Below are positions 1-64,000 of a stretch of DNA of 64,000 nucleotides, one piece after another. The notes below the pieces were generated by a model. The model was not told the DNA's origin. It saw only the letters and a list, made by a program, of their open reading frames with translations, and searched no databases. Numbering within the stretch: the stretch's first letter is position 1; every line of letters begins with the position of its first letter. Both the position numbers and the translations under genes were made by a program. The stretch covers positions 1 to 64,000 of IMG/VR virus record IMGVR_UViG_3300035070_002626; one strand, written 5' to 3'.

Positions 1-267
1 GATGTACCTTGTGTTTTTGATGTTACCCACGCTGTCCAAAAGCCAGGAGGCAATGGGGAATCTAGTGGCGGTAATCGCGATTACGTTCCAGGTCTTGCTC
101 GTGCTGCCGCTGCTATGGGTGTTAGCAACTTCTTCTTAGAAGTACACCCTGATCCAGACAACGCACCTAGTGACGGACCTAATATGCTTAAACTAGAAGA
201 CTTTGAGGATGTGGTTAAACAAATCAAAGTTGTAGGTGACGCAGCAAGAGGATACACCTGGTCATGA
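1..267 (+). CDS. kdsA: KDO-8-phosphate synthase, C-terminal part (5' truncated by window edge)
   Basis: Frame 1 reads [17 protein letters not shown]...[18 protein letters not shown], the KdsA signature; its TGA overlaps the kdsB ATG (ATGA). Confidence 0.93.
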
Positions 268-941
268 CAACAGCAATACTAATACCAGCTAGGTATAACA
301 GCACACGCTACCCTGGTAAACCATTAGCTATGTTAGATGGCGTTCCAATGATAAAGCGTGTGTATGACGCTTGTGTTGCGTCTAACCTACCAACATACGT
401 GCTCACTGATGACATGCGCATCTTTAACTTATTCAATGTTGATAACTGCTGGGTTGATCAAACAGATTATGCCAATGGCACAGAACGATGCGCAGGTGCA
501 GTTAAGAATGACTTCTTTGCAAAATATAATCAGTTCATTAACGTACAAGGTGATATGCCTGATGTGACTTTAGAAATGATTGAAAAAACTAAATGGCATT
601 TACAACACTATTCAGTAACTACCATGTGCGCTATGATGCCAGCAGAACAGCAGAACGATCCAAACTCAGTTAAACTAGTAAGAGCAGCTGATAAGTGTTT
701 GTGGTTTGGTAGAGGCATGACAGGATATGGCGATTGGCACTTAGGCATTTATGGATATAAGCGTAATGCACTAGAAATGTATCCTAATTTGACCAGCACA
801 CGTGAAGAGCGATTAGAAGGTCTAGAGCAACTACGTTGGCTAAAAAATGGATGGGATATAGGTGTATTCCCATGTGTGTTTAATGGTACCGAAATCAATA
901 CACCAGAGGATGCAGAAGCGTGGCACAAAAACTTAAATTAA
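264..941 (+). CDS. kdsB: CMP-KDO synthetase (3-deoxy-manno-octulosonate cytidylyltransferase)
   Basis: [32 protein letters not shown] and LEQLRWL motifs. Confidence 0.93.
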
Positions 942-2458
942 AACGAATACTCGGAGTTAGTGCAGGATTTCATGATGCAGCATTAACTGTGTTGCATGAT
1001 GACGAAATTGTATTTGCTGGCCATAGTGAGCGTTACAGTAAACAGAAAAACGATAATAATATTTGCCTAGAACTTGAGATGGCAGCTCTTGCACACGGTC
1101 CATTTGATAAAATTGTATACTATGAAAAACCGTGGAAACGGCAGTTGCGTAAATTGCTCAGCGGTGAACCCTGGGGCGGTAACTGGCGACTAAGGTCGGA
1201 ACTTAAAAATACAATTCCAATAATAATGTCAGAACACAAAGGTGTTATAACCAGTGTTGGGCATCACATGAGTCACGCTGCTGGTGGATTTCAAACATCG
1301 CCTTACGAAGAAGCTGCTGTTGTTGTAATTGATGCAATCGGCGAAATAGATACTATCAGCATTTACAAAGCTAGATACGACGATGCTACCACTGGTTACT
1401 TGGGGTATAAGAAGCACAGACAGGCCCAGTACAAGCGTGTTTGGTGTCAGCAGTATCCTAACAGCATCGGCATGTACTATAGTGCTGTTACACAGCGTGT
1501 AGGCTTGCGCCCAATGGATGAAGAATACATCACAATGGGTATGGCAGCATATGGCGATGCATCAAAAGCATACCACACGTTGGTTGATAATTTAATAGAC
1601 AACACATCAACAGCAAAATTTAAAAGAAACCTGCACATTGGCATGCAAGACTTGGAGTTTTCTGCAGGCGTTGACGAAATGGATATTGCAGCCGCAGGAC
1701 AGCAACTTTGCGAAGAGCTGATTATGCAAGTGATGCACAAGGCCAAAGAATTAACAGGTTCAAACAATCTTGTTTACATGGGTGGTGTTGCACTTAATTG
1801 TGTAGCGAACAGCAAGCTGGGTGATATTTTTGACAACATATGGATCATGCCCAACCCGGGAGATGCAGGCAGTAGTTTAGGTGCCGCGGCACTAGCATAT
1901 GGTAAAAAGGTCAATTGGCGCACAGCATTACTGGGCACTGATATTCCTGGCAAGTATCCAGTAAAGAAATTAATCAAACAATTAAAGACTAAAAAGATAG
2001 TAGGAGTGGCAAGTGGTAAGGCCGAGTTTGGCCCACGTGCTCTTGGAAACAGAAGTTTACTTGCTGATCCACGTGGTGCCGAAATTAAAGACAAAGTAAA
2101 TGAAATAAAAAAGCGGCAAAAGTTTCGTCCTTTTGCTCCAGTGATACTTGAAGAACATGTACACGATTATTTCAACATGCCAAAAAATCAAAATACATCA
2201 CATTACATGCAGGTAGTAGCGCCAGTTAAACACCCGGACCAGTTTCCTGCTATTACACATGTAGACGGTACAGCAAGAGTGCAAACAGTGCCCAGCGACA
2301 GTAGTGGCATTAGACAATTATTAGAAGCTTGGTACGAAGAAACAGGGTGCCCGATGTTGTTAAACACATCATTGAATATCCGTGGCGAACCAATGGTTGA
2401 TGACAGAGCAGATGCAGATAGATTTGAAAAACAATATGGAGTAAAGGTGTGCAGCTAA
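920..2458 (+). CDS. Carbamoyltransferase, NodU/CmcH/TobZ family (copy 1)
   Basis: HDAA, ERYSKQK, HHMSHA, GGVALNC, EFGPRALGNRS, KRQKFRPFAP, HVDGTARVQTV, LNTSLN. Confidence 0.93.
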   Translation: MAQKLKLKRILGVSAGFHDAALTVLHDDEIVFAGHSERYSKQKNDNNICLELEMAALAHGPFDKIVYYEKPWKRQLRKLLSGEPWGGNWRLRSELKNTIPIIMSEHKGVITSVGHHMSHAAGGFQTSPYEEAAVVVIDAIGEIDTISIYKARYDDATTGYLGYKKHRQAQYKRVWCQQYPNSIGMYYSAVTQRVGLRPMDEEYITMGMAAYGDASKAYHTLVDNLIDNTSTAKFKRNLHIGMQDLEFSAGVDEMDIAAAGQQLCEELIMQVMHKAKELTGSNNLVYMGGVALNCVANSKLGDIFDNIWIMPNPGDAGSSLGAAALAYGKKVNWRTALLGTDIPGKYPVKKLIKQLKTKKIVGVASGKAEFGPRALGNRSLLADPRGAEIKDKVNEIKKRQKFRPFAPVILEEHVHDYFNMPKNQNTSHYMQVVAPVKHPDQFPAITHVDGTARVQTVPSDSSGIRQLLEAWYEETGCPMLLNTSLNIRGEPMVDDRADADRFEKQYGVKVCS

Positions 2459-3294
2459 AACACATAAAAACACGTTACAGTGAAAATTTTGCATATCATG
2501 CAAACGATTCGGTTATTGGCATGCAGTTAACACAGTATGGTGAGTATCAGCAAAGAGAAATCAATCTGTTATCCAATCTAATAAGACACAATGACGTAGC
2601 ATCGGTTGTGTGGGAAGTGGGCGCAAACATTGGAACACATGCTATGGCATTTTCCAAAGTGGCAAAACAAGTTGTATGTTGGGAAGCAAATCCTCAACAC
2701 TTTGCAATATTGAAATTGAATACCAAAGGCAAACTGGCTCCCAATATTCACTGTATTAACAAAGCCATTGGTGCACCTGATGTTGAAACTATTACAGTTG
2801 AGCAGTTCGACGACACAGTGCCTGGCAATTATGGTGCAGCAAGAGTTGGCAGCAAAACTGGAACAGTTGTTGAATGTCGCACACTGGACAGTTATCTAAT
2901 GGAACTGCCGCCACCTAGCGTGGTCAAGATTGATGTCGAGGGACATGAAATTGATGTACTAAAAGGTGCAATTGGTTTGATGTTAATCACAAAGCCAATT
3001 ATCTATATGGAAGCTGGTGAGCAAACTGACACCAGCGAACACTACAACATGCTTGACAAGCACGGATACAAGATGTGGTGGTATGCTTGCCCAAATTACA
3101 ATCCAGAAAATTTCAACAACAACACTGAAAATACCTGGGGCGACACACATATCTTTAGTATACTGGCTATACATGAAAGTGTTACTGGACTTGAAAACAT
3201 TGACTTGCCGCCAGTGGAAGGTCCTGATGATTCGTGGACAAGATTTTGCAATACAATTTCACCGTTAGGGGCCGAAGATTTTGCTGATAGATGA
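2449..3294 (+). CDS. FkbM-family SAM methyltransferase
   Basis: EVGANIG, EANP and KIDVEGHE motifs. Confidence 0.88.
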   Translation: MQLKHIKTRYSENFAYHANDSVIGMQLTQYGEYQQREINLLSNLIRHNDVASVVWEVGANIGTHAMAFSKVAKQVVCWEANPQHFAILKLNTKGKLAPNIHCINKAIGAPDVETITVEQFDDTVPGNYGAARVGSKTGTVVECRTLDSYLMELPPPSVVKIDVEGHEIDVLKGAIGLMLITKPIIYMEAGEQTDTSEHYNMLDKHGYKMWWYACPNYNPENFNNNTENTWGDTHIFSILAIHESVTGLENIDLPPVEGPDDSWTRFCNTISPLGAEDFADR

Positions 3295-3577
3295 TGTCAA
3301 AGAAGCACTACGTCAAGTGCACGATCCAGAAGTTCCAATTAATGTATTTGATTTGGGATTAATCTACAACATTGAAATAACCGGATCGCATTGCATGGTG
3401 GAACACACACTTACTAGCATGATGTGCCCGTTTGCAGATCAAATTTGCAATGACATCGACGTAGCAGTGCAAGGCGTTGAAGGTATTGAAACTGTAGATA
3501 GGCAACTAGTGTTTGATCCACCATTTAGCCTGGACATGGTGCCAGAAGATACTAAAATTATAATGGGCTGGGGTTAG
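3281..3577 (+). CDS. DUF59/SufT-like Fe-S cluster assembly factor
   Basis: DPE..NVFDLGLIY, TLTS..CP, LVFDPP motifs. Confidence 0.88.
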   Translation: MLIDDVKEALRQVHDPEVPINVFDLGLIYNIEITGSHCMVEHTLTSMMCPFADQICNDIDVAVQGVEGIETVDRQLVFDPPFSLDMVPEDTKIIMGWG

Positions 3578-4599
3578 AGATAACTCTCTAATCCACCTTT
3601 GCGCCTAATGTCTTGTGTGCAACAACTAATACCACCATCCCAGAAATAACTGTGACGCAGTTCGCTAATAATAGGATTGATTTTGTGCTTGGCGCAATAA
3701 TCAAATACTTCTTTATTATACGCACTAAAGACAACATTTTCTTCGTCTAACACAAGGCAGTTAACATCGAACACTGTGTCGCTGACAAAGCCAACCCATT
3801 TACTGAGATACTGGTCTACAAAGTTGCTGAATTCTTGTGTTGGGGTTTGTCCTTGCACATACCAAGAGCCGTTGAAGTTTTCTTCTTTAAACTTACCAAC
3901 TTCCATTGCAGCCCAGATACTACTATCCCATATTTTACAAACGTCCCATCCCGGAAAGTCTTCGGCTAAGTTGAGTTGATCATCCCACTTGCTTGAAAGA
4001 ATAACACCTGGTTTGAGAATGGCAAATACAGCATCGCCGTGGCCGTCTGTAATTGCTTCGTGTACACGATATTCTGGGCCTAATGCATTTTCTACAATCC
4101 ATTTAGTTTGATGCGGTTGTAAATAATCGCTATTGTCAAAGAACACGTCACGACCAACACGCACGATGCAACTAGCACTAGCACCATTTAAAATGCAATC
4201 AGGATCAAATGTTTCACCGTGTGGGTTAATAACTTGATCTCCGTATTCGGCACAAATATCATTTAATTCGTCAACTGGCAATACTCGCAACAGCTTGTCA
4301 CCTAAACTAATCTGCCAATCACGTGGTGTAAGCGGAGGCAATGGTGCGCCACCGTCGGCGACTTGGCCTCCTTGGAAATTGTCTTTATCGGGTAAACTAG
4401 GGCGTTTTACAACAGCACCATATTCTTCACAAGTCTTTTGCAAGTTGTCCAAGTCTTCGTTTGTTTCTGCTAAAATTTGTTGTAGCTGGTTACGAACTTG
4501 TGCATCGTCGATAAAGTCAAAGTAGTCAGGTGTGTATGCACGACCAACAATAACTTCTTCCAATGGTTGCCAACTAGTATAGCTGCTTACTTTGCTCAT
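3574..4599 (-). CDS. Amidinotransferase, glycine/inosamine-phosphate amidinotransferase family (copy 1)
   Basis: WQPLEEVIVG, PRD, HGD (catalytic H-x-D), DVNCL, C-terminal GGISCCT (catalytic Cys). Confidence 0.82.
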   Translation of the reverse strand: MSKVSSYTSWQPLEEVIVGRAYTPDYFDFIDDAQVRNQLQQILAETNEDLDNLQKTCEEYGAVVKRPSLPDKDNFQGGQVADGGAPLPPLTPRDWQISLGDKLLRVLPVDELNDICAEYGDQVINPHGETFDPDCILNGASASCIVRVGRDVFFDNSDYLQPHQTKWIVENALGPEYRVHEAITDGHGDAVFAILKPGVILSSKWDDQLNLAEDFPGWDVCKIWDSSIWAAMEVGKFKEENFNGSWYVQGQTPTQEFSNFVDQYLSKWVGFVSDTVFDVNCLVLDEENVVFSAYNKEVFDYCAKHKINPIISELRHSYFWDGGISCCTQDIRRKGGLESYL

Positions 4600-5771
4600 T
4601 TTAATTTTCCTAATATTGTTTCTAATCTATTGGCTTTGCTAGCCAAGAATAACTGTTGATTGTGCAGCAAATCTTCTTTACAATCTATATACATTTGATG
4701 TATTTTTTTAGATTTTGCAATTCGTTCCATTTCGTTGCACACTGCATTCCAGCGCTCAGTGTTGTTAGCAATGTTGTCATAGCTGTGATCAACCACATGA
4801 TCGAATGTCTTGTATCCCATGTCACGTAACTGTTGTATACTACCAGCGGCACCAACAATTACAAATGGCTGTGCATGCTTAATAGGTTTAAATGTTTTTT
4901 CTGTTAAGAACACACCATTGCTTTGATCTACATCTAAATGTGTTTCAATTACAAAATTAAAGTATGCATCGTCGTGATGTGCTGCCACAGTGTGATGGTA
5001 CAAATTATGTTCGTTGCTGCTCAACAGGTCAGCATGGAACGGGCATAGCTTTAAAAAGAATTCGGTGTGATGTCTAAGGCTACCAAAGCTATCAACTTCG
5101 ACTGGATTATCTTCTGGTAAATCACCCACACTAATATCAGCATTGTAACTAAAGAATCCTTTTTCGTGCAACCCTTTCATCCACAGTCTGGTCATTGTAT
5201 TAGCCCGCCACCATTTGTGTGTGCGCACAAGTGCAGTAAAATTTTTACTGCGTGGACGGTCATGGAATTCAGTTGCTAAACCTTCATTACGGAGCCGGTA
5301 TAACAGCTCGTCGTCACATAAGTAGCTGAATTGTGCAAGATCATGGCTTTTAGTGTTTGCGGTGGTAAAATGCAGGTTTTCTGGCGAAATGCCTGCTGTA
5401 ACCATTTGTTTTTTAATATGTTTTTTTATGCGAAAAGGGTTATCTCCTTCGCTGTAGAAAAACCAAATTTTTAGTTGGTTGTCTACGAGACGTTTTACAA
5501 CGTTTTTTGGGATAATATCAAACCATTCCACAGTGAAATCAAAAAAGCTAAGACTAATTGGATATATGCTGCCATTGGGTGCATCATCAGTTTTGACCAC
5601 AGTGTAGTCAATGCCTTCTTGTTTTAGATATTCGTAAAAATGCACTGGTTCGCTAAACGGGCTGTTCAAACTAAATTTGCGCCATTCTGGTGTGTACGGA
5701 GCTGCATCCCAAGTAGCACAGTTAGGAAAAGGCACATCGCCTTTAAATTGATCTGCACAAAATGTTACCAT
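4596..5771 (-). CDS. Putative glycosyltransferase-like protein ('ET..TEK..KPI..PF' family)
   Basis: C-terminal VIET...FLTEKTFKPI...QPF...GYKTF...SYD, reminiscent of the GT-B/GT10 donor-binding motif; start chosen at the ATG overlapping the upstream stop. Confidence 0.5.
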   Translation of the reverse strand: MVTFCADQFKGDVPFPNCATWDAAPYTPEWRKFSLNSPFSEPVHFYEYLKQEGIDYTVVKTDDAPNGSIYPISLSFFDFTVEWFDIIPKNVVKRLVDNQLKIWFFYSEGDNPFRIKKHIKKQMVTAGISPENLHFTTANTKSHDLAQFSYLCDDELLYRLRNEGLATEFHDRPRSKNFTALVRTHKWWRANTMTRLWMKGLHEKGFFSYNADISVGDLPEDNPVEVDSFGSLRHHTEFFLKLCPFHADLLSSNEHNLYHHTVAAHHDDAYFNFVIETHLDVDQSNGVFLTEKTFKPIKHAQPFVIVGAAGSIQQLRDMGYKTFDHVVDHSYDNIANNTERWNAVCNEMERIAKSKKIHQMYIDCKEDLLHNQQLFLASKANRLETILGKLK

Positions 5772-6877
5772 TGATTTGTCATTTCGTTGAGTTCGTCCCA
5801 TAGTATGTTCTCAAACTTGTCACTATAAAACCAGTCGAAGTTGTGTTGTACAGTATTACTTACAGCCTTTTGCAGAGAGGCTTTTTCTTTTTGGCTCATA
5901 TTGTTAATATCGTATAATACTTTGCCGATTTCCTGAGTTCGTCTGTCGTCTTCGTGCTCGTCGTAACTTTCGTCCCAGAATTCGCTGAATGTTTTAAATC
6001 CGTAACGGCGCAAATATTCTAAACTGCCTTTGCAACTCTGTATTATAAACGGCTGTTGCATTACTATAGGCTTAAATGATTTTTCAGTTAAGTGTTGCTT
6101 GTTACCGTCGTACGCTGTTTCTGTTACAACTTGTATTAAACTATTGTTTGCTTGTTCCCATAAATCAATTCTATGACTTTGTGCAGCGTATCCACTACCA
6201 TTGTCAATGGTAAGAGGTAATCGAACATTTGGTACCTGTAAGTTATACTTTTTGCATATAGCATTAATCGACAACCCTTCATATGGGCATGTGTCTGGAA
6301 ATGATATAAGATTTCGGTCCAACATATTTCTGTTTGCAAACTGATTTAAAAGTTCAATTCGATGTCGACGTTCACCACCAATTATATTATTAGGACAAAG
6401 AAATGTATTATATGGCTTGCGCTCTGCAAAAGGTTGTGCTAAACTAGTTCTGTTATATCCCCGATACCAGTCAAGTGCAGCCCATCCATGAAAAAAATAA
6501 TAGTCGCTAGTGAGTCCATAAGTATCACAAGCCCACTGAGCATCTTCGCTATTGTATTCACTGGTAACAAGTCTTTTGATGTTGGACTCAAACATATCTA
6601 AAAATGGTGTGATAAAATTATGAAATCTAAATCTATTCAACACTTCTTGATCCCAGAATATAACTCTAGTGCTATCTTTGGGATTTCCAGTTTGTTCTGG
6701 CAGCATGCTCCAATTGGCAGGCGGTTGACTACGTATGTTTTGAAAATCCGTTGTACCAAAGGGGTCAAACCAGTGCAAACCAACTCGATAGTTGCAATTA
6801 TCTTTGCAGCCTTCGTTGGTCTGTGCCAATGCACGTGGCAGAAAAACATTATCGTAAACTTCGTCGATTCTAATCAT
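5765..6877 (-). CDS. Putative glycosyltransferase-like protein (TEK family paralog)
   Basis: VTET...LTEKSFKPI..QQPF...GFKTF...ESYD. Confidence 0.5.
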   Translation of the reverse strand: MIRIDEVYDNVFLPRALAQTNEGCKDNCNYRVGLHWFDPFGTTDFQNIRSQPPANWSMLPEQTGNPKDSTRVIFWDQEVLNRFRFHNFITPFLDMFESNIKRLVTSEYNSEDAQWACDTYGLTSDYYFFHGWAALDWYRGYNRTSLAQPFAERKPYNTFLCPNNIIGGERRHRIELLNQFANRNMLDRNLISFPDTCPYEGLSINAICKKYNLQVPNVRLPLTIDNGSGYAAQSHRIDLWEQANNSLIQVVTETAYDGNKQHLTEKSFKPIVMQQPFIIQSCKGSLEYLRRYGFKTFSEFWDESYDEHEDDRRTQEIGKVLYDINNMSQKEKASLQKAVSNTVQHNFDWFYSDKFENILWDELNEMTNQW

Positions 6878-8450
6878 GTTTGATAAATTTTATTCCATAG
6901 ACATTAATGAAGCCTGCAAACTCAGCAGGACTAGGTACTTATGGGTATTAGATGACCGGTGTGATTATTCTAACTTTGACTTCTCCTGGGAGCCGGCACC
7001 TTGGGAAAGTGAACAAATACACGTGTGGCCCAGTCAGCACCAAGAAAACTCTGGCACTATGCTTGTCCCAAAACAAGGAGCTGTGGACAAAAACTATAAT
7101 CATGACATTATAAGACACACCGGGCAAGCACCTAGACTGCATATAAAACACAGCCCATCCAGTCCGGACTTGGGTGATATCAACACACGATATATCAGTG
7201 ATTACTTGGGCACAATGCGTCGAGTGTTAAAGAAAGTAGATTGGGAGTATTGTTGGGTTACAGCTGATGTTTGCAATTACGAAGATTTTGATTTCACTTG
7301 GCATCACAGTGAATACCAGCACGACATGCTGCACGTATTTCCTAGCAATGAACAAAAGTTTGGCGATACTTTTTATGTGCATGTGCCTAGTTTTTTAGCT
7401 AAAACAGAAAACTTAAAAATACTTGAATGGTTTGAAACACTGCATTTTGTTACAGATGTTTGGACAGTAAAACGTCAGCCTATGCCTTTTGTTGACTTCG
7501 ACGCAGACACTGTGGTTGATGCAGTATGGCAACACGAATTTGTTGAGCCTTATGCAGTATTTCGTCGTTATGACAATGCGCAGATTGATGTGCCAGCAAT
7601 TAGTTTGTGGCAAGAACAAACCAAGACAGTTGTCCCATTAGTAGCAGGTGCAAGTACTGTATTAATTCCGCGAGAAGTTAAGAATCATTTAAATGAGCAA
7701 ATTTATGACTATCCATGGTTGGATAAAAGCCGTCCTACACTTCCATCTCGGCCTCAGGATATTGTTTATATCAGTTATGATGAAATTGATGCTGAAAAGA
7801 ATTATAATACATTATTAGAAATAACAAAAGATTTGCCTAATACTGTGCATCGTGTGCACGGAGTCAACGGCATGCAACAAGCGTTGCAGGCAGCAAGCTC
7901 AAAAAGCAACACACCCTGGAGTTATCATGTGTTTGCAAAAACTGAACTAAATCCAGAGTTTAAGTTTGACTATGTACCCGATTATATGAAACAACCTAAT
8001 CACTATATTTTTAATTGCAAAAACATGAGCAACAATTTAGTATACGGGCACATGGGAGTTATATTATATAATAATCGCTTGGTAATTGAAAGTGCTGATT
8101 ACAGCGAGCTAGGACTAGACTTCACAATGAGCTTTCCAGTTGAAGTAGTTCCTGAGCTAAGTTGTTATGGAAACTTTGCTACTAGTCCGTATCAAGCTTG
8201 GCGTACTGCATTTAGAGAAGCTAGTAAATTGAGTTACTTCTTGGATGGAAATCCTAACATGGAAGCTCGTCATCGATTGCATGTATGGACCAGCGAAGCA
8301 TACGGCCCACACAGTGAATGGGTGTTAAATGGTGCCCGCGATGGTGTGGAGTTCTTTAAAGCAACTGGTCCAGATTTGCCTAAATTAAAGGCTGCATTTG
8401 ATTGGACCTGGCTGAGACAGTACTTTGATTCTAAGTACGGATCCCTTTAA
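6876..8450 (+). CDS. Multi-repeat GT-A-like protein
   Basis: Three related modules (W-V..D....FDF.W.P......HV(W/F)); C-terminal DIVYISYDE, YGHMGV and AWRTAFRE. Confidence 0.45.
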   Translation: MFDKFYSIDINEACKLSRTRYLWVLDDRCDYSNFDFSWEPAPWESEQIHVWPSQHQENSGTMLVPKQGAVDKNYNHDIIRHTGQAPRLHIKHSPSSPDLGDINTRYISDYLGTMRRVLKKVDWEYCWVTADVCNYEDFDFTWHHSEYQHDMLHVFPSNEQKFGDTFYVHVPSFLAKTENLKILEWFETLHFVTDVWTVKRQPMPFVDFDADTVVDAVWQHEFVEPYAVFRRYDNAQIDVPAISLWQEQTKTVVPLVAGASTVLIPREVKNHLNEQIYDYPWLDKSRPTLPSRPQDIVYISYDEIDAEKNYNTLLEITKDLPNTVHRVHGVNGMQQALQAASSKSNTPWSYHVFAKTELNPEFKFDYVPDYMKQPNHYIFNCKNMSNNLVYGHMGVILYNNRLVIESADYSELGLDFTMSFPVEVVPELSCYGNFATSPYQAWRTAFREASKLSYFLDGNPNMEARHRLHVWTSEAYGPHSEWVLNGARDGVEFFKATGPDLPKLKAAFDWTWLRQYFDSKYGSL

Positions 8451-9309
8451 GGGAATCAATAACATTAGCAACTTCTAATGCATTGCGTATGCCTGTGCTT
8501 GGTGTAGTACGATTAACAACACAATCTACCCAATGCTTTAATTCGTATTCCAAGGGCGAATATTCGTAATCGTATTCATATACTTTAGGGGAAGCATCGG
8601 TTATACTTCTGCGATCTTCTATACTGTGTTTGCTAACAGTAACAGTGTTAGCATCTTGGTCCCAAACAATTTGTCCTTTGGTTCCTAGCAACACAGTGCG
8701 ACGAATACGCACTGGACTATACCAGCTGACATCAATATCGTAACCGGGTGTGCCACTAAACCAAACTCTGTCAGGTACTACATTATTACTGTAGTTCCAA
8801 CTTTGTGCATTGGTTACAGTCATTGGGCCTTGGAAATAATTCACAATGCTGATATCATGTGTTGCTAAACTCAGCACTGGATCTGTTTTAGTCTGATAAA
8901 TTCCCCAATTTGATCTTTCACTGCGAATATAAGTCAAGTCGCCAATGTCGCCGTTATCCAGCATGCTTTTAATCAAATGTATTTGAGGATGGTGCAGGAA
9001 TATGTGACCTACCATTATCAATTGATCATCTTTAAGATGGCTGGCAATGTCTTCAATTTGTTCAGCAGTTTCGGCCATTGGCTTTTCGACATACACATCG
9101 TGCCCACGTTTAACCAGCTCAACTGTTTGCTCGTGGTGCTGCCACAATGGTGTTGCTAGTATAACTGGATCACTGTTGTTGATGTCATTGATGGTTTGGC
9201 CGTTGCGTATGTCAATTACTGTTGCATCAACATCGAACTGCTTCAAGCTTTCAAGGAGTTTACTTCCCCAGTAGCCCGCTCCGACCAAATTCATTTTCAT
9301 GATTTCCAA
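8431..9309 (-). CDS. Gfo/Idh/MocA-family oxidoreductase
   Basis: VGAGYWG, ATP..H, VEKP, MVGH, HD motifs. Confidence 0.9.
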   Translation of the reverse strand: MEIMKMNLVGAGYWGSKLLESLKQFDVDATVIDIRNGQTINDINNSDPVILATPLWQHHEQTVELVKRGHDVYVEKPMAETAEQIEDIASHLKDDQLIMVGHIFLHHPQIHLIKSMLDNGDIGDLTYIRSERSNWGIYQTKTDPVLSLATHDISIVNYFQGPMTVTNAQSWNYSNNVVPDRVWFSGTPGYDIDVSWYSPVRIRRTVLLGTKGQIVWDQDANTVTVSKHSIEDRRSITDASPKVYEYDYEYSPLEYELKHWVDCVVNRTTPSTGIRNALEVANVIDSLKGIRT

Positions 9310-10382
9310 CCTTTAACATTGTCTACTACATAATCAACTTCGCTGTCAGTCATGCTATACCAACACGGTATGCTGAGTATTTCGTCTACAGTGCGCTCAG
9401 TGACTGGCAAACTACGGCTCCACTGTGCAAATGCTGGTTGTTGGTGAGCAGCTCTCATATAATGAATGTTTGTTCCAATGCCAGCGTCATTGAGATGTGC
9501 TTTTAAACTTTCCCTATTGGCAGTTTGTATTACATACACATACCAGCTATGACTGTTACCTTCTACAGTAACAGGCGTTTTAATCACACTTGATAACTGT
9601 TCGGTATAATAGTTACAGATTTCTCTTTTGCGCTCAAGCCAGCCATCTAGCTTGGGCAATTTAGCCATAACAACATTGCTTTGTATGTTGTCAATTCTAG
9701 CATTGTATCCAACTTCTACAATGTTGTAACGACCAGTTCTACCATGATCTCTATACTTGCGAACTTCATTCATGTAATGCTTGCTGCCACTTACTGCGCC
9801 TGCATCACCTACTGCACCCAAATTTTTCACAGGATTAAAGCTCATACAAGTAATGTCACTGAGGCTTCCCACCGGACGACCGTTCCACCGGTTGCCCACA
9901 CTTTGTGCAGCATCCTCTACCATTGCAAGATTGTAATGATTGCATATGCTGCGCACTCGCTCAATGTCGGGGCATTGTCCGTAAATGTCTACAAATAGTA
10001 CAGCACGAGTGTTTTTATTAATCAGTGTTTCCAACTGATCAAGATCAACTAGCCAAGTGTCTGGATCAATGTCGCAGAACACCGGAGTAGCTCCACATAT
10101 AACAATACTTTCGGGCGTAGCAACAAACGTATGGCTCACTGTGATTACTTCATCACCTGGTCCGATGTTCAATGCCCGCATTGCACAATAAAGTCCTGTA
10201 GTGCCGCTACCGCAACTTGCTACATCATCGGCACCAAGGTATTCTGCAAACTTTAGTTCAAATTCTGTAACATCAGGTCCTGTAATAAAACTGTCGATAT
10301 CGAGGCAACGTTGTATTGCTGCATCGATATCTTGTTTACAATCCTGATATTGGGCTTGTAAGTTAGTAAATGGTATTTTCAT
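9297..10382 (-). CDS. DegT/DnrJ/EryC1/StrS PLP-dependent sugar aminotransferase
   Basis: SGT, GPGDEVIT, EDAAQ, SFNPVKNLGAVGDAG (PLP lysine). Confidence 0.93.
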   Translation of the reverse strand: MKIPFTNLQAQYQDCKQDIDAAIQRCLDIDSFITGPDVTEFELKFAEYLGADDVASCGSGTTGLYCAMRALNIGPGDEVITVSHTFVATPESIVICGATPVFCDIDPDTWLVDLDQLETLINKNTRAVLFVDIYGQCPDIERVRSICNHYNLAMVEDAAQSVGNRWNGRPVGSLSDITCMSFNPVKNLGAVGDAGAVSGSKHYMNEVRKYRDHGRTGRYNIVEVGYNARIDNIQSNVVMAKLPKLDGWLERKREICNYYTEQLSSVIKTPVTVEGNSHSWYVYVIQTANRESLKAHLNDAGIGTNIHYMRAAHQQPAFAQWSRSLPVTERTVDEILSIPCWYSMTDSEVDYVVDNVKGWKS

Positions 10383-11428
10383 GCAACTTGTGCTTTGTTA
10401 ACGGCCCAATAACTACTGTTTGTAAGCCAATCATAATAGATTTGAAAGCCTTCATCAATATCAACTTTTGGATCAAATCCAAAGTCTTTTCTTGCTGCAT
10501 CAATGTTTAGTGCACCACGACTTGGGAAGTCGTCGTCTTTTGCATGCATGCTAACTGAGCCTTTACCAGCTAGTTTAACTGCAAGATTTGCAGCCTCTTC
10601 CAGTGTGCAGCTATGACTCTTGGTGAGATTGTATGTGCCAACGTGCTCGCTGAATGTAGCAGCAATCATGCCATCAGCTGCATCATCAACATATGTAAAG
10701 TCCAGTTTCTCTGTAGCACCATTAACTTGAAGTGTTCCACCGGACATTGCACTAATAAGGAATTTGCTGATAACTCTATCACCTACATCTAACGGACCGT
10801 ACACTGCACTAGGACGAACAATCACATAATCTAAGTTGTGTGCACGTTTGTACTGACGCATGATTTGCTCGCCAGCTGCTTTCCAAATTGCATATGCACC
10901 TTGAGGATTTAGTACTGCATCTTCGTTTACATCATCTTCGAAGTCGCCATACACCATGCTAGAACTAGCATACAATACTTTTTTAACACCATGTCGTGCA
11001 CAACATTCCATGATGTTAATCAAGCCCTCGCCCATTGTGTGTGCTGCATCAATTGGGTTGTGCTTTACTGCTTTTTCTCTTGGAAAGCTAGCCAAGTGAA
11101 TAACATAATCTGGATTAAAGCTTGCAAAGACTTCATCAACTTTGCCATCACAAATATCTAATTTATAAATGTGGGTGTCTGGAGAAATCTTTTTAATACG
11201 TTCGTTGTATAGGTACTCTAGTTCTTCTTTGTTGATGCTGTTGTAGGTTGTGAGTACATCGATGATTTGTACTTCATGTCCTACTGATTGCAGCTTTGCG
11301 ACAACATTGTGACCAATAAGCCCCAAGCCGCCTGTTACTAGTACTTTACTTCCTACAGGTAATGTAGCTTCGGTTGCTACTTTTTCTGTTTGTTTTTTCT
11401 TTTGATTTGGGTGCTTCTTTTTAGCCAT
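10379..11428 (-). CDS. NAD-dependent nucleotide-sugar epimerase/dehydratase
   Basis: VTGGLGLIG, SSSMVYG, YAIWK (YxxxK), VYGP, DFTYVDD. Confidence 0.92.
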   Translation of the reverse strand: MAKKKHPNQKKKQTEKVATEATLPVGSKVLVTGGLGLIGHNVVAKLQSVGHEVQIIDVLTTYNSINKEELEYLYNERIKKISPDTHIYKLDICDGKVDEVFASFNPDYVIHLASFPREKAVKHNPIDAAHTMGEGLINIMECCARHGVKKVLYASSSMVYGDFEDDVNEDAVLNPQGAYAIWKAAGEQIMRQYKRAHNLDYVIVRPSAVYGPLDVGDRVISKFLISAMSGGTLQVNGATEKLDFTYVDDAADGMIAATFSEHVGTYNLTKSHSCTLEEAANLAVKLAGKGSVSMHAKDDDFPSRGALNIDAARKDFGFDPKVDIDEGFQIYYDWLTNSSYWAVNKAQVA

Positions 11429-11469
11429 GTTTGTTTACCTTTTATATTCTAGTAATTAGTTGCTTAATT

Positions 11470-12141
11470 CTAGGCTGTGTAGTTTTTAATGTTTGGAAAA
11501 ATATAGTTAATAACTTTTGCACAAGCATGAGCAATTTCCATATGCTCCTTTTGTGTGCCATTGGCACCACGCAAATCAATGTAATGAATCCAACTACGAA
11601 TAGTTCCGTTCATATACAGTCTTGTTTTTGTATTACCCTCGGGCAGCACTGCACGAGCTTGTTCTTTGGCAATGCCGTTTTTGATGGCCCAGTTGTAAGC
11701 TTCGCTGGCTGCATCAATTACTTTTTGCTGTTCAGTTGCCCAGGCATAGTGAATATCTTCTTCGCTGTCGACTTCTACACTGTTCTGCCTGTTCTTTGTA
11801 TCTTGCAAACGTGCTTCACGCAATACAAACATGTCTCCCATTTCTGCAGGATTAGCATAACGTTGACTGAACTCCTGGAATGAAAAACTTCTATGACGCA
11901 CAATTTGATGTGCAATATCACGTGTCGTTTCGATTTCCAAGCAAGCACTAACCATTTCAAATGGTGACCAATGCTGATGTTTAACAAGATAGTTAAGAAG
12001 ACGTTCGCTTGTTTCGTTGTTGATCTGTGCACTGGGATTTGATACCTTAGCGCAAAATGCAATCAAGTCTTGAAGGTCATCCAATCCTTCGGATACCAAG
12101 TCTTCTGTTGCCTTCGAATAGGAAATAAGTTTCACACTCAT
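11470..12141 (-). CDS. thyX: Flavin-dependent thymidylate synthase
   Basis: HWSPFE, RHRSFSFQEFSQRY ThyX motif, EQARAVLP. Confidence 0.96.
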   Translation of the reverse strand: MSVKLISYSKATEDLVSEGLDDLQDLIAFCAKVSNPSAQINNETSERLLNYLVKHQHWSPFEMVSACLEIETTRDIAHQIVRHRSFSFQEFSQRYANPAEMGDMFVLREARLQDTKNRQNSVEVDSEEDIHYAWATEQQKVIDAASEAYNWAIKNGIAKEQARAVLPEGNTKTRLYMNGTIRSWIHYIDLRGANGTQKEHMEIAHACAKVINYIFPNIKNYTA

Positions 12142-12440
12142 AAATTTGCCAAATACTTTCTAGTTAGGGGTTGAATTTGCTCGGCTACGGCAGCTACATC
12201 TATAACAAACATTAAGTTAACAATGTCTTTACCGAAGTCACCAATATTGCGATTAACTACAACTTCGATGTCTTCTATTAGTAAACCTTGTTTTCTTAAT
12301 TTACTAAGATTAATTGTTCGTTGCTTGCCACCACGAAGTTTAAACACTACCTTTTTAACACAATCAATTGGAATCATGTCCTGATCGATACTGTTTATAA
12401 CTTCGTCCCATTTTTCTGTTTCAGTGACGCTTAGATTCAT
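12138..12440 (-). CDS. Hypothetical protein
   Basis: ORF with tight overlaps to its neighbours. Confidence 0.7.
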   Translation of the reverse strand: MNLSVTETEKWDEVINSIDQDMIPIDCVKKVVFKLRGGKQRTINLSKLRKQGLLIEDIEVVVNRNIGDFGKDIVNLMFVIDVAAVAEQIQPLTRKYLANL

Positions 12441-13207
12441 TAAGCAACAGATGCTTTCTTAGACGGACGTCCACGTTTCTTGGGAGCATTGCCGTCAGCA
12501 GTGGTGTTAGTAGTAGTCTTGGTAGTTCTTTTTGCTTTGGCTTTAGGTGCTGGTTCACCTAGCATACTTGCTGCTTCTGCTTGCATGCGCTGTGATTCGG
12601 CAATCAAACTAGCTGCCTCAACTGCCATGCGGTCTGCTTGGGCTTTGAGGTTGTTTGCAATACTTGCATCATCAAGTGCACCTTGTGTTGGTGCAACCAT
12701 TGGAGAAGGGCGTGTACCCGGGTTAGATGTTTCATTCAACGAACCTTTGGCAATATCCTGCGGTGCACCAACTTCGCGACCGTAGTCATCTCTGCGACTT
12801 GCTTTACCAGTATAACCTGTGTTTGCATCAAGTTCGGCCATACGGCGCACTGCATCTTCGCCGGTTTTCATTTCATTGATAATCTTGTTCATTTCGTCTA
12901 AACGAACATGGCTCTGCGGAGTAGGCGTAACAATAACTTGTGCAGTTTGTACTTTCTTAATCATGCCTTCTTGGTGTAATCGCTGCAAGATAACTGTACC
13001 ATCACCGAACATTTTACTACCAAGCGCATCGCCTAGACTGTCAGCTTGTTGTGCTTCATTGCTTTCAATTGCTGCCATTAGTGTGTTATGCATGTTTTGC
13101 TGCAATGTGTCTGGGTATACCACTAGGCACATGTGCTCATCACCGGGCACTTCTCTAAAGATAATTGCTACTTTGCGATCACCTTGTTTACCAACATGTT
13201 TAATCAT
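12440..13207 (-). CDS. Hypothetical phage protein with basic tail (KKRGRP, AT-hook-like)
   Basis: ORF; GGAG RBS before MIKHVG; C-terminus PKKRGRPSKK. Confidence 0.7.
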   Translation of the reverse strand: MIKHVGKQGDRKVAIIFREVPGDEHMCLVVYPDTLQQNMHNTLMAAIESNEAQQADSLGDALGSKMFGDGTVILQRLHQEGMIKKVQTAQVIVTPTPQSHVRLDEMNKIINEMKTGEDAVRRMAELDANTGYTGKASRRDDYGREVGAPQDIAKGSLNETSNPGTRPSPMVAPTQGALDDASIANNLKAQADRMAVEAASLIAESQRMQAEAASMLGEPAPKAKAKRTTKTTTNTTADGNAPKKRGRPSKKASVA

Positions 13208-13430
13208 TTGTTTCTCCTTGCTCTGCAACATCTTCGTCGTCAGGCTTTGTTGTTTCAGTAACTGATGCTAACCAGCTTGATATTTTATCGTATGTTAATC
13301 CCACGACTTGCAATTCGTCTGCACGAAATGCACCTCTAGTGCTTGCTGTTTCAATTATTTGCTTACAGTATGCAATATCCTGTACTGATAAAGCAATTTC
13401 TTCTGCGGGTGTATCGTTTTCGTTTTCCAT
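13200..13430 (-). CDS. Hypothetical protein
   Basis: ORF preceded by the ATAAGTA motif. Confidence 0.65.
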   Translation of the reverse strand: MENENDTPAEEIALSVQDIAYCKQIIETASTRGAFRADELQVVGLTYDKISSWLASVTETTKPDDEDVAEQGETND

Positions 13431-13509
13431 ACTAATACTTATCGTTGTTATCGTTAACTGCGCAGTTTATCTGCTGTTATAAAGTGTTTTGACCATGATT
13501 TCGGTAAAA

Positions 13510-13686
13510 TTACCTGTCCATGTAGTAAGGTGTTTCAAATGGTTCGCCCCACTCGTACTTGTTATCAATTACCCATGAACGCTCTGCACCCAACGACACC
13601 TCCCAATCCCAATCTACCAAGATTTCGTTGCCGTTTTGCTCGGGCTGTTGATATTCGTATTCACATCCCGGAGTATCAGCCTTCAT
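13510..13686 (-). CDS. Small acidic hypothetical protein (MKADTPGC...)
   Basis: ATG overlaps the end of the VWA gene; the longer listed ORF is a shadow extension. Confidence 0.5.
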   Translation of the reverse strand: MKADTPGCEYEYQQPEQNGNEILVDWDWEVSLGAERSWVIDNKYEWGEPFETPYYMDR

Positions 13687-14923
13687 TGTATAGTGCCCAT
13701 GTTCCAAAGGGCGGGTCGGGATTAGGATCACCGTGAATAATCCAAACTGTGTCACAGTAATTAGAATCTCCCCAACTGTTCCATGGGTACCCATCTGTGA
13801 ACACCAACAAGCGTTTGGGTTCAATTTCTTCTTGTTTAAGATAGTTGAATATAGCATCAAAGTCAGTGCCGCCGCCGCCCATTAATTCATAGTCACCGAT
13901 GTCGTCTAAGTTGTCCGCAGTAAAGTCTTGTGGGTTGTAAACATTTGTGTCAAAGCAAAACAAGTGAATGTTGAAGTTACTAAACTCCTCCATAATACCT
14001 TTTACTTCGCTTAGAAAATCCATGCCCTGCTCTGCACTAATAGATCCACTCATGTCCATTGCAATTGCAACATCGATGCGCTCGTCGTAATCCATGCCCG
14101 GTAGAATAGCATCACAATCCCAACCTTTACGATTCAGTCGTGTAAATGTATAATCGCTTTTAATTGTGCTTTGCAATTGCATGCGCAACAATTCACGCCA
14201 GTCCATCTTGGGTTCTGTTAAATGCTGAACAAGTCGTTTCACACCACCTGGTATGTTTCCTGCATCTGATGTTTGTGCAGCACTCAGCATTGCTTCTTTG
14301 ATTTCTTGTTTAATCTGTTCACGTTCTTCCTTGCTGTACTGTGCTGGGCCTTTTTCATCACCGTCGCCTTCACCTTCACCGTCAAGATGTTGATCCAGCA
14401 TTTTATCTAACAAGTCTTGTAGATCAATTTTTTCTGCATTTTCGTACAAGTCATCGTATACTTCCTCTGCACTCCAGTCAGTGTACTTGGTGTCGTACAA
14501 ACACGGAACAGTGGTGATAAACTCGCCCACTCTGTGTTTTTTAAGATCAGCATTTACGCAATAATCAGCAGCAATGTTGAACAATTGCGGGTCACGCTCC
14601 CCCCGACGACCAAAATGGTCGTACACACAGTGCAATACTTCATGTCCAAACAAGAATTCAACTTCTTTGGGCTTGAGCATTTTGATAAATTTAGTGTTGT
14701 AATAAAAGTTTCTGCCGTCTGTTGCAGCGGTTGAACACCATTCGTCTGCGTTGACCAATTTTAAACGTGTAGCAAGGTTACCAAAAAAGCTGGCACGAAG
14801 CAACATGCCCACCCGGGCAGTTACTAGCAATTCACGCACTTCTCGATCTAGTTTGGGATCCATTGGGCCTAAGATGTCTTTGAACTGGTCAGATACATCT
14901 TTGTTTACTGTGGTAGTGCTCAT
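13676..14923 (-). CDS. DUF2201-type metallopeptidase + VWA domain protein (MoxR partner)
   Basis: TAATDG, HEVLH (HExxH), DMSGS MIDAS, GGGGTDF, FTDG. Confidence 0.88.
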   Translation of the reverse strand: MSTTTVNKDVSDQFKDILGPMDPKLDREVRELLVTARVGMLLRASFFGNLATRLKLVNADEWCSTAATDGRNFYYNTKFIKMLKPKEVEFLFGHEVLHCVYDHFGRRGERDPQLFNIAADYCVNADLKKHRVGEFITTVPCLYDTKYTDWSAEEVYDDLYENAEKIDLQDLLDKMLDQHLDGEGEGDGDEKGPAQYSKEEREQIKQEIKEAMLSAAQTSDAGNIPGGVKRLVQHLTEPKMDWRELLRMQLQSTIKSDYTFTRLNRKGWDCDAILPGMDYDERIDVAIAMDMSGSISAEQGMDFLSEVKGIMEEFSNFNIHLFCFDTNVYNPQDFTADNLDDIGDYELMGGGGTDFDAIFNYLKQEEIEPKRLLVFTDGYPWNSWGDSNYCDTVWIIHGDPNPDPPFGTWALYNEG

Positions 14924-14971
14924 GGCTTTCTCCTAAATGTTATATACATTGTAACACATGTGCATGCAAAG

Positions 14972-16075
14972 TCAACCTAATTCTTTCTCAGCTAATTCAA
15001 AATGTTGAGTTAAAAACAAGTCCATTGTGTATATTTGTCGCCCTTTGTATTCAAATACTGTGTTTTGATTGTGCTCTAGTATATCCGCGCATTCACTATA
15101 AAATGATTGTGTGCCATTTTTTATAATGTCCTGTAATTGTGCCAGCATTAATCTAACACGATCTTCGATACGTGGCTCGTTATCATAACTTTCGTCGATG
15201 ATACCGCTGAATGTCCGAAAGCCAAGTTGTTTCATATATTCTAATTGGTAACGAGTGGTTACTAATAAAAATGGAGTTTTTGTGATCAATGGTTTTATTG
15301 TTTTTTCAGTGATAAAATATCCACTATGATACAATGTCTCTGGAACAATTTCTAACCATGAGTCTGAATACAAATCCATTGACGGGTGAAAATCTGATGT
15401 TCCGGGGATAGTAGGTGGCAATTGATGCCCGGCCCAACTTGGTGTGTTGTATACTTGAGACTTGGTTGTATAGCTTGCATGCCCACAATCAAGTAATCCC
15501 GGAATATCATTAAGTTGTTTCCATAATACATTACGATGAGGACGTCTTCTTTTTTTGCTAGTAGTTAACAAGTAATCTTTTGAGCAATTGTGTTTATCTA
15601 CTGTAGACTTGTATATTCTTGCTGCAAATCCCAAACCTAATCCTAGGAAAAAATTAGTTGGCAATGTATGAATGTGTATGTTATTAAGATTATTTGCTGG
15701 ATGATTGTTAGTTAAACTTCCGTCAGGGAATAGAGTAACTGAGCCGGGTAATACATGCAAATCGAGATTAGATATCAATGAAAAATAAAGAATCATGTTA
15801 GGCAAATTATCTATGTCAGACCACACCCAAATTTTGTTGCCATTGTTACAAAATTTAATAAGTTGCGCCCTCAATGATTCCCATGTACATAGTTCATAAA
15901 AAATAGTATTACTAACAATTAGCAATGTAGAATCGTCTTGTGTTATACTTGGTTGCAAATTATATGTATTAGTATCACTGTCCCACAAATCATCTAGTGT
16001 GTAATCAATTTGATTAAAATCTAGGTAGCTGGTTAAGATATTCATTCCTTCGGCCCGAGAAACAACAATTTTCAT
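14972..16075 (-). CDS. Putative glycosyltransferase-like protein (TEK family paralog), AT-rich
   Basis: VPET...FITEKTIKPL..KTPF...GFRTF...ESYD. Confidence 0.5.
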   Translation of the reverse strand: MKIVVSRAEGMNILTSYLDFNQIDYTLDDLWDSDTNTYNLQPSITQDDSTLLIVSNTIFYELCTWESLRAQLIKFCNNGNKIWVWSDIDNLPNMILYFSLISNLDLHVLPGSVTLFPDGSLTNNHPANNLNNIHIHTLPTNFFLGLGLGFAARIYKSTVDKHNCSKDYLLTTSKKRRRPHRNVLWKQLNDIPGLLDCGHASYTTKSQVYNTPSWAGHQLPPTIPGTSDFHPSMDLYSDSWLEIVPETLYHSGYFITEKTIKPLITKTPFLLVTTRYQLEYMKQLGFRTFSGIIDESYDNEPRIEDRVRLMLAQLQDIIKNGTQSFYSECADILEHNQNTVFEYKGRQIYTMDLFLTQHFELAEKELG

Positions 16076-16308
16076 TTTTTTTCCTGTCTTAATTGTAATA
16101 TCCAGGCACCAGAATTAAATTTTACTTGTTCGTAGCTTCTGACATATCTATTAGACGATGCCCAATTCGGAAATTCTTTCATCATAGCACCTTGGCCAGT
16201 TATTACTCGTATTTGTTTTTTTCTTGCATGATAACTGTCCTGGACAAATACATTAAACTTCTTCCATGCATCATGTAGTACATAGCCGTGCAAGTCAATG
16301 GTCCTCAT
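16072..16308 (-). CDS. Stand-alone Smr-domain endonuclease
   Basis: IDLHG, VITGQG, NSGA Smr motifs. Confidence 0.82.
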   Translation of the reverse strand: MRTIDLHGYVLHDAWKKFNVFVQDSYHARKKQIRVITGQGAMMKEFPNWASSNRYVRSYEQVKFNSGAWILQLRQEKK

Positions 16309-16309
16309 A

Positions 16310-16654
16310 TTATACTCTTGAGTTAATTGGCCATTTGAGTTTAAAGAATGCAAGTTCTTTGTCACTCTTAATGTATATGCGCCGTTCGTTGTAACTGTTG
16401 GCCCAACTCCAGCTGTAGTTTACCATGCTCGGTGTATCTTCGGCAGTTAAGTTCCAAAGTAACTGTTGTTTGTGTGATTCTAATATGTACTGCCAGTCAC
16501 GTATTTCGGCGGTGTAACCGTAGACATCCATCATCCATTTTGTTGCAATATGGAATTGCAACGGACCTTCATGTTCCTTTTTAAATTCCAAGAAATATTT
16601 GAAATACTTCTTATGACTGTATCTACCGTCTAATTTTTTGGTAATATATTGCAT
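16310..16654 (-). CDS. Hypothetical protein
   Basis: ORF; ends in the F.LK(W/Y) pattern shared with 17621..17923. Confidence 0.65.
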   Translation of the reverse strand: MQYITKKLDGRYSHKKYFKYFLEFKKEHEGPLQFHIATKWMMDVYGYTAEIRDWQYILESHKQQLLWNLTAEDTPSMVNYSWSWANSYNERRIYIKSDKELAFFKLKWPINSRV

Positions 16655-17619
16655 TAGACTCCAAACCGCTTTACAACTGCGTTTTCCCAGACAAATTTGT
16701 CTTCAAATTGCAAGGTTTTTAGTTGGTTCTCCCAATGTGCAGCAAAGCTTCTTGCTTTATTGCTCACTGGAAATTTCACACAATCGAGGTATTCTAAATG
16801 CTCTATTGGAGTAGGATGATGATCGATCCGTCCACTTTTAATAAAATGCCGCCAGGTTAAAAAATCAAATTCTTCATCAATTTCTTTCATTACACTGGCA
16901 TCTACATTGTCGTCTTTTTCGTCAACAAAATCATTAAAAGCGGGCCAGCTGCTACCTGCTACTGCATTATATTGTTCAGCAAATCTTTCCAATTCTTCTG
17001 TTTCTTGTATTTTAGAATTACCTATAGCATGGTAATCCCGACTGTGCCAGTCGCCGTTGAAGATTGTTTCCCACACACTAGGTTTTACTTGCTGTATTAC
17101 ATGCGCATATAGTTCTAATATTTGTTTGGATATAACAGGAGATTGTTTTGTAAATATAGCAGGCACTATCTTTTCAACTGTTGACATCCATTTGTTTGAT
17201 TTAAAATCAAGATCAATTGGCATCATTGAAAAGAAATGTTGTTTGCACCCAATTTGAGTTAATAAATCATAACTACTTTGCATATAGGTAACAGTATCCA
17301 GTAGATACCCAGTTAAGTCCGTGAAGTTATCAACAAACTCTGCAGGATATGTACTATTGTATATACTACCTTGTGTAAACCATTTGCCGTTGAGGAATCT
17401 GTCTTCTCTTGCTTGACTACTCCACATTATAATAACAGTATCATCAGCAGTAATATTATTACGTTGGTTGCATTCAATTAAACTAGAATGGATATGTTTG
17501 TTTCCTGCTCCGTTTTCTCCCCAATTTTCGTAGTAATCATAGTCTTGGCCGACGATGTCAGCCCATGTAGGCCAAGCATAATTTGTAAAACTGCATCCAA
17601 ATGTAAAAAGACGTTTCAT
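16654..17619 (-). CDS. SGNH/GDSL-like hypothetical protein
   Basis: FGCSFT block I, GAGN, IMWS...R, C-terminal DHHP..H. Confidence 0.5.
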   Translation of the reverse strand: MKRLFTFGCSFTNYAWPTWADIVGQDYDYYENWGENGAGNKHIHSSLIECNQRNNITADDTVIIMWSSQAREDRFLNGKWFTQGSIYNSTYPAEFVDNFTDLTGYLLDTVTYMQSSYDLLTQIGCKQHFFSMMPIDLDFKSNKWMSTVEKIVPAIFTKQSPVISKQILELYAHVIQQVKPSVWETIFNGDWHSRDYHAIGNSKIQETEELERFAEQYNAVAGSSWPAFNDFVDEKDDNVDASVMKEIDEEFDFLTWRHFIKSGRIDHHPTPIEHLEYLDCVKFPVSNKARSFAAHWENQLKTLQFEDKFVWENAVVKRFGV

Positions 17620-17620
17620 G

Positions 17621-17923
17621 CTAGTATTTAAGTGAAAACATCACTGCATCTGATTCTTTTCGAAAATGAAATATTACATTAAGTGATTCAGGTTCGTCGC
17701 CTACGACATGATCAGGCCGCTGTATTAAGTCGAGTTCGTTGCTCCATTGCCAACGCTCACTGGGCCTGCCAAATGTACGGTGTACATCTTTTAACAAGTT
17801 CATCCAAGTTTCGTGATTATACGGGCTGATACAGTAACGCACCCGGTAATATCCTTCCAGGTGCCTGTCTAGTAATAAGTCTGTTTTGTCCAGTATTTCT
17901 TGTATATGGGTGAGACCCTGCAT
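17621..17923 (-). CDS. Hypothetical protein
   Basis: ORF in operon. Confidence 0.6.
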   Translation of the reverse strand: MQGLTHIQEILDKTDLLLDRHLEGYYRVRYCISPYNHETWMNLLKDVHRTFGRPSERWQWSNELDLIQRPDHVVGDEPESLNVIFHFRKESDAVMFSLKY

Positions 17924-17981
17924 AGCCCTATGCTTTCTTGATTACAGTTAGAAGATGGATCTCACCCATAACTTGTTCTAC

Positions 17982-19073
17982 CTAGCGCTCTTGGCTAGCT
18001 AGAATGTATTTGCCATACCGCTGATGGAACTCGTCGAAGTTCTTTAGCTTGGTTGGCTGGAACGGCAGATTGTATGTAGTAAGTGCAATTCGAGCACCCA
18101 TAACGACCAATTCAGTTTCAAAATTGTCCATGGCGTAGCGGAAGAAGTTGTCGCTCATCTTGTGAAACTCTGCATCTTTAACTTCGCCTAATGCTTGCTT
18201 GAGTTCGTAGCACATGGAGATAACCAGGCTATACATAGCCGATACTTCTTTAACTTCGAGTGTTTTAACTTTGCCACTCAACACATCTTCTGGATTGGGG
18301 AGCTTGCCTGCGATGCGTCGATGCGCCATAAACTTAACAGCGAGACCTTCACCAATGGAACCAGCAATCAAATCGGTCATTGTTACATCATCTACATCTT
18401 CGCTTAACAGCTCACTAACAAAGCTCCAGCTGCGGGGCGTAGCAAAACTACGGCTCACACTTTTAGCATCAAAGTCATACAAGTCTTGTTTAGCAAAGCT
18501 CAAATAACCAACTACATCTTCGTGGATGTCATTGTTAACAGCCCAATCCATCCAAGCTTCAAAGTCTGCCCGCATTTCGATGTGGATAAAGCGGTTAGCA
18601 AGCGGAGTAGGCATACGATACGTAACACCTTTGTCGCTTTCTCTATTGCCTGCTGCAATAATAACAACATTGTCGGGTAATTTATACTTGCCAATGCGCC
18701 GATTGAGAATCAACTGGTATGCTGCGGCTTGTACGCTAGGCGCTGCTGAGTTCATTTCGTCTAAGAACAATCCAACAACAGGATATTGTGCAGCAACTTC
18801 TTCGGTGGGAAGATCAATCGGTGGAGCCCAATCCATCAATCCCAAATCTTTGTTGAAAAATGGCATACCACGCAAATCAGTTGGGTCCATTTGTCCCAAA
18901 CGTAGATCGTACACAACACCATCCATATTTTCAACAATGTTGGTAACCACGTCCGATTTACCGATGCCTGGAGGTCCCCAAAGGAACACTGGGCGTTTTA
19001 CTTTAAATGCAACTTTGATTGCGCTAGCAGCGCCTTTAGCAGTTACGGTGCGATATTCAATTGCGTTTGACAT
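17982..19073 (-). CDS. MoxR-like AAA+ ATPase
   Basis: GPPGIGKS Walker A, LFLDE Walker B, AAGN, LANRF, TPRSW. Confidence 0.9.
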   Translation of the reverse strand: MSNAIEYRTVTAKGAASAIKVAFKVKRPVFLWGPPGIGKSDVVTNIVENMDGVVYDLRLGQMDPTDLRGMPFFNKDLGLMDWAPPIDLPTEEVAAQYPVVGLFLDEMNSAAPSVQAAAYQLILNRRIGKYKLPDNVVIIAAGNRESDKGVTYRMPTPLANRFIHIEMRADFEAWMDWAVNNDIHEDVVGYLSFAKQDLYDFDAKSVSRSFATPRSWSFVSELLSEDVDDVTMTDLIAGSIGEGLAVKFMAHRRIAGKLPNPEDVLSGKVKTLEVKEVSAMYSLVISMCYELKQALGEVKDAEFHKMSDNFFRYAMDNFETELVVMGARIALTTYNLPFQPTKLKNFDEFHQRYGKYILASQER

Positions 19074-19145
19074 GGGCTATTGTCCTTTGTTGTTTTCTAA
19101 CTGTATTACTATATTACTACAAATGATATACACTGTCAACCTTTT

Positions 19146-19571
19146 TTATGCTGCCTCTAAAACTGTAGCTGTGCAAACATATGGCTTGTTCCACTTGCCT
19201 ACATTGATGTCGGTGTAGTGGCTACGGCTAAAGTAGTCTGACTGAGAATCATCGTTGTTAAAATATTTGGGACCTTTCATAGCATCTACTAGCTCTACTA
19301 GAAAGTCACTTGCAGCACCGTATGTTTCTGGGTAGCAATCGTTTACTTGAAGGTAACCAGTGCACTCGTAATATGAGCGACCTGTGCGCTCAGCAAATTC
19401 CATGTTCTTTTTATTGGCTTCGCTGATAAAATCAATTGGGCCACTTTTAATATTAACGCAAATTGTGGAATGGTTGTAAACACTAATACTGGCTTTTACG
19501 TTGTATTTTTTCAATACCGCTTTAATAGCTGGAGCAAGTTCTTTTTTCATTTCTTGTGAAACATATGCCAT
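19146..19571 (-). CDS. Hypothetical early phage protein (MAYVSQE...)
   Basis: AGGAG RBS and an upstream sigma70 promoter. Confidence 0.7.
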   Translation of the reverse strand: MAYVSQEMKKELAPAIKAVLKKYNVKASISVYNHSTICVNIKSGPIDFISEANKKNMEFAERTGRSYYECTGYLQVNDCYPETYGAASDFLVELVDAMKGPKYFNNDDSQSDYFSRSHYTDINVGKWNKPYVCTATVLEAA

Positions 19572-19606
19572 CTTGTAGTCTCCTGTTTGCCTAACTGTTA
19601 CATACA

Positions 19607-19635
19607 GTATAGCCGAAACTAAAGAAAAGGTCAAC
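19607..19635 (-). promoter_or_regulatory. sigma70-type promoter
   Basis: TTGACC-N17-TATACT (approximate coordinates). Confidence 0.65.
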
Positions 19636-19650
19636 CTCTAAATGCCATTT

Positions 19651-20844
19651 TTAGAAAATTAATTTTGCAAATTCAGGAAAAGTTTTTTGAAAGTTTTCTT
19701 TGCGAATTTGATCCAACGCCCCGTTTACTTCTAGAAATTTGTCCCATTCGGCAGGATCCCTAGGTTGTTGGATAACATTAGTCAAGTCTTGGAATTCTTC
19801 GTCTTGACTGAGTTTTTCTATCACGGCTGTCTTTACCGATTCAGGCATGTTTTTAATAAACAAGTATGCCGGCTCGACCAGCAAATTCCAGTACGGTGGC
19901 AATGGCAGAATATTCATGATAGCTGCTTTAATTTCGGGTAGATAGAAAATGTTTAATACACCTACAGTGCAGATACAATCAATGTAGTATTTTACATTAT
20001 GCTCTTCAAAATATTTTTTCCAATCTGCGATATTGTTCTTAACAACTTCGTATTTTAACCCATGACGTATGTATTCAAAATGATCAGCAATACCGTCGAT
20101 GCTTACACCAATTTCAACTTCTTGGAAATGTTTAATATTTGGTATTTTGTGCACAATGTTAACACTGCCATTGGTATTGATGTATAATACAATATGAGAT
20201 GAGTGTCCAGTCTTTACTAATTGTTCAAGAAGTTTGATTACTTTTTTATTATACATAGGCTCGCCGCCGAATAATTCAAGACGCTTTAACCCAGGAGCCA
20301 TGTTGAGTATTTCTTCGAGTTGATCATCTGACCAATTTGTTGCAGCCTGATTGGTTACATAGTATTCTTTCCCGGTAAGTTTTTTTAGTTTTACGCTATC
20401 GGCTATCCAGCGATTGCTATCACCTGGATGACACACTCTACATTTAGCATTGCATATGTTTCCATTCTTGATAGTCAACACCTCTGGGCCACTGAGATAG
20501 TCACCGCTGTTAACTCGGTTAATTAATTCGTCAGCATATGTCTCGGAATCAATAAAAGAGTATTCACTTGTTGAATTAACTGGATCAAACAATCGCTGCC
20601 GCAAGCTTTTTTTATTGTTTTCTTCTTCGTGCCAGCAGCGGTTGCACACAGGGCTTTTTTTATTGTTAATAAAGTCCTGGCGCAGTTGTTCAATTTCGCT
20701 GCTACGCCATTGCTCTAGTATGCTGTTGCCTGATGCTTTCCATGTTGTGCCACCAAGATACGGGCAAGGGGAAAAGCTAGTTGACGGATGTGTAGTGCAT
20801 TGTATAAACGGGGCTACACAAAAATTCTCCGTCAACTTTTTCAT
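19651..20844 (-). CDS. Radical SAM protein with N-terminal twitch/SPASM-like Cys motif
   Basis: FCVAPF..PC..C..C N-terminus; CNAKCRVC; GGEP; TNGS; SIDG. Confidence 0.85.
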   Translation of the reverse strand: MKKLTENFCVAPFIQCTTHPSTSFSPCPYLGGTTWKASGNSILEQWRSSEIEQLRQDFINNKKSPVCNRCWHEEENNKKSLRQRLFDPVNSTSEYSFIDSETYADELINRVNSGDYLSGPEVLTIKNGNICNAKCRVCHPGDSNRWIADSVKLKKLTGKEYYVTNQAATNWSDDQLEEILNMAPGLKRLELFGGEPMYNKKVIKLLEQLVKTGHSSHIVLYINTNGSVNIVHKIPNIKHFQEVEIGVSIDGIADHFEYIRHGLKYEVVKNNIADWKKYFEEHNVKYYIDCICTVGVLNIFYLPEIKAAIMNILPLPPYWNLLVEPAYLFIKNMPESVKTAVIEKLSQDEEFQDLTNVIQQPRDPAEWDKFLEVNGALDQIRKENFQKTFPEFAKLIF

Positions 20845-20862
20845 TATATCAACCTTGTATTT

Positions 20863-20937
20863 TGGCATCCCGTAGGGGAATCGAACCCCTCTTGACGGCT
20901 TGAAAAGCCGTAGTCCTAACCGATAGACGAACGGGAC
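20863..20937 (-). tRNA. tRNA-Glu(UUC)
   Basis: Cloverleaf; anticodon arm ACGGC-TTTTCAA-GCCGT; GTTCGATTC T-loop; encoded CCA. Confidence 0.93.
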
Positions 20938-20940
20938 AAA

Positions 20941-21116
20941 TTAGGGGTGTATGTGAGTACCGCTTCAAAATAATCCTCTAGAGGTTACTCCACGCTTCCC
21001 ACTAACGACATACACTTGCCGGCATACTTGCATCGACCCTTTTTTTGTGACTGCGACATCACTTCAATCATATGGGATTTGGTAACCCATACTAGTTAGG
21101 AGCAACCTAACGTGTC
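20941..21116 (-). ncRNA. Candidate structured ncRNA between tRNA-Ser and tRNA-Glu
   Basis: No credible ORF; consecutive hairpins TTAGG/CCTAA, TATGGG/CCCATA, GTGA/TCAC and long-range GTGTATG/CATACAC. Confidence 0.4.
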
Positions 21117-21204
21117 TGGCAGACAGTGTGGGATTCGAACCCACGGAACCTTTCGGTTCGGCGGATTAGTAATCCGCTGCCTTCGACCACTCGGCCAACT
21201 GTCC
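21117..21204 (-). tRNA. tRNA-Ser with unusual ACU anticodon
   Basis: Class II cloverleaf with long variable arm; GCGGA-TTACTAA-TCCGC; G73; CCA. Confidence 0.88.
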
Positions 21205-21212
21205 ATTTATTC

Positions 21213-21287
21213 TGGCTCCGACGGTAGGGGTCGAACCTACGACCAATTGATTAACAGTCAACTGCTCTACCACTGAGCTACGTCGGA
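21213..21287 (-). tRNA. tRNA-Asn(GUU)
   Basis: TCCGACGTAGCTCAG...TTGA-CTGTTAA-TCAA...GTTCGAC...GCCA. Confidence 0.95.
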
Positions 21288-21300
21288 ATAACTTAATACT

Positions 21301-21329
21301 AATATAGTGGCTCACGTACCAAATGTCAA
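21301..21329 (-). promoter_or_regulatory. sigma70-type promoter for the tRNA cluster
   Basis: TTGACA-N17-TATATT immediately upstream of tRNA-Asn. Confidence 0.75.
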
Positions 21330-21347
21330 CCTCTATATTGCTTTTTT

Positions 21348-21938
21348 TTACTCTAATTCTAACTTTTTTATAGTCGCCAGCGGCAAACTAACTGGATGCT
21401 CGAAGCAACGTTTGGGAAATTCTTCTGGCAACGTTTCGATTAAGAAAGGAGTTTCTGCTGGTGACTGTCCCATTGGGCAACTACACTTTGCTAAGCCGTT
21501 CTTACCAATTTCGCAGTTCCAGCTAAAGCAATTGCTTGCATTGTAACCTTGCTTTAACTCACTTGGGCATTCTTGAATACTGGCTCGCATGTCTTTTTTG
21601 TTGTGAGAAAAATCATTTTGTTGGCGAGGATATTCGAAACGTGGCCAAAATGTGCTCCACACATGATTTTCATCTGTGGGTTCACATGAACCTTGCATGT
21701 TGCCTGCATTAACATCTGCTATGTTATTGCCTTTGAGAATTGGGCACGAGCATTCAACTTCCGGATATTCAACACCTTGACTGTTGGTAATTGTGCCGCC
21801 AGTTGGCACACATGCGCTAGCAGCACACAATGCAAACTGTCCATTACAAATAGTTAATCCGTCTGTGTCCTGTGCAAATGCAGGACTGGTTACAAATACA
21901 ATTGCAACAACTTGCAATAGCTTTTTAAAGAAATTCAT
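21348..21938 (-). CDS. Secreted cysteine-rich protein
   Basis: Signal peptide ending AFA-Q; 12 Cys in the mature region. Confidence 0.65.
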   Translation of the reverse strand: MNFFKKLLQVVAIVFVTSPAFAQDTDGLTICNGQFALCAASACVPTGGTITNSQGVEYPEVECSCPILKGNNIADVNAGNMQGSCEPTDENHVWSTFWPRFEYPRQQNDFSHNKKDMRASIQECPSELKQGYNASNCFSWNCEIGKNGLAKCSCPMGQSPAETPFLIETLPEEFPKRCFEHPVSLPLATIKKLELE

Positions 21939-21961
21939 TGTCAGTCTCCATGTTCTAATTA

Positions 21962-22219
21962 TTACACATAATTAGCCAGGTTATCTTCTTCTTCGTCTTT
22001 TTCTTCTTGATGCCTAGTGATGATTTCTTCCATTAGTTCACGACCAACCAACCCTTGTTCAATTTCGCGAAGTGCTGTCATAGCTTTGTTGCCCGGCTTG
22101 GTAATAAGTGGAGGGTCGCCGCGACCAATTTGCCGTGCACGTTCTACTGCAATCACAATGAGATCATATGGCGATCCACCAACGTTTTTGCGGCCTTTAT
22201 TGTTACTGATTCGAGCCAT
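21962..22219 (-). CDS. rpoZ: RNA polymerase omega subunit homolog
   Basis: MARIS...YDLIVIAVERARQI...K..TALREI..G, omega consensus. Confidence 0.85.
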   Translation of the reverse strand: MARISNNKGRKNVGGSPYDLIVIAVERARQIGRGDPPLITKPGNKAMTALREIEQGLVGRELMEEIITRHQEEKDEEEDNLANYV

Positions 22220-22300
22220 GGTATTCTCCTAATTATATGTCGTTACTAACTGCATACACAATCTAGAATCTCCAGACTGTGTATGCTTGTTTATAGTATT

Positions 22301-22329
22301 AGTATATAGGTTAGTAAATAATATGTCAA
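22301..22329 (-). promoter_or_regulatory. sigma70-type promoter upstream of rpoZ
   Basis: TTGACA-N17-TATACT. Confidence 0.75.
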
Positions 22330-22357
22330 CCATTATTGTTGACATTAGCGCAAATAA

Positions 22358-22627
22358 TTAGGCTGCGTCTTTGCCTTTTCCGCCAGATACAGTGCGTAGA
22401 TTGCTGCTTACAAAGCTGTACAGCTCGTTGGCTTTTTCAACAATCTCTTCTGGCTGATACATTTTAGGTGTGAAATCAGCCCAAAATTCGGCAATATCTT
22501 TGCCTTGCTCTTTCCATACGTCAAGTGCTTGTTTTGTAAAAGACTCTTGCATTTCAACTTGTTTGTCCAGCATGTCTTTTGCCATCTTTAGTGTTTCAAG
22601 GCGGATTTCAAATGGGTTCTTATTCAT
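22358..22627 (-). CDS. Hypothetical phage protein (NPFEIRLE.LKMA type)
   Basis: ORF with AAGGA RBS. Confidence 0.65.
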   Translation of the reverse strand: MNKNPFEIRLETLKMAKDMLDKQVEMQESFTKQALDVWKEQGKDIAEFWADFTPKMYQPEEIVEKANELYSFVSSNLRTVSGGKGKDAA

Positions 22628-23214
22628 GATATTTTTTCCTTTGTGTGTGTCATGTGTGTTTTAATATAGTCTACTACTCGTTGTGATTGCACAATTTCGT
22701 AGTGATTGCGGTCCACTGTTGCGTATTCTACATCATCCCTGCATGTCATACTGGAACGAGTAACCACACCGTCATTTTCCCCAACCAACCATGGTACATC
22801 TCCTACAGTGGTAACAATCTGCATCCATGGTATGTCGATATTTATCCCCTTGCTTGTTGAGATAAATTTACTTCTTGATGTTATATCTTTGAACAACTGA
22901 TAATGCGGAACAAACAATGTGCTCCATGCAGCTATTTCACTGCCATTAAATGGTGTTGCCAAACTTATAGCACCTACACTGTTTGGTATACAATTTTGCA
23001 AATGCACTCCGTATATACCTCCCAAACTGTGTGTTATATAATACACTGGTTTGTTAATGTTTGTCAACCTATTAATCATACGATCTAGATTATTTTCTGC
23101 ACTATCTTCCTTGTCATAATCAAGATATATTGGATCCATTGCTTGAATGCTTTGCTGTATATAAGCAAAACTTCGATTGCTTGCAGTTGCGCCGTGTATG
23201 TAAACTATTTGCAT
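22624..23214 (-). CDS. Alpha/beta hydrolase (lipase/esterase-like)
   Basis: YIHG, HSLGG nucleophile elbow, ATPFNGS, NDGVV, NH. Confidence 0.85.
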   Translation of the reverse strand: MQIVYIHGATASNRSFAYIQQSIQAMDPIYLDYDKEDSAENNLDRMINRLTNINKPVYYITHSLGGIYGVHLQNCIPNSVGAISLATPFNGSEIAAWSTLFVPHYQLFKDITSRSKFISTSKGINIDIPWMQIVTTVGDVPWLVGENDGVVTRSSMTCRDDVEYATVDRNHYEIVQSQRVVDYIKTHMTHTKEKIS

Positions 23215-23234
23215 CTAATATTTAGCCAGTAATA

Positions 23235-23256
23235 AAGGGGCGCCGAAACGCCCCTT
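23235..23256 (-). terminator. Intrinsic terminator downstream of the porin gene
   Basis: AAGGGGCG-TTTCGG-CGCCCCTT followed by TATT. Confidence 0.7.
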
Positions 23257-23285
23257 GGTGCCGTTGTTTTTATATTTTTAAATTC

Positions 23286-24104
23286 TTAGAATTTAAAGGA
23301 TAGGCTTACTTTTGGTGTTAGGTCTTCAGTGTTAAGGTCATAGTTGATGCCCGATGTTAATTCAGCACCTGCGAAACCCATTACATGCTCGCCGCCAATG
23401 TTTTGACTCATGTCATCTTCGTCACCGTTGATGTATGCTGTGAGACCATTATCAGCATTTACCGTACCCTCGTATGCCCAATGATTTGCATCATTGTCAT
23501 ATGTGAGTAGACTACCCAATTCTAGTGATCCTGCATTAATTCCGGAAAGTTCACCGCCCCATACATAGTTTTTACTTGTACGGTTATAATCTACACTTGC
23601 TGTTACGTCTGCAATACCTGCATCCATTGTGTATGCACCTTGTAGGTTGCTTACTTCTGCAATGTCTGTTGTGTAGCTGGAAAGACCAATTGCTACACTT
23701 GCTGCACCTGATGTTACCATTAGTGACTCGGTCATTGCTGGTTTTGTTAGTGTACCAGTAGCACCTGCAGCCGCTGTTGTTTCTGGCATTAGGTTGTTGT
23801 TGTCACCAAATGCTAGGTCGAGACCGTTTACTGTAGTTCCTACAGTCCATGTGTCTAATGTCAATGAATTGCCGTCTGTTGCTTTAAAGTCTAGGTCAAC
23901 AGTTGCAACATCGCCTGCATCAATGTCTAGTTCAACACCCATTGTGCCTTTGTATTTGTTGCTTCCGTTTTCAGCAAAGTCAAGATTTATTGCACCTGAC
24001 AATACTGGAGCAACCGGAGTTGCTGTGTCTTCTGCTAGTGCAGATGTAGCAATCATTGCAGCTACCGTTGCTAGTACGAATGTACGCATTTTAAATTTCC
24101 TCAT
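23286..24104 (-). CDS. Outer-membrane porin-like beta-barrel protein
   Basis: Signal peptide (ALA-E); acidic, Gly/Ala/Thr-rich alternating strands; C-terminal VSLSFKF BAM signal. Confidence 0.65.
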   Translation of the reverse strand: MRKFKMRTFVLATVAAMIATSALAEDTATPVAPVLSGAINLDFAENGSNKYKGTMGVELDIDAGDVATVDLDFKATDGNSLTLDTWTVGTTVNGLDLAFGDNNNLMPETTAAAGATGTLTKPAMTESLMVTSGAASVAIGLSSYTTDIAEVSNLQGAYTMDAGIADVTASVDYNRTSKNYVWGGELSGINAGSLELGSLLTYDNDANHWAYEGTVNADNGLTAYINGDEDDMSQNIGGEHVMGFAGAELTSGINYDLNTEDLTPKVSLSFKF

Positions 24105-24239
24105 AATTAATGATTTTCTCGTGAGCAGGATTCTCTTTTGCTCAACGTATTAATTATGTAGACCTAACCTGTAAAAATGCAAAATCCAGCGATTTTGTAA
24201 TAAGATAAAATGAGAATGTCACATTGCTGCAACACTCTC

Positions 24240-24520
24240 TTGATCGTTCTGTTGCTAGGTGATCCACCCCGGGAGCCTAACTAGGCTGCCATTGCCATTT
24301 CTGGCGCTCTATTTGCGTTTGCATTTAGAAAGTTTGTTCGCGGTAACGGCGCTTACATCCCGGTAACTCCACTCTGCTATCTCGTCAGTCGATCCTAGTT
24401 CTGCCCCATCATAATTACTCTACGCCGTAAATTTGTAGTTTTTACGCTACAAAGTAATTATGGTGGAGCAGCGCGGTACTGCCCCGCGGTCCTGTCCGTA
24501 TTCACATCACTTCAACGTTA
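24240..24520 (-). ncRNA. ssrA: Two-piece (circularly permuted) tmRNA, alphaproteobacterial type
   Basis: Acceptor piece ends ...CGCGGGGCAGTACCGCGCTGCTCCACCA at 24461; intervening spacer 24408-24460; coding piece starts GGGGCAGAACTAGGATCGAC at 24407; tag ANANRAPEMAMAA* at 24322-24281; 3' CTAGCAACAGAA. Confidence 0.92.
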
Positions 24521-24527
24521 CAATCTA

Positions 24528-24556
24528 TTTATACACTAGTATTAGTTGTTTGTCAA
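24528..24556 (-). promoter_or_regulatory. Promoter for tmRNA
   Basis: TTGACA-N17-TATAAA. Confidence 0.7.
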
Positions 24557-24703
24557 CCTATTTTTTAAAGGTTCAATTGCTGCCGTTGCTTGACTGCGAT
24601 TCCAATTAAACTTCTTCATAGCATCAGCATATAGTTGTTCGTTGTCCTTGGATGCAACAATAAGTCCACGCAAGAAGTTATCTATATCAATCCAATTGTT
24701 CAT
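24542..24703 (-). CDS. Small hypothetical protein (53 aa, MNNWIDIDNF...)
   Basis: Translated by hand; ATGA overlap with the upstream gene. Confidence 0.55.
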   Translation of the reverse strand: MNNWIDIDNFLRGLIVASKDNEQLYADAMKKFNWNRSQATAAIEPLKNRLTNN

Positions 24704-25140
24704 GCTGGACCACACAATTCAAACCCATCGAGATATTGTTTATAACTAGCAGCATCACCAAGGTACAAATGTTTGAATCCTTCTTGTTTGTAATAAGCAC
24801 AAATATAGTGCAGACTGCGAATACCCAGTCGTATTTTAGGTTTATGATATGTCCAAGCAAATTGATTTGCAGCTACATTTTTTGTATTATACCGAAACAT
24901 CAATGTAAACCCTACCATTACTTCGTTATCGTAGTATGCAAATACATCTGACTGTGGGTACAAGTATTCGTCACTGAACAGTGGCATAACACTGGGAAAT
25001 TTCTTGTACTGACAGTATGAGATATAAATTTTGTCAAGTTCGTCTGTGTTAAATGCTCGTATTAATCGAACTTTTAAGTCTATTTGCTGTATAGCATCCG
25101 GGCTGTAATTAGTTTTGTCTAAATCAATTCTGGCATGCAT
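24700..25140 (-). CDS. Aminoacyl-tRNA-protein transferase (ATE/Bpt C-terminal)-like GNAT-fold protein
   Basis: RLG..SL...C...K..G.KHLYLG...YK pattern resembles the ATE_C domain. Confidence 0.45.
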   Translation of the reverse strand: MHARIDLDKTNYSPDAIQQIDLKVRLIRAFNTDELDKIYISYCQYKKFPSVMPLFSDEYLYPQSDVFAYYDNEVMVGFTLMFRYNTKNVAANQFAWTYHKPKIRLGIRSLHYICAYYKQEGFKHLYLGDAASYKQYLDGFELCGPA

Positions 25141-25149
25141 GTTATACGA

Positions 25150-25566
25150 TTACTTGGAGGTTATAAACTCTCCATCCTGTATTTTAAATACTTCTACTTC
25201 GTGCGCACCACTACGGATATAAGCACGACCACCGTCAATCATCTTGTCTTCAATTACTTTGTAATCATGTCGATGCTGACTGTAATGATATTTACCATCA
25301 GCTTCAATCATGCCAAATGCCAATGCTTCAATGGTGTCGGCATTAGCAATTATTACATTTCCAGTAGCGTGAGGGTTTTTGTATAACCCGAAATAGTGAT
25401 TACCATATTCAGGATGCGGAGTGGCACGATAATAAACATCAGCTGCATATGTAGCATTTTTGTTGGTTGCACTTGTGCAAACATATTTTACTGTTACATT
25501 GTCTTTTTCAGAGTAGAGCTTTTCTATTTTTGCTGTATCGAAGATTGGTTGATGTTGGATATCCAC
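25150..25566 (-). CDS. Hypothetical phage protein
   Basis: GTG start after GGAG; YS.HRHDY...IDGGRAY; the listed N-terminal extension is a shadow frame. Confidence 0.6.
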   Translation of the reverse strand: MDIQHQPIFDTAKIEKLYSEKDNVTVKYVCTSATNKNATYAADVYYRATPHPEYGNHYFGLYKNPHATGNVIIANADTIEALAFGMIEADGKYHYSQHRHDYKVIEDKMIDGGRAYIRSGAHEVEVFKIQDGEFITSK

Positions 25567-25582
25567 CGTGCCACTCCGGCTG

Positions 25583-25747
25583 TTATTTTTTAGTCTTCTT
25601 AGCAGGTGCTTTTTTAGCTGCTGGCTTCTTGGCCACTGGCTTCTTAGCAGGTGCTTTTTTAGCTGCTGGCTTCTTTTTAGCAGGTGCAGGTGCTTTTTTT
25701 CCAAAAACACTGGCAATTTTGCTTGATAGTTTTTTAATCATACTCAT
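25583..25747 (-). CDS. Histone H1-like Lys/Ala/Pro-rich small protein (54 aa)
   Basis: MSMIKKLSSKIASVFGKKAPAPAKKKPAAKKAPAKKPVAKKPAAKKAPAKKTKK; AAGGA RBS. Confidence 0.75.
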   Translation of the reverse strand: MSMIKKLSSKIASVFGKKAPAPAKKKPAAKKAPAKKPVAKKPAAKKAPAKKTKK

Positions 25748-25789
25748 TTTTATTTCCTTGTATAGTATTACTATATTTAGTGCTGATTA

Positions 25790-25927
25790 TTATTCATCGT
25801 CATTAACTAAAAAGCATACTTTTACTACATTGCCTTTTTGTTTTTTAATAAGATACTCTAATCCATTGTCTTTGAATATTTTACGCAGATCTGCTGTACT
25901 GACTTCATTGAACGTTTGGGTACTCAT
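25790..25927 (-). CDS. Small hypothetical protein (45 aa, MSTQTFNEV...)
   Basis: Translated by hand; ATGA overlap with the SWIM gene. Confidence 0.5.
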   Translation of the reverse strand: MSTQTFNEVSTADLRKIFKDNGLEYLIKKQKGNVVKVCFLVNDDE

Positions 25928-26127
25928 GCTGATAACTTTTCTTCTACAGATTTTATATGCTTGCATTTTTTAAAAGCTGGACAATCGCAAGTAAAGCCTT
26001 TGTCCAACATTTCTATATTATAGATGTTACCTTTGCTGCCAACAGCATTCCACACTGTGTTAACCAACCAATGCTTTTTAGTATTGATGATCTCACTGGT
26101 GTAAACTTTTGGACCAAACTTTGACAT
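25924..26127 (-). CDS. SWIM zinc-finger protein
   Basis: FTCDCP...KCKHI. Confidence 0.78.
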   Translation of the reverse strand: MSKFGPKVYTSEIINTKKHWLVNTVWNAVGSKGNIYNIEMLDKGFTCDCPAFKKCKHIKSVEEKLSA

Positions 26128-26181
26128 ATTGCACCTCTATGTTATACGTTAATATAGCATATTAAAGACATGTTGTCAACC

Positions 26182-26424
26182 TTAATCGTAGCCTAGCACT
26201 GCAACTTTTTCACGTTCTTCTTCGTGTATTTCATTTAGCCTAAATTTGTAAGCTCGTTCAAACCCGTCCTCGTGCACAACATTTTCGTGATTACCCCAAA
26301 TTCTTTTGAAATATGAATCGTATAATTTTTTGATGGTTGTGTCTGATTCGGACTTGTCAATTAATTGGCCTTTGATGATCCAATTAAAACGGTTGGCTTC
26401 TTTACGTACATATGGACTGCACAT
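26182..26424 (-). CDS. Hypothetical protein
   Basis: ORF with RBS. Confidence 0.6.
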   Translation of the reverse strand: MCSPYVRKEANRFNWIIKGQLIDKSESDTTIKKLYDSYFKRIWGNHENVVHEDGFERAYKFRLNEIHEEEREKVAVLGYD

Positions 26425-26542
26425 GGTGGGACCTTTCCTTGTTGTATTTGTATTTACAACGGTTCCGCAATGTTAGCGTAAACTTGCACAAGTTATACCT
26501 GTTTAATACTGAATAATAAATACAGCACAAAGGATTTTTACT

Positions 26543-27037
26543 GTGAAACTATACACCCCATTCCAACTGTTTACACCCGAAGAATGTGAGCAAATTATTA
26601 AAGATACAGAAGAACTTGCTGAAAGTGATGGTATTGCCGGGGGGAAATATAATACTAGTATAAGAAATAATAAAATATTTTGGATAGATTATAAAGATAT
26701 TGAAAAGTTACGCAATCTTATGATGGATATCGAGGATTACAATATATCCTGGATACAAGAACCTATCCAAATTTCTAAATATGAAAAAGAGCAGTACTAT
26801 CACTGGCACACAGACCAATCAGTGGATAAAAGAACTAGCTCTCGAATACTTACACTAACATGCACACTTCAAACAGCGCCAGGCGCACATTTTGAAACAA
26901 GAGATCATACATTCGATCTACAGCAAGGCGAAGCAGTTATTATTCCGTCAACTGCCGAACACAGGGCGCTACCGCCAACCAGTGGCACACGCTGGGCGGT
27001 AACTGTTTGGGGTATGGGTGATAATCCTAATTTATAA
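26543..27037 (+). CDS. 2OG-Fe(II) oxygenase (prolyl-hydroxylase/PiuC-like)
   Basis: Y..WHTD (HxD), distal H-R..P...G.R....W. Confidence 0.85.
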   Translation: MKLYTPFQLFTPEECEQIIKDTEELAESDGIAGGKYNTSIRNNKIFWIDYKDIEKLRNLMMDIEDYNISWIQEPIQISKYEKEQYYHWHTDQSVDKRTSSRILTLTCTLQTAPGAHFETRDHTFDLQQGEAVIIPSTAEHRALPPTSGTRWAVTVWGMGDNPNL

Positions 27038-27041
27038 ATTT

Positions 27042-27129
27042 TGGAGTCAAGCCAGGGAATCGAACCCTGCCACAGCGGCGACTCGTGACGCCTAGTCGTG
27101 TCTATGCTGCTAGCAAACCTGCACTGACT
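27042..27129 (-). ncRNA. tRNA-like element with non-canonical D/anticodon arms
   Basis: Canonical T arm CAGGG-TTCGATT-CCCTG, acceptor-like AGTCA/TGACT and 3' CCA, but no 7-nt anticodon loop. Confidence 0.55.
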
Positions 27130-27308
27130 TATTTTATTCTTTTCCAATGTAATTCGCCATCCAACGGTAAACGCCCTCTGTATTCTACACCCGTTTCGTC
27201 GTCAATTAGTCGCCACTTACTTGGGCACTTGGTAATTACGTTAAGTTCAACAGCTACATCAATAGCGGGTACTTCTGTACCGTCTTGTAAAGTTCTAGTC
27301 AAGCTCAT
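27129..27308 (-). CDS. Small hypothetical protein (59 aa, MSLTRTLQDG...TKCPSKW..ID.ETG..Y)
   Basis: Translated by hand; GGAGG RBS. Confidence 0.6.
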   Translation of the reverse strand: MSLTRTLQDGTEVPAIDVAVELNVITKCPSKWRLIDDETGVEYRGRLPLDGELHWKRIK

Positions 27309-27723
27309 TCTTTATCCTCCATCGTGCAATAACGTTAGTTAACACTGTTGGAGTGTCAGTGAACCATTTACTTACATGATAGTCACATTCCAGTGGTTCT
27401 TCGAACATTTTATTTGTATCGTCAAATCGACTCTCTTTGATGGTATCCATCCAAACTGTAAAGTCTGCATCAAACTCTAATCGAAACCTGCGAGTAGGAC
27501 AAACAAAGTCTGCCACAGCAATTTTGCCTGCCATAACAACACCATCTGCCAAGTGTCGCATACGTACTGCTTGACGCATACGCCCTATTGGTGTAAAATC
27601 CCAATCGTTGTAATGTTTACGCACTGCATCTGCATTGATATGCACACCACCAATTAAATCTGCAAATGGTTTTGCTAATGTAGTCTTGCCACTACCTGGC
27701 AATCCAAAAATTAAAATTTTCAT
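27295..27723 (-). CDS. Adenylylsulfate kinase-like P-loop kinase
   Basis: GLPGSGKTT, NADAVR, DF...GR, ADFVCP, FEEP. Confidence 0.75.
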   Translation of the reverse strand: MKILIFGLPGSGKTTLAKPFADLIGGVHINADAVRKHYNDWDFTPIGRMRQAVRMRHLADGVVMAGKIAVADFVCPTRRFRLEFDADFTVWMDTIKESRFDDTNKMFEEPLECDYHVSKWFTDTPTVLTNVIARWRIKNELD

Positions 27724-27733
27724 ATTAAATAAA

Positions 27734-28456
27734 TTATGCCTGTTTAAAACTGTCCTCGATTAGATCTTTAATAGTGTGCAAGTTAGCACCAATATCTAAT
27801 ACCACTCTAGGCTCGTTGCTTCTGTTTAATACCCAATGGGCATATCTATAGTTATTAATCAAGTATGCATTGCGTTCAACAATTGGAAGATTTCCCCATT
27901 TATAAAAACCAAATTCATTGCCTTCACTCCATTTTAGAGGAATGTAAATTTTATTTAATGCACGGGCACCCTGGGTAGGATCAACGTGAGGGAAAAGATA
28001 TCCGCCTGGCGGCAACACATAAAAGTTAACAATGTTGATATCCTGGGGGTTTGGAAAAAGCTTCTCAACAAACTGTCTAATAGGGTGATCAACATTTAGT
28101 CGCCATTCAAATTTAAAGTCATTGCGGTGTAACATACACAGCCGGTCTTCGTCATTTGCTTTCTGTTTGTCTGCTGCAAATTTTACCCATGCATCCCAGT
28201 CTGCCGGGCCAAACAAAACTTGACCGTTCCATTCTTTGATTTGATAGTCAACCTCAATGTGTTCGTTGTCATTGGTAAACAGCCATTGCTGTCTCCAGTT
28301 GGTGCTTTGTTCTACTGCTTGGTCAAATACATTTTGATCAAACTCCGGGACATCAATGTTTAACTTGGTCCAAGGTACTCCGCTGTCTAGATAATGGTCA
28401 AGATCAAACTGGTTATTATTGCTTAGTTCTTCGATTAGTTTAGGGAATTTATGCAT
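27734..28456 (-). CDS. Asp/Asn beta-hydroxylase-like 2OG-Fe(II) cupin
   Basis: LPPGG.L.PHVD, IYIPL, H.V.N.S..PR. Confidence 0.7.
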   Translation of the reverse strand: MHKFPKLIEELSNNNQFDLDHYLDSGVPWTKLNIDVPEFDQNVFDQAVEQSTNWRQQWLFTNDNEHIEVDYQIKEWNGQVLFGPADWDAWVKFAADKQKANDEDRLCMLHRNDFKFEWRLNVDHPIRQFVEKLFPNPQDINIVNFYVLPPGGYLFPHVDPTQGARALNKIYIPLKWSEGNEFGFYKWGNLPIVERNAYLINNYRYAHWVLNRSNEPRVVLDIGANLHTIKDLIEDSFKQA

Positions 28457-28871
28457 CGTAACCGTCCATTAAAAACTTCCAAATTGGTGTTTTGATATCT
28501 AATTCAAATGTACCATTGTGATAAAACACGCTGCAAGGCTGATAGTAATCAGGTGGCAAAAATTCTCTATAAAAATTTTCATCATAGCAAGGAAAGTACT
28601 TTCCTTTGTAAAAATGATGTTGTAGATTTATGTCGTCTATTACTACTTTTACAAGTTCCACAAATGTGTCTTTTTCAGAATCGGGTATGTGTACTTTGTC
28701 AAAAAATTGTATTCTCAATTGATCAATTGGCGAAAAATCAATCTCAGTTGTTACTGTAAACTTTCCGTCTTGTACTGAATCATATTCTGTAGTGTTGTTG
28801 TGTCTATTAGAAACGCTGATTTTAGGATCGCCGCCAGCAACTGATCCTATAAATTCTAATTCAACCTTCAT
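28449..28871 (-). CDS. Hypothetical beta-rich protein (paralog family)
   Basis: GGGAG RBS before MKVELEF; similar to 33488..34081. Confidence 0.6.
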   Translation of the reverse strand: MKVELEFIGSVAGGDPKISVSNRHNNTTEYDSVQDGKFTVTTEIDFSPIDQLRIQFFDKVHIPDSEKDTFVELVKVVIDDINLQHHFYKGKYFPCYDENFYREFLPPDYYQPCSVFYHNGTFELDIKTPIWKFLMDGYDA

Positions 28872-29037
28872 AATTAACTCCCGCTGTGCATTAATCCTAT
28901 TAGTAAAGGATAGCAGTTTTGTGTCTTGCTCAGGACACTCTGGGCACCATTTGCTCAATTGTTTTACAAGAGGAACAAAACCCTATATGTGTAAGCTAAC
29001 CGTGGGCTTATACGAGCGTATTAAGTCGCTACACTAT

Positions 29038-29121
<84 letters not shown>

Positions 29122-29193
29122 ATGTATTACATTATATACTATCTACTTATAGTGTCAATCCTGCTCGGTTAAAAAAACTCTACAATACATAAC

Positions 29194-29424
29194 TTATTCC
29201 GGAATTGTTTTATATGTTCCTTCGGTGCTACTATATGCAAGTATTAATTTTTCCCACTGCCTGTCCGACATTTCAATCACTGATACCCACACATCATCGT
29301 CATTAATGGCTTGTGTAATTAACACTGATTCCTCTCCAAAATACATTTTTACATCTTGAAACTCACCTTGTGAGTCCAGTACTGTAACAACGGTTTCGTC
29401 AAACTCTTCTTCGACTGTGAACAT
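29194..29424 (-). CDS. Hypothetical acidic protein
   Basis: ORF between tRNA genes. Confidence 0.6.
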   Translation of the reverse strand: MFTVEEEFDETVVTVLDSQGEFQDVKMYFGEESVLITQAINDDDVWVSVIEMSDRQWEKLILAYSSTEGTYKTIPE

Positions 29425-29443
29425 TTTTACTTGCGTCCTAAAT

Positions 29444-29520
29444 TGGCGATCTCTGCAGGATTCGAACCTGCGACCTAGTGCTTAGAAGGCACTTGCTCTA
29501 TCCAGCTGAGCTAAGAGACC
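29444..29520 (-). tRNA. tRNA-Arg(UCU)
   Basis: AGTGC-CTTCTAA-GCACT; canonical D and T arms; CCA. Confidence 0.95.
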
Positions 29521-29533
29521 ATGTTATAATAAT

Positions 29534-29562
29534 AGTATATGATATAGTGTTACTGTTGTCAA
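29534..29562 (-). promoter_or_regulatory. sigma70-type promoter for tRNA-Arg
   Basis: TTGACA-N17-TATACT; the -35 box overlaps the upstream TGA stop. Confidence 0.75.
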
Positions 29563-30575
29563 CCTAAATAATCGATACACCCATCAGTGTCTCTATTCAA
29601 CTCATTTGTTAGGCAGGTCATGCCTTGGTTGAAAAAATGAGAATATGTAAAATCAACAAAAATTACTTCAATTTGATACTTGTTAAACTGATCTAGTAGG
29701 TATTGATTGTTTTTGTAATGGCTGTACATCATAACAGTGTTAGTGTCAAGACTTAATGTATTAACTGCTAGAACCGTGTTAGCAAAGTCATCGTCTTGAA
29801 TTTTATCGTCTACTAAAGTCTGAGGTAGACTCAACGATTTATCATGATCGGGATTAACATGAATGATATCCCAATTTCTAAAGTATTCTGGCAAGCTTTC
29901 TTTGCTATGATAAGTGAGCAACAGCCCTGGTCTCAGTATAGACAAATGACTATCCAAATGCCCACTAAAAACATTTTTATCCAACTGATGATATCGATAG
30001 TCTGGGTACATTGCTTGTAGCCATTGGCGCCCTAGTTCATTATGGCTTCCGCACCCGCTAACAAATATGTCTTTTCCGTACCTTAAAATTGCAGCACCGT
30101 CTAATATCGGATCTTGTTCTACTACAATGTCGTCATAGTCAACTTCTATGTTTTTGTAATCATGTCTGGGCAACGGCATGTTAAGCCAACGTGCGCCGCT
30201 TTGGAGTTTTTCAATTAGCAAATCTCTCCAGTAGTAAGTTTCAAACGTTCTTTCTTTTTGCCAACTAGCTGACTCAATAATGTCGTTGCCCATAACTAAA
30301 AACACATCTCTCGGGGTTAATGGTATTTTTGTTCCCATGCTATCCCAATAAGGAGTGCAAACTTGTGTGTTGTTAATACTAACCGGGCGATGAACTTTAA
30401 TATTCCTTGATTCAAGGATTTTTTGTATCTGATTGAGTTCTTTTTTTGTTTTGTTAAAAATATGAGTAAGTCTTGGGCGTTGTGCAGCATCGCAAAAATC
30501 TATCACATTGTGATCAACATCACCTAACATTATTTCTTTAACTGTGTCAAATGTATTAAACGAGTTTATTGTCAT
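29559..30575 (-). CDS. Amidinotransferase family protein (copy 2)
   Basis: PLTPRD, LDGAA, GHLDSH, LRPG, VNTLSLD, QGMTCLT. Confidence 0.78.
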   Translation of the reverse strand: MTINSFNTFDTVKEIMLGDVDHNVIDFCDAAQRPRLTHIFNKTKKELNQIQKILESRNIKVHRPVSINNTQVCTPYWDSMGTKIPLTPRDVFLVMGNDIIESASWQKERTFETYYWRDLLIEKLQSGARWLNMPLPRHDYKNIEVDYDDIVVEQDPILDGAAILRYGKDIFVSGCGSHNELGRQWLQAMYPDYRYHQLDKNVFSGHLDSHLSILRPGLLLTYHSKESLPEYFRNWDIIHVNPDHDKSLSLPQTLVDDKIQDDDFANTVLAVNTLSLDTNTVMMYSHYKNNQYLLDQFNKYQIEVIFVDFTYSHFFNQGMTCLTNELNRDTDGCIDYLG

Positions 30576-31111
30576 CTTTTTTCCCAAGGGTTGTTTGCAT
30601 TCTCGTCAAGGAATACCCAGTCTTCTTTGCTGCTAAGTATTTTTGATATAGGTGATTCTTTGTCAAATTTACTTTTCCAATCGTATCCTGCTGCAAATTT
30701 AAAAATTATTTGACCAAACCATCCAAACGTATTTCCATTGATGCCATATATAATATCTAAATAATGTTCCTGCTCGTCTTCGGTTAACTCATTCCACCAT
30801 TCTTGGTTTAGTATAGGTCTATAATCTGCATTATAAAAATTCAACCAAGCATTGTTGATCAAAATTGAATTTATTTTTAAATATTTGTGCTGTGCTTCTA
30901 CATTTCCTGAAAATTCAAAACAGATTGTGTTTTGCTCAGACTCAACATACTCGTTGTAAAATCTTATTGTTTCGCTGTGCACCACGCCTGGCGAGTATAC
31001 TTTTTCAAACATCACTGAATCATTAATGCTTACTTTGATTAAAACATCTGTGTTCTCATGATATACTTCGATTGGTATGCTATGTGAAAAAATCAATGAT
31101 CGGTTATTCAT
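30572..31111 (-). CDS. Hypothetical beta-rich protein (paralog family)
   Basis: VSIND...LKINSILIN...FGWFG...F.F. Confidence 0.6.
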   Translation of the reverse strand: MNNRSLIFSHSIPIEVYHENTDVLIKVSINDSVMFEKVYSPGVVHSETIRFYNEYVESEQNTICFEFSGNVEAQHKYLKINSILINNAWLNFYNADYRPILNQEWWNELTEDEQEHYLDIIYGINGNTFGWFGQIIFKFAAGYDWKSKFDKESPISKILSSKEDWVFLDENANNPWEKR

Positions 31112-31136
31112 ATCGTTCTTCGTCCTGCACATGTGT

Positions 31137-31211
31137 TGGAGCGGGTGATGAGATTCGAACTCACGACAACTTCGTTGGCAACGAAGAGCTCTACCACTGA
31201 GCTACACCCGC
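31137..31211 (-). tRNA. tRNA-Gly(GCC)
   Basis: CTTCG-TTGCCAA-CGAAG; U73; CCA. Confidence 0.95.
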
Positions 31212-31223
31212 TTGTAGTATTAG

Positions 31224-31940
31224 TTATACTGTATCTACTTGTTCGGTTAAAATTCTAAAAGTGTCGTTCCAGTCAGCAACTTTGTATGATTTGCCTCTGT
31301 TTTGTTCAGCTATTGCATCTGCTAAAGGGGCGTCATTGCCGCCGGGGAAAATCGCATCACCAAAAAAATGTAGTTCGTCAGTGTCGGCAAAATCAACTAA
31401 TATCTGACTTTTGTTATTGCCTTTTGGTGCAATATCTAATCCTGTTTCCCCACCTGATGTAGCAAGTAACTCTGGAAACATTAAGTTAAATGATTTAACA
31501 ATCCTAGCACGTTCACGTTGTGCTTTATCCCATGTAACGTATAATGCACGTTCGGTTAAACTAGCGTTACGACCTACTACACTAAAGTTTACCATACCAG
31601 ATCGTTCTTCGATGTGATTGCCAGTGCGTACTGGAAATTTACTTTCGTACTCACAACTGTCTAAGAAATACCTGGCAAGATCGGGTAACCTCCAATTACT
31701 AGTACGAACATTTTTATCGCCTTGCCACACATCACTACCAGAACATTGGTAAACACGCTGACATTTGTGGTAAATGTACTCGCCAATTTGTTCGACAGTT
31801 TTAGGTTTGTCGCTCCCAGTGACAAGATACACAAGATTGTTTTCACAAAACTTGCTAAACCACACAGCAAATTGTTTGTCCATGTGCTGCCTGCTATCAG
31901 TAAGTGTACCGTCTACATCAAATATGTACTTTTTTGCCAT
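31224..31940 (-). CDS. HAD-IIB phosphomannomutase-like enzyme (PMM family)
   Basis: FDVDGTLT, VTGSD, IE.R.GMVNFS..GR, GG...DI, FFGD...GGND. Confidence 0.85.
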   Translation of the reverse strand: MAKKYIFDVDGTLTDSRQHMDKQFAVWFSKFCENNLVYLVTGSDKPKTVEQIGEYIYHKCQRVYQCSGSDVWQGDKNVRTSNWRLPDLARYFLDSCEYESKFPVRTGNHIEERSGMVNFSVVGRNASLTERALYVTWDKAQRERARIVKSFNLMFPELLATSGGETGLDIAPKGNNKSQILVDFADTDELHFFGDAIFPGGNDAPLADAIAEQNRGKSYKVADWNDTFRILTEQVDTV

Positions 31941-33444
31941 CTTCTTTCCTGATTACATAATTGTTAATTATTAATACATCAAGACCGCATTTCTTAAATG
32001 TGGCAACTGCATCCTCGGGTGTTTCTACAATAGGCTCCTGGCAGTTGAAGCTGGTGTTGAGCAACATAGGAACGCCTGTTAGGGTATAGAATGCATTTAT
32101 TAAGTCGTAGTAGCAAGAATTAAACTCGCGCTGTACAGTCTGTATACGTGCTGTGCCGTCTACATGTGTTACACCAGGAATAGTATTACTTGTAACTGGC
32201 ATGATACGGCTCATGTACGGACTAGGCTGGTTGGTATCAAAATAATCTTGATAATGTTCATACAATACACTTGGCGCAAATGGTCTGAAGTCTTCACGCA
32301 GTTTAATTTTACTGTTGATAATATCTTTAATATCTGGCTTGCGTGGATCTGCAAGTATACTCCGATTGCCTAACGCTCTGTGCCCGCTTTCGCTAGCACC
32401 CTGATACCATCCAACTATTGCACCATCGGCAATAGCAGCGGCAACTTCAGTGTATACTTCTTCCATTGATTTTTGTTGATAGTACAATCCGTTGAATATA
32501 GCAGTGTCTACAATGTAGTCTTCTCCTGCATACACTGTAGGAATATGTGTGTTACCATTTAAAATGTAATCAGCATGCATGTAAACGCCTAATGCCTGGC
32601 CTTCGTCACCAGGAGCCGGCGGCACATGTACATTTGTGTAATGCTTTGTAAACTCTTCATTCATATAACCGTTGTATGCAACTCCGCCTGCAATGCATAA
32701 ATTGTCTGATGTTTTAAGAGGATATACGTGTTTTGTAACAAGTTCAAATGTAACTTGTTGTAGCGTAAATGCTACATCCTCTTTAGCAACACGCTGTATA
32801 ATATCATGTGCACCGTCAGGGAGTCGTTGATTGGGATTTTCTAAATAACGATGAATCATTGTGTAAACTTCATCGTTATATTTTCCAAATCCTACCAAGC
32901 CCATAACCTTGCCGGCTTGGAGGAATTCAAATCCAAGATTCTGTGCTAATGTGTTCCAACACCCGCCAATTGACAGTTCCTTGGTCAAGTCAGTGATTGT
33001 ACCGTGTTTATTAATAAAGATACAATTAAAATTATAACCCTTGTCGTCAATCGCTAGTACATCACTTTCTTTAAAGCCTGAATTTAGAAATGCATAAGCA
33101 GCATGACTTTGGTGATGGTCGATATAGTAATAACTATCTGTGTGTAATCTATCCCATAGATTGTTTGGCTTAAACTTTAAAAAATCTGTGTCCGGTAAGG
33201 TCTCTTCTACTAAGTCTTCAACATATTCATGTCCTAAATTAGAAATAGTAAATGCAAATACTTGCTCTTTATTATAGTTAGGCAAGAAATGGTCGTCGAA
33301 AAAATCCCTACAGGGCACAGGGTCACGCAAGAAATCCGGATTAAGATTATGCTTTACTCTGGTGTGCCGTTCTATTTGGTTATGAACCAGACCGTTGTAT
33401 GTATTGTGATCGTGGTGATTTACTGCTATAGAAAATATTTTCAT
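31918..33444 (-). CDS. Carbamoyltransferase, NodU/CmcH family (copy 2)
   Basis: HHQSHA, AGKVMGL, GGVAYN, RALGNRSILADP, REDFRPFAP, HVDGTAR, LNTSFN. Confidence 0.9.
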   Translation of the reverse strand: MKIFSIAVNHHDHNTYNGLVHNQIERHTRVKHNLNPDFLRDPVPCRDFFDDHFLPNYNKEQVFAFTISNLGHEYVEDLVEETLPDTDFLKFKPNNLWDRLHTDSYYYIDHHQSHAAYAFLNSGFKESDVLAIDDKGYNFNCIFINKHGTITDLTKELSIGGCWNTLAQNLGFEFLQAGKVMGLVGFGKYNDEVYTMIHRYLENPNQRLPDGAHDIIQRVAKEDVAFTLQQVTFELVTKHVYPLKTSDNLCIAGGVAYNGYMNEEFTKHYTNVHVPPAPGDEGQALGVYMHADYILNGNTHIPTVYAGEDYIVDTAIFNGLYYQQKSMEEVYTEVAAAIADGAIVGWYQGASESGHRALGNRSILADPRKPDIKDIINSKIKLREDFRPFAPSVLYEHYQDYFDTNQPSPYMSRIMPVTSNTIPGVTHVDGTARIQTVQREFNSCYYDLINAFYTLTGVPMLLNTSFNCQEPIVETPEDAVATFKKCGLDVLIINNYVIRKEDGKKVHI

Positions 33445-33487
33445 CAGACTCTCTGTTTTGTTAAACATATAATAACACTGATAGTTG

Positions 33488-34081
33488 CTATACGTCAACC
33501 ATTCTTTTTAAATCGTGAATAGTAAAATCACTATCTTTGGCGATAGTCACTATTTCGCCCATTCGTTCAAACACTTCTTCGCCATCTGCGGTCTCTGTTT
33601 GATTAACATGTGCCTGAGCTTCATCTAACCAAAACGTGGTAAAATAATCAATATCGCTATTGTCTGTAAAATTAAACTTGTATATACCATTGAATCCAAA
33701 ATAAAGGTTGTTAATAATGAACTCAGGCGGGGTTTCATTTTTTTCGTGGTAGTCACTAACAATATTCTCAGGCCAGTTAACATAAAACGGCATTGTGTGC
33801 AGCACTGTGTGCAGTATTGAATTATTATCTATTGTTATATCTAGTAGTTCAACGCTTAAATCAGCTACAATATTATTACTATCGTCAACAATGGTATCGT
33901 CGTTGGTTTTGTTATAGTGTTCAATGGACAATACATTTTGCAACAATGGTTGAATGTTTAACGTGTGTTCATTAATCTCAGAAATTTCAGTATCAACATA
34001 TACTGTATCGTTAACAGATAGTCTCACCTTAGGTGATTTTCCATTGGCACAGTTGCCACGGAGCTTAATCTTTATTTCCAT
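33488..34081 (-). CDS. Hypothetical beta-rich protein (paralog family)
   Basis: SPKVRLSVND...HYNKT..DT...VEL.DITID...LYFGFNG.Y.F.F. Confidence 0.6.
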   Translation of the reverse strand: MEIKIKLRGNCANGKSPKVRLSVNDTVYVDTEISEINEHTLNIQPLLQNVLSIEHYNKTNDDTIVDDSNNIVADLSVELLDITIDNNSILHTVLHTMPFYVNWPENIVSDYHEKNETPPEFIINNLYFGFNGIYKFNFTDNSDIDYFTTFWLDEAQAHVNQTETADGEEVFERMGEIVTIAKDSDFTIHDLKRMVDV

Positions 34082-34099
34082 TATGTGCTAGCCTGTTTT

Positions 34100-35653
34100 T
34101 TAAAAATTTTGCTTTGAATGTGCCCATGGTTCAATGATATCAGCTGATAAACTGTTCTGTTCTCGATCAAACTTTACATTGTTAATCATAGTTCCAGTAT
34201 TATCTGTTAGTAGCTGAACTTCGTTCCAGCTACTCAGCAATTGCTTTGTATAGTTTGCTGCTTCGAAAACTGGATACCCCAATTCTTCAACATGTGATTG
34301 TAGGATAATCCTTCTCTTCAATCGTTCCTTGTATGTTAATGTCGGATTATCAACACAAACCCAATCATTAACATGATCATTGTCCTGCACTAGGTTATAT
34401 TTTTCTCTATCATCATATAATGGAGTGCGTTTTAATAGATTCAGTGTAAGTCCTAAATTTACTTCTTCGATTGTGCCGTTATCTAGATATGGCTTGTATC
34501 GAGTAAACATCTCTTTTGTTAAATCAAAATCTTCTATGGTCTCTGTAGGATACCCTACAATCATTAACATACGTACTTTGATCCCTACTCTATCTAGTTG
34601 GGAAATGCTGTAGTTAAGATCTTCTTCGCTATATCCCTTTTTCATGTGTTCTCTCACTGCCGGAGAACCGCTTTCGATTCCAACTAACATTGTACCTGCA
34701 CCAGCTGCCTTCATGACATCAAAGTCTTCGGGTGGCATCTGTTTTGGCCCACGTACAATAAAATGGGTGTCCCATATAAACTTTTTTTCTTCTGGTAGTG
34801 TTTTTCTGTATTCAGCTAACTCTAGAGTCATTTCCCTAAATGCTTTCATACTACCATTAATTAGACTATCTGTAAATCTAAATGCAGTTGCACCATATGC
34901 TTCAACTTGTTGACGCATTTCGTCAGCAATATTTTTGCCACTGCGATAGTAAAACTTTGGCCACATACTTGCAACATCACAAAATGTGCATTTTCTTACA
35001 CATCCTCTACTGCCAGTAATCGGCAATGCTTCCAACCCTTTGGAATTAGTGTAGGTTTTTAGTTCGTAGTCGTCATAATTGGGAAAAGCTAAACTATCAA
35101 CATCTACGATTTGCTGAGGAGGCTTGCCATTAATTCCAGGATAATCAATGTTTCCTTTAAGTAACTCGACTAATGCAAGTTCTCCTTCGCCCCGTATATA
35201 TGCGTCAATGATACGATTTTCGTGCAGAGACTCTGCAAATTTAAAATCTGTAGCAATTCCGCCGCCTCCGATTACAATTTTAATAGCAGGGTTGAGCTTT
35301 TTAATTGCAACAGATAGTAAGCGAGTTGCTCGTTGACTATTATAACTAAACACACTCATACCAACCCATGTTGGATTTTGATTAACAATTTTTTCGGCCC
35401 ACGATTCGATAACAGGAGCTAATAATTTCCATGTTTTATTATTATAGAATGTGTGATAAAAAAAGAAGTTGTCAATGGCGTTATGTAGTTCGTGATTATG
35501 AAACTGCTGATCAATTTCGGCATTAAGGTCAAAGATAATACTACTAAATCCGTGTGCAGATAAACTTCCCTTTAGCAATGCTGCTCCTGCTGGAGTATAC
35601 CCAAAATCGTCAACGATTCTCGGCGGTATTACTAACACAATATCTTTATTCAT
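34100..35653 (-). CDS. B12-binding radical SAM enzyme (class B methylase-like)
   Basis: N-terminal cobalamin-binding fold (GMSVF, IVIGG, GEGE); SRGCVRKCTFC; GIESGS; IVGYPTET. Confidence 0.88.
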   Translation of the reverse strand: MNKDIVLVIPPRIVDDFGYTPAGAALLKGSLSAHGFSSIIFDLNAEIDQQFHNHELHNAIDNFFFYHTFYNNKTWKLLAPVIESWAEKIVNQNPTWVGMSVFSYNSQRATRLLSVAIKKLNPAIKIVIGGGGIATDFKFAESLHENRIIDAYIRGEGELALVELLKGNIDYPGINGKPPQQIVDVDSLAFPNYDDYELKTYTNSKGLEALPITGSRGCVRKCTFCDVASMWPKFYYRSGKNIADEMRQQVEAYGATAFRFTDSLINGSMKAFREMTLELAEYRKTLPEEKKFIWDTHFIVRGPKQMPPEDFDVMKAAGAGTMLVGIESGSPAVREHMKKGYSEEDLNYSISQLDRVGIKVRMLMIVGYPTETIEDFDLTKEMFTRYKPYLDNGTIEEVNLGLTLNLLKRTPLYDDREKYNLVQDNDHVNDWVCVDNPTLTYKERLKRRIILQSHVEELGYPVFEAANYTKQLLSSWNEVQLLTDNTGTMINNVKFDREQNSLSADIIEPWAHSKQNF

Positions 35654-35687
35654 ATTTCTATTTACCGCTAATCGCATATTTGTGTTA

Positions 35688-35763
35688 TGGTGCCCCAAGA
35701 GAGACTCGAACTCCCGACCTACTGATTACAAATCAGTTGCTCTACCAGCTGAGCTATTGGGGC
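35688..35763 (-). tRNA. tRNA-Thr(UGU)
   Basis: ACTGA-TTTGTAA-TCAGT; CCA. Confidence 0.95.
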
Positions 35764-35768
35764 ATTAG

Positions 35769-35849
35769 TTATCTTCTTACTCTACATTCCGGACAAAAGT
35801 CGTTAGTGTCTAGTTCTGATCTACATTCTGGACATGTTGTTTGCTGCAT
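35769..35849 (-). CDS. 26-aa zinc-ribbon microprotein
   Basis: MQQTTCPECRSELDTNDFCPECRVRR; ATAAATA motif just upstream. Confidence 0.5.
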   Translation of the reverse strand: MQQTTCPECRSELDTNDFCPECRVRR

Positions 35850-35935
35850 GAAAATATTTATCCAATGTGTAATACACCTTATTTTTTCTACTTTTGTTAC
35901 AAGCAATAACTATAGTATAACACAGGTAAAAGCAC

Positions 35936-36946
35936 ATGTCAATGAGTACATATATTCCAGATTCGTTCGCTGGACCAAATTTTAACAAGAAACTGCTAAC
36001 ACTACTTCGCGGTGCTGGAATTGATCCTATAATTGCATATTCAATACTTCAGCGGCCAATCGTTGGAGGTATGTGGACTGTGCAACTACCCGAAGTGCCA
36101 GAAGAGAAATGGAAGCAACCAAATTTTCGTTTGATATTGCATGCACAGGACTTTGTAAACTGGCACAATAACACATCTTGCCCCGAGTTGCTGTGGATTG
36201 AAAAACATTACACATACGAGCAACAGCGTAAAATTATAGTCGTACATTGGGATCACAGCCTAACTGACTACTATGAAGGAAATATACAATTTGTTGAATT
36301 TCCAAGTCATAGTTATGAACTAGTCAATCAGCTCAAAGAAAGATGGAACGAATGGAAGGATGTACACAATAAAGACTTCAAGTATAATTTTATTTGTTTA
36401 AACGGGCAACCAAAGCCGCATAGAAATAAACTGTTTGACCTATTGCGGAATGAACCAACTGTATACGCCACACACGGGCATAAGTGCCCGGCGCCGTTTG
36501 CTTTGTATGTGAAATACGACTGGAACAACACCAACAACTTTATTAACCTAATGCCATTGTATCAACAAGCCAAAGCTAGTATTGTGAGTGAAACAATATA
36601 TTCGGACGGCCCTGGCATTATCACCGAAAAAACATTATTAGCCATTGCTGCTAAACATCCGTTTATGTGCATAGGACACATGAACATACATCGAGAAATC
36701 GCTGAACGAGGGTTTGAAAATTTTGATGATCTATTAGATTTAAGTTACGACACACTGGATGCAACACATAGATTGGATGCGGCTATAGAGTTAAACTTGC
36801 CAATGCTGCAAGATCCAGACTGGGATACTAGTGTAGCAATTGAAAAAACTGAACGCAATTTTGATTTTTTAATGAATGATTATACAAAAAGCATCGAGCA
36901 ACGTGCACAAAAACAGATATACAAAATTATGGACCAAAACTATTAG
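35936..36946 (+). CDS. Putative glycosyltransferase-like protein (TEK family paralog)
   Basis: CLNG..K.HR; VSET...ITEKT......HPF...GFENF...SYD. Confidence 0.5.
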   Translation: MSMSTYIPDSFAGPNFNKKLLTLLRGAGIDPIIAYSILQRPIVGGMWTVQLPEVPEEKWKQPNFRLILHAQDFVNWHNNTSCPELLWIEKHYTYEQQRKIIVVHWDHSLTDYYEGNIQFVEFPSHSYELVNQLKERWNEWKDVHNKDFKYNFICLNGQPKPHRNKLFDLLRNEPTVYATHGHKCPAPFALYVKYDWNNTNNFINLMPLYQQAKASIVSETIYSDGPGIITEKTLLAIAAKHPFMCIGHMNIHREIAERGFENFDDLLDLSYDTLDATHRLDAAIELNLPMLQDPDWDTSVAIEKTERNFDFLMNDYTKSIEQRAQKQIYKIMDQNY

Positions 36947-37307
36947 TAAGCCATTTTTCAATATCACCGGTTAAGTTAACCATCATAGCATCTTGGCTAT
37001 TAAAAAAACTTATACGATGTTTACCGTAGTAGTAAGGCCATTTTATTTTGCGATCTAGTCCTAATATGACTCGCTTGTTATGTCGGTTCCAGTCTTCGGG
37101 CAACTCAAAATCCCAGTGCTGAAATTTTAATTTTTTCATTATGTGAAAGCCAGTAGCAGTTAATCTAAGTCCGCCCGAGTCTCGAGTGTTGTACCACCAG
37201 CTATTAAAAGCTGACTTGTATTCATACCCGCTAGCAGAATCTCCGTGCAAGTCCAAAAGAAGATGTGTTAATTCTTCTTTATTTCTCTTCACTGTAAACA
37301 ACTTCAC
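36927..37307 (-). CDS. Hypothetical phage protein
   Basis: ORF, GGLRLT..G motif. Confidence 0.65.
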   Translation of the reverse strand: MKLFTVKRNKEELTHLLLDLHGDSASGYEYKSAFNSWWYNTRDSGGLRLTATGFHIMKKLKFQHWDFELPEDWNRHNKRVILGLDRKIKWPYYYGKHRISFFNSQDAMMVNLTGDIEKWLTNSFGP

Positions 37308-37575
37308 CCTTAGTGAGCATTACCACACTAAATTTATCTGTTTTAAATTGTATGTTTAATTTTTTAGCTAGGCTAATAGCATGCCCTGGGTTAGCAAAGC
37401 TGACTTTCTTGTACTTAGGACCAGGGTATTGTACTAACATGTTTGATGTTTTCAAATTGATCGGTGACTTGTTGTAGTATACTGCCCAAATACCTTCACT
37501 ACCAAGAACTTGTTCAGTCTTGTAGGTAGCTTTATCGGTGATCTCAGCTAATATAGTAGGTTTAGGTCTGCTCAT
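37279..37575 (-). CDS. Hypothetical phage protein (MSRPKP...)
   Basis: GGAG RBS; ATAAATA motif upstream. Confidence 0.7.
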   Translation of the reverse strand: MSRPKPTILAEITDKATYKTEQVLGSEGIWAVYYNKSPINLKTSNMLVQYPGPKYKKVSFANPGHAISLAKKLNIQFKTDKFSVVMLTKGEVVYSEEK

Positions 37576-37641
37576 GATTTGTTATCTCCACAGTTATATT
37601 TATGATAACTGCGTAGATAACTAGGTTAACGGCTTAGTTAA

Positions 37642-37845
37642 CTACCAATCTCCGCCGCTTACTTCAACTTGCACTACTTCTTGATTGTTAGCATTTTGCT
37701 GTAATAATTCAATATCTAACAATAGTTTAGTAATGTCTCCGTGTAAGTTTTTTGCATCACTAAGTGGCCAGACAAAGTCATTGACTCCTTTAGCATCGCA
37801 TGTTTGCACACGATCAATAAATTTTCGTATGTAAAGTCCACTCAC
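37642..37845 (-). CDS. Hypothetical protein
   Basis: ORF with overlap coupling. Confidence 0.6.
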   Translation of the reverse strand: MSGLYIRKFIDRVQTCDAKGVNDFVWPLSDAKNLHGDITKLLLDIELLQQNANNQEVVQVEVSGGDW

Positions 37846-38288
37846 TTGTAAGTAAATCCGTCTTCATCTGTTGCAGGACCGCGATAAGGATAACGTTCAA
37901 GCAAAATAAGTTTAGGACAAAACTCGATAGTAGCTTTGCCGTTGACAATAATTTCGTACCAGCCAGCAGCATACCAGCTTTTTGATTTAGGTTCTTTGGT
38001 ATAGATAGGCAAACGAGTGTTTACATTATAAACAGCATTGTATGGTTTTGCATCAGTTTCGTATCCGTTGATTTGGTTTTCGGGATTAACAACTTTCTCT
38101 TGCTCATCCTCAAACGAAATCTTTGTAATATCACGAAGTGATTTGATGGTTTTATAGTTTGTAACACCACTGTTTGTGCGCAGTATATAACCACCTTGGG
38201 CTTTTTCTACACTTCCAACTTTGTGATCTTGATCTTTAACAATCCAAAATTTACCAGCAACAACTGGTCTAGCAATAGTTTTATTCAT
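37842..38288 (-). CDS. Hypothetical phage protein
   Basis: ORF with AAGGA RBS. Confidence 0.7.
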   Translation of the reverse strand: MNKTIARPVVAGKFWIVKDQDHKVGSVEKAQGGYILRTNSGVTNYKTIKSLRDITKISFEDEQEKVVNPENQINGYETDAKPYNAVYNVNTRLPIYTKEPKSKSWYAAGWYEIIVNGKATIEFCPKLILLERYPYRGPATDEDGFTYK

Positions 38289-38303
38289 TTTAATTTTCCT
38301 TTG

Positions 38304-39305
38304 TCATTGTTGCAATACTCCTTGATATCGTTGATTAAGCCAACGACCGTATTGCTCAGCTTGATCACTAAGTCGACTGAGTTCGTATTTACCACAAAAT
38401 TTCAAGAACTTTGAACCAACCTGTCCAATGTCTTTGTTAGTAACTTGGGTAATGATTGCTTGATCAACTCTGTTCTTAACATCATCAGGTTGTGCACAAA
38501 GATCAATTAGCTGCCGATTGCGATTGTAATCATCCAACACACGATGCTCGTCGCCGTTGTGATCAGTCCAACGCTGCAACATCATGTTGTTCCATGCATA
38601 ACCTTGTTTAACACGATCTTCAAATGCTTCAATAAGACCAACTTTGTTCTTAGTGCCTTTCTTGCGTACACCTGGATATGCCGAAAATACATTGTCGCTG
38701 CTATCGCCACGCATGCACTTTTCAAACAACAACCACTCTGGGTCAGGTATAGCTTTTGGTTCTTTAGTTTTTTTATCTAGCACTTTTTTACCTTTACTAT
38801 CGAAGATACCCTCTATAGTAATCAAATGGTCAGTGATACCGTTGAACTGTTTTACTTTATCTGATAGCAGCTGGTAAAAGTCACTGTCACTGCTGATAAT
38901 AACGTGTTCATCATCAGGGTGTAAATGTATCCAACGTGCTATAAGATCGTCTGCTTCTGCGTTAGGTTCTCTTAGTACACTGCAATTTGTCTTATCTTGC
39001 AAGTACTTATTGAAGTCATCAAAGGTGCTCCAAAAAAGTTGTTCTTCTTCTTGTTGTGCTTCTGTAAGAGCGTCACGAGCTGCCTTGCGGTTTGCTTTGT
39101 AAGGTGTGTAGTGATCCTTGCGCCAGCTGCGCCCTTCCAAACAAAACACAACATGGTCTGCATCAAACTTCTTGGCTACTTTGTTAATAGCTGCCATGCT
39201 AATGTGTAATGCGTATCCTACTTTTTCCCAAGGATCATTTGCACGAAATGCAACGTGTCTTGCACGGAAAAACATATTAGCAGTGTCAATAAGTAGATAT
39301 TTCAT
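38304..39305 (-). CDS. T4 RNase H-like 5'-3' exonuclease (FEN family)
   Basis: LIDTAN, WRK..Y..YKANR, EADD, SSDSDF.QL, GDSSDNV. Confidence 0.9.
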   Translation of the reverse strand: MKYLLIDTANMFFRARHVAFRANDPWEKVGYALHISMAAINKVAKKFDADHVVFCLEGRSWRKDHYTPYKANRKAARDALTEAQQEEEQLFWSTFDDFNKYLQDKTNCSVLREPNAEADDLIARWIHLHPDDEHVIISSDSDFYQLLSDKVKQFNGITDHLITIEGIFDSKGKKVLDKKTKEPKAIPDPEWLLFEKCMRGDSSDNVFSAYPGVRKKGTKNKVGLIEAFEDRVKQGYAWNNMMLQRWTDHNGDEHRVLDDYNRNRQLIDLCAQPDDVKNRVDQAIITQVTNKDIGQVGSKFLKFCGKYELSRLSDQAEQYGRWLNQRYQGVLQQ

Positions 39306-39356
39306 ACTAAGCCCTTTGTTGTTATAGTACTATACTAACACTATAACACGGTGTTG

Positions 39357-39539
39357 TCAACGGTTATATTCAACTACTTTAACTTTACATCCATGACTTT
39401 GTCCCCAATCTTTGGCTGCATTACGAGCTTGGTTGATGTTGGTGTATAAAACAGGAACCAGTAAATCACAACGTCCTGTATCTTCTGTAAGGTATATCCA
39501 ATCATCTTTTGCTAGCATTGCTTTAATTGCATACTTCAT
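39357..39539 (-). CDS. Hypothetical protein
   Basis: AGGAG RBS. Confidence 0.55.
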   Translation of the reverse strand: MKYAIKAMLAKDDWIYLTEDTGRCDLLVPVLYTNINQARNAAKDWGQSHGCKVKVVEYNR

Positions 39540-39547
39540 TTATTCTC

Positions 39548-40249
39548 CTATACAAGATTGTTAGCAGCTATATACTTGGTTAGATATTGTGCCCATACCC
39601 TGTGCCCATCTGGCCCGTAATGCCAGCTTGTTGGACTAACAGTGTTGCATGTATTACTTATCACTGCGTTGTATGTGGATTCTGGGTCATATGGCTCAAT
39701 ATAACTACTTCCCCATTCTTTGCGTGGCGAAGCCTTTTCAAAATGGTTGTTTCCATTGAAGAACACATGCTTGATTCCTAGAGACTCGAGTTCCAAATGA
39801 AACTGCCAGATTTTTTCATGCCATTCTTGTGTTATAGTGTTCCAATCTATGTCTGCAATAAACTCTTTGTATTGTTGTTGATGCGACTCGGGTACATCGT
39901 CGATTCCGGAAGCATTTAATTGATAGTACTCGCCATCAATTAACCATTCTTGGCGTTCCCATGTACTCCATTGTATAATCATTAATGTTTTATACAAATT
40001 GTGTGGATTTTCTTCTATCCATTTGCGTGTAGTCCTGATAATACGATCGTTACTACTAGCACTTTCTGCATCACACTTGAATCCGCAACTGAGCCGCTGG
40101 CTTAGTAATTTACCCCAACTTTGTGCAATATTATCTGGATGCGGTAGTCTCTGCATCATCCAGTACTTTGTATCATCGGCTGCAAACGCATGTGGATTTA
40201 CGCATTCTGCGGCTGCGGTATGACTGTCGCCGTTAACGTATAATATCAT
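39548..40249 (-). CDS. SGNH-like hypothetical protein
   Basis: NGDSH, SSNDRI.R, IQWS..ER, C-terminal H....H. Confidence 0.55.
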   Translation of the reverse strand: MILYVNGDSHTAAAECVNPHAFAADDTKYWMMQRLPHPDNIAQSWGKLLSQRLSCGFKCDAESASSNDRIIRTTRKWIEENPHNLYKTLMIIQWSTWERQEWLIDGEYYQLNASGIDDVPESHQQQYKEFIADIDWNTITQEWHEKIWQFHLELESLGIKHVFFNGNNHFEKASPRKEWGSSYIEPYDPESTYNAVISNTCNTVSPTSWHYGPDGHRVWAQYLTKYIAANNLV

Positions 40250-40632
40250 TTTACTTCTGTGTATCCGTCTCCGAGATCACGCTCTCTTGTAAAGCGTACT
40301 TCAGGATCTGCTTGGAATTGTTCGTATGTTTCCATAACAACATTACGGCATACATTTTGAAACCAGCGATCAACAATTTCGTGGTCAGGTTCATTTGGTT
40401 GTCCTTGGTAACCAGCCCTTACAAGATTTGCTATAAACTTTTCATTCCAGTCAAGTTCAAATGCGCCCTGGTCGATGTCACCTTCGGCAAGTTCCATGCT
40501 TAGTATAGCAACATAAGGCTCGCCCTTTTCAGTGGCAATCTCTTTGTCAGTTTTAGTTACTTTCTTGGGTTTAACAGCAGGCTTAACTTCTGGTTTTGTT
40601 AAGCCTAGTGTCTTTTTAAATTTATCAAACAT
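40246..40632 (-). CDS. Hypothetical phage protein
   Basis: AAGGA RBS before MFDKF; FELDWN..F motif. Confidence 0.65.
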   Translation of the reverse strand: MFDKFKKTLGLTKPEVKPAVKPKKVTKTDKEIATEKGEPYVAILSMELAEGDIDQGAFELDWNEKFIANLVRAGYQGQPNEPDHEIVDRWFQNVCRNVVMETYEQFQADPEVRFTRERDLGDGYTEVK

Positions 40633-41395
40633 GCGTGTTCCTTTTAAATACTGGGATAGGCTGCATCTTATGCAAATTGCGTTTGCGAATCTCAAGATAT
40701 TGTTTTACTTGAGTTTTGTCCTCTTCGCCAAGCGACTCAACATCAATACCTTGCTCGTCAATGTCCATGCATTTTTCTAAATCACTGTAGCTCATGCCAT
40801 GCAATTGATCCTCATCAACACGCCCATCATCCCACAATCCATCTGTGGGTTTGGCATCGATAATTTCTTGGCTAACTCCAAGTTGTTTACCTAATGCCCA
40901 TACTTCAGTTTTTGTTAAGTCTGCAATTGGAGAGATATCAACTCCCCCGTCTCCGTACTTAGTGTAAAAACCTACTCCAAAGTCTTCTACTTTGTTGCCT
41001 GTTCCGACTACAATACCGCCATGCGTTTGCGCTTTTTGATACAATGTCATCATGCGTAATCTGGCACGACTGTTTGCTAGTGCTAGTGGGGAATAAGCAT
41101 GTTGAAACAAGTCTTCAAACTTCTCGAATACATCTGTAAGATCGATTGTTTCAAAGCTGGCGTTCATGTACTGTGTGTTTAGGCGCAAGCAATGATCAAC
41201 ACCCAAGTCTGTTTGCTCTGCTTTTTGTCGAATTGGCATAACCAAGCACAACGTGGGCACACCGGATAACGCACACAGTGTACTGACAACAGCACTGTCA
41301 ATTCCGCCACTAACACCAACTACTAATTGATCAATCCCGTTTTTAAGTGCATATTCTCTAATCCATTGCGGAATATCTTTTGTTAAATCACTCAT
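40625..41395 (-). CDS. nadE: NH3-dependent NAD+ synthetase
   Basis: GVSGGIDS PP-loop, NSRARLRM, GTGN..E, GFYTKYGDG, PTDGLW, DEDQL. Confidence 0.92.
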   Translation of the reverse strand: MSDLTKDIPQWIREYALKNGIDQLVVGVSGGIDSAVVSTLCALSGVPTLCLVMPIRQKAEQTDLGVDHCLRLNTQYMNASFETIDLTDVFEKFEDLFQHAYSPLALANSRARLRMMTLYQKAQTHGGIVVGTGNKVEDFGVGFYTKYGDGGVDISPIADLTKTEVWALGKQLGVSQEIIDAKPTDGLWDDGRVDEDQLHGMSYSDLEKCMDIDEQGIDVESLGEEDKTQVKQYLEIRKRNLHKMQPIPVFKRNTHV

Positions 41396-41467
41396 AATTG
41401 CTTTCTTACTTTTTCGTATTGCTCTTCGGTAATCTTTTTGCCTTTAATATAATTCATGTCTTCTTTG

Positions 41468-42364
41468 CTAAGTCCCCCAGGCATTTCCGAATAAACTAAT
41501 GTGGAGTCGGGGAGTGAATCTCCATCCTTCGTCCATACACGCTTGGGCAACGTCATTAACATTGAGGGAATATTCTTCACTGCGACCGCCCATTGGCATA
41601 AGATATACTGGACATTGTACCCCGGCACTTTGATAAGCACTGACAGCTTTTTTGACTTCAACAAAATCGTCTTGATCAGCGACAACAAACTTAAAATAAA
41701 TGTCACTACCGTCAACAAGGCTGTACTCATGAGCAACATTAGGTTTAATAGCATCTTCCCAAGATTCTCCCGAAACACTAAGTTTTGGGGAACAACTCCA
41801 AGTGACTGTAAAGTCGTCATTGTTGTTGAGATAGTTGAAGAAATCATCGTGTAGGTGTTGTGTAGTGTTTGTTTCAAATGTAACATTTTTCAAGTCCTGC
41901 ATACGTGGGTGTTCAAATAGTTCAACATACAATCGTTGCCAAGCAAGCAATGGTTCACCACCAGTTAAGATAAGATGAACGTCTTGTCCATTGTCTTGCA
42001 CCCACTTACCATTGGGAGTAAGCGATAATAGATGTTCAACTACTTCGTCAATTGTTGCTTCTTTGTTAAAGTGCTTAAACTCGGGATAGATACTTGCATA
42101 TGTATCACAACCTGTGTGAATAATAGGCAAGTCATTAAACTCCTTAGTTGTTTTATCAACGCCGGCGTCCAATAATGCTTTTACTTCTGCATTGTAACGC
42201 TGCCCGTTTGCATGTTTTTCTGCACGACTGGGCTCATCTTTGCCGAGGCCAAAGTTCATACAACGCAAGTTACAACCAAAGGTGCGTAGGAATACACTGG
42301 GTACTCCTACAAACTTGCCTTCGCCTTGCACACTATAAAATGCTTCACTATATCTTAGTTTCAT
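41468..42364 (-). CDS. queE: 7-carboxy-7-deazaguanine synthase (radical SAM)
   Basis: FYSVQGEG, FLR.FGCNLRC...CDT, LTGGEP, FETN, SPK, RLH..LFG. Confidence 0.92.
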   Translation of the reverse strand: MKLRYSEAFYSVQGEGKFVGVPSVFLRTFGCNLRCMNFGLGKDEPSRAEKHANGQRYNAEVKALLDAGVDKTTKEFNDLPIIHTGCDTYASIYPEFKHFNKEATIDEVVEHLLSLTPNGKWVQDNGQDVHLILTGGEPLLAWQRLYVELFEHPRMQDLKNVTFETNTTQHLHDDFFNYLNNNDDFTVTWSCSPKLSVSGESWEDAIKPNVAHEYSLVDGSDIYFKFVVADQDDFVEVKKAVSAYQSAGVQCPVYLMPMGGRSEEYSLNVNDVAQACMDEGWRFTPRLHISLFGNAWGT

Positions 42365-42987
42365 TTCGATACCTCTTCGTTTGGATCCCAACGTTTCCAC
42401 CATTCTTCCCACGGAAATACTATCCAAGACGGGTCGTCGATTTTATTAATTTCTTCAGCGCAATATCTAATAGGTAATTTGCTTTCACTTGCAGTATTAT
42501 CATACAGCACAGCAACTCGTACTGTGTTCTCCCACACAAGATTCCACAACTGTTCGCTGTTGTCTCGACTAGGAGAACAATTGGCTTCCCAATCTTGCTT
42601 GATCCAGTTCAGCGTAGCACCACTGTCGTTAATATCGTCGACAATAAGGATTTTCTTTTTAAGAGATGGATCCCATCGTGCGCCAGACATACCAGTTTTA
42701 GTTTCATCATTGTAACCAAACGCTTCTTCGGCCATCCAGCAGTTACTTTCGCAATCTTCTGGTTTACCATCCCGCAACCGTACATCCAATGTGTGCATCT
42801 TAACATCGAGATACTGACTTATTAAGTTTGCAACTGTTAAGCCACCACGTGTAATACCGACAACATAATCTGGTTGCCAATTGTCAATTTGCATTTGTCG
42901 CAATATGTCTTGAGTTTGCCGTTGCACATCATGCCATGTTACAAATACTTTTTTCACACTTTTCTCGCTTTTACCATCATATGCCAA
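42361..42987 (-). CDS. Type I phosphoribosyltransferase (xanthine/guanine PRT-like)
   Basis: GITRGGL, LIVDDINDSGAT PRPP loop, WIVFPWE. Confidence 0.88.
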   Translation of the reverse strand: MAYDGKSEKSVKKVFVTWHDVQRQTQDILRQMQIDNWQPDYVVGITRGGLTVANLISQYLDVKMHTLDVRLRDGKPEDCESNCWMAEEAFGYNDETKTGMSGARWDPSLKKKILIVDDINDSGATLNWIKQDWEANCSPSRDNSEQLWNLVWENTVRVAVLYDNTASESKLPIRYCAEEINKIDDPSWIVFPWEEWWKRWDPNEEVSK

Positions 42988-43730
42988 CCCAGGTATTCGT
43001 TAACTGCTTCACGCATTTCCTCGCTCATAGCAGCAAACCAGGGTTCTAACACATAGTTTCCCTTCTTGTACTCTTCTATATTATACATGAAACAGTGGCT
43101 TTGGCGCAACCTTTCAATTGTCCATTTTGTAGTAGGCAACAACTCATATATCTCGTCTTTGCTATATGCTTGTGCATAAGGACACGCATCTTGTGCTTCG
43201 TATTGATCCAGACCTTTTTGTATCATTGCCATTTTCCAAGAGTTTTTAGCATATACCAAAAGACGCAGTTCGCCGCCGTCAACTAGTGCATTGTGCATGT
43301 TGTTCAAGCTCAATTCAATGTCTGGAAAATGGTGTATTACTCCCATGCTGTATACAAAGTCAAATTTACCAAGATCGCTAAGGTCATCCTGTACATTACG
43401 CACATGAAACTCTCCGGGTAATCCTAGTACATCAAATCTCTGTTTACAAAGATCGATGCTTACACTAGAAAGATCAATGCCTACATATTCAGCTCCGTGT
43501 TTAGCAAATTCTTCAGCTTCGGTTCCAATGCCTGATCCTACTTCAAGTACTCGTTTTCCTTGCCATTGGTGATATCCAGCAAATTCACGTAGGTGCGGCT
43601 CGACTTTAAATCGTCGCTTGCTAACTTCGGCAAAAAACTCTTTAGTACCAACAGGGCTTGTGCCATGATTGATATTACACGGCTGAGCATTCCAGTAATC
43701 TGCAATGCGTTGTTTTAAATCACTGCTCAT
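42954..43730 (-). CDS. Class I SAM methyltransferase
   Basis: VLEVGSGIG, GIDLS, FDFVYS.GVIHH. Confidence 0.88.
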   Translation of the reverse strand: MSSDLKQRIADYWNAQPCNINHGTSPVGTKEFFAEVSKRRFKVEPHLREFAGYHQWQGKRVLEVGSGIGTEAEEFAKHGAEYVGIDLSSVSIDLCKQRFDVLGLPGEFHVRNVQDDLSDLGKFDFVYSMGVIHHFPDIELSLNNMHNALVDGGELRLLVYAKNSWKMAMIQKGLDQYEAQDACPYAQAYSKDEIYELLPTTKWTIERLRQSHCFMYNIEEYKKGNYVLEPWFAAMSEEMREAVNEYLGWHMMVKARKV

Positions 43731-44556
43731 ATTTCCAAGTTCCTAAAAATCCTTGAGGGTCGTTTTCTCTCATGCGTGTCCAGACGTCATACCCGCCTTT
43801 ACGTGCACCATCTAAATATCCATTGTCTTGACCAAGTCGTTTGCGGAACCATTCCATTTTGTAACCCCATAGAATCCTTGTTTGCGCAGTCGGGGGATAA
43901 AGAAAATCCTTGGGGTTAGACATGTCGCCTTCGAGTCGTTCTGGCTGTCGCTCTGCATATGTTTCGTCGTCGTTGTTGCCAGTTAAGTCAGCTCTGTCGT
44001 GGATGCACTCGCTTTTGAGTTGAATCATTGCATCACATATATATGCTACTTGACTAATCCATCCGTCGGTAATAACATGCGGAGATACACAGCCAAAAAG
44101 TATCAACCAATCTCGGGGAATAACCGGAAAGATAGCATATGGATGACCGTGATTATCTGAGAATCTTTGTACTGCAAATTGCCCTGAATGGCTGAGAATT
44201 TCAGTGTCCCATCCCTTGCTCACCATTATAGCATCATCATTCCAAACACACAGCCATTCGCCTTTACTATGCTGGGCTAATATATTAGTGTATTCGTTTA
44301 GTCGATGATATCCCATGCGAGGTTGTGTAAACACATACAGATCTAAATCTGCTTCTTCAAAATATGGAATCATGTCACTTTCAACATAGTCAATAGTTTT
44401 TTGATCATCGTCATCAATTGCAATCATGAATTCAATATCATGCGGGTTATCAGCAGTATCAATCATGCTCTGCATACTGCTCAATGCTTGTACTGGTCTC
44501 CCGCGAGTTGGGAACATTACAGATATTTTCTTACTTGGATTAATTTGAAATGTCAT
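43720..44556 (-). CDS. GT2-like (GT-A) glycosyltransferase
   Basis: ISVMFPTRGR, IDDDD, WNDD (DxD-like). Confidence 0.75.
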   Translation of the reverse strand: MTFQINPSKKISVMFPTRGRPVQALSSMQSMIDTADNPHDIEFMIAIDDDDQKTIDYVESDMIPYFEEADLDLYVFTQPRMGYHRLNEYTNILAQHSKGEWLCVWNDDAIMVSKGWDTEILSHSGQFAVQRFSDNHGHPYAIFPVIPRDWLILFGCVSPHVITDGWISQVAYICDAMIQLKSECIHDRADLTGNNDDETYAERQPERLEGDMSNPKDFLYPPTAQTRILWGYKMEWFRKRLGQDNGYLDGARKGGYDVWTRMRENDPQGFLGTWKYEQ

Positions 44557-45173
44557 TATCGTTTCTCTATAATTTTATCAGCCAAGCCCCATTCAACTGC
44601 TTCTGCCGCAGTAAGGAATGTATCAAACTTCATAGTCTCTGACATTTCGTCATATGTCTTGCCGGCTGTGTTGTGCTTAACGTAAAGCTCTGTAAGGCGT
44701 CGATTTACTTTTTTGCTCTCTTCCATGCTGCGTACTGCATCTTCAAACTGTAGCTCTTGGACATACACACTACCGCTTGTTCCACGTGTACCTGAGCTCA
44801 CACGGTGAATCATTGTTCGTGATTCTGGCAATACAATACGCTTGCCTGCTGCACCTGCTTGTGCAAGGAATGAGCCCATGCTGCATGCTTGTCCGATAAC
44901 TACTGTGGATACATCGCACTTGATAAATTGCATGGTATCGTAAATACCAAGTCCTGCACTTACCTGCCCTCCTGGGCTGTTAATATAAAGCAAGATGTCC
45001 TTGTCTGGGTCTTCGCTTTCTAAAAACAACAGTTGTGCAATAATTGCATTAGCCATATTGTCCTCAACTGGACCATTCAGCATGATAATACGATCTTTCA
45101 GTAATCGACTGTAAATGTCGTATGCACGTTCGCCTTTTGAAGTAGTTTCAACTACCATTGGAATTAAGGACAT
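44556..45173 (-). CDS. clpP: ATP-dependent Clp protease proteolytic subunit
   Basis: [24 protein letters not shown] (Ser), MIH (His). Confidence 0.95.
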
Positions 45174-45649
45174 TATTCAGAAAACCTTTCTTTGCGTACA
45201 ATAAATGGTGTGTAAATTGCGCTGTTAGCACCGTGCTCCATGCACTCTGCAGATTCGCACCAACAACGATTGTCTGTTGCTTCTCTAATAAGTTTATCAG
45301 CAAACTTCCATGCGTGTTCTGCAAACTTTTCTGCACCCACTCCGTCTAGTACTGTAACTTCTGCTAGACCCATGTTTTCAAGTTCTGCAAACTTGTACAA
45401 GAACGGATCTTCTCTATCAATTACTGTCTTATGATCAAATGTATCTTCTAGCCATGCTTTAAGAGGTTTAAGTCCTCCAAAGTCAACGGCCCAGTTTTTA
45501 TTGTCTAGCTCGCTACATCCAAATGTAAACTTGAAACCCAAACTATATCCGTGTAAGAATTTACAATGTGAATGGTCTGCATGTGGTTGACGGAACACCG
45601 CTGAAAGTCCGATGTTGTGTCCGTAAGTTTTTGTTGAATAATGTGGCAT
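45173..45649 (-). CDS. queD: 6-carboxy-tetrahydropterin synthase
   Basis: [22 protein letters not shown]-terminal E...N.A. Confidence 0.9.
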
Positions 45650-45675
45650 TCTATTTTCCTTAATGTAACAGGTCA

Positions 45676-45708
45676 GAATGTTTTAAGACGGATGATCCTT
45701 CGACGTCT
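45676..45708 (-). promoter_or_regulatory. Candidate preQ1-I-like riboswitch upstream of queD
   Basis: AGACG-UCGAAGGAUCAUC-CGUCU-UAAAACAUUC: 5-bp P1, UCG...C loop, A-rich tail, possible GAA:UUC pseudoknot. Confidence 0.5.
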
Positions 45709-45718
45709 ATAATAGTTA

Positions 45719-46444
45719 TCAGTTCTTCCAGACGTGTGCAGAATAACCTTTACCATTGGTATCCCCGCCCTGATTGTCTAGTTCTTCTCCATTGTAAGAC
45801 ACACCGTCGATGATGTCTTCCCCGTTTGGATATTCATTGCAGTGGAACATCAGTTTCTTAGGATCAAATTCGCCTACTGTTTTGATGATAGCATCAAAAA
45901 AACTGCCTTTTTCACTGCTATACATTTGTAGTACGTATTCGCCTTGTTCTTCATACTCTTCACCTTCGCCCCAATCGGTGCCTTCAACCTCGTAATTGGT
46001 TTCCTCTTGCAACTTGTCAACTAGGTCGCTTACTTTGTCGTCAATTACATCAGCAACATGCTTGCTCATGTATTCATCACTGTCAACTTCGTTGATAATA
46101 AGATAAGCACTACTGTATTCAACTCCCATTTGGTGACAAAACTCATTAGGTGCTTCGTACCAAGGTGATTTAAATGCGGATTCGCCATATTCAGTTAGAA
46201 AGTCTGCTTCTTTCGGAATAGTTCCTAGTTCATCGTAATCACAATCGTCTGGATCATCATTGATCAGATACTCTACCAAGTCGCTGTCGTGATGCTCTTT
46301 TAAGTGTGCGTTCCAAAATTCATATGCTTCTTTGGTGATATTTATGTATGCTGCTTCACCACCATAACCTCCAATGCTAAGACGATAATATCGTGGGCCC
46401 TTGATAGTGTCAATTAGTTCTTCTTTTTGTTCAATACTAGCCAT
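45719..46444 (-). CDS. Hypothetical highly acidic protein
   Basis: GGGAG RBS before MASIEQK. Confidence 0.65.
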   Translation of the reverse strand: MASIEQKEELIDTIKGPRYYRLSIGGYGGEAAYINITKEAYEFWNAHLKEHHDSDLVEYLINDDPDDCDYDELGTIPKEADFLTEYGESAFKSPWYEAPNEFCHQMGVEYSSAYLIINEVDSDEYMSKHVADVIDDKVSDLVDKLQEETNYEVEGTDWGEGEEYEEQGEYVLQMYSSEKGSFFDAIIKTVGEFDPKKLMFHCNEYPNGEDIIDGVSYNGEELDNQGGDTNGKGYSAHVWKN

Positions 46445-46823
46445 TTGTATAACTCCCTGCGCCCGGAATAACATTGCGAACACCGCCAGTTGGGTCAGCG
46501 CAATCCCCTTCACGACGGAAAATTAAATGTACATGAGGATACATACAAGTTTGCCCGGCGCTCTCGCCTATGTTAATGCCAACATTGTATCCAGTGATTT
46601 CATTATTTTGTACTTGAACATTTTCGTGTCCCATGGTGCATGCATATTTGAAACACTTCATAATGCTATCCAGTGTAGCATCACGAGGTACAACAAGAGT
46701 ATGCCCAGGAGTAACCGGAAAACCATCGTTGAAAATTACAAAATCTCTAGTTTCAAACTGCACATTAGTCCAAGGTGCTCGACCTTCGGCTTGTGCTACG
46801 GCTAACGTATCTAGTCTATCCAT
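46437..46823 (-). CDS. HIT-family nucleotide hydrolase
   Basis: FPVTPGHTLVVP, GYNVG.N.G..AGQ...PHVHLI. Confidence 0.9.
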   Translation of the reverse strand: MDRLDTLAVAQAEGRAPWTNVQFETRDFVIFNDGFPVTPGHTLVVPRDATLDSIMKCFKYACTMGHENVQVQNNEITGYNVGINIGESAGQTCMYPHVHLIFRREGDCADPTGGVRNVIPGAGSYTNG

Positions 46824-46873
46824 TGTATTCTCCGTTGTGTATAGATTTATTGTACTATGTTTAATAGTATATG

Positions 46874-47746
46874 TCAACCTTTTTCGAGTAATCTGTGCAG
46901 TGACTTAGAATCAGTAGGAAAAATATTTAGGCCATCACATCGTATTTCGTAACCCAAAGATCGCAATCGTTGTTGTACAATTGAAGCAGCAACTATGTTT
47001 AGTTCTTTCCAACTAAACGCAACATCGTTAATAGTATTATCAACGACAACATCTAACAAATTAAACTCGTCTATTATATATTGTTGTTTTTTTATCCACT
47101 CTTCGACGAACAAATCTATGTCGACCATTGCTTGTGCATTGCAAAAACTAAAAATACGGGTGATAGCATCTTTGGTCTGAAATAACATCTCAGTAGTGGA
47201 TATTTTTAAAAAACTATCTGGTACTTCGTATTTTGAATTAATCCATTGTTGCACGTATGTAACATAAAACAAACTCATCCACTCTCGCCATTCCCAGGGT
47301 TGCATTTGACTCCAGTGTGTATACTCGCTGTTCCATTTTACAATATCACATTCATTTCCAATGGCAAATGTTTCGAGACCTAGCTGACGCCTTTTCCCTA
47401 CTGCAATTTTATGATACTGGAACAATAAGTTGAGTTCGGCTGCCCGTAATGATTCTGCATATATTAATATATTTTTACTAGAGGGGGTAAGCGGATACGT
47501 TTCTAAAATTTTAGAAAGGGTCCCGTCTCTGGTTGGATATATAGGAGTGGCTATTTCTGCGTCTATGGTTTGATTATAAGCCGACATACTAAGTGGATGC
47601 CAAGATTTTGCAAACCCGTGAACAGAACCGTCGGGTTGTAAACCACGATCCAACAGTTCCGGATTTGTAAAATTATTACTAAACTCTCTCAGTATATACT
47701 CAACTGTTGAGCCAAACATACCTGGCACAAAAAATATCGAGATCAT
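46874..47746 (-). CDS. Hypothetical protein, AT-rich insert
   Basis: Long ORF; no recognised motif. Confidence 0.6.
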   Translation of the reverse strand: MISIFFVPGMFGSTVEYILREFSNNFTNPELLDRGLQPDGSVHGFAKSWHPLSMSAYNQTIDAEIATPIYPTRDGTLSKILETYPLTPSSKNILIYAESLRAAELNLLFQYHKIAVGKRRQLGLETFAIGNECDIVKWNSEYTHWSQMQPWEWREWMSLFYVTYVQQWINSKYEVPDSFLKISTTEMLFQTKDAITRIFSFCNAQAMVDIDLFVEEWIKKQQYIIDEFNLLDVVVDNTINDVAFSWKELNIVAASIVQQRLRSLGYEIRCDGLNIFPTDSKSLHRLLEKG

Positions 47747-48445
47747 TTACTTTCCACAGGAAAACTCTTGTTGCAATTTGATGTTGTCAAAGAATTCTTT
47801 CTTTGTACCAGAGTCTTCCCTGAAACTACCTTTAAGCACAGTTGTTTGGGTAAGACTACTACTCGCCATAATGCCGCGATTCTCACAACAACCGTGTGTT
47901 GCTTGGATATACACACCCAGGTTTTCTGCACCGGTGGCGCTGGAAATCTCCCGTGCAATATCATTTGCAAGTTCTTCTTGTAGAGTTCCACGCCGAGCGC
48001 ACCATTGTGCAATACGTGTGTACTTGCTGAGTCCAATAAGTTTATCAGCAGCAATAATACCAATGTATGCTACACCGCTTACTGGCTGGTGGTGATGACT
48101 ACACATGCTCTTTAGCTCACTGCGCACTACTAGCATACCTTCATAGCGATCGTCGCTGTCATTGGGAAATGCAGTTGCACTTGGCATAGGATCATAACGT
48201 CCTGCCATGATCTCGTTAAAGTACATCTTAGCCAGTCGACGTGCAGTGCCGTGTGAGTTAGGGTCGTTCTCTCGATCAATCAACAGTGTGTCGAGCACAC
48301 CTTCAAACGCTGTAGTAGCCTCGTTAATCAAATCTTCTTTAATGTTAGGTGTAATATAATCTGAAATATTATCGCCGGCCCAGTATCGTTTGCCTTCTGC
48401 TGTCATATTATCACGCAGAATTTGCGATGTTGTTTTGTTTGTCAT
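47747..48445 (-). CDS. folE: GTP cyclohydrolase I
   Basis: T.RR.AKM, SMCSHH, IGLSK..R, LQE, H.C...RG. Confidence 0.95.
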   Translation of the reverse strand: MTNKTTSQILRDNMTAEGKRYWAGDNISDYITPNIKEDLINEATTAFEGVLDTLLIDRENDPNSHGTARRLAKMYFNEIMAGRYDPMPSATAFPNDSDDRYEGMLVVRSELKSMCSHHHQPVSGVAYIGIIAADKLIGLSKYTRIAQWCARRGTLQEELANDIAREISSATGAENLGVYIQATHGCCENRGIMASSSLTQTTVLKGSFREDSGTKKEFFDNIKLQQEFSCGK

Positions 48446-48451
48446 TTGTTT

Positions 48452-48478
48452 CTCCGAGTTAGGGTCGTGGATGACCAC
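48452..48478 (-). promoter_or_regulatory. Candidate compact pseudoknot leader sequestering the folE RBS
   Basis: GGUC-AUCCAC-GACC-CUAAC-UCGGAG; loop UCC is complementary to GGA of the Shine-Dalgarno. Confidence 0.4.
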
Positions 48479-48488
48479 AATTGTTTAT

Positions 48489-48517
48489 ATTGTAATGTAT
48501 ATTTAGACAGATGTCAA
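48489..48517 (-). promoter_or_regulatory. sigma70-type promoter for folE
   Basis: TTGACA-N17-TACAAT, with a nested CTAAATA motif. Confidence 0.7.
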
Positions 48518-48518
48518 C

Positions 48519-49115
48519 TTAGTCGGTAATTTTTATTTTAGTGAGATCTGGATAAGTTACTTTTTGTGTATCTGGGTCTTTGAGTTGATTTGCGGCAAGC
48601 ATTTCTAATCCTTTAACACAATCTTCAATGGTAGGACGATAATGGTATCCAACTTGAAAGTTAATTTGGTCTTGCCAAGGACTTATACTTAAATCTCTGC
48701 CATCGTAACTAGCACGTTTCAGCCAATGATATTCTTCTTCGTTGTCCAACAAGATTGCGCCACCATGTCCTATTTCCAGTGTTTTGCTGTAACCAAAGCT
48801 CAAACACTGTTGTTGTCCTGGACGGTACATATCACGCTCAAAGCGTCTTGCACTGTCCCAAATATTTGTTGGAGAAATTTTATATTCCCCTTCCCAATCA
48901 TATTCGTCCATTGAGTATGGTATTGCAAGTTTATGAAATATCATTGGCACACTGAGATAAGTTCTTGTAGGAATTCTACATCTTAGTAGGAACCTTTGTT
49001 GCCGTCTCAAACACAATTCAATTGCATGTGTGCAGCAATCTGTTAATACAACATAAGGAGCGCCAGTGAATTTGCTTAGTGCTTGTTCGAATTCAGTAAA
49101 CTTAGTGAAGCTCAC
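48519..49115 (-). CDS. Short DegT-like PLP aminotransferase
   Basis: DCCTHA, TYLSV, WDSA, SF...K.L..G.GGAIL. Confidence 0.72.
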   Translation of the reverse strand: MSFTKFTEFEQALSKFTGAPYVVLTDCCTHAIELCLRRQQRFLLRCRIPTRTYLSVPMIFHKLAIPYSMDEYDWEGEYKISPTNIWDSARRFERDMYRPGQQQCLSFGYSKTLEIGHGGAILLDNEEEYHWLKRASYDGRDLSISPWQDQINFQVGYHYRPTIEDCVKGLEMLAANQLKDPDTQKVTYPDLTKIKITD

Positions 49116-50067
49116 GTGTATACCACTTCCATGCATGTTCAACAATATCATCAGTATGATATTCATTTTGCCAATTTGCTACTTCAAAAAACTTTTTGTT
49201 GTCAGCAACTAATATGTTAGGATCACCGTCACGCATAGGTCCTTCGATTATCTCACGGGGCTTGCTGTTAGATACTACACAACATTTGTTGATAATTTCT
49301 AGATTGCTAGCACCAAGTCCGGTTGATAGATTGTAAAATCCAGCTGTTACTCGATGTTCTGTTGCATAATAGTGCGCTTTGGCAATGTCTGCAACATGTA
49401 CATAATCACGCACACAAGTTCCGTCATCTGTTGGCAATCCTACACCATTGAGTGTAAACACCTGATTATCTCTAATAGCTTCCATTACTCGTGCAATGAT
49501 GTGTGTAGCTGACTTTTCTTGCCCGTGCCGCCCAAGTGGGTCTGCACCAGCAGCATTAAAGTAACGAAATCCAACATAGTTAATGCCATATGCATGACTA
49601 TATGTTTCCAACAGTTGCTCTACCATGTATTTGCTCATGCCATAAGGAGAGATTGGAAACTTGGGGTCGTCTTCATGTATAGGTGTTGCAATTGGATTTC
49701 CATACACCGCAGCACTACTTGAAAAAATAAACTTGCTGTGAATTTTGCGTTCTACCATATAATCCAACAACGTTTTAGTAGCAATAAAGTTGTTGTCATA
49801 GTATGTCTTTGGATCCATAAGACTGGGCCCAACTAAACTTGATCCTGCACAATGCACAATAGCATCTGGGCAATGGAAACTAAAACATTCTAAACCAGAA
49901 GGCGTTGCATATGATTCTTCGTAGTATGAGTCATACCATTGTACAAGGTGCGAACTCAACGGCCGGCGATCTATGCCAACAACTGTCCACCCTTGTTCTT
50001 TGAAATAGATTGCTGTTTGCCCACCGATGTATCCAGCAGCTCCAGTAATAATTACTGTTTTACTCAT
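49102..50067 (-). CDS. galE: UDP-glucose 4-epimerase-like enzyme
   Basis: TGAAGYIG, FSSSAAVYG, SPYG.SK, RYFNAAGA, DGTCVRDYVHV.D. Confidence 0.9.
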   Translation of the reverse strand: MSKTVIITGAAGYIGGQTAIYFKEQGWTVVGIDRRPLSSHLVQWYDSYYEESYATPSGLECFSFHCPDAIVHCAGSSLVGPSLMDPKTYYDNNFIATKTLLDYMVERKIHSKFIFSSSAAVYGNPIATPIHEDDPKFPISPYGMSKYMVEQLLETYSHAYGINYVGFRYFNAAGADPLGRHGQEKSATHIIARVMEAIRDNQVFTLNGVGLPTDDGTCVRDYVHVADIAKAHYYATEHRVTAGFYNLSTGLGASNLEIINKCCVVSNSKPREIIEGPMRDGDPNILVADNKKFFEVANWQNEYHTDDIVEHAWKWYTRELH

Positions 50068-51257
50068 GACTCGATCTTTTTTACTGCATACTTTGCACTA
50101 GCTACATGGTCTCTATAACGATTGCCGGTACGTAGCCATTCTTCGCCATTGCCTTCCATAATATCCACAATTCGGTCAATTGTGCCATCAGTCCAGTCGC
50201 TAATTAATCCCATGTTGTGATGCGGCTCACGCAATAGGTTAGTTAGTTTGTTTTCAGCATCATCAATACTCCACGGAACATACAGTCTATCAGGATCGTT
50301 TGCAAATGTTTCCGGAAAGCTTCTATATGCTGGAAACAACACATTACATCCTAGTGTGTCTGCTTCGCTTACTGTGTTGGATACCCAGTCTTGTAACGCA
50401 CAGTTAAACAGCACACGACTGTCGTTAACAATCTTATAATACTCATCCTTTTTAAGATTTTCGTGAATCTCTAAGATGCCTTGGTCTTGTAATTTTCTAG
50501 CACGGGTTATATAATCTGGATTGTTCGATCGCAATGGACCGCCTTGCAGAATAGCAAATGTTTGCTTACCTGGATAAATCTCGCTATATCGTTCTACTAG
50601 ATCCATAAAGAAGTCAGGTTGCTTTTCTTGATCAAATCGTGCTGTAAATACAATTCGATTAGCACGTTCATAGAAAGGTTTTATTGCTTCTCCTACACGT
50701 TCTTGCACCTCTTGTTTGCCAAATGCAAGCCCAGATACATTGTAGATAGGTGCTTCCCAGCCTGCAATTTTCATGTGTGCTACCATTTCTTCATTGGTAG
50801 CCAGCACTGTTGCAAACTCGCAAACCATCTTTTCGTACAATCCCATCCACTTTGCCATGCCCCAAACATGAACAAAATCATCAGGGTCAATTGCTTGTGC
50901 TAGGCATCGAACAAACACTTTTGGACGTTGATCCGCTGGAATCTGGTCCATGATGTATGGAAGACTTTCGATGCCTGGTTGAAACATGTCTTCAAAATAA
51001 ACTGCATCTTCGCCGGTGCATTCTCCGTTGCGCATCATTTGCACTAGGTTCATAATCTGACTCATACCAAAATAACTGCGTCCGTGTGCATCAAGCACTT
51101 GCCCTACGCTAATACTTTGTGTATCATCAATTGTTTCACCTGGAACATAAACAACATCAAGTCCTCTACGGTCGAAGACACGTTTGTTCCAGTCAGTTAA
51201 TTGAAGGGTGTAACGTGCCTCGTAGCTTTCGAGGCCCATGTAGAAGAGTTTACGCAT
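50064..51257 (-). CDS. GT-B fold glycosyltransferase
   Basis: F.ARFDQEK.P, NCALQDWVSNTVSEA..LG..V..P...SFPE (GT4-like donor motif). Confidence 0.72.
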   Translation of the reverse strand: MRKLFYMGLESYEARYTLQLTDWNKRVFDRRGLDVVYVPGETIDDTQSISVGQVLDAHGRSYFGMSQIMNLVQMMRNGECTGEDAVYFEDMFQPGIESLPYIMDQIPADQRPKVFVRCLAQAIDPDDFVHVWGMAKWMGLYEKMVCEFATVLATNEEMVAHMKIAGWEAPIYNVSGLAFGKQEVQERVGEAIKPFYERANRIVFTARFDQEKQPDFFMDLVERYSEIYPGKQTFAILQGGPLRSNNPDYITRARKLQDQGILEIHENLKKDEYYKIVNDSRVLFNCALQDWVSNTVSEADTLGCNVLFPAYRSFPETFANDPDRLYVPWSIDDAENKLTNLLREPHHNMGLISDWTDGTIDRIVDIMEGNGEEWLRTGNRYRDHVASAKYAVKKIES

Positions 51258-51260
51258 AGT

Positions 51261-51539
51261 TTATCTCCGGCCGTTATAAGGAGTACGGCTTTGATTAGAG
51301 TTGCTTCGATTGTCATTTGAACGGCGAGGACTATGCCCTGCAAAACGCTTGGCATCTTCTTCCCACATATTTTTACAGTTTTTTCCAGCTTGGAATTTAC
51401 GGTATTGCTGATATGGATATTTTTTATTATTATAAAGATCTTCGGGATTATATCGATATCCATAATCGCGACAGAATGAAATGTATGACTCGAGGTCGTT
51501 CCACACTTGGGTTGTTCGAGAATTTTTATAGGTAGCCAT
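51261..51539 (-). CDS. Hypothetical protein
   Basis: AAGGA RBS; within the deazaguanine cluster. Confidence 0.65.
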   Translation of the reverse strand: MATYKNSRTTQVWNDLESYISFCRDYGYRYNPEDLYNNKKYPYQQYRKFQAGKNCKNMWEEDAKRFAGHSPRRSNDNRSNSNQSRTPYNGRR

Positions 51540-51619
51540 TGTATATTCCTTGATGACTAGTTAAAATAAGTGTAGTCAATTTTTTGCCTACAAATATATT
51601 TATACACTGTTTTTTTGTG

Positions 51620-52039
51620 TTATGAATTATTATAATTTATAGTACATCCGTTTTCGCCATCCTCGCTAACTTCAATGACAACATTTCGCCCTGGGTATTT
51701 GCCAGCTACATTAAGATAGATATCGTCTGCAATCATTTCGCAACTTTTGTAATCCAGTGACAAAATTCCATCGCCAAACAGTTTTTGCAACCAACGTGAA
51801 AACTGAATAAACTCGATGTCTCTGTCATTGTGGAATACATCAATTCCCACACGAAAATGAAACATATGCCTGTGCGGATGTCCTAGAAACGATACATCGT
51901 CCCAATCGCCTGTTGCTAATTTAGGATCAGTTAATGCTGCTGGATACTTGTGTATGCCTTCCTTTTGAAAGGTTACCCAAATTTGCCGACGTGCAGATTG
52001 CATCGTTGCATCAATCACGGTGCGTTCATCTTGATTCAT
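51620..52039 (-). CDS. QueD-paralog T-fold protein, DpdL-like (putative CDG decarboxylase)
   Basis: FLGHPHRHMF matches LxxxHRHxF; DRDIEF, SCE, VSEDGENG. Confidence 0.65.
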   Translation of the reverse strand: MNQDERTVIDATMQSARRQIWVTFQKEGIHKYPAALTDPKLATGDWDDVSFLGHPHRHMFHFRVGIDVFHNDRDIEFIQFSRWLQKLFGDGILSLDYKSCEMIADDIYLNVAGKYPGRNVVIEVSEDGENGCTINYNNS

Positions 52040-52545
52040 TATACTACCTTATCTTGTGTGTAAGCACTCCAGGGAGTGAATTTTTCTCTATCCATTAAGT
52101 TGTGCAAACTATGGCACCACACTCCTGGATTTGATTCATTGAAATCAATGTCATCAACTTTGACCATTGCGTTATATCCCCATTGTGATACATATGGAAT
52201 AGATACACGTATTTGTGGAATGAAGTTATCGTATTCGACCATACCGCCTTCTAAACACCATTCTAAGTTAATGTTACTTGGAATATCTAAACTACATATT
52301 ACATCCTTTTTTAGCAAAGGCACTAGCATTTGTTCCCACGCTTCAAACTCATCTGCTGTTTGAGGATTATAACTATGATTAGCTCCAAAGAAGATATGCT
52401 GGCAGTTGTTAGCTTTATATTTGGCTAGTATGCTATCAACCGGCTGGACACCTACTACAAACAAGGTTTTTAATCCATAGGCCGGTGTACGTTCTACTTC
52501 GGTTCCAACAAAGTAGTTAACACCGTCATGTCCTTCACGATCCAT
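52039..52545 (-). CDS. Hypothetical protein linked to the deazaguanine cluster
   Basis: GTEVE.T...G.KTLFV, HIFFGAN, N.GVWC; coupled to the DpdL-like gene. Confidence 0.65.
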   Translation of the reverse strand: MDREGHDGVNYFVGTEVERTPAYGLKTLFVVGVQPVDSILAKYKANNCQHIFFGANHSYNPQTADEFEAWEQMLVPLLKKDVICSLDIPSNINLEWCLEGGMVEYDNFIPQIRVSIPYVSQWGYNAMVKVDDIDFNESNPGVWCHSLHNLMDREKFTPWSAYTQDKVV

Positions 52546-52723
52546 CTTCGATTCCTAACTGTGTTTTTAGTTTTGTCATTTCGTCTTTTACTGCAAGTTT
52601 TTTCTTCTTGATACTGGTAATAGTTTCAACAGAGGTGCTATCACTCTCAAGGTACGAGATCATGTCGTGTAATCGTTTGTGTTCTTTGACTAAGAATTCG
52701 TAGCGTGTTTCTGGAGTTGCCAT
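52535..52723 (-). CDS. DUF465/YdcH-like small coiled-coil protein
   Basis: L..EH..L...I...KKKKL..KDE. Confidence 0.65.
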   Translation of the reverse strand: MATPETRYEFLVKEHKRLHDMISYLESDSTSVETITSIKKKKLAVKDEMTKLKTQLGIEDGS

Positions 52724-52753
52724 TACTAAATAATTCCTTCCTACATTAAACTT

Positions 52754-52782
52754 ATTATACACTAACTATACCATGCTGTCAA
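52754..52782 (-). promoter_or_regulatory. Consensus sigma70 promoter
   Basis: Exact TTGACA-N17-TATAAT. Confidence 0.8.
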
Positions 52783-54289
52783 GTAAATCTAGAGCATTTT
52801 GATCTAAATCTATTTCTTGTTCTGGCTCTTCTACTTCAAACAAACTATTAAACTGTGTTGCTGCATTAACAATACGCTTTCCGGTAAATCCTCTCGTACC
52901 TTTGACACTATCCCAAAATTTGCTGTATTCATTGATGATGCTCATACTTTTATTAAAGTCTTTTGCTGCAAATACACGTTCGACTACATCGCGGAACAAT
53001 ATTCTATCAAATGTTTCTTGTACTAACATGGCAGGAATAACTCCAGCATCGTATTCTCTGTTGGCACGTTGCACCGATTCGATGTGCATCCATACATTGT
53101 GCCCCATAAGCAATGCATACGAAAAACTATCCCATGAAGTTTTTCCTTCTTTGCCAATTTTGTTTAGCATACCTGGGGCATAATGGCATATATCCCCGAT
53201 GGTCATACGTTCTGTAATAGGACTGTTTTCAAAAAGTTTGTGCACACCGTCCTTGAGTACTGCATCTCGGAATGGTGTTGTGTCGCCTGCATATTTTTTG
53301 TTATCAATTGTGGGTTCCATTTGGTAACTCCACTTGCCACGATCTTCAATTCGAATACTATTGTATACTTGCCCGTTTGCTGTAGCAAGAAATGGGCTTG
53401 CACAGTCAAAGCTGATAGTGAAGTTTGCATTTGCATGACGTCTTACGCTGCGTTGAATATCAGTAAGCAAACACGCCCACTCTAGCTTGCTTGTTCCCAG
53501 GAAGTGCATCCAGTCATGCTGCCCTTTTTCAAGCAAACCTTCGTGTATAAGTGTAACCAAACGTTTTAGAACTAGATGCACATCACACATGTTTTGCCCG
53601 CCCATTGCCCAGCCGTTGAATGGTCGATCCATCTTGTCACTGCAAAAGCCTTTCATTTTGTCATACCAATGATCTGCTTCCTGGTGATTTGATCCTTGCA
53701 GCACGTTTAACACCTTTAGGTCGCCACCGCGATTTGCCATCCAAAATTCGTTGTTAAAGTGTGTAGCTGTTACTGCATCATCATAACTATGAATCCCGCA
53801 CAGTGCACTTGCTTTTTTATCCAAGTAAGTCCATGTTGGAATATCCATAGTCATGCCATGTGTAGCAATTCCGTGTTGCCATGCAATAACTTGCTCACGT
53901 TTCTTTTCTGCATTTTTGTCTTTGGGATTAGCCCATTCACCGGGCCACACACCTTTGGCAATCTGGAACCCGCCGCTGTCGGCTAGCATGATAGTGTCTG
54001 CTTCTCTATTACGAACCATGTCTTCTTTTGGCACATGCTTTGATAGATCCATGTCAGCATGCCCAGCACTATACAAACTATATTTGTATGGAAACAACCC
54101 TTCTTTGCTGTTAAGCCAGTTTAAGCTTTCCATATTAGGGATACCTTTAGGCAATCGATCACCGATTATGCTTTTTGATTCATCTGGGTATCGTTCTTTG
54201 CCAATATATCCAGCATAAAAACTGCTAATAGCAGGCAAAAATATTGCATAATCATTTTGTTTTTGTGTTAGGTTATCTTGTTTTAGCAT
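52766..54289 (-). CDS. TGT-superfamily base-exchange transglycosylase, DpdA-like
   Basis: DSGGFQ, MDIP, VLQG, GWAMGG, HFLG, SFD..S and HN motifs; no CxCxxC zinc site; next to clamp/PolB and que genes. Confidence 0.75.
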   Translation of the reverse strand: MLKQDNLTQKQNDYAIFLPAISSFYAGYIGKERYPDESKSIIGDRLPKGIPNMESLNWLNSKEGLFPYKYSLYSAGHADMDLSKHVPKEDMVRNREADTIMLADSGGFQIAKGVWPGEWANPKDKNAEKKREQVIAWQHGIATHGMTMDIPTWTYLDKKASALCGIHSYDDAVTATHFNNEFWMANRGGDLKVLNVLQGSNHQEADHWYDKMKGFCSDKMDRPFNGWAMGGQNMCDVHLVLKRLVTLIHEGLLEKGQHDWMHFLGTSKLEWACLLTDIQRSVRRHANANFTISFDCASPFLATANGQVYNSIRIEDRGKWSYQMEPTIDNKKYAGDTTPFRDAVLKDGVHKLFENSPITERMTIGDICHYAPGMLNKIGKEGKTSWDSFSYALLMGHNVWMHIESVQRANREYDAGVIPAMLVQETFDRILFRDVVERVFAAKDFNKSMSIINEYSKFWDSVKGTRGFTGKRIVNAATQFNSLFEVEEPEQEIDLDQNALDLLDSMV

Positions 54290-54291
54290 TT

Positions 54292-54762
54292 TTAGCCTTC
54301 AAGTTTATAGCATCCAGGACTGATTAGTGCCCATTGACAATGATCGTTTATTATAGCATCCACAGTAACATACTGTTGATCCTCAGTGACTATTCCCCAT
54401 TCGGGAAAAATATAAAAATTATGATCTTCAAGGTGCTTTAATTTAGTAACACCCATTGGACCATAATGTATACAGATGTTCCATGCCGCACCAACTATAA
54501 TCCAATTGTTTGTTTTATGTTGGTGCGACAAGAACTCGCTGGTACTATTTAGATAGATAGTATCATTGTCAAACGTTTCTTCAATTATTGCATCTATAGG
54601 ATCAGATTCAGTCTTTCCGCAGCAGATTTTACTCACAATAGTTAAATTGTTTAATTGTTCAACAACCCGTGTATAAAACTGCCTTGTTGCAGTTTCGTTA
54701 CGCATTCCGTCTACTTTAGAATTCGCTGCCCAGCAATCAATGAATACTACTCCCCAATTCAT
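54292..54762 (-). CDS. Hypothetical protein (weak cysteine-hydrolase-like pattern)
   Basis: VVFIDCW, IVG.AW..C. Confidence 0.5.
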   Translation of the reverse strand: MNWGVVFIDCWAANSKVDGMRNETATRQFYTRVVEQLNNLTIVSKICCGKTESDPIDAIIEETFDNDTIYLNSTSEFLSHQHKTNNWIIVGAAWNICIHYGPMGVTKLKHLEDHNFYIFPEWGIVTEDQQYVTVDAIINDHCQWALISPGCYKLEG

Positions 54763-55493
54763 TACTTGCTTTGTGCTGGCAGAATGTAGTTGTAAACTGC
54801 CAACCCACTATCAACTGTAATTTTAGCAGCGCCGCCATCTGAAATGCGTACAGTTTTATCGCCAGTTAGATTCATAATTGCAATAAACTGCGCAACTGGC
54901 CAACTCCATGATCGTGTTAAGTTGCCTTCTACATCATGATGAAATACAAAATCACCAGCGTGTGTGCTATGATCGCCAAACAAGAACTTCAAGTGCCCAT
55001 CTTCAGTTTTAGTCTGAAAAGTCAATTCTTCAGCATTTGCTTGTGCCATCATTTTTAAACGCATAATACTAGCAGATGTAGGTTCAAACTCAACATTCCA
55101 TGGAATGTCTTTCATCTTAGCATTTTTAAGTTTTTCGTTAACAATTTCACTTACCATGAAGCGATAATCGTTTTTAAAGTCGCCTGCGGCATTTTTAAAA
55201 TGCATACCAACTGGTGCTGATTCGCCGTTACGATCTTGCCGAGTTACGGTAATTTCAGCATTTTCCTTGTATTCAGCAATGTTTAACAGTATCTTTAGTT
55301 TACCCAAGTTGGGCATACCAAATGTACCTATAAATTCAGCAACAGGTGTGTGATACTTTGCATCTAAGACAACACTCTTGTCTTCTGCTAAGCCAGTAAT
55401 AGTTGTTTCAGTATCGCTGCCTGTAATTTTAATAAGTTGGATACAGCCCAAATCATGACTGTGTTCAACCAAGTCTAGTAGATAATCTCTCAT
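54762..55493 (-). CDS. Putative DNA polymerase sliding clamp
   Basis: 243 aa clamp-like beta/alpha pattern; C-terminal ITVDSGLAVYNYILPA; two genes from PolB. Confidence 0.6.
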   Translation of the reverse strand: MRDYLLDLVEHSHDLGCIQLIKITGSDTETTITGLAEDKSVVLDAKYHTPVAEFIGTFGMPNLGKLKILLNIAEYKENAEITVTRQDRNGESAPVGMHFKNAAGDFKNDYRFMVSEIVNEKLKNAKMKDIPWNVEFEPTSASIMRLKMMAQANAEELTFQTKTEDGHLKFLFGDHSTHAGDFVFHHDVEGNLTRSWSWPVAQFIAIMNLTGDKTVRISDGGAAKITVDSGLAVYNYILPAQSK

Positions 55494-56461
55494 TTATTTT
55501 CTCCGGTGTGTTGTATTAAGTGTTTAATTTTGCCCAGGCTTTGCCCGCCTTTGATGCTAGTTCTAATTCCTGGTTTTTGTATTTCTAACCAACTTACGTT
55601 CTTCTTCATATCAAAGCTTGCTACTACATTAAATCCATATCGGGTACACGCTGCTTTTACCAAGTGGCCCGGAGTATAAGTGTAATACGAATTTCTAAAA
55701 TTGTCAATACCAATTGGATAATCACAATTATTATAGGTAAAAATGGCTGTACCTCCTGGCTGTAAAACAGAAAAAATATCGGATAGATACTGTTCAATGA
55801 GCCTCAGAGGGCGAAAATTAAAGTAATCAATTGCAACAACTAACCCAATTTGCCCAGTTGGTAAGTCATGTAACACACTATCTTTTGTTTCATCGACAGT
55901 GTAGTATCGTACTCGGCGCTGATAATCAGTCTTCCATAATTTTTTAACTTCCTTAAACATATCTTGATGATCATCAACTAGGTACAACGGATCACAACTT
56001 ACTAGATGATCAGTTACATCACCTAGTCTAGGGCCGAGTTGCAATGCAGAATGTTTCCAGTTAACATGCTTTGTAATTCGTCCTACAAGAAAATCTCGAA
56101 TTTCGGGATCACCTAGTAGATTTTTAAATCTATCTCGATCAAGTTTATAGTCAGCATCGTCCCTTAACCCTTCTTGGTAAATCTCTTCACTTTTCTCATT
56201 CAAACACGGACCTTCTATTTCACCGAGCTCTTGGCCTAGACACACCCTAAACTTAGAAATATCCTGGTATACTGCGTCTAATTCTCTAATTATATTTTTA
56301 TGTCGGTCCAGTATATTGCTCTTAAGATTATTAACATCAATATCGTATGTATTTAGATCGTTGTTAAACTTCTGCAATAATTTTTCAATTGCTTGCCTTG
56401 ATTCCGTTAAATCTAACTCGTCTAACAGATGTTTATAGTTAACAAGGTTGACTAAATCCAT
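55490..56461 (-). CDS. Coiled-coil + degenerate methyltransferase-domain protein
   Basis: LQLGP..G, ...L.PGG.AIFTYN. Confidence 0.55.
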   Translation of the reverse strand: MDLVNLVNYKHLLDELDLTESRQAIEKLLQKFNNDLNTYDIDVNNLKSNILDRHKNIIRELDAVYQDISKFRVCLGQELGEIEGPCLNEKSEEIYQEGLRDDADYKLDRDRFKNLLGDPEIRDFLVGRITKHVNWKHSALQLGPRLGDVTDHLVSCDPLYLVDDHQDMFKEVKKLWKTDYQRRVRYYTVDETKDSVLHDLPTGQIGLVVAIDYFNFRPLRLIEQYLSDIFSVLQPGGTAIFTYNNCDYPIGIDNFRNSYYTYTPGHLVKAACTRYGFNVVASFDMKKNVSWLEIQKPGIRTSIKGGQSLGKIKHLIQHTGENK

Positions 56462-59121
56462 TATTCAAACTCAAATAAACTGTTAAATGTGTTGCTAGTG
56501 TCGGTGTCTTGCTTTAGATTCCAATCTAGCACACTAAGCAAATTATCAATTTTCTTATCAACAACAGCCGCTTCCATTTCAGCATCGTCAAACGGCAGCT
56601 CTTTGAACCAAGATGGGATGTGCAGCTCATCTGTTGGATACCCAATGCTAGTCCAATTAAGCGGATTTGCCTTTAGCTTACAAACAATAGTTTTCATACC
56701 GTCGATGATACTTTGTGAATAGTTGTCGCCATTCATTTTTTTCATCTGGTTCCAGTTCATTGCTGCTCTAACATGCCCGGGCATGTTTGCACGACCTAAA
56801 CGTTTTTCTTCTGCTGCGTACTTGGTTAAATTGTTAACACGTTTGGGCGCACCCTTTTCCCATGCAGGGCGTTCTTTAAAGTCATACTTAAAGCTCTTGA
56901 TCATCTCAACAATTTCAGTGCGCTCAGCACCCCCGAGTACGCTGGTTAACAATGTTAGCAAGAACTTTTGAATTACAACTGGCGTGTCGCTGCGTTTCAA
57001 GTCTAATCCCATTGCTTTGATTTTGCCTTGTTTGCCTTCTACATCAAGTCGCTTGCCTTCGTCATCATAGATGTTGATTGCATAACGTTTCTTTGTAATA
57101 AACAATCCACGATCAGCAACACTCTCACGACCGCCTTTGATAATTGCACCATTTTCTCGTGGCACATGAAATGCTTGTTCCATAAATCCTGGCCAGCTTT
57201 CATTTAGCTGATCACTAATAGCATCATAGAGCTGGATACAAGTTTCTTTGTTCCATTCCATTCTGCCGTCTTCGACGTCTTTCTTGATCACTGGCCAGGC
57301 GCTAAAGTATACACTGTCAGTATCACCATAGATAACACTTTGTCCAGTGTGATCGTATTTGCCTGTGATACATTCGTTTACAAAACTGTCCATATGATGT
57401 GCAATAGCCCTACCAGTTAGTGTAGTGCTTTGTCCAATACGTTTGTCAAAGAATCGACATCCAGGATTGAGAATAGCACCATACAAACTATTTAGATTAA
57501 TCTTCTTCACCAGCTGACGTTTATCTAAAAATTCACGCTCCTCGGGATCAGTTGATGCACGAAGTTTTGCTTGAATCTCCTGGCGTTCTCTATACCAACG
57601 TGCTAACAGCCCGGGCACAACGCCTTCTTTTTCATATGAAAAGATAGTACCGTTTGCACTTAATATCCAAGGTTGATTGCTGTCAAATATGATCTTCCAA
57701 ATCTCGGCTGCACTGTGCACACTTTCTTCGCCATTCTCCCAGTCGATTGTAATCTCGCTGCCGATCTCTTTGTTCATAACCGAAGTGTATTCCAACGATC
57801 CGAACAGTCCTTCCCATGCCATAGCAAAACTGCTTTTTTTGTCAATTTTGTTTTGGATATAGCGTTCAGTCATAGTTGGACGCAACTGCCCAATGATTGT
57901 TTCATTGCCCATGTTTAGTGCACGAATAGCACTAGGATACAAACTATTAATGTCAATGGCACCAATCCATTCGTGTATACCCTTCTTAGGATAAGCAACA
58001 TATGCACCTGCTGCCGCAGTATCCTCACTTGAGTCTCGTTCACGACGATTGGGAACAACCAAGCCTTGCTCGTGCGCTTCGTTGATAATTGCTTGCTCAG
58101 TAACAGCAACCGCACCCATTGTAGTTTGTAGTAGCACTGTGTTTGCGTGTGCTAGTTCGTTTGCAAGTGCAAGAAAGCGTAGTTTCTTATCCAACTTGTC
58201 CAACAGCAATGTATCCTGCCTGTTGTATTCGATAAAAGTTTTAAAGTTTTGGTTGTACAAGTGATCCAGTGTGCCTTCGTATGCAGTTTTACGTTCACCT
58301 AGCTCGTGTTCACCAATTGCATCCAAACTGTAGCTGTGACGCTCTTCGTATGTGTACTTTCGATACAATTGCATATAGTCCATGTGTACTCTGCCAATGA
58401 GATCAAACGTAACATTCTCTGCACCAAACCGTTCAAACATGCGTTTCTTAGGAAGTTGTCCCCACAAACAAAAACGTCTTGTGTCATCCTTGCTGAGTAT
58501 GCGATTTACTCGATTGACAGTGTACGGAATATCATAACCTTCGCTGTTCCATCCACTAAGCACATCTGCATCTTCAATAAGATCAAGAAACACCTTCAGC
58601 ATTTCTTCTTCTCGTTCAAACAACATAGTGTTTTCAAACTCGTTGCATATTTCCTGTGCGGTTTCCCAGCTCATGCCTTTTGGTGGAATAACCAGCGTAA
58701 CTAGTTGTTCCATCCATTGTAAGTACACAGAGATAGCAGTAATTGCATTAAACGGATCATTTGTTGGACTATAACCACGCTCTGGGTCAAAGTCAACTTC
58801 GATATCGAAAAATGCAGCTTGCAGTGTAGGCGCAGCTTGATCTTTGTAGTTCTCTTCAAAACAGCGAAACACTGGATTGATATCACTTTCAAAGATGTTT
58901 TTACCCGAATGCATGCGTAGTTCCTTGCGGAACTCTTTGTTGTTACGGGTACCTACTCTACTCACAGGACTGCCGTAAATGCTTTTGTGTTTACCTCGTG
59001 GATCCTCATAATAGAACACATAGTTAGCCGGATACTCTTTGTATATCCGTTGTCCCTCTACACGTTCTACCACATGAATGCGATCTTTTTCTCTGTCAAA
59101 CAGAGCGTCAACATAACTCAT
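56461..59121 (-). CDS. Family B DNA polymerase
   Basis: FDIE (ExoI), GWNSEGYD, YN.QD, DINSLYPS, K..LNSLYG, YGDTDS, KKRY. Confidence 0.97.
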   Translation of the reverse strand: MSYVDALFDREKDRIHVVERVEGQRIYKEYPANYVFYYEDPRGKHKSIYGSPVSRVGTRNNKEFRKELRMHSGKNIFESDINPVFRCFEENYKDQAAPTLQAAFFDIEVDFDPERGYSPTNDPFNAITAISVYLQWMEQLVTLVIPPKGMSWETAQEICNEFENTMLFEREEEMLKVFLDLIEDADVLSGWNSEGYDIPYTVNRVNRILSKDDTRRFCLWGQLPKKRMFERFGAENVTFDLIGRVHMDYMQLYRKYTYEERHSYSLDAIGEHELGERKTAYEGTLDHLYNQNFKTFIEYNRQDTLLLDKLDKKLRFLALANELAHANTVLLQTTMGAVAVTEQAIINEAHEQGLVVPNRRERDSSEDTAAAGAYVAYPKKGIHEWIGAIDINSLYPSAIRALNMGNETIIGQLRPTMTERYIQNKIDKKSSFAMAWEGLFGSLEYTSVMNKEIGSEITIDWENGEESVHSAAEIWKIIFDSNQPWILSANGTIFSYEKEGVVPGLLARWYRERQEIQAKLRASTDPEEREFLDKRQLVKKINLNSLYGAILNPGCRFFDKRIGQSTTLTGRAIAHHMDSFVNECITGKYDHTGQSVIYGDTDSVYFSAWPVIKKDVEDGRMEWNKETCIQLYDAISDQLNESWPGFMEQAFHVPRENGAIIKGGRESVADRGLFITKKRYAINIYDDEGKRLDVEGKQGKIKAMGLDLKRSDTPVVIQKFLLTLLTSVLGGAERTEIVEMIKSFKYDFKERPAWEKGAPKRVNNLTKYAAEEKRLGRANMPGHVRAAMNWNQMKKMNGDNYSQSIIDGMKTIVCKLKANPLNWTSIGYPTDELHIPSWFKELPFDDAEMEAAVVDKKIDNLLSVLDWNLKQDTDTSNTFNSLFEFE

Positions 59122-59148
59122 GATGATTCCATTATACTATAAGTTAAG

Positions 59149-59400
59149 TTAAAGTGTGCGGCCTGCTGTTGTTAGGATTTCTTCAAGAAGTTCTTGATCT
59201 TCTTTTTCAGCAGCATAGCTGGCTTTGTGTGCAATGCGAATTGCTTTTTTCAAGACACTGGGCTTGATTTGCAGTTCCTCACCAATGGCTTTGATTGTGT
59301 CTGACAGTCCTGCATTGAGTGCTTCGACTTCACTCATAACTTGCATGCCTTCATTGATAATCTGTGTTAGTTTAGTTTTAGAATTGCTGTCAAAATTCAT
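59149..59400 (-). CDS. Small dsDNA-binding protein (T4 DsbA/GapR-like)
   Basis: Helical 83 aa protein; ..I..E....P..L.K.I...HK pattern; upstream of PolB. Confidence 0.45.
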   Translation of the reverse strand: MNFDSNSKTKLTQIINEGMQVMSEVEALNAGLSDTIKAIGEELQIKPSVLKKAIRIAHKASYAAEKEDQELLEEILTTAGRTL

Positions 59401-59426
59401 AGTATGATCCTTATGTTTGTTTGTTT

Positions 59427-59455
59427 ATTGTAGTACAGTTGTTGCAGATTGTCAA
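59427..59455 (-). promoter_or_regulatory. sigma70-type promoter for the replication operon
   Basis: TTGACA-N17-TACAAT. Confidence 0.75.
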
Positions 59456-59460
59456 TAGAA

Positions 59461-59578
59461 TAGTTTGCCTACTCGTAAATTAGATTATGGCACTTCAAAC
59501 ATTAAGGGTAGCGATATCTTAAATGTTCAGGGCAGGTCCCGCCAGCAGCCATTAGACATCGGTCCTAAGGCTACACAA
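59461..59578 (-). ncRNA. Candidate structured ncRNA
   Basis: GC-enriched intergenic stretch downstream of TATAAGTA; three hairpins and a possible pseudoknot. Confidence 0.45.
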
Positions 59579-59611
59579 CTACTTATATAGGAGTTTTAAG
59601 GATGAATTATT

Positions 59612-60340
59612 TTAGTTAAGTTCCACACCAGTCATGTCTGCGGCCATGTCGCCCATTGCAAGACTAATTCTTCCATTGCGATTGTATAGAAAGAACTTCC
59701 CGTTTCCTTCATCAGGGCGCATTGTAATTTTACCAACCTTGGCTTTGCCAACAATGTTCTTAGCAACAACAGTAAATGTACGCTTGTTGTCTTTGCTAAT
59801 AGCTGAGTCATAACTAATTGTAAGTTTGTCGCCACGGTTAACACTATCCCACATGTCTTGTGACATAGCGCCTTCGTTGACGCCTTTCTTGTTAGCAAAG
59901 TCTTTCTTGGCAGATTTTGCTAAAGACTTGGCAAGATTTTTAGTCTTAATAATATTGCCAAATTGGTCTTTCTTTTCGCCTTTGTAATCTTGCCATCCAG
60001 AGTCGTACTCTACATCGCCTTCTGCTTCGCTAACGCCCTCTTTTTCCAGCATTTTCTTGCCGTAGTCCATCATCTTCATGATACTAGTACGACTAACGCC
60101 CGTTCTCTTTTCTAGTTCTTGAATGCTGCTAGCACCAAATGATGCACCGTAAGAAGTTAGTTCATTGCCCACTCGGCTAAGTGCAGTTGATAATGCATCG
60201 TCCTTGGTTGTTGCCGCTTTATCCATTAGCTTGCGACCAATGTTTGCAAGCTTTCTTTGTGCCGGGTTAATTTCAAACTTAGCCGGGATATCTGATTCAG
60301 AGACTGGTGTATTATCTTCAAATAAATCTAAAAAACGCAT
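59612..60340 (-). CDS. Hypothetical protein, possible internal head protein
   Basis: N-terminal MRFLDLFE; modules separated by VSE/VNE. Confidence 0.6.
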   Translation of the reverse strand: MRFLDLFEDNTPVSESDIPAKFEINPAQRKLANIGRKLMDKAATTKDDALSTALSRVGNELTSYGASFGASSIQELEKRTGVSRTSIMKMMDYGKKMLEKEGVSEAEGDVEYDSGWQDYKGEKKDQFGNIIKTKNLAKSLAKSAKKDFANKKGVNEGAMSQDMWDSVNRGDKLTISYDSAISKDNKRTFTVVAKNIVGKAKVGKITMRPDEGNGKFFLYNRNGRISLAMGDMAADMTGVELN

Positions 60341-60342
60341 TA

Positions 60343-61443
60343 TTATTCATCCATATAATCTAAATTGTGTGGCGTAGTCTTTTGTATAAAGGACTCGCAT
60401 GCTTGTACGGCATCCGCAAGTTTACCGAATGAACTTTTAGATTCTTTTCCGTTAATCTTTACTCTATATCCGTCATCTTCGTTGCCGAAGATTTTGAGTG
60501 ATTTACCGTTAGCAGCTTTATAGCTCTTAACTGGTTCTTTGATTACTTCTTGTACTGCACTTGTGTCAACATCTCTAAGGTAGTCCATAATACTACGCTT
60601 TTTGCTAACTTGATCTTCTTTGGTCATTTTTGATAATTGTGTAGGATCAACTGACCCCTCAGGGGCAACTGGGCCTTTATATCCACTGTTGCCTCCCCCG
60701 GCAACTTGGCTAGTACCCGGGCTTACACCGTCCCATGACTCTTCGTCGCCTGGGTTGGAACCTTCTTTCATATCACTGTAATCGTTATCCAATGCTTGAA
60801 AATCATCATAGCTAATGTACATATCAGTGTCCGGATCGTAGTACATGCCTTCTTTTGGATCGTAATAAACAACTTTGCCACTCAGTGTAGTGAATGGACC
60901 TTCAAGTCCTTTACGTGCTTGATACTTGTCATCCATTGGAGGCATAACTTTATAGCCTTCGTCCAATTCGTTTTTCATGTAATCACGAGCTGTGTCAAGA
61001 TAGTCGAGTGCTTTGGTAATCTTTGCTTGTACCCATTCAGGCAAGTTGTCACCATCGGACAAGATACTTTCGAGCTCTAGTGCAGCATCCGCAGCTCTAT
61101 TAAGATCGCCTTTGGCCATATCGCCTTCTTGATCGTATTCACCTACATCTTCAGGATCGATATTTTCGCCAACAAAGTAATCGCCATAAACATTCTTTTC
61201 TTCGTCGCTGCCCAGTACTGGACTTTGATTTGGCATGTCGTACTCTGCTGGTAGAGCTTTGGCACTTTCAAAAGGTGTCTCACGATACATATTCTCAAGG
61301 ATTGCACTCATGTCGTTTGCTGCCAAACCTTCTTCAAGATGATGTGGCTTAGACGAAGAAACACTTTCTCCGCTTTCTAGCTGATTCATCTTGGCGACTA
61401 GGTCTGCAAAACTTGAAACTTCTTTTGGGTCTACATTACTCAT
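60343..61443 (-). CDS. Hypothetical acidic modular protein, possible internal head protein
   Basis: LEE/VGE/LDE/MKE boundaries; LPEWVQAKIT and YYDPKEG.YYD modules. Confidence 0.6.
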   Translation of the reverse strand: MSNVDPKEVSSFADLVAKMNQLESGESVSSSKPHHLEEGLAANDMSAILENMYRETPFESAKALPAEYDMPNQSPVLGSDEEKNVYGDYFVGENIDPEDVGEYDQEGDMAKGDLNRAADAALELESILSDGDNLPEWVQAKITKALDYLDTARDYMKNELDEGYKVMPPMDDKYQARKGLEGPFTTLSGKVVYYDPKEGMYYDPDTDMYISYDDFQALDNDYSDMKEGSNPGDEESWDGVSPGTSQVAGGGNSGYKGPVAPEGSVDPTQLSKMTKEDQVSKKRSIMDYLRDVDTSAVQEVIKEPVKSYKAANGKSLKIFGNEDDGYRVKINGKESKSSFGKLADAVQACESFIQKTTPHNLDYMDE

Positions 61444-61886
61444 TATGCTCTACTTCCTTTGAGAAAACTGCGTAACATCCATCCGTGTTTGTTATGTGCA
61501 TCTAGCCTTTCAGCAATAAAGTTAGCAATGCCTTCGTTGTTTTCATCCACGGCTGATTTGAAAGTTTGTGTTAGTATTTGCAACATTGCATTGTTGTCGT
61601 CGGCTAATTCTTGTATCATTAGCATAGCCCGTGGAATTTTTGTCTGGCCACTGATAACACTAAGCTCTCCAAATCTTTCAAATGATCCCGGAGTGTATAC
61701 GTCGAGGGTTCTAATATATTCAGCTGTCTGATCAATTGTGTTTTCGTACACTTCGCTGTACAAGTCTCCAAAGAACTGATGGTACTGTGCAAAGTCTGGA
61801 CCTTCAACATTCCAGTGAAAGTTCTGTGCTTTAATTACAAATGCGTATTCTGTTGCCAATAGCGTTTTTAGATCATCTGCTAACAT
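61443..61886 (-). CDS. dps: Dps/ferritin-like DNA protection protein
   Basis: K..NFHWNVEG..F...H..F..LY...D..AE..R; H.K..WML. Confidence 0.92.
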   Translation of the reverse strand: MLADDLKTLLATEYAFVIKAQNFHWNVEGPDFAQYHQFFGDLYSEVYENTIDQTAEYIRTLDVYTPGSFERFGELSVISGQTKIPRAMLMIQELADDNNAMLQILTQTFKSAVDENNEGIANFIAERLDAHNKHGWMLRSFLKGSRA

Positions 61887-61945
61887 TATGTTTCCTGTTT
61901 GGTTATTATAAGAGTATTTATCTTGTGCTTGTATTTATTAAATGA

Positions 61946-62110
61946 TTATCCAAAAAGTGCTATTAACAATACAATAAGTATGAACCATCCTGTTATCCCA
62001 ATGCCATTGTTGCCGACAAGCCCTTTGCGTTTAGCACAGTTATAACAGTATCTATACTTTGAATTAGTTCGATTACTGCAAAAAAACGCAGCACAAGTTT
62101 TTTGACTCAT
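61946..62110 (-). CDS. 54-aa Cys4 zinc-finger + C-terminal transmembrane microprotein
   Basis: MSQKTCAAFFCSNRTNSKYRYCYNCAKRKG...GWFILIVLLIALFG; AGGAG RBS. Confidence 0.65.
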   Translation of the reverse strand: MSQKTCAAFFCSNRTNSKYRYCYNCAKRKGLVGNNGIGITGWFILIVLLIALFG

Positions 62111-62124
62111 TAAAAACTCCTATT

Positions 62125-63159
62125 TTATAATCCGGCAAACCATGTATCAGAAAAGTCTCTAACTTTAGCAAGTTCGATTTGTGCTGGTTCGTATTCAGGG
62201 TGCACAGGACTAAACACATGATGGAAGTTGTATTCCTCAAGCGACCAAGAGCCCCACATTTGCAATTTAGAATATTCCACTATGTCTACATCAAATTCCT
62301 TGCAAAAATAGTAAAATGGTTCTATTTCTTGATAATTTTGCTGTTGTAAAATCATCCTGGTATGTAATTTAAAACCTAATTCATGTTTCTTGTTTTGTAA
62401 AAAATGCATTGCTTGTAGTAACTTTGGCCATTTCCCACCGCGGCGTATTTTTTCGTATGTGTCGGCTTGTGATGCATCAATACTTACAGTTATTTTGTTA
62501 ATGTTATTAACTTTGTTTCCGAATCGATGCCAGTTTTGTTCGCACAGCAACCCATTTGTACCAAAGTCAAATTCTACATTGGGAAATTTATCAATATCAA
62601 TTGAGTTTACAAAATCCATTAACATAGGACTAGCAAACACTTCACCTGCCCCGCCAAGTTCTATTTTTATTTTTTTATCTGTTGCGTCAGCAAACAAGTT
62701 GTTAGAAAGAGTTTCGCCTAGCTTGCGCTGTTCTTCTTGTTTTGATAATGGAGTTTTTATAATATGACGTCGGCAGCTAGGACAACTTAGATTACAAGTT
62801 TGGTCCCCATTGAAACTAATATGATGAGGCATTTCAAATTTTGATGGATCGTCGAATAGTTCTCTTATGTTCGGCGGCACTGACTTGATCTTGTTTAGCC
62901 CGTTGTTAGCAATTACAGCACACCAATCTGCATCACAATAAACATAAGATCCATCAATGATACTTTGTCTAATTTTTTGTGCCAGTTCAGACGACAACAA
63001 TTCCTTTAGTGTGTTTTCTTTTAAATTTCCAATGGTAGTTGGCATCCATCGGTTACATCCACACATTCGAACATCGCCCTCTAGGGTAACCTCGATCATA
63101 ACAAATGGTGACAAACAGTACTTCCCTTGGTACTGTTTAGCCGGAAACATTTCAATCAT
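62125..63159 (-). CDS. Radical SAM protein with N-terminal SPASM-like domain
   Basis: YCLSPF..G.V..C, IGN; CNLSCPSCR; GE.FAS; TNG; SIDA...YEKIR.GG.W. Confidence 0.85.
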   Translation of the reverse strand: MIEMFPAKQYQGKYCLSPFVMIEVTLEGDVRMCGCNRWMPTTIGNLKENTLKELLSSELAQKIRQSIIDGSYVYCDADWCAVIANNGLNKIKSVPPNIRELFDDPSKFEMPHHISFNGDQTCNLSCPSCRRHIIKTPLSKQEEQRKLGETLSNNLFADATDKKIKIELGGAGEVFASPMLMDFVNSIDIDKFPNVEFDFGTNGLLCEQNWHRFGNKVNNINKITVSIDASQADTYEKIRRGGKWPKLLQAMHFLQNKKHELGFKLHTRMILQQQNYQEIEPFYYFCKEFDVDIVEYSKLQMWGSWSLEEYNFHHVFSPVHPEYEPAQIELAKVRDFSDTWFAGL

Positions 63160-63319
63160 ACTTAACAGCCCGTACTGTGTTGGCATATTTTCGTTTAATC
63201 TTTTTCACAGTGGGCTTGCTGCGAGAAATAACTGAACCTAATGGTGCCGAAACTGTGGCAATACTACCACTTGCTGTTCCGCCTGTACTTACATCTTCTA
63301 GTAACTCTCGAATCTTCAT
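63152..63319 (-). CDS. 55-aa protein MKIRELLE... (possible internal head protein)
   Basis: Translated by hand; ATGA coupling with the upstream gene. Confidence 0.6.
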   Translation of the reverse strand: MKIRELLEDVSTGGTASGSIATVSAPLGSVISRSKPTVKKIKRKYANTVRAVKYD

Positions 63320-63603
63320 GATGCTAATATCTCAAATGTTTCATTATCTATTATAGATACCAGTCCTTCGGTGCACTTTAATCCACGTATTTTAAATTTG
63401 CCTTTGTCAAGTTTTTTTATGCGTATCTTGTAAATACCAGCAGGGGCATCAAGTTGCAACATCTCTGTTAAGTATTGCGGCCCACTCCATATATAATTGC
63501 GCTCGGTAAACATCTCGTCATTGACATATACTCTATATGCAGGCGGATTGGTTTGCCAATCACAATATAAATCAAATTCAATTTTAGTAAAATCTGTTGT
63601 CAT
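63316..63603 (-). CDS. Hypothetical beta-rich protein
   Basis: P.YRVYVNDE.FTER; the listed longer start is a shadow extension. Confidence 0.6.
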   Translation of the reverse strand: MTTDFTKIEFDLYCDWQTNPPAYRVYVNDEMFTERNYIWSGPQYLTEMLQLDAPAGIYKIRIKKLDKGKFKIRGLKCTEGLVSIIDNETFEILAS

Positions 63604-63604
63604 A

Positions 63605-63952
63605 TTAGTAACGTGATTTTCTAGGGTATTTGTCTGCAAGTTTATCACGTTTGAGATTGGCAGAACTAAATGGATCATCCCAAGACGGAGGAAAAAAAGT
63701 ATCAACAAAATTATCAAATACATCTTGTGCACTTGCTGGTCTAGTCCGAGTATCAAATTGTTTGATAAGCAATCCAGCTGCTTTGCCTACACCTGCTTGT
63801 CCCTCACGAGACAGTTTTGCAGCTTGGGCAATAACTTCATCAGATACTTCGCCTTGTGGATCAATCTTTTTAAGATCTTTAATAGCTCTTGCAATAGCAG
63901 GCATTATATCTTCGGGGCCTCGATCTTCGTTGATTACTTCAAACATTTTCAT
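63605..63952 (-). CDS. Hypothetical protein (MKMFEVINE...)
   Basis: AAGGA RBS. Confidence 0.6.
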   Translation of the reverse strand: MKMFEVINEDRGPEDIMPAIARAIKDLKKIDPQGEVSDEVIAQAAKLSREGQAGVGKAAGLLIKQFDTRTRPASAQDVFDNFVDTFFPPSWDDPFSSANLKRDKLADKYPRKSRY

Positions 63953-64000
63953 ACTGTATTCCTTTATCTGCCTTGTGCGTAACTGTAACAGCCTTCGGTA

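What the first reader, a model, noticed from the sequence alone, without database searches (positions are those of the whole stretch)
27042..27129. tRNA mimic: perfect T arm and CCA but a rebuilt anticodon domain
Seen: AGUCAGU GCAGGUUUGC UA GCAGC AUAGACA CGACU AGGCGUCACG AGUCG CC GCUGU GG CAGGGUUCGAUUCCCUG GCUUGACU CCA. It has a bulged acceptor stem, a tiny D-like hairpin, and an extended interrupted stem with a 10-nt loop. Pairing is retained throughout, unlike random decay. Inference: a decoy for anticodon nucleases or uncharged-tRNA sensors, an aminoacyl donor for non-ribosomal transfer, or a Y-RNA-like species.
Basis: partly seen in the sequence, partly recalled or inferred. Interest (0 to 1): 0.65.

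Follow-up and report, generated by a model that had tools for sequence, protein, structure and literature searches.

The report
Phage tRNA-shaped RNA, not a tRNA
This is a real gene for a small tRNA-shaped RNA from a previously undescribed family found among the tRNA genes of marine phages, often right after tRNA-Arg(UCU); it keeps the top half of a tRNA but carries a long arm with a fixed loop sequence where the anticodon arm should be, so it almost certainly does not decode, and its job is unknown.

Summary
No tRNA finder or Rfam family recognises it. Pattern scans, a synteny-guided search and two covariance models recovered 97 copies (48 distinct sequences), all in uncultivated viral or metagenomic contigs. 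None was found in 50,697 deposited phage records or, by pattern, in 185,579 cellular genomes. Covariation strongly supports a cloverleaf-like fold: 92.9% of cells paired against 77.6% in shuffles, and 20 of 25 pairs show compensatory changes. The fold has a 6-bp acceptor, a 10-nt D-like segment GCAGGUUNGC, a long arm (7-bp outer stem, internal loop, 4-5-bp middle stem, 9-13-nt loop carrying AGGCGUC), a canonical T arm, a variable discriminator and an encoded CCA. Copies sit in tRNA arrays, most often 2-6 nt after tRNA-Arg(UCU), as T4's unexplained rnaD/rnaC do. Alleles are swapped as modules between phages. This is a non-decoding tRNA-like RNA whose function is not established; a decoy or adaptor role acting through the conserved loop is my best guess.

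The parts
27042..27128 (-). Whole RNA gene, 87 nt (G1 = 27128, A87 = 27042)
   Evidence: Sequence; CM R2 hit 92.2 bits, E 1e-18; boundaries fixed by where conservation stops in homologs with unrelated or near-identical flanks
27123..27128 (-). Acceptor 5' strand GUCAGU (positions 1-6)
   Evidence: Pairs with 27046-27052; all 6 pairs show compensatory changes across the family
27113..27122 (-). D-like segment GCAGGUUUGC (7-16): 2-bp GC/GC clip around AGGUUU; the GG probably contacts the T loop
   Evidence: G15 and C16 are invariant in 48/48 distinct sequences although not forced by the last search pattern; position 14 varies U/A/C. The GG-T loop contact is inferred from tRNA knowledge
27106..27112 (-). 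Outer stem 5' strand UAGCAGC (17-23)
   Evidence: Pairs with 27070-27076 (one A.G mismatch in this allele); 7/7 pairs covary in the family
27098..27102 (-).
   Evidence: Pairs with GAGUC at 27080-27084 (A.A mismatch in this allele); 4/5 pairs covary
27085..27097 (-). Apical region (32-44) holding the family's constant motif AGGCGUC (27087-27093)
   Evidence: AGGCGU was forced by the last pattern, but the following C and the motif's position are constant, and the motif is also present in L127, found by CM only
27080..27084 (-). Middle stem 3' strand GAGUC (45-49)
27070..27076 (-). Outer stem 3' strand GCUGUGG (53-59), abutting the T stem
   Evidence: the 3' CUG was never forced by a pattern yet is nearly always present opposite CAG
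27053..27069 (-). T arm CAGGG-UUCGAUU-CCCUG (60-76)
   Evidence: 3 of 5 pairs covary, the two G-C pairs next to the loop are invariant
27046..27052 (-). Acceptor 3' strand GC(U)UGAC (77-83) with one bulged U
   Evidence: the bulge is confined to this allele subgroup
27042..27045 (-). Discriminator U and encoded CCA
   Evidence: across the family the discriminator is A39/U7/C1/G1 and CCA is encoded in about 44 of 48
27129..27308 (-). Upstream 59-codon ORF whose stop codon (27129-27131) abuts G1
   Evidence: this flank is 89-91% conserved in L047/L139
29444..29520 (-). tRNA-Arg(UCU), 2.3 kb upstream here; the immediate upstream neighbour of the element in many other phages
29131..29158 (-). Perfect sigma-70-type promoter (TTGACA-16-TATAAT) heading the unit tRNA-Leu - 4 ORFs - element
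   Evidence: consensus match only

Best explanation
It is the gene for a small (78-88 nt) non-decoding, tRNA-shaped RNA, a member of an undescribed family carried in the tRNA islands of marine phages, probably of alphaproteobacterial (Rhodobacteraceae-type) hosts. Shown: a covariation-supported fold with a tRNA 'top half' (6-bp acceptor closed by the two ends, canonical T arm, GG-containing D-like loop, NCCA end) and, in place of the D stem and anticodon arm, one long irregular arm ending in a 9-13-nt loop with the constant sequence AGGCGUC. Also shown: residence in tRNA arrays, most often 2-6 nt after tRNA-Arg(UCU); exchange as a discrete module between very different phages. Inferred: it is transcribed with its neighbours, cut out by RNase P at G1 (U at -1 in most copies) and 3'-matured like a tRNA, and folds into an L-like shape through the GG/T-loop contact. 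It then works through its arm: the constant loop binds a trans-acting partner (a protein, or possibly an RNA), so the molecule acts as a tRNA-shaped decoy or adaptor in the traffic around tRNAs, plausibly in phage-host conflict and plausibly linked to tRNA-Arg(UCU). My odds: functional structured tRNA-like RNA, ~0.9; not a decoder, ~0.85; processed by the tRNA machinery, ~0.7; decoy/adaptor acting through the loop, ~0.3. The overall confidence given (0.45) is for the statement as a whole.
For: - **Fold:** 92.9% of cells paired vs 77.6% in shuffles (0/500), 20/25 pairs with compensatory change, 240 vs 77 double-change cells, 34-43% pairing when partners are slid. RNAalifold recovers the helices on its own.
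- **Not a tRNA:** ARAGORN finds none, even with introns and relaxed scores. The Rfam tRNA model and all 4227 families give no hit on six alleles, while neighbouring tRNAs score 43-72 bits. There is no 7-nt loop and no U33.
- **Selection:** the element is among the best-conserved DNA between otherwise unalignable phage loci, and the fold is kept although alleles diverge to 67%.
- **Context:** 25/52 contexts have a tRNA within 60 nt upstream, 12 of them tRNA-Arg(UCU). The pair persists where it is the only tRNA in the locus. U at -1 in 33/53 contexts.
- **Modularity:** near-identical alleles sit in unrelated flanks, and different alleles sit in 89-97% identical flanks. The family is found in a jumbo T4-like myovirus and in relatives of SIO1/CRP-type roseophages.
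- **Against one synthetase identity:** the discriminator and acceptor sequence vary.
Against: - There are no expression data.
- No partner was identified: no protein family accompanies the element in more than 17 of 62 contexts, and the complement of the loop is not enriched in the window or the loci.
- The constancy of GCAGGUU and AGGCGU is partly circular, because the widest scans required them.
- One lineage has lost the 5' two-thirds (L001/L008), so the element is dispensable there.
- tRNA-Arg(UCU) can be even better conserved (100% between the window and L025), so high conservation partly reflects horizontal spread of tRNA-island modules rather than selection on this RNA alone.
- Modular turnover is suggestive of conflict but is not specific to it.
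Confidence: 0.45

Rival explanations
1. Processing signal only ('punctuation', like plant-mitochondrial t-elements or the mascRNA that follows MALAT1). The tRNA-like top half recruits RNase P and 3' processing so as to release the upstream tRNA-Arg's 3' end and to separate flanking mRNAs; the excised RNA itself has no further role.
For: It abuts other genes very tightly: a stop codon touches G1 in the window, an ATG overlaps the terminal A of CCA in variant C, and it lies 2-6 nt after tRNAs. It lies inside an mRNA operon in the L072 clade (RNR-Grx-tRNA-Arg-element-ORF-PhoH). There is no terminator or own promoter in the window.
Against: A processing signal needs only the acceptor/T minihelix and elbow. 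It does not explain a covarying 12-bp arm of constant architecture with a constant apical loop sequence. Ordinary tRNAs already provide such cuts in these arrays, and the element's own 3' end would still need another cut.
Confidence: 0.15
2. A genuine aminoacylated tRNA of unusual build: either a decoder with an expanded anticodon loop, or an aminoacyl donor for a non-ribosomal transferase.
For: It has an intact acceptor/T arm and an encoded CCA in about 44/48 sequences, sits in tRNA arrays, and has a loop sequence as constant as an anticodon would be. Unusual tRNAs are present in related phages (tRNA-Ser(ACU); the odd Phosso tRNA-Ser genes).
Against: The loop is 9-13 nt with no U33 and no purine 37. 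The arm has about 15 stacked layers against ~10 in a tRNA (from the fold). The discriminator is A/U/G/C and the acceptor pairs vary freely, which is unlike one identity set. Every triplet inside AGGCGUC would read a G+C-rich codon that a 40% G+C phage has no obvious need to supply (inference). No synthetase, Fem/MprF-type or other aminoacyl-transferase gene is in the window or a conserved neighbour.
Confidence: 0.1
3. A DNA-level element (recombination, homing or integration site) that merely looks like a tRNA.
For: Precise cassette-like replacement at identical boundaries. The same allele occurs in unrelated flanks. A 3' fragment is left behind in L001/L008, as at tRNA-type att sites.
Against: Compensatory changes in four helices are the signature of selection on an RNA fold, not on a DNA site. 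Strand-specific tRNA features (T loop, CCA) and constant co-orientation with neighbouring tRNAs also argue against it.
Confidence: 0.04
4. A Y-RNA-like partner of a Ro/Rsr protein (YrlA type).
For: Some jumbo phages encode Ro/TROVE proteins, whose cellular partners are tRNA-like RNAs (PMC7824862). The element has a tRNA-like module plus a long helix.
Against: There is no Rfam Y-RNA/YrlA hit even at E <= 10. No TROVE domain was found among the Pfam-scanned window ORFs of at least 140 aa. In YrlA (from my knowledge) the ends lie in the Ro-binding stem, not in an acceptor stem with CCA. Only 64 kb of a roughly 300-kb genome was seen.
Confidence: 0.03
5. A decaying tRNA pseudogene.
For: It is not recognised by tRNA finders; one lineage carries a truncated remnant.
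Against: 48 distinct sequences keep the same non-tRNA architecture with 20/25 covarying pairs. It is among the best-conserved DNA segments between otherwise unalignable loci.
Confidence: 0.01

Closest known systems
Phage T4 stable RNAs species 1 (rnaC, 139 nt) and species 2 (rnaD, 119 nt)
   Same: They lie in the tRNA cluster of a T4-type phage directly downstream of tRNA-Arg(UCU) (rnaD starts 1 nt after it). rnaC has a perfect T arm and a partial acceptor-like closing stem, and rnaD ends in GCACCA. Their bodies are non-tRNA. From my knowledge, their function is still unknown.
   Different: They are 30-60 nt longer. There is no detectable homology: R2 gives 11.4 bits on rnaC's 3' part, the same as for any T4 tRNA. 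They have no GCAGGUUNGC and no AGGCGUC motif. They are positional and architectural analogues only.
Canonical tRNA (Rfam RF00005)
   Same: An acceptor stem formed by the two ends, a 5-bp T stem with a GGUUCRANUCC loop, NCCA at the 3' end, GG in the D-like loop, and residence in tRNA arrays.
   Different: The acceptor has 6 bp rather than 7, there is no D stem, and a ~15-layer arm with a 9-13-nt loop replaces the anticodon arm (no 7-nt anticodon loop, no U33). There are 0-1 nt where the variable loop would be. It is not detected by ARAGORN or the tRNA covariance model.
tRNA-like domain plus helix 2 of tmRNA
   Same: A tRNA top half with a stemless or minimal D-loop analogue and a long irregular helix where the anticodon stem would be. 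A permuted tmRNA gene lies 2.5 kb away in the window.
   Different: It has C3-G70 rather than the G3.U70 alanine identity pair, no tag reading frame and no pseudoknots, and there is no Rfam tmRNA hit on the element.
mascRNA / plant-mitochondrial t-elements (tRNA-like processing signals)
   Same: tRNA-like structures that are not decoders and are cut by tRNA-processing enzymes; the element abuts coding sequences.
   Different: mascRNA scores only 17.5 bits against a gathering score of 42.5, and only on the T arm. Those are eukaryotic or organellar elements. They do not explain a conserved arm and loop.
Bacterial Y RNA YrlA; pseudo-tRNAs such as Bacillus cereus tRNA-Other (from my knowledge)
   Same: Non-decoding RNAs that mimic tRNA parts.
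   Different: YrlA is permuted (ends in the Ro-binding stem) and needs Rsr. tRNA-Other keeps a normal cloverleaf. Neither shares this family's arm or motifs, and there is no Rfam hit.

Membership tests
tRNA (canonical, RF00005) | Recognised by tRNA detectors or the tRNA covariance model | tested here: not met
   ARAGORN default, intron and relaxed modes; Rfam at gathering score and at E<=10 / E<=1 on six alleles
tRNA (canonical, RF00005) | Acceptor stem from the 5' and 3' ends with discriminator and CCA; 5-bp T stem with a 7-nt T loop | tested here: met
   (the acceptor is 6 bp, not 7)
tRNA (canonical, RF00005) | D arm with a 3-4-bp stem and a 7-11-nt loop | tested here: not met
   Only a 2-bp GC/GC clip around 6 nt; the third pair is not conserved
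tRNA (canonical, RF00005) | 5-bp anticodon stem with a 7-nt loop, U33 and purine 37 | tested here: not met
   7-bp + 4-5-bp interrupted arm and a 9-13-nt loop; the base before AGG is U/C/A
tRNA (canonical, RF00005) | Aminoacylation and use on the ribosome | not testable with these tools
   Needs acid-gel Northern blots and charging assays
tRNA-Sec / allo-tRNA | 8/5, 9/4, 8/4 or 9/3 acceptor/T-stem arrangement, a 6-bp D stem and a long variable arm | tested here: not met
   6/5 arrangement, no D stem, 0-1 nt at the variable position; no Rfam tRNA-Sec hit on the element
tmRNA | G3.U70 pair, tag-encoding frame, pseudoknots, Rfam tmRNA models | tested here: not met
   C3-G70; Rfam tmRNA hits lie only at 24238-24573
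Y RNA / YrlA | Match to the family model; Ro/TROVE gene in the genome; ends in the Ro-binding stem | tested here: not met
   No Rfam hit; no TROVE domain among the scanned window ORFs; the ends lie in the acceptor stem. Only 64 kb of the genome was available
T4 rnaC/rnaD-type stable RNAs | Location in a phage tRNA cluster just downstream of tRNA-Arg(UCU) | tested here: met
   (2.3 kb downstream in the window itself; immediately downstream in 12 of 52 contexts)
T4 rnaC/rnaD-type stable RNAs | Sequence or structure homology | tested here: not met
   R2 with filters off: 11.4 bits, like ordinary tRNAs
tRNA-like processing signals (t-elements, mascRNA) | Cleavage by RNase P / RNase Z that defines the ends of flanking transcripts | not testable with these tools
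   Adjacency to ORFs and tRNAs is seen; mascRNA model 17.5 bits < 42.5

The most novel reading that the evidence does not exclude
Phages carry a general, unrecognised class of tRNA-shaped RNAs that travel with tRNA-Arg(UCU). This family in marine roseophage-type and jumbo phages, and rnaC/rnaD in T4, would be its members. They act in trans on the tRNA economy of the infected cell, for example as a decoy or inhibitor for a host factor that attacks or limits phage-supplied tRNA-Arg, with the constant AGGCGUC loop as the contact. That would give the 50-year-old T4 'species 1/2 RNA' puzzle a testable function.
Probability: 0.15. Interest if true: 0.85.

Novelty: new variant of a known kind. Interest (0 to 1): 0.66.

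Why it matters
- Non-decoding tRNA mimics are known, but few are known in phages. The classical ones (T4 species 1 and 2) have never been explained.
- This is a compact family with clear covariation, two constant motifs that can be mutated, and a repeated partnership with the commonest phage tRNA, tRNA-Arg(UCU). It also spreads across unrelated phage types that probably share hosts. That makes the question 'what are tRNA-like RNAs in phage tRNA islands for?' experimentally approachable.
- Practically, it is invisible to tRNAscan-type tools and to Rfam, so it is unannotated wherever it occurs. A covariance model would fix that.

Tried and rejected
- **Intron-containing tRNA:** ARAGORN with introns and relaxed thresholds gave only an implausible fold. 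Removing the insert would still leave too small a D arm and variable region, and the U33-like base varies.
- **Thermodynamic support:** none (z = 0.21).
- **Energy-preferred alternative register (CAUAG/CUGUG):** rejected on comparative data.
specific to one subgroup, and its substitutions break pairs.
- **Derivation from a window tRNA:** no parent found; the best is tRNA-Glu at 20.5 bits through the T arm only.
- **Gene conversion of variant C's T arm from a neighbouring tRNA:** no donor in the loci.
- **Mimicry of a host RNA, or a cellular copy:** 0 hits for two patterns in 185,579 genomes. These were exact-pattern searches only.
- **Copies in cultured phages:** none by blastn with four alleles. 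None by CM in one 20.8-kb tRNA-bearing region of Phosso, in T4's tRNA region, or in the RNR-PhoH regions of CRP-207, P12053L and CRP-2.
- **Conserved protein neighbour:** none.
- **Oxygenase synteny:** most homologs sit in another context without the element, but this route did yield L047.
- **Antisense target of the loop:** no enrichment of GACGCCU.
- **Literature:** four searches found no description.
- **Similarity of the 3' end to Phosso tRNA-Ser genes:** confined to the T arm and acceptor.
- **Not used:** structure prediction and complex prediction, since no protein partner was in hand.

Full report
**1. What is at the coordinates**

ARAGORN finds seven tRNAs in the window but not this one. 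Rfam at gathering score finds those tRNAs and a permuted tmRNA, but nothing here. At E<=10 the only hit is a 17.5-bit match of mascRNA to the T arm. ARAGORN with introns allowed and thresholds relaxed gives only an implausible fold. The minimum-free-energy fold is no better than shuffles (z = 0.21), and the cloverleaf-like fold is not the MFE. Taken alone, the sequence therefore supports only a perfect T arm followed by an acceptor-like strand and CCA.

**2. The genome**

The window is part of a jumbo T4-like myovirus. It carries a gp43-type DNA polymerase and carbamoyltransferases, 2OG-Fe(II) oxygenases, radical-SAM enzymes, ThyX and sugar-modifying enzymes, and ClpP, FolE and a QueD-like protein. 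The polymerase is 52% identical to that of Sinorhizobium phage Phosso and 46% to Agrobacterium phage Atu_ph07. The window's tmRNA matches the alphaproteobacterial model. An identical stretch lies on a 299,910-bp viral contig. tRNAs are scattered among small ORFs, as in Phosso.

The element has no promoter of its own. It follows four minus-strand ORFs downstream of a perfect TTGACA-16-TATAAT promoter and tRNA-Leu. The stop codon of the last ORF touches its first base, and a convergent oxygenase gene ends 4 nt beyond its CCA.

**3. Homologs, first round**

Exact-pattern scans of viral and metagenome contigs gave six nearly identical variants in completely unrelated flanks. They showed that the 5' A is not part of the RNA, and that the acceptor reads GUCAGY / GC(U)UGAC. 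One variant has three compensatory changes in the T stem. Ordinary tRNAs shared by these phages are only 61-86% identical between groups. Almost nothing but tRNAs and the element aligns between the loci and the window.

At that stage the 52-nt centre looked frozen. One lineage (L001/L008) keeps only the last 25 nt, at the syntenic place after tRNA-Arg.

**4. Second round changes the picture**

Going through homologs of the adjacent oxygenase, I found L047. Its oxygenase is 97% identical in protein sequence, and its flanks match the window right up to the element's borders. Yet the element is only 67% identical, against 91-97% for the 150 nt on each side. L139 and L054 carry still other alleles behind a matching upstream flank; in L139 the downstream flank matches as well.

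Patterns built from what these alleles share brought in about 85 more loci. Model R2 recognises 97 copies: full-length copies score 39.9-98.8 bits, one 5'-truncated copy scores 35.4, and no ordinary tRNA passes E<0.001. They comprise 48 distinct sequences of 78-88 nt.

The 'frozen' form is thus one allele group that has spread among unrelated phages, much as an identical tRNA-Arg(UCU) has. Closely related genomes, in turn, can carry very different alleles. The element behaves as an exchangeable module.

**5. Structure**

RNAalifold on three different alignments, and explicit pair counting, agree on the following fold:

- a 6-bp acceptor stem (a bulged U only in the window's subgroup);
- the 10-nt segment GCAGGUUNGC, with a two-pair GC/GC clip;
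- a 7-bp outer stem that abuts both that segment and the T stem;
- a roughly 3-4 x 3 nt internal loop;
- a 4-5-bp middle stem (GAYAY / RURUC type);
- an apical loop of 9-13 nt containing AGGCGUC;
- a canonical T arm, one discriminator base, and CCA.

| Measure on the 48 distinct sequences | Observed | Control |
|---|---|---|
| Cells forming a standard pair | 92.9% | 77.6% in shuffles (0/500 reach it) |
| Pairs with compensatory change | 20 of 25 | - |
| Double-change cells | 240 | 77 in shuffles |
| Pairing when partners are slid 1-3 columns | - | 34-43% |

By helix, the pairs that covary are acceptor 6/6, outer stem 7/7, middle stem 4/5 and T stem 3/5.

This alignment was fitted by the model and so leans towards it. 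However, the MAFFT-only alignments give the same helices: on A3, 9 of 23 pairs covary and 97.8% of cells pair against 90.0% in shuffles; on A4, 11 of 15 pairs covary.

Its inner stem and 10-nt loop are a subgroup-specific alternative made possible by a ~5-nt insertion that duplicates GAC. In the family fold, the substitutions seen in the window's subgroup (A46C, G50A, C52A) fall in unpaired positions.

**6. What is constant and what is not**

G15, C16 and the C after AGGCGU were never forced by a pattern and are constant; position 14 varies. GCAGGUU and AGGCGU were required by the widest scan, so their constancy is partly circular. However, L127, which only the model retrieved, carries both motifs as well.

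The discriminator is A in 39, U in 7, C in 1 and G in 1 of 48 sequences. The acceptor sequence varies (GUCAGU, AUCAAU, ACCAGU, GCUGUG, GUUAGC and others). CCA is encoded in about 44 of 48, and the rest have CUA, UCA, CCG or CCC. The base before G1 is U in 33 of 53 contexts.

**7. Context across the family**

In 25 of 52 distinct contexts a tRNA ends within 60 nt upstream, and in 12 of these it is tRNA-Arg(UCU).

In one clade the locus reads class II RNR - glutaredoxin - tRNA-Arg(UCU) - element - ORF - PhoH, and that tRNA is the only one in the locus. Its PhoH is 90% identical to that of Roseobacter phage CRP-207 and 74-76% to those of Celeribacter phage P12053L, SIO1 and the Lentibacter phages. 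The three cultured relatives examined (CRP-207, P12053L, CRP-2) have the same backbone without an annotated tRNA there, and the model finds no copy. The tRNA-Arg + element pair is thus an accessory insertion, present in two very different phage types that probably share alphaproteobacterial hosts.

No protein family accompanies the element in more than 17 of 62 contexts. The window's scanned ORFs encode no Ro/TROVE protein, RNA ligase, CCA-adding enzyme or synthetase.

**8. Comparison with what is known**

No Rfam 15 family matches any of six alleles. No deposited phage record contains the element. Two patterns found nothing in 185,579 cellular genomes. Four literature searches found no description.

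The nearest analogue is in T4 itself. tRNA-Arg is followed 1 nt later by rnaD (species 2) and then by rnaC (species 1). rnaC has a perfect T arm and a partial acceptor-like stem, and rnaD ends in GCACCA. The model sees no homology, scoring 11.4 bits as it does for any tRNA. From my own knowledge, the function of these two T4 RNAs has never been established.

**9. How it most likely works**

Shown: it is a selected, structured, tRNA-shaped RNA gene in tRNA arrays, with a top half that carries the features tRNA-processing enzymes use. Its arm cannot present a standard anticodon, because it has about 15 stacked layers against ~10 in a tRNA, a 9-13-nt loop, and no U33.

Inferred: RNase P and 3' maturation release it. 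The GG of the D-like loop docks on the T loop. The constant apical loop is the working end and binds a trans factor.

Two observations make a host-directed accessory function (decoy, sponge or adaptor in the tRNA economy) the best guess, at about 0.3: the variable discriminator and acceptor argue against one synthetase identity, and the modular, fast allele turnover and spread across phage types that probably share hosts fit such a role.

A pure processing-signal role (0.15) does not explain the arm. A real aminoacylated tRNA (0.10) is disfavoured by the geometry and identity elements. A base-pairing role for the loop finds no support in the phage's own sequences, but host targets could not be examined.

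**10. Limits**

- All family members were found by exact or IUPAC pattern scans plus one synteny route. More distant members, and cellular copies lacking the motifs, would have been missed.
- Many compensatory changes separate a few clades, so the number of independent events is smaller than the cell counts suggest. Different pairs do, however, group the alleles differently.
- There is no expression evidence of any kind.

Noticed in passing
window 24238-24573 (-): A complete circularly permuted (two-piece) tmRNA gene of the alphaproteobacterial type encoded by the phage (Rfam alpha_tmRNA 101 bits, tmRNA_permuted 105 bits).
   Followed up: no
window 21117-21204 (-); also L002:4329-4419: A type II tRNA-Ser with anticodon ACU (A34), conserved in related phages although only 67% identical overall. 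A34 is unusual outside tRNA-Arg(ACG), so it may be deaminated to inosine.
   Followed up: partly
L011:1033-1105 (+) (same in L013, L014, L024, L029, L030): Another uncalled tRNA-like gene lies between tRNA-Thr and the element. It has a GGUCUGU/ACAGACC acceptor, a perfect T arm, GCCA and a loop CUGCAAC (Cys-like GCA), but a degenerate D arm and anticodon stem. ARAGORN misses it; the hit of model R1 to it (L011:1038-1100) scores 14.4 bits.
   Followed up: partly
L034 (Sinorhizobium phage Phosso) 19940-20027, 4151-4240, 4397-4483: Phosso's annotated tRNA-Ser genes have a U discriminator and a 5-6-bp D stem with a 3-4-nt loop, an unusual, tRNA-Sec/allo-tRNA-like core.
   Followed up: partly
window 47747-48478, 45173-45649, 34100-35698, 19651-20868, 62125-63186 (all -): GTP cyclohydrolase I (FolE), a 6-pyruvoyl-tetrahydropterin synthase (QueD-like) and several radical-SAM enzymes (one B12-binding). 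These may be a 7-deazaguanine (preQ0-type) pathway for DNA or tRNA modification.
   Followed up: no
window 27295-27723 and 27734-28456 (-) versus L047:3685-4848: The P-loop kinase-like ORF (142 aa) and the Asp/Arg-hydroxylase-like ORF (240 aa) next to the element correspond to a single 387-aa gene call in the close relative L047. The window may have a split or frameshifted gene.
   Followed up: no
L069:86-173 and L069:1865-1948: One viral contig carries two different alleles of the element 1.8 kb apart.
   Followed up: partly
L001:214-238, L008:7083-7107: A remnant: only the last 25 nt of the element (T loop to CCA) survive after tRNA-Arg(UCU), with the 5' 62 nt replaced by 35 AT-rich nt. In L008 the tRNA-Arg has discriminator A where the other tRNA-Arg(UCU) copies compared have G.
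   Followed up: partly
loci (not located individually): ARAGORN calls three 'tRNA-Pyl(CUA)', i.e. amber-suppressor-type tRNAs, and nine tRNA-Ile(UAU) in the element-bearing loci, while tRNA-Lys (4 in all) and tRNA-Phe (3) are rare. This hints at stop-codon recoding in some of these phages.
   Followed up: no
L143 (T4) 4909-5047 (-), rnaC: rnaC contains the repeat GAGUAGCGU twice. The copy next to its T arm forms a hairpin AGUAG-CGUCAA-CUACU whose loop resembles the family's GCGUCA. A 5-mer match is within chance.
   Followed up: no
window 920-2458 (+) and 31918-33498 (-): Two paralogous Nol-type carbamoyltransferase genes lie in one 64-kb stretch, amid many sugar-nucleotide enzymes.
   Followed up: no

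What the first reader, a model, noticed from the sequence alone, without database searches (positions are those of the whole stretch)
40625..54289. 7-deazaguanine DNA-modification locus with an embedded glycosylation module: candidate new hypermodified base
Seen: directly downstream of PolB and the clamp, one strand carries a TGT-fold transglycosylase, an LxxxHRHxF T-fold protein, a GT-B glycosyltransferase, galE, a short DegT aminotransferase, folE, HIT, queD, GT2, a methyltransferase, a PRTase, queE and nadE. No queC/queF/queA lies in the window. Established: FolE, QueD and QueE make CDG, and phage DpdA proteins swap 7-deazaguanines into DNA. As I recall, LxxxHRHxF marks DpdL, the CDG decarboxylase giving 7-deazaguanine. 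Inference: the GT-GalE-aminotransferase trio sits between the dpdL-like gene and folE. This suggests the inserted deazapurine, or a second base, is further glycosylated with an (amino)sugar, a modification I do not know to be described.
Basis: partly seen in the sequence, partly recalled or inferred. Interest (0 to 1): 0.9.

Follow-up and report, generated by a model that had tools for sequence, protein, structure and literature searches.

The report
Deazaguanine DNA-modification cluster with conserved glycosyltransferase
A giant uncultured phage carries the genes that replace guanine in its DNA with 7-deazaguanine, and a sugar-adding enzyme sits inside that gene set here and in seven phage groups, which suggests a sugar-decorated purine in DNA that nobody has yet measured.

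Summary
On the minus strand, downstream of PolB, lie:
- a 507-aa protein with no Pfam, PHROG or NCBIfam hit, whose AlphaFold model (pLDDT 90) matches only tRNA-guanine transglycosylases;
- a true DpdL homologue carrying LxxxHRHxF;
- FolE, QueD, QueE and a Gpt-like PRTase;
- HIT, a GT4-type GT-B glycosyltransferase, GalE and a 215-aa mini-DegT.

All 38 related IMG/VR loci that hold DpdL and at least 4 kb downstream also carry the GT-like gene. It lies within 3 kb of DpdL in isolates ACP17, PA5oct, Phosso, X1/BUDD, BCSR5 and BUCT-ZZ01. PA5oct is reported to have a restriction-resistant modified G of unknown chemistry.

GalE and the mini-DegT are confined to the marine lineage. NadE, the second GT and the methyltransferase are local add-ons. 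phiST, the only DpdL phage with measured DNA, has plain dDG and no GT.

Verdict: this is a known kind of system (DpdA/DpdL 7-deazaguanine) in a new, widespread variant with an integral glycosyltransferase. A glycosylated deazaguanine is plausible (about 0.4) but unproven.

The parts
56461..59121 (-). Family B DNA polymerase (context; start of the conserved block)
   Evidence: tblastn 52% to Phosso DNA polymerase, 46% to Atu_ph07. PF03104/PF00136 on the 886-aa orthologue in L089.
54762..55493 (-). Sliding-clamp-like protein (context)
   Evidence: tblastn match to the Phosso gene annotated as DNA polymerase III sliding clamp beta. No Pfam hit. Present in 82 of 85 loci.
52766..54289 (-). TGT-fold, DpdA-like DNA-guanine transglycosylase candidate (507 aa). 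Distant subfamily related to the DpdA of ACP17, X1 and BUCT-ZZ01.
   Evidence: AF2 pLDDT 90.3. Foldseek PDB top 50 are all TGT. BFVD hits are phage TGT/DpdA-like proteins. Invariant D104-S-G-G, D149, H262..G265 and D295 in 49 diverse members. hhalign gives 96.5% to ACP17, 95% to X1 and 93% to BUCT-ZZ01.
52535..52762 (-). Small DUF465 protein; not found in relatives
   Evidence: Pfam PF04325, E 2e-7. Found in 0 of 80 loci.
52039..52545 (-). g168: conserved protein of unknown fold, always between the TGT-like gene and dpdL; also present in ACP17
   Evidence: Present in 76 of 80 IMG/VR loci. ACP17 homologue at E 4e-17. 24 invariant residues. No Pfam or PDB hit. More than 7,000 metagenomic homologues, all unnamed.
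51620..52039 (-). DpdL (QueD-like T-fold; proposed CDG decarboxylase)
   Evidence: LxxxHRHxF motif present. 56% identical to ACP17 DpdL and 31% to phiST CGPG_00067. phrog_17812, E 3e-33.
51261..51539 (-). g92: small conserved protein between dpdL and the GT
   Evidence: jackhmmer finds it in 62 of 80 loci. Not found in isolates.
50064..51257 (-). GT-B, GT4-like (BshA/MshA-like) glycosyltransferase; conserved partner of dpdL
   Evidence: AF2 pLDDT 79.4 and Foldseek to BshA at E 7e-12, TM 0.57-0.69. Invariant FxxRxxxEKQ and D/E-x7-E. Present in 38 of 38 loci with DpdL and at least 4 kb downstream. 70% identical to the BUCT-ZZ01 GT next to its dpdL.
49102..50067 (-). GalE-like UDP-hexose 4-epimerase; start overlaps the stop of the GT
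   Evidence: Pfam Epimerase, E 5e-50. TIGR01179 scores 258.9 against cut-off 262.3. Starts at -3 to about +1 kb from window-type GTs.
48519..49166 (-). Mini-DegT-like PLP protein (about 213-215 aa); keeps the D-S-A and S-F-x-x-S-K motifs
   Evidence: DegT Pfam match covers residues 18-55 only. NCBIfam gives weak LegC/WecE matches at 117-177. Same short form in 30 loci and in L089/L090.
47747..48478 (-). FolE, GTP cyclohydrolase I
   Evidence: PF01227, E 4e-37. phrog_2197.
46874..47746 (-). g290, unknown; not conserved
   Evidence: No Pfam, NCBIfam or PDB hit. Absent in the close relative L089.
46437..46877 (-). HIT-family nucleotide hydrolase/transferase; the PRT-HIT-FolE-QueE block is conserved in the second subtype
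   Evidence: PF01230, E 1e-9. P-H-V-H-L-I motif. Synteny.
45719..46513 (-). g264, unknown
   Evidence: No hits.
45173..45649 (-). QueD (CPH4 synthase), with C-x3-H-G-Y
   Evidence: PF01242, E 3e-13. phrog_2389, E 6e-40. Alignment.
44556..45173 (-).
   Evidence: PF00574, E 1e-65. Also present in L089 and L090.
43720..44556 (-). Second, GT-A-like glycosyltransferase candidate (lineage-specific)
   Evidence: phrog_14945 glycosyltransferase, E 4e-12. A-I-D-D-D-D motif. No Pfam or PDB hit. Found in only 3-4 loci.
42954..43730 (-). Class I SAM methyltransferase (lineage-specific)
   Evidence: Methyltransf_23/12/25/11 at E 1e-15 to 1e-17. phrog_22502, E 2e-57.
42361..42987 (-). Purine (Gpt/HGPRT-like) phosphoribosyltransferase
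   Evidence: PF00156, E 8e-16. Best NCBIfam match is xanthine PRTase. PRPP loop I-L-I-V-D-D-x-x-D-S-G. In 21 loci. In the BUCT-ZZ01 cluster it is annotated xanthine-guanine PRTase.
41468..42427 (-). QueE (CDG synthase). The likely start is the Met at 42364, giving 298 aa.
   Evidence: phrog_2076, E 3e-53. A 298-aa orthologue is called in L089. Sequence.
40625..41395 (-). NadE-type NAD synthetase. Adjacent, but not seen in the 80 IMG/VR loci, whose flanks seldom reach this far.
   Evidence: PF02540, E 3e-50. phrog_11189. Found in 0 of 80 loci. Present in the close relative L089.

Best explanation
This is a phage system that replaces guanine in its own DNA with a 7-deazaguanine derivative, and it contains a built-in glycosyltransferase.

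Shown by homology:
- FolE, QueD and QueE convert GTP to 7-carboxy-7-deazaguanine (CDG).
- No QueC is present nearby, so the pathway stops short of preQ0.

Inferred:
- DpdL turns CDG into 7-deazaguanine, as proposed but never demonstrated for phiST.
- The 507-aa TGT-fold enzyme is a distant DpdA. It keeps the DSGGFQ aspartate, the D-x-P aspartate and the F-D-C aspartate in the same order as the catalytic aspartates of TGT. It exchanges G in replicated DNA for the deazapurine and releases guanine.
- The Gpt-like PRTase, possibly with HIT, removes the released guanine as GMP. This would pull the reversible exchange forward and refill the GTP pool.

New step, inferred from conserved gene order:
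- The BshA-like GT4 enzyme adds a hexose or HexNAc from a UDP-sugar to the deazaguanine. It probably works with the conserved unknowns g168 and g92.
- The sugar could be added to the free base before insertion or to the base already in DNA.
- In this lineage GalE and the mini-DegT tailor the donor or the attached sugar.
- The second GT and the methyltransferase may decorate it further.

The result would be a bulky base that blocks restriction enzymes, in the way glucosyl-hmC does in T4.
For: - The TGT fold and conserved aspartates are shown.
- DpdL homology and motif are shown.
- FolE, QueD and QueE are shown.
- The GT-B/GT4 fold with FxxRxxxEKQ and D/E-x7-E is shown.
- In IMG/VR, 38 of 38 loci with DpdL and at least 4 kb downstream have the GT-like gene. 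The median DpdL-to-GT distance is 241 bp.
- In 50,697 phage records, 23 carry the GT-like gene and 28 carry DpdL. Eighteen carry both, always within 3 kb, where about 0.01 would be expected by chance (my arithmetic on the counts).
- These 18 records are six lineages with different hosts: ACP17, PA5oct group, Phosso, X1/BUDD, BCSR5 and BUCT-ZZ01.
- The BUCT-ZZ01 GT is 70% identical to the window's GT, while the neighbouring genes are 26-52% identical.
- PA5oct DNA resists restriction enzymes that have G in their sites and is targeted by nucleases that sense hypermodified bases. Its chemistry is unsolved (PMC12191111).
- Expression of ACP17 dpdL plus dpdA in E. coli gave no dDG, and the authors suggested that other enzymes are needed (PMC10516641). 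ACP17 has g168 and the GT within its FolE...QueE cluster: g168, DpdA-like, GT, DpdL, QueE.
Against: - phiST, the only DpdL phage whose DNA was measured, has plain dDG and no GT.
- Six DpdL lineages lack the GT, including RHph_I1_18, whose DpdL is 60% identical to the window's.
- 7-deazaguanine offers no obvious hydroxyl acceptor, so the chemistry is open.
- The nearest structural neighbours of the GT act on small molecules, not DNA.
- The window holds other sugar genes at 0.3-11.4 kb and 31-33.5 kb, so sugar metabolism in this phage need not all serve DNA.
- The IMG/VR loci belong to one lineage and are not independent.
Confidence: 0.45

Rival explanations
1. This is an ordinary dDG (or dCDG) system. 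DpdA-like, DpdL, FolE, QueD and QueE make plain 7-deazaguanine DNA as in phiST. The GT, GalE and DegT serve an unrelated glycan (host envelope or virion) and are neighbours by accident of genome organisation.
For: - phiST has dDG without a GT.
- Six DpdL lineages lack the GT.
- The window has a separate large sugar island and further sugar genes.
- GalE and DegT are confined to one lineage, and GalE moves position.
Against: - The GT lies within 3 kb of DpdL or DpdA in seven lineages whose genomes are otherwise rearranged. It is often start/stop-coupled.
- 38 of 38 informative metagenomic loci carry it.
- The overlap in isolates is 18 records against about 0.01 expected (my arithmetic).
- In ACP17 and X1 the GT sits between DpdA and DpdL or directly before DpdA.
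Confidence: 0.2
2. The GT acts on a small-molecule intermediate and not on the final DNA base. For example, it makes a glycosylated carrier, a protected precursor or a by-product. The base that ends up in DNA carries no sugar.
For: - The closest structures are small-molecule GT4 enzymes: BshA with malate, MshA with inositol phosphate, LmbT with ergothioneine and SenB.
- A distant GT-like homologue in the Xanthomonas PhiXhv phages sits next to GlmS and a BshB/LmbE-like deacetylase, a small-molecule-type pairing.
- ACP17 dpdL plus dpdA alone gave no dDG. This fits a need for the GT upstream of insertion.
Against: - No hydrolase that would take the sugar off again is evident in the core set.
- PA5oct is sensed by nucleases described as recognising hypermodified bases. 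However, those nucleases also hit preQ0-type phages.
Confidence: 0.2
3. The route is pre-replicative. The purine PRTase turns the deazaguanine base into a nucleotide that is reduced, phosphorylated and incorporated by the adjacent PolB. The TGT-like protein has another substrate, such as tRNA.
For: - A Gpt/HGPRT-like PRTase and HIT are conserved beside FolE and QueE.
- PRTases do this job in pyrrolopyrimidine nucleoside antibiotic pathways (established knowledge of toyocamycin and tubercidin biosynthesis).
- The cluster abuts PolB.
Against: - Every phage shown to carry 7-deazaguanines encodes a DpdA, and all reported cases are held to be post-replicative (PMC10516641).
- The TGT-like gene is the most constant member of the block, present in 81 of 85 loci.
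- No dedicated kinase or reductase was found in the cluster.
Confidence: 0.1

Closest known systems
DpdA3/DpdL 2'-deoxy-7-deazaguanine (dDG) system of Cellulophaga phage phiST (Cui, Hutinet et al., NAR 2023, PMC10516641)
   Same: It has FolE, QueD, QueE, a QueD-like DpdL with LxxxHRHxF and a very divergent TGT-fold DpdA. It has no QueC. It lies next to the replication genes.
   Different: - phiST has no GT-like, g168, PRTase or HIT gene.
- Its DpdA3 is 259 aa and only marginally similar to the 507-aa family (hhalign 54%).
- The window's DpdL is much closer to ACP17's (56%) than to phiST's (31%).
Acidovorax phage ACP17, Pseudomonas phage PA5oct, Synechococcus phage BUCT-ZZ01 and Xanthomonas phage X1 clusters (DNA chemistry uncharacterised)
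   Same: They share the core of DpdA-like, GT-like, DpdL and QueE. FolE and QueD also lie in the cluster in ACP17 and BUCT-ZZ01, and FolE in X1. ACP17 also has g168. BUCT-ZZ01 also has the Gpt-like PRTase and a GT 70% identical to the window's.
   Different: - None of them has GalE, the mini-DegT, the second GT, the MTase, ClpP or NadE in the cluster.
- Their DpdA-like proteins are 416-540 aa. Apart from PA5oct's (34% identical to the window's), they are only profile-level relatives.
Glucosylation of 5-hydroxymethylcytosine in T-even phages (alpha- and beta-glucosyltransferases)
   Same: The logic is the same: a non-canonical base is made first and then decorated with a UDP-sugar by a GT-B enzyme. 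Some relatives carry the base without the sugar.
   Different: - The base is a pyrimidine with a hydroxymethyl acceptor.
- The T4 enzymes belong to other GT families. They were not among the PHROG hits or the top 50 Foldseek hits for this GT.
Galactosyl- and mannosyl-queuosine in eukaryotic tRNA (QTGAL/QTMAN; my own knowledge, not checked in the library)
   Same: This is the only known sugar-decorated 7-deazaguanine, and the sugar is added by nucleotide-sugar GTs.
   Different: - It occurs in RNA, and the sugar goes on the cyclopentenediol side chain of queuosine, not on the deazapurine.
- No Pfam DUF3524 hit appears in any of 24 GT family members.
BshA/MshA GT4 retaining glycosyltransferases
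   Same: They are the best structural matches (E 7e-12 to 1e-9, TM up to 0.69). They share the GT-B architecture and the C-terminal nucleotide-sugar domain motifs.
   Different: - Sequence identity is 10-13%.
- The N-terminal acceptor domain has its own invariant E10, R15-Y16-T17 and D84..D90.
- The genomic context is entirely different.

Membership tests
TGT/DpdA superfamily | TIM-barrel tRNA-guanine-transglycosylase fold | tested here: met
   AF2 model has pLDDT 90.3 and pTM 0.88. The top 50 PDB matches are all TGT or ArcTGT, at E 4e-7 to 1e-5, probability 1.00 and TM 0.41/0.53. BFVD matches are phage TGT/DpdA-like proteins.
TGT/DpdA superfamily | Catalytic aspartates: the DSGG[FY]Q aspartate, the base-binding D in D-E-C-T-P and the nucleophile D in F-D-C | tested here: met
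   D104 (DSGGFQ), D149 (M-D-I-P-T) and D295 (S-F-D-C-A) are invariant in 49 members at 26-81% identity. They occur in the same order as in TGT. The correspondence rests on motifs and on my knowledge of Z. mobilis TGT numbering, which is consistent with the mutant names Y106F, C158V and C281S. It was not checked by residue-level superposition.
TGT/DpdA superfamily | Match to a sequence model of the family (Pfam TGT and relatives) | tested here: not met
   No Pfam, PHROG or NCBIfam hit. No PDB hit with either the sequence or the profile. Precomputed Pfam is '-' for all 120 listed relatives.
tRNA-guanine transglycosylase proper | C-x-C-x2-C...H zinc site | tested here: not met
   No C-x-C-x2-C in the 507-aa sequence (read). 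No cysteine is invariant in the family.
DpdA3 subfamily (phiST CGPG_00065 type) | Detectable homology to phiST or Campylobacter-phage DpdA3 | tested here: inconclusive
   hhalign against phiST CGPG_00065 gives 53.7% over 83 columns. It gives 96.5% against ACP17's DpdA-like protein, 95% against X1's and 93% against BUCT-ZZ01's. The paper's membership table is not held.
DpdA (function) | Exchange of guanine in DNA for a 7-deazaguanine | not testable with these tools
   Only context is available. The gene follows PolB and the clamp and precedes DpdL in 81 of 85 loci. The PA5oct orthologue sits in a phage with a restriction-resistant G.
DpdL | QueD-like T-fold with LxxxHRHxF in place of CxxxHGH | tested here: met
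   The window protein has L-G-H-P-H-R-H-M-F. It aligns with ACP17 L-G-S-P-H-R-H-L-F and phiST L-S-L-N-H-R-H-L-F. QueD of the window and of ACP17 has C-x3-H-G-Y at the same columns.
DpdL | Homology to the proteins named DpdL | tested here: met
   tblastn gives 55.7% to ACP17 (E 1e-38) and 30.8% to phiST (E 4e-7).
DpdL | Context: DpdA, FolE, QueD and QueE present, QueC absent | tested here: met
   No QueC, QueF or QueA family among the about 70 ORFs scanned. This covers the window only, not the whole genome.
DpdL | CDG decarboxylase activity | not testable with these tools
   The activity is also unproven in the literature. Heterologous tests failed (PMC10516641).
GT-B / GT4 retaining glycosyltransferases | Two-Rossmann-domain GT-B fold | tested here: met
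   AF2 pLDDT 79.4. There are 350 PDB matches at E <= 1e-3, and the top ones are BshA, glycogen synthase, LmbT, SenB, MshA and PimA.
GT-B / GT4 retaining glycosyltransferases | E-x7-E motif and G/R-x4-K-G-like donor loop | tested here: inconclusive
   F-x2-R-x3-E-K-Q is invariant. ACP17-type members have E-T-L-G-I-S-W-Y-E, while the window type has D-W-V-S-N-T-V-S-E. Equating these with the canonical motif is my reading.
GT-B / GT4 retaining glycosyltransferases | Pfam Glycos_transf_1 above the gathering score | tested here: not met
   The window protein scores 16.4 bits against a cut-off of 26.4. Six of 24 family members hit at E down to 1e-5. PF00534 is precomputed on some close relatives.
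Phage DNA glucosyltransferases (T4 AGT/BGT type) | Sequence or fold similarity to the known DNA-base GTs | tested here: not met
   No PHROG hit. They are not among the top 50 Foldseek PDB hits.
GalE (UDP-glucose 4-epimerase) | Equivalog model TIGR01179 | tested here: inconclusive
   Scores 258.9 bits against a cut-off of 262.3 over the full length. Pfam Epimerase, E 5e-50.
DegT/DnrJ/EryC1 sugar aminotransferases | Full-length fold-type-I PLP domain of about 360 aa with the catalytic Lys | tested here: not met
   The protein is 215 aa. Pfam aligns residues 18-55 only. NCBIfam matches at 117-177 are weak. The Lys in S-F-G-Y-S-K and the D-S-A motif are present. The short form is conserved in 30 loci, so it is not a pseudogene.

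The most novel reading that the evidence does not exclude
The virion DNA of this phage lineage, and of PA5oct, ACP17, BUCT-ZZ01 and X1, carries a 7-deazaguanine bearing a hexose, HexNAc or amino sugar. It would be made by a dedicated BshA-like glycosyltransferase acting with DpdL, g168 and a new DpdA subfamily. This would be the first sugar-modified purine in any DNA. It might be a C-glycoside on the electron-rich pyrrole carbon. The family is abundant in marine metagenomes: each core protein gave more than 7,000 hits among the at most 8,000 candidates that were scored.
Probability: 0.4. Interest if true: 0.9.

Novelty: new variant of a known kind. Interest (0 to 1): 0.75.

Why it matters
All known sugar-decorated DNA bases are pyrimidines (hmC and hmU derivatives). 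All known DNA 7-deazaguanines carry small substituents.

A conserved glycosyltransferase inside the deazaguanine cluster points to a new class of hypermodified purine in seven phage groups, counting a very abundant marine jumbo-phage lineage. This would affect three things:
- restriction, CRISPR and glycosylase-based defences;
- sequencing of such genomes;
- enzymology, through a GT acting on a deazapurine and a DpdA with a large substrate.

It also offers a concrete explanation for two loose ends in the literature. One is the unidentified modified G of PA5oct. The other is the failure to reconstitute dDG from ACP17 dpdL plus dpdA, where the GT and g168 were left out.

The question is directly testable in cultured phages on laboratory hosts.

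Tried and rejected
**Searches on the 507-aa protein**
- Megablast of the locus against 50,697 phage records found no match.
- Pfam, PHROG and NCBIfam gave nothing on the 507-aa protein.
- phmmer and profile searches of PDB sequences gave only chance hits. The fold was seen only after structure prediction.
- The search for related loci with the 49-sequence alignment failed because no conserved stretch was found. It worked with a 15-sequence alignment.

**Other proteins**
- g168: Pfam and PDB with a profile gave nothing.
- g290, g264 and the second GT: PDB sequence searches were empty.

**Ideas tested and dropped**
- The GT is a QTMAN-like queuosine GT. No DUF3524 hit appeared in 24 family members, so this was dropped as a membership claim.
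- The GT resembles T4 DNA glucosyltransferases. This is not supported.
- The short DegT is a pseudogene. Rejected, because the same short form recurs in 30 loci and keeps the Lys.
- NadE is a QueC substitute that amidates CDG. The only support is a sub-threshold PP-loop match (E 0.0018). The protein is a full-length NadE family member, and I did not see it in the 80 IMG/VR loci, whose flanks seldom reach that far. I keep it as a remote possibility.
- Phosso's 'glycosylase' between the clamp and dpdL is a g168 homologue. No similarity was found.

**Other**
- The supplementary tables of PMC10516641 are not held. I could not check whether the PA5oct-type protein was already listed as a DpdA.
- Promoter and terminator scans were not above the shuffled expectation overall.

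Full report
**What is there**

The region 40.6-54.3 kb is one densely packed minus-strand block that follows PolB (56461-59121), a 323-aa protein and a clamp-like protein.
- FolE, QueD and QueE (phrog_2076, E 3e-53).
- A HIT protein and a class I methyltransferase.
- A type I PRTase whose best NCBIfam matches are xanthine/hypoxanthine-guanine PRTases.
- NadE.
- A GalE-like epimerase (TIGR01179 scores 258.9 against a cut-off of 262.3).
- A DegT-like protein.

Two of those, g168 (52039-52545) and g92 (51261-51539), turn out to be conserved members of the block.

**The transglycosylase**

The 507-aa protein has no hit in Pfam, PHROGs, NCBIfam or PDB sequences.
- A whole-library HMMER search found 933 clusters of relatives.
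- An alignment of 49 members at 26-81% identity has invariant D104-S-G-G, D149-x-P, H262-x-x-G265 and D295.
- With that alignment AlphaFold2 gave a confident model (pLDDT 90.3, pTM 0.88).
- The top 50 Foldseek PDB matches are all bacterial, archaeal or mouse tRNA-guanine transglycosylases (E from 4e-7, probability 1.00).
- In the viral structure library the model matches phage proteins named tRNA-guanine transglycosylase or queuine tRNA-ribosyltransferase.
- The three invariant aspartates sit in DSGGFQ, M-D-I-P-T and S-F-D-C-A. To my knowledge these mirror the DSGG[YF]Q, F-D-E-C-T-P and F-D-C motifs that hold the catalytic aspartates of TGT.
- The zinc motif of tRNA TGTs is absent.
- Profile comparison links the family to the DpdA-like proteins of ACP17 (96.5%), X1 (95%) and BUCT-ZZ01 (93%), but only weakly to phiST DpdA3 (54%).

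I conclude that it is a TGT-fold enzyme of a distant DpdA-like subfamily. Its activity on DNA is inferred from context.

**DpdL**

The protein is 56% identical to the ACP17 protein and 31% to the phiST protein that were given that name. The paper stresses that the activity was never reconstituted. [quoted passage not shown]

**The glycosyltransferase and its synteny**

The 397-aa protein is only a sub-threshold Glycos_transf_1 match. Its model (pLDDT 79) is a GT-B enzyme closest to the GT4 retaining transferases BshA, MshA, LmbT, SenB and PimA. The family keeps F-x2-R-x3-E-K-Q and a D/E-x7-E motif.

I fetched 80 IMG/VR loci through the TGT-like protein (53-69% identical) and mapped the window's proteins on them.
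- The order PolB-(g323)-clamp-TGT-like-g168-DpdL-(g92)-GT is conserved.
- All 38 loci that contain DpdL and extend at least 4 kb beyond it contain the GT-like gene. The median gap is 241 bp.
- The family has two branches, the window type (about 397 aa) and an ACP17 type (about 350 aa). They are 21-24% identical over their full length.

These metagenomic loci are one lineage, so the independent evidence comes from isolates.
- In 50,697 phage records, DpdL occurs in 28 and the GT-like gene in 23. Eighteen records have both, always within 3 kb.
- The 18 records are ACP17, the PA5oct group, Phosso, Xanthomonas X1/BUDD, Burkholderia BCSR5 and Synechococcus BUCT-ZZ01.
- In ACP17 the order is g168, DpdA-like, GT, DpdL, QueE. 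In X1 it is GT, DpdA-like, DpdL, QueE. In BUCT-ZZ01 it is DpdA-like, DpdL, GT.
- BUCT-ZZ01's GT is 70% identical to the window's, although its DpdL, QueE, QueD and PRTase are only 26-52% identical. This suggests either transfer or strong constraint on the GT.

**What is not conserved**

- GalE is start/stop-coupled to window-type GTs. In the second subtype it lies between PolB and the clamp or is absent.
- The 215-aa DegT-like protein follows the GT in 30 loci. It is a shortened form that keeps the PLP lysine. None of the isolates has either gene in its cluster.
- The GT-A-like gene, the methyltransferase, ClpP and NadE are shared only with close relatives.
- Six DpdL lineages have no GT: RHph_I1_18, Vibrio Bakedbeans and D479, Aeromonas Ahp1, Chryseobacterium MA9V-3 and the phiST group. 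phiST DNA is plain dDG at all G positions.

The GT is therefore an optional addition to a DpdL core. This is the pattern expected of a decorating enzyme, as with glucosylation of hmC. It also shows that DpdL does not need the GT.

**Experimental hints from relatives**

PA5oct shares the TGT-like protein (34% identical), the GT, DpdL and QueE. [quoted passage not shown]

I found no paper in the held library that describes a glycosylated 7-deazaguanine in DNA or assigns a role to this GT.

**Mechanism proposed**

Steps shown by homology:
- FolE, QueD and QueE make CDG.
- No QueC is present in the window.

Steps inferred:
- DpdL makes 7-deazaguanine.
- The TGT-fold enzyme exchanges it for G in DNA.
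- The Gpt-like PRTase, conserved with HIT next to FolE and QueE, converts the released guanine to GMP. This would drive the exchange and feed GTP back to FolE.

Step inferred from gene order only:
- The GT, probably with g168 and g92, attaches a UDP-sugar-derived hexose or HexNAc to the deazapurine, before or after insertion.
- GalE and the mini-DegT tailor the sugar in this lineage.
- The acceptor atom is unknown. Candidates are the carboxylate of CDG, an exocyclic nitrogen, or the nucleophilic pyrrole carbon of 7-deazaguanine.

My confidence by level:
- about 0.9 that this is a DpdL-type deazaguanine DNA-modification cluster;
- about 0.7 that the GT belongs functionally to it;
- about 0.4-0.45 that the final DNA base carries a sugar.

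**Rivals**

1. The GT genes serve an unrelated glycan (0.2). The window does contain other sugar genes. These are a nonulosonic/amino-sugar island at 0.3-11.4 kb and a PMM plus carbamoyltransferase at 31-33.5 kb. Against this rival stands the repeated adjacency of the GT to DpdL in rearranged genomes.
2. The GT acts on a small-molecule intermediate and the DNA base is plain (0.2). This fits the small-molecule acceptors of its structural neighbours and the GlmS/BshB-like context of a distant homologue in Xanthomonas PhiXhv phages.
3. The PRTase feeds a pre-replicative nucleotide route (0.1).

**Novelty and verdict**

The kind of system (DpdA/DpdL 7-deazaguanine modification) is known. Three things are new:
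- a very divergent DpdA-like subfamily that no sequence-family library used here recognises;
- the conserved unknown g168;
- above all, a glycosyltransferase integrated in the cluster across seven phage groups (six isolate lineages plus this marine one).

I rate this a new variant of a known kind, with interest 0.75. It can be settled by nucleoside mass spectrometry on phages that are already in culture.

Noticed in passing
window 264-11428: A separate sugar island that looks like a nonulosonic-acid or amino-sugar pathway. It holds a CMP-sugar cytidylyltransferase (264-941), a NodU/CmcH carbamoyltransferase (920-2458) and an FkbM methyltransferase (2449-3294). Three unknown genes lie at 3574-6877 and one at 6876-8450. 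It continues with a MocA oxidoreductase (8431-9309), a full-length DegT aminotransferase (9297-10382, E 5e-103) and an SDR 4,6-dehydratase/epimerase (10379-11428). ThyX follows at 11470-12141.
   Followed up: partly
window 31224-35698: A eukaryotic-type phosphomannomutase (31224-31940), a second carbamoyltransferase (31918-33498) and a B12-binding radical SAM enzyme (34100-35698) lie together. This could be a carbamoylated or methylated sugar or some other tailoring. No link to the deazaguanine cluster was tested.
   Followed up: no
window 44556-45173: A ClpP-family protease gene sits between QueD and the second GT. It is conserved in close relatives, where a Bax1-I/TMBIM membrane protein gene follows it. 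Its role in a base-modification cluster is unexplained.
   Followed up: partly
window 41468-42427: QueE appears to have an insertion of about 50 residues between C-N-L-R-C and the next cysteine (G-C-D-T). This would split the usual radical-SAM C-x3-C-x2-C cluster motif (read).
   Followed up: no
L086 (Synechococcus phage BUCT-ZZ01) 7998-9164: The GT is 70% identical to the window's GT, while the flanking QueE, PRT, QueD, FolE and DpdL are 26-52% identical. This suggests horizontal transfer of the GT between a freshwater T4-like cyanophage and marine jumbo phages, or unusually strong constraint.
   Followed up: partly
L088 (Xanthomonas phage PhiXhv-15) 6747-9981: A distant GT-like homologue without DpdL sits after GlmS and a BshB/LmbE-like deacetylase. 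This hints at GlcNAc transfer followed by de-acetylation in another phage system of unknown target.
   Followed up: no
L089 6971-8495: In the 320-kb close relative the TGT-like gene is called as two pieces (169 and 347 aa) where the window and L090 have one 507-aa gene. This is either a frameshift or a sequencing error in that contig.
   Followed up: no
P0204: One 590-aa metagenomic protein joins the GT (PF00534) to an SDR N-terminus (PF00106). This is either a GT-GalE fusion or a one-base assembly error at the overlapping stop/start.
   Followed up: no
window 52782-52754, 48517-48489, 46877-46849, 46413-46385, 59455-59427 (minus strand): Five near-perfect TTGACA-17-TA(T/C)AAT sites (11-12 of 12) lie on the coding strand. 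Most are at gene boundaries: before DUF465/g168/DpdL, before FolE, at HIT and before PolB. The total number of promoter-like sites is not above the shuffled expectation.
   Followed up: no
window 13676-19073 and 61443-63186: A MoxR-type AAA ATPase (17982-19073) lies near a DUF2201 metallopeptidase/VWA protein (13676-14923). A ferritin/Dps-like protein (61443-61886) lies next to a SPASM radical SAM enzyme (62125-63186).
   Followed up: no

What the first reader, a model, noticed from the sequence alone, without database searches (positions are those of the whole stretch)
40625..42987. NadE and a purine PRTase flank queE where queC would normally be
Seen: the order is PRTase-queE-(30 aa ORF)-nadE. 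Established: NadE adenylates a carboxylate and amidates it with NH3, the same chemistry as the first QueC half-reaction (CDG to amide). PRTases convert free bases to nucleotides. Inference A: PRTase plus NadE could make a CDG/ADG nucleotide, a pre-replicative or QueC-independent route. Inference B: the NadE motifs look canonical, so it may instead rebuild NAD+ against NAD-depleting defences.
Basis: inference. Interest (0 to 1): 0.6.

Follow-up and report, generated by a model that had tools for sequence, protein, structure and literature searches.

The report
Ordinary NadE beside phage deazaguanine genes
The gene order is real, but the NadE is an ordinary NAD synthetase gene picked up from marine bacteria. 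QueC is missing because this jumbo phage carries the known QueC-free 7-deazaguanine DNA-modification kit (DpdL plus a DpdA-like transglycosylase).

Summary
The window is the first 64 kb of a 300-kb marine jumbo-phage record. On the minus strand, MTase, PRTase, QueE, a 30-aa ORF and NadE follow each other with overlapping stops and starts.

The idea that NadE replaces QueC does not hold, for three reasons.
- Nine to thirteen kb upstream lie a DpdL homologue (LxxxHRHxF motif) and a 507-aa protein. That protein folds as tRNA-guanine transglycosylase and keeps both catalytic aspartates. With FolE, QueD and QueE this is the published QueC-free route of phages phiST and ACP17.
- NadE is 53-58% identical to the single housekeeping NadE of Pelagibacter, and it keeps the majority residue at all 98 conserved columns.
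- NadE is dispensable and mobile. Sister phages and Pseudomonas phage PA5oct have the same PRTase-QueE backbone without it. T4-like marine phages have it without QueE.

The PRTase is the old, conserved partner of QueE. It is XGPRT-like, and its substrate is open: displaced guanine or a deazapurine. A role for NadE against NAD-depleting defences is untested, and I found no other NAD-salvage gene among those searched.

The parts
40625..41395 (-). NadE, NH3-dependent NAD+ synthetase family (256 aa)
   Evidence: PF02540 E 2.5e-50 and TIGR00552 169.6 bits against a 63.65 cut-off. Best solved relatives are NAD synthetases 3FIU and 2E18. It is 53-58% identical to Pelagibacterales NadE.
41392..41484 (-). 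30-aa ORF that overlaps the QueE end and the NadE start
   Evidence: Read from the sequence. A similar small ORF follows QueE in 27 of 145 loci, with or without NadE, and only with this QueE allele type.
41468..42364 (-). QueE-like radical-SAM CDG synthase (298 aa)
   Evidence: phrog_2076 E 6e-53. N-terminal matches to the QueE TIGRFAMs fall below their cut-offs. It has Cys31, Cys35 and Cys86, with an insert of about 50 aa between the last two.
42361..42957 (-). Type-I phosphoribosyltransferase, XGPRT-like (198 aa)
   Evidence: PF00156 E 6.7e-16. Best solved relatives are archaeal purine PRTases 1VDM and 4Z1O, with a conserved PRPP loop and C-terminal WIVFPWE. Homologues occur in phiST, BUCT-ZZ01, StAshley and PA5oct gp163.
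42954..43730 (-). SAM-dependent methyltransferase
   Evidence: Methyltransf_23/12/25/11 at E about 1e-17; phrog_22502.
43720..44556 (-). GT2-type glycosyltransferase
   Evidence: phrog_14945 E 3.7e-12. The nearest Atlas clusters carry PF00535.
44556..45173 (-). ClpP-like protease
   Evidence: PF00574 E 1.1e-65.
45173..45649 (-). QueD-like CPH4 synthase
   Evidence: PF01242 E 3.4e-13; phrog_2389 E 6.4e-40.
46437..46877 (-). HIT-family protein
   Evidence: PF01230 E 1.1e-9. It recurs next to FolE or PRT in related loci.
47747..48478 (-). FolE, GTP cyclohydrolase I
   Evidence: PF01227 at 128 bits. NF006824 scores 132.7 bits, below its 202-bit cut-off.
51620..52039 (-). DpdL homologue (proposed CDG decarboxylase, a QueD paralogue)
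   Evidence: tblastn to phiST CGPG_00067 at E 2.7e-11. Motif LGHPHRHMF matches LxxxHRHxF. phrog_17812 E 2.7e-33. Present in 18 of 25 related records, including all 4 that are at least 90% complete.
52039..52545 (-). 168-aa protein, conserved partner of DpdL, function unknown
   Evidence: Homologue of ACP17 gp122. Adjacent to DpdL in 12 of 14 related regions.
52766..54289 (-). DpdA-like transglycosylase (TGT fold, 507 aa)
   Evidence: AlphaFold model pLDDT 78.9. The top 50 Foldseek PDB hits are all TGT, E about 6e-8. Motifs DSGGFQ and FDC align with E. coli TGT D89 and D264. Invariant in 15 homologues.
54762..55493 (-). Sliding clamp
   Evidence: Homologues are annotated as PCNA or beta clamp in PA5oct-like phages and in Phosso.
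56461..59121 (-). Family-B DNA polymerase
   Evidence: PF00136 E 1.3e-35. 43-48% identical to the PA5oct polymerase.

Best explanation
The window holds a phiST/ACP17/PA5oct-type 7-deazaguanine DNA-modification system.

The proposed route:
- FolE, QueD and QueE make 7-carboxy-7-deazaguanine (CDG). This is inferred from family membership.
- A DpdL homologue is proposed to decarboxylate CDG to 7-deazaguanine. This is the published proposal and has never been shown biochemically.
- A 507-aa TGT-fold enzyme with both catalytic aspartates exchanges guanine in DNA for the deazapurine. This is inferred from fold and motifs.

QueC is not part of this route, so nothing needs to replace it.

NadE is an ordinary ammonia-dependent NAD+ synthetase gene of marine-bacterial type. 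It sits as an accessory gene between QueE and the next backbone gene in one sub-lineage of these jumbo phages. It most likely tops up the last step of host NAD+ synthesis during infection (inferred).

The PRTase is an old, conserved neighbour of QueE. It is XGPRT-like. Most likely it returns the guanine displaced from DNA to GMP, and so to the GTP that feeds FolE. This is inference and the substrate is untested.
For: DpdL:
- The homologue carries the LxxxHRHxF motif.
- It occurs in all four near-complete relatives.

p507 (the DpdA-like enzyme):
- It has the TGT fold and both catalytic motifs.
- It lies in the order clamp-p507-p168-DpdL in 11 of 14 related regions; all 14 hold p507 and DpdL.
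- The same PolB-clamp-p507-DpdL-PRT-QueE layout is found in Pseudomonas phage PA5oct.

The published model is that DpdL phages have FolE, QueD, QueE and a DpdA but no QueC (PMC10516641).

NadE:
- It is 53-58% identical to the NadE of Pelagibacterales.
- That gene sits among housekeeping genes (glmS, DAHP synthase, cysS) and is the only full-length NadE in two complete Pelagibacter genomes.
- The Pelagibacter and phage proteins get almost the same model scores: 177.6 and 179.6 bits on NF010587.
- Of 98 columns that are at least 90% conserved in 79 cellular NadE, 89 are kept at 90% or more in 39 QueE-linked phage NadE. The other 9 keep the same majority residue.
- QueE-linked and unlinked phage NadE are intermixed in the tree.

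NadE distribution:
- 74 of 78 QueE-seeded loci have no NadE but keep the backbone.
- No NadE was found in 12 group-A contigs.
- In a 99%-complete relative, NadE and QueE lie 77 kb apart.
- HTVC008M and P-TIM68 carry NadE beside UDP-glucose dehydrogenase, with no strong QueE match.

PRTase:
- The PRPP loop and the C-terminal motif align with solved purine PRTases.
Against: No enzyme here has been assayed.
- DpdL's decarboxylase activity failed to show in the original study (PMC10516641).
- 55% identity does not fix the substrate of NadE.
- NadE's closest solved relative, 3FIU, is, as I recall, the Francisella enzyme that prefers the mononucleotide NaMN. A ribotide substrate is therefore chemically conceivable.
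- NadE is translationally coupled to QueE through the small ORF.
- A CDG-specific PRTase exists in nature: TubE (PMC6112128).
- The guanine-salvage role for the PRTase is my inference only.
Confidence: 0.72

Rival explanations
1. Reader's inference A. The PRTase turns CDG into its ribotide. NadE then amidates the ribotide to an ADG nucleotide, which gives a QueC-independent and possibly pre-replicative route to dADG.
For: PRT, QueE, the small ORF and NadE are overlapping and co-oriented. NadE and QueC share the PP-loop fold and the adenylate-then-amidate chemistry (established knowledge). The F. tularensis NadE homologue is an NMN synthetase that acts on a mononucleotide (PMC3376133). TubE is a CDG-specific PRTase. 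No QueC is present.
Against: DpdL and a DpdA-like enzyme already complete a known route. NadE keeps every conserved residue of the housekeeping Pelagibacter NadE. NadE is missing in sister phages and in PA5oct, which have the same PRT-QueE-DpdL kit. It is present in phages without QueE. QueE-linked NadE do not form a clade of their own.
Confidence: 0.05
2. The PRTase alone is TubE-like. It makes a 7-deazaguanine or CDG ribonucleotide that is reduced, phosphorylated and incorporated by the phage polymerase, alongside or instead of base exchange.
For: Every homologue found in isolates lies in a phage with deazaguanine genes. It is adjacent to QueE in BUCT-ZZ01 and PA5oct. It is adjacent to FolE and one gene from a dNMP kinase and RNR in StAshley. 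It is next to a dNMP kinase and two genes from RNR in phiST, whose DNA is fully dDG (PMC10516641). TubE is a precedent. The marine proteins carry two inserts relative to solved purine PRTases.
Against: A DpdA-like transglycosylase is present in every relative examined. The field holds that all deazaguanine phages encode a DpdA and modify DNA after replication (PMC10516641). The acidic PRPP-loop residues typical of 6-oxopurine PRTases are kept. Guanine salvage explains the same linkage.
Confidence: 0.15
3. Reader's inference B, second half. NadE is a dedicated counter-defence that rebuilds NAD+ after NAD-depleting immunity has fired.
For: NAD+ reconstitution by phages is established for NARP1 and NARP2 (bioRxiv 10.1101/2024.02.11.579819, listed). 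Phage nadE within pncB-nadD-nadE clusters has been reported (PMC11662467).
Against: NadE needs NaAD or NaMN, not the cleavage products ADPR and nicotinamide (established knowledge). No NAPRT/NAMPT was found in this genome or in 7 relatives. The only cytidylyltransferase-like ORF above its cut-off in this genome is a sugar-1-phosphate nucleotidyltransferase. Adps and Namat were not searched.
Confidence: 0.12
4. NadE amidates a nucleotide-sugar uronate for a phage glycan pathway.
For: In HTVC008M and P-TIM68, NadE directly precedes UDP-glucose dehydrogenase, among glycosyltransferases, a carbamoyltransferase and a methyltransferase. Here it lies near a GT2 and a methyltransferase, and the genome has a UGDH homologue.
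Against: The conservation argument is the same as above. HTVC008M NadE branches beside the NadE of its own host group, SAR11, which fits a plain host-derived metabolic gene. No precedent is known to me.
Confidence: 0.04

Closest known systems
[quoted passage not shown] 2023, PMC10516641)
   Same: FolE, QueD, QueE and DpdL with the LxxxHRHxF motif, plus a TGT-superfamily transglycosylase and no QueC. The cluster lies next to the DNA polymerase. phiST also carries a PRTase homologue. ACP17 gp122 and gp124 have homologues here.
   Different: The transglycosylase here is 507 aa. It shows no sequence match to phiST DpdA3 and only a weak link to ACP17 gp123 through PA5oct gp168. The cluster is interrupted by ClpP, GT2, methyltransferase, HIT and NadE. 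The DNA modification itself has not been measured.
Pseudomonas jumbo phage PA5oct (Arenbergviridae), region gp173-gp158
   Same: The same backbone: PolB, clamp, a p507 homologue (gp168, 34% identity), DpdL (gp166, 52%), a PRTase homologue (gp163) directly before QueE (gp162), then the p149-like gene, exonuclease and p148.
   Different: It has no NadE, ClpP, GT2 or methyltransferase in the cluster, and its host is terrestrial or clinical.
NadE of Pelagibacterales and of marine T4-like phages (HTVC008M, P-TIM68, S-SSM7, Bellamy)
   Same: 50-58% identity over the full length, the same model scores and the same conserved residues.
   Different: Those genes lie among housekeeping genes in the bacteria, or beside UDP-glucose dehydrogenase in the phages. 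They do not lie beside QueE.
TubE / ToyH, deazapurine PRTases of tubercidin and toyocamycin biosynthesis (PMC6112128)
   Same: A small PF00156 PRTase encoded next to FolE/QueD/QueE homologues. TubE uses CDG and PRPP.
   Different: Those pathways make free nucleoside antibiotics in Streptomyces and have no transglycosylase.
QueC (7-cyano-7-deazaguanine synthase)
   Same: PP-loop ATP pyrophosphatase fold, and adenylation of a carboxylate followed by attack by ammonia.
   Different: The window NadE matches PF06508 over only 23 residues, at 18.3 bits, below the cut-off. It lacks a C-terminal cysteine cluster.

Membership tests
NH3-dependent NAD+ synthetase (NadE) | PP-loop SGGxDS motif and the NadE core signature | tested here: met
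   VSGGIDSAV at residues 28-36 and YTKYGDGGVDISP at 144-156. These columns are invariant in the cellular and phage sets.
NH3-dependent NAD+ synthetase (NadE) | Curated family model above its cut-off | tested here: met
   TIGR00552 scores 169.6 against 63.65, and PF02540 scores 171.3 against 21. The stricter equivalog NF010587 is not reached (179.6 against 255), but the sole Pelagibacter NadE scores 177.6 on it.
NH3-dependent NAD+ synthetase (NadE) | Amidation of NaAD (or NaMN) with ammonia and ATP | not testable with these tools
   This needs an enzyme assay.
QueC | PF06508 or TIGR00364 above cut-off over the whole protein | tested here: not met
   PF06508 scores 18.3 bits against a 22-bit cut-off, over residues 155-177 only. 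TIGR00364 scores 16.2 against 150.3.
QueC | C-terminal zinc-binding cysteine cluster | tested here: not met
   There is no cysteine in the last 45 residues of the NadE. That the motif is a QueC feature comes from my memory.
QueE (CDG synthase) | Family profile match over the full length | tested here: met
   phrog_2076 at E 6e-53, residues 1-297. The QueE equivalog models of NCBIfam match only in part and below their cut-offs.
QueE (CDG synthase) | Three cysteines for the radical-SAM cluster | tested here: inconclusive
   Cys31, Cys35 and Cys86 are the only candidates, and about 50 residues are inserted before the third.
6-oxopurine (XGPRT-like) type-I PRTase | PF00156 domain with a PRPP-binding acidic loop | tested here: met
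   PF00156 scores 58.4 against 26.3. LIVDDINDSGATL aligns with the PRPP loop of 1VDM and 4Z1O.
6-oxopurine (XGPRT-like) type-I PRTase | Equivalog-level match or a shown purine substrate | tested here: not met
   NF006613 (XPRT) scores 38.2 against 138, and TIGR01203 scores 24.1 against 150. The substrate cannot be tested here.
DpdL (proposed CDG decarboxylase) | QueD paralogue with LxxxHRHxF in place of CxxxHGH | tested here: met
   LGHPHRHMF is present. Identity to phiST CGPG_00067 is 33% in the alignment and 31% by tblastn at E 2.7e-11. phrog_17812 matches at E 2.7e-33.
DpdA / TGT superfamily | TIM-barrel TGT fold | tested here: met
   The model has pLDDT 78.9 and pTM 0.82. The top 50 Foldseek hits are all Z. 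mobilis TGT, with probability 1.00 and TM about 0.5 by target.
DpdA / TGT superfamily | Two catalytic aspartates (E. coli D89 in DSGGFQ and D264 in FDC) | tested here: met
   D104 in LADSGGFQI and D295 in SFDCASP align with E. coli TGT and are invariant in 15 homologues.
DpdA / TGT superfamily | Sequence-profile match (PF01702, DUF6610, DpdA3 PHROGs) | tested here: not met
   No hit was found. The PF01702 search also misses the accepted phiST DpdA3, so this test is weak.
Phage NAD+ reconstitution pathways (NARP2-like) | NAMPT-type PRTase plus an NMN adenylyltransferase | tested here: not met
   PF04095 is absent in this genome and in 7 relatives. The PF01467 hit is a sugar-1-phosphate nucleotidyltransferase. 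The NARP1 genes were not searched.

The most novel reading that the evidence does not exclude
The XGPRT-like PRTase travels with QueE or FolE in unrelated deazaguanine phages: marine jumbo phages, PA5oct, phiST, BUCT-ZZ01 and Brevundimonas phages. In two of them it sits beside a dNMP kinase and RNR. It could be a deazapurine PRTase like TubE. That would feed a nucleotide-level, pre-replicative route to 7-deaza-dGTP, and would run against the current view that all phage 7-deazaguanine modification is post-replicative. In NadE-bearing phages a side activity of NadE on the carboxy-ribotide would then be possible.
Probability: 0.15. Interest if true: 0.7.

Novelty: new member of a known kind. Interest (0 to 1): 0.28.

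Why it matters
As proposed, a NadE standing in for QueC would have been a new enzyme recruitment and a new route to modified DNA. The evidence points the other way, so the locus should not be followed up on that ground.

Three things remain useful.
- A widespread family of marine jumbo phages, seen in metagenomes from 16 studies, can be added to the QueC-free, DpdL-type deazaguanine phages.
- Their transglycosylase is so divergent that Pfam-based screens miss it. 'DpdA-less' calls made from profile searches alone are therefore unsafe.
- The PRTase is a recurrent member of phage deazaguanine clusters that the main text of the key paper I could read does not mention. It has a culturable model in PA5oct in which its role (guanine salvage or deazapurine activation) can be tested.

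Tried and rejected
- 'No DpdA, hence a pre-replicative route.' PF01702, PF20314, the phiST DpdA3 protein and its two PHROG families all found nothing. I held this view until the p507 alignment showed the TGT motifs and its model matched TGT. The view is rejected.
- p264 and p290 as DpdA3. They show no similarity, no phage homologues and no Atlas lead for p264. Their function stays unknown.
- The 243-aa ORF at 54762-55493 as DpdA. It is a sliding clamp.
- The CTP_transf_like ORF at 189 kb as an NMNAT. It is a sugar-1-phosphate nucleotidyltransferase within a sugar cluster.
- An NAD-dependent DNA ligase as an NAD consumer. None was found.
- A profile of p507 against PDB sequences. It gave no hit, so only the fold search worked.
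- PP-loop ORFs in NadE-less contigs: a 295-aa ORF, and a 243-aa QueC-like ORF next to DegT. They have no homologue in this genome, and I did not follow them further.
- The Sorci 2009 paper on the Francisella NMN synthetase could not be read. The identity of 3FIU therefore rests on my memory.
- Sequencing runs. All holders are kept as contigs only. Contigs from three metatranscriptome runs (94-95% identical relatives) cover the cluster, but they prove neither transcription nor modification.
- Literature searches for NAD synthetase or PRPP together with deazaguanine in phages found nothing relevant.
Full report
**What is there**

The window is the first 64 kb of a 299,910-bp IMG/VR virus record, estimated 86% complete. 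Nearly all genes in the region run on the minus strand.

Read directly from the sequence, five genes overlap end to start:
- A methyltransferase (42954-43730) ends in a GTGA overlap with a PRTase (42361-42957).
- The PRTase stop shares ATGA with the QueE start (QueE is 41468-42364).
- A 30-codon ORF (41392-41484) begins 17 nt before the QueE stop.
- That small ORF ends in ATGA with the NadE start (NadE is 40625-41395).

Family scans confirm the names:
- NadE: NAD_synthase at E 2.5e-50, and TIGR00552 above its cut-off.
- QueE: phrog_2076 at E 6e-53.
- PRTase: PF00156 at E 6.7e-16, with weak XPRT/HGPRT equivalog matches.

Further upstream lie a GT2 glycosyltransferase, ClpP, QueD, an unknown 264-aa ORF, a HIT protein, an unknown 290-aa ORF and FolE.

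No QueC was found in the record. In 24 related records, including two complete genomes with terminal repeats, the only PF06508 signal in the NadE-bearing genomes is the weak PP-loop match of NadE itself.

**Why QueC is missing**

Nine kb upstream of QueE lies a 139-aa ORF (51620-52039). It is a homologue of Cellulophaga phage phiST CGPG_00067 (tblastn E 2.7e-11; phrog_17812 E 2.7e-33). It carries LGHPHRHMF, which fits the LxxxHRHxF signature. Cui et al. 2023 use that signature to define DpdL, the proposed CDG decarboxylase of phages that have FolE, QueD, QueE and a DpdA but no QueC (PMC10516641).

At first no DpdA could be found. PF01702, DUF6610, the phiST DpdA3 protein and its PHROG families were all negative. 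That test is weak, because PF01702 also misses the accepted DpdA3 of phiST.

The 507-aa ORF two genes upstream of DpdL (52766-54289) turned out to be the transglycosylase:
- It has homologues in PA5oct (gp168, 34% identity) and, through PA5oct gp168, a weak link to ACP17 gp123.
- It gives a weak tblastn hit to a 'TGT domain-containing protein'.
- An alignment of 15 homologues has invariant DSGGFQ and FDC motifs.
- Its AlphaFold model (pLDDT 78.9, pTM 0.82) returns Z. mobilis tRNA-guanine transglycosylase as all 50 top PDB hits, at E about 6e-8 and probability 1.00.
- Aligned with E. coli TGT, its D104 and D295 fall on the two catalytic aspartates D89 and D264. The LMGVG-like and AVGG-like motifs also line up.

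The window therefore holds the full QueC-free kit that is already described for phiST- and ACP17-type phages. It lies next to the clamp and the family-B polymerase, as it does in phiST.

**The backbone and the insertions**

Fourteen related regions all hold clamp, p507 and DpdL. Eleven of them show the order clamp-p507-p168-DpdL, and FolE follows in eight. In the NadE-less marine contigs the whole set is contiguous: clamp-p507-p168-DpdL-(p92)-PRT-(HIT)-FolE-QueE-p149 (L277 and L278).

Pseudomonas phage PA5oct has PolB, clamp, gp168, gp167, DpdL, two small ORFs (the second is gp164), a PRTase homologue (gp163), QueE (gp162), and then the same downstream genes, including the 5'-3' exonuclease.

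PRTase-QueE is thus an old pair. NadE, and likewise ClpP, GT2, the methyltransferase and p264, are additions in one sub-lineage.

The counts are:
- Of 78 QueE-seeded viral loci with enough downstream sequence, 74 have no NadE but keep the backbone genes.
- Twelve such contigs hold no NadE anywhere in the sequence available.
- Of 45 NadE-seeded loci that can be judged, 28 have QueE upstream and 17 do not.
- In a 99%-complete 344-kb relative, NadE and QueE are 77 kb apart.

In Pelagibacter phage HTVC008M and Prochlorococcus phage P-TIM68, NadE (55% identical) precedes UDP-glucose dehydrogenase among glycan genes. P-TIM68 gives no QueE match and HTVC008M only a weak radical-SAM match.

The 30-aa ORF travels with this particular QueE allele, with or without NadE (27 of 145 loci). 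It is not a NadE accessory.

**Is the NadE changed?**

- Its nearest cellular relatives (53-58% identity) are the NadE of Pelagibacterales, marine archaea and Flavobacteria.
- In complete Pelagibacter genomes that gene lies between DAHP synthase and cysS, close to glmS. It is the only full-length NAD_synthase match in the genome, so it must be the working NAD synthetase there.
- The Pelagibacter gene scores the same as the phage protein on the curated models.
- Of 98 alignment columns that are at least 90% conserved in 79 cellular sequences, 89 are kept at 90% or more in the 39 QueE-linked phage sequences. The other nine keep the same majority residue, and no group-specific replacement exists.
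- In a midpoint-rooted FastTree, QueE-linked and unlinked phage NadE are intermixed, and HTVC008M NadE sits beside the SAR11 clade.

All of this fits a plain, horizontally mobile NadE.

The best solved relative is 3FIU. I recall this as the Francisella NMN synthetase, and PMC3376133 confirms that the Francisella NadE homologue prefers NaMN. A mononucleotide substrate therefore cannot be excluded, and that is what leaves inference A a small residual chance.

**NAD context**

No NAPRT/NAMPT was found in this genome or in seven relatives. The only cytidylyltransferase-like ORF above its cut-off in this genome is a sugar-1-phosphate nucleotidyltransferase inside a sugar-nucleotide cluster. There is no NAD-dependent ligase.

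NadE alone cannot rebuild NAD+ from ADPR and nicotinamide (established pathway knowledge). The counter-defence reading is therefore unsupported, though phage nadE genes within fuller NAD pathways are on record (PMC11662467).

**The PRTase**

- It is XGPRT-like. The best solved relatives are archaeal purine PRTases. The PRPP loop and the C-terminal WIVFPWE motif are conserved, and the marine proteins carry two inserts.
- It belongs to a very large metagenomic family, with 5,961 homologues.
- Among isolates its homologues were found only in phages with deazaguanine genes:
  - phiST and its relatives, whose DNA is fully dDG. There the PRTase sits next to a dNMP kinase and two genes from RNR.
  - Synechococcus phage BUCT-ZZ01, with the operon QueE-PRT-x-QueD-FolE.
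  - Brevundimonas phages, with RNR-dNMP kinase-FolE-PRT, in a genome that does have QueC.
  - PA5oct.
- I read it as salvage of the guanine released by base exchange, which would feed GTP back to FolE. That is inference.
- The TubE precedent, a CDG-specific PRTase (PMC6112128), keeps a nucleotide-level route open at about 15%.
- The main text of the key paper does not mention a PRTase, and my literature searches found no discussion of it.

**Occurrence**

The stretch is held by marine and seawater metagenomes from 16 studies. Contigs from three metatranscriptome runs, 94-95% identical relatives, cover the cluster. Contigs cannot show transcription or base modification.

**Verdict**

The gene order is real and inherited. 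The proposed recruitment of NadE in place of QueC is not supported. The locus is a new, mosaic member of the known DpdL/DpdA-type deazaguanine systems, with an ordinary NadE inserted beside QueE. The points that deserve attention are the divergent transglycosylase, which profile screens miss, and the unexplained but conserved PRTase.

Noticed in passing
window 52766-54289 (-): A 507-aa TGT-fold protein with both catalytic aspartates is missed by the PF01702, DUF6610 and DpdA3 profile searches. Screens that call phages 'DpdA-less' from Pfam alone would misclassify this whole jumbo-phage family.
   Followed up: yes
window 41468-42364 (-); loci L008-L083 and L090-L094: QueE is mosaic. The window's QueE is 83-87% identical to QueE of NadE-less contigs. 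It is only 44% identical to QueE of phages whose NadE is 81-83% identical. This suggests an allele swap inside the cluster, and the 30-aa ORF travels with this allele.
   Followed up: partly
window 41468-42364 (-), residues 31-86: QueE has about 50 residues inserted between the second and third candidate cluster cysteines (CNLRC ... HTGCDTY). Pfam found no family for the protein, and only the PHROG profile spans it.
   Followed up: no
window 52039-52545 (-) and 50064-51257 (-): Two proteins of unknown function are homologous to ACP17 gp122 and to ACP17 gp124 / PA5oct gp167. They look like conserved members of the DpdL module. The 397-aa one has faint GT1-like matches.
   Followed up: partly
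window 45719-46513 (-) and 46874-47746 (-): Two ORFs of 264 and 290 aa lie between FolE and QueD. They have no family, no homologue in phage isolates and no similarity to DpdA3. The 264-aa one recurs at 29-41% identity in related clusters.
   Followed up: partly
window 48519-49166 (-): A DegT-like ORF matches only profile positions 21-58 of 360 and overlaps the next ORF by 65 nt. It is probably a truncated or frameshifted aminotransferase gene.
   Followed up: no
window 920-2458 (+), 31918-33498 (-); G000 129.4-130.6 kb and 186-192 kb: The genome is rich in glycan genes. It has two carbamoyltransferase paralogues, a UDP-glucose dehydrogenase homologue (48% identical to HTVC008M's), and a second NDP-sugar cluster with a nucleotidyltransferase, dehydrogenase, dehydratase and aminotransferase.
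   Followed up: partly
loci L164/L165 (295-aa ORF) and L173 (243-aa ORF): NadE-less relatives carry other PP-loop ATPases. One is QueC-like with a C-terminal cysteine cluster and lies next to a DegT aminotransferase and a 262-aa ORF with no family match. Neither has a homologue in this genome.
   Followed up: partly
L174 (phiST 27.6-28.6 kb) and L182 (StAshley 13.9-15.8 kb): In phiST and in Brevundimonas phage StAshley the PRTase homologue lies beside a dNMP kinase and close to ribonucleotide reductase. The PRTase is not mentioned in the main text of Cui et al. 2023.
   Followed up: partly
window 44556-45173 (-): A ClpP-family protease gene sits in the middle of the deazaguanine cluster, between QueD and the GT2 gene. 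It is conserved at 92-100% identity in most close relatives.
   Followed up: no
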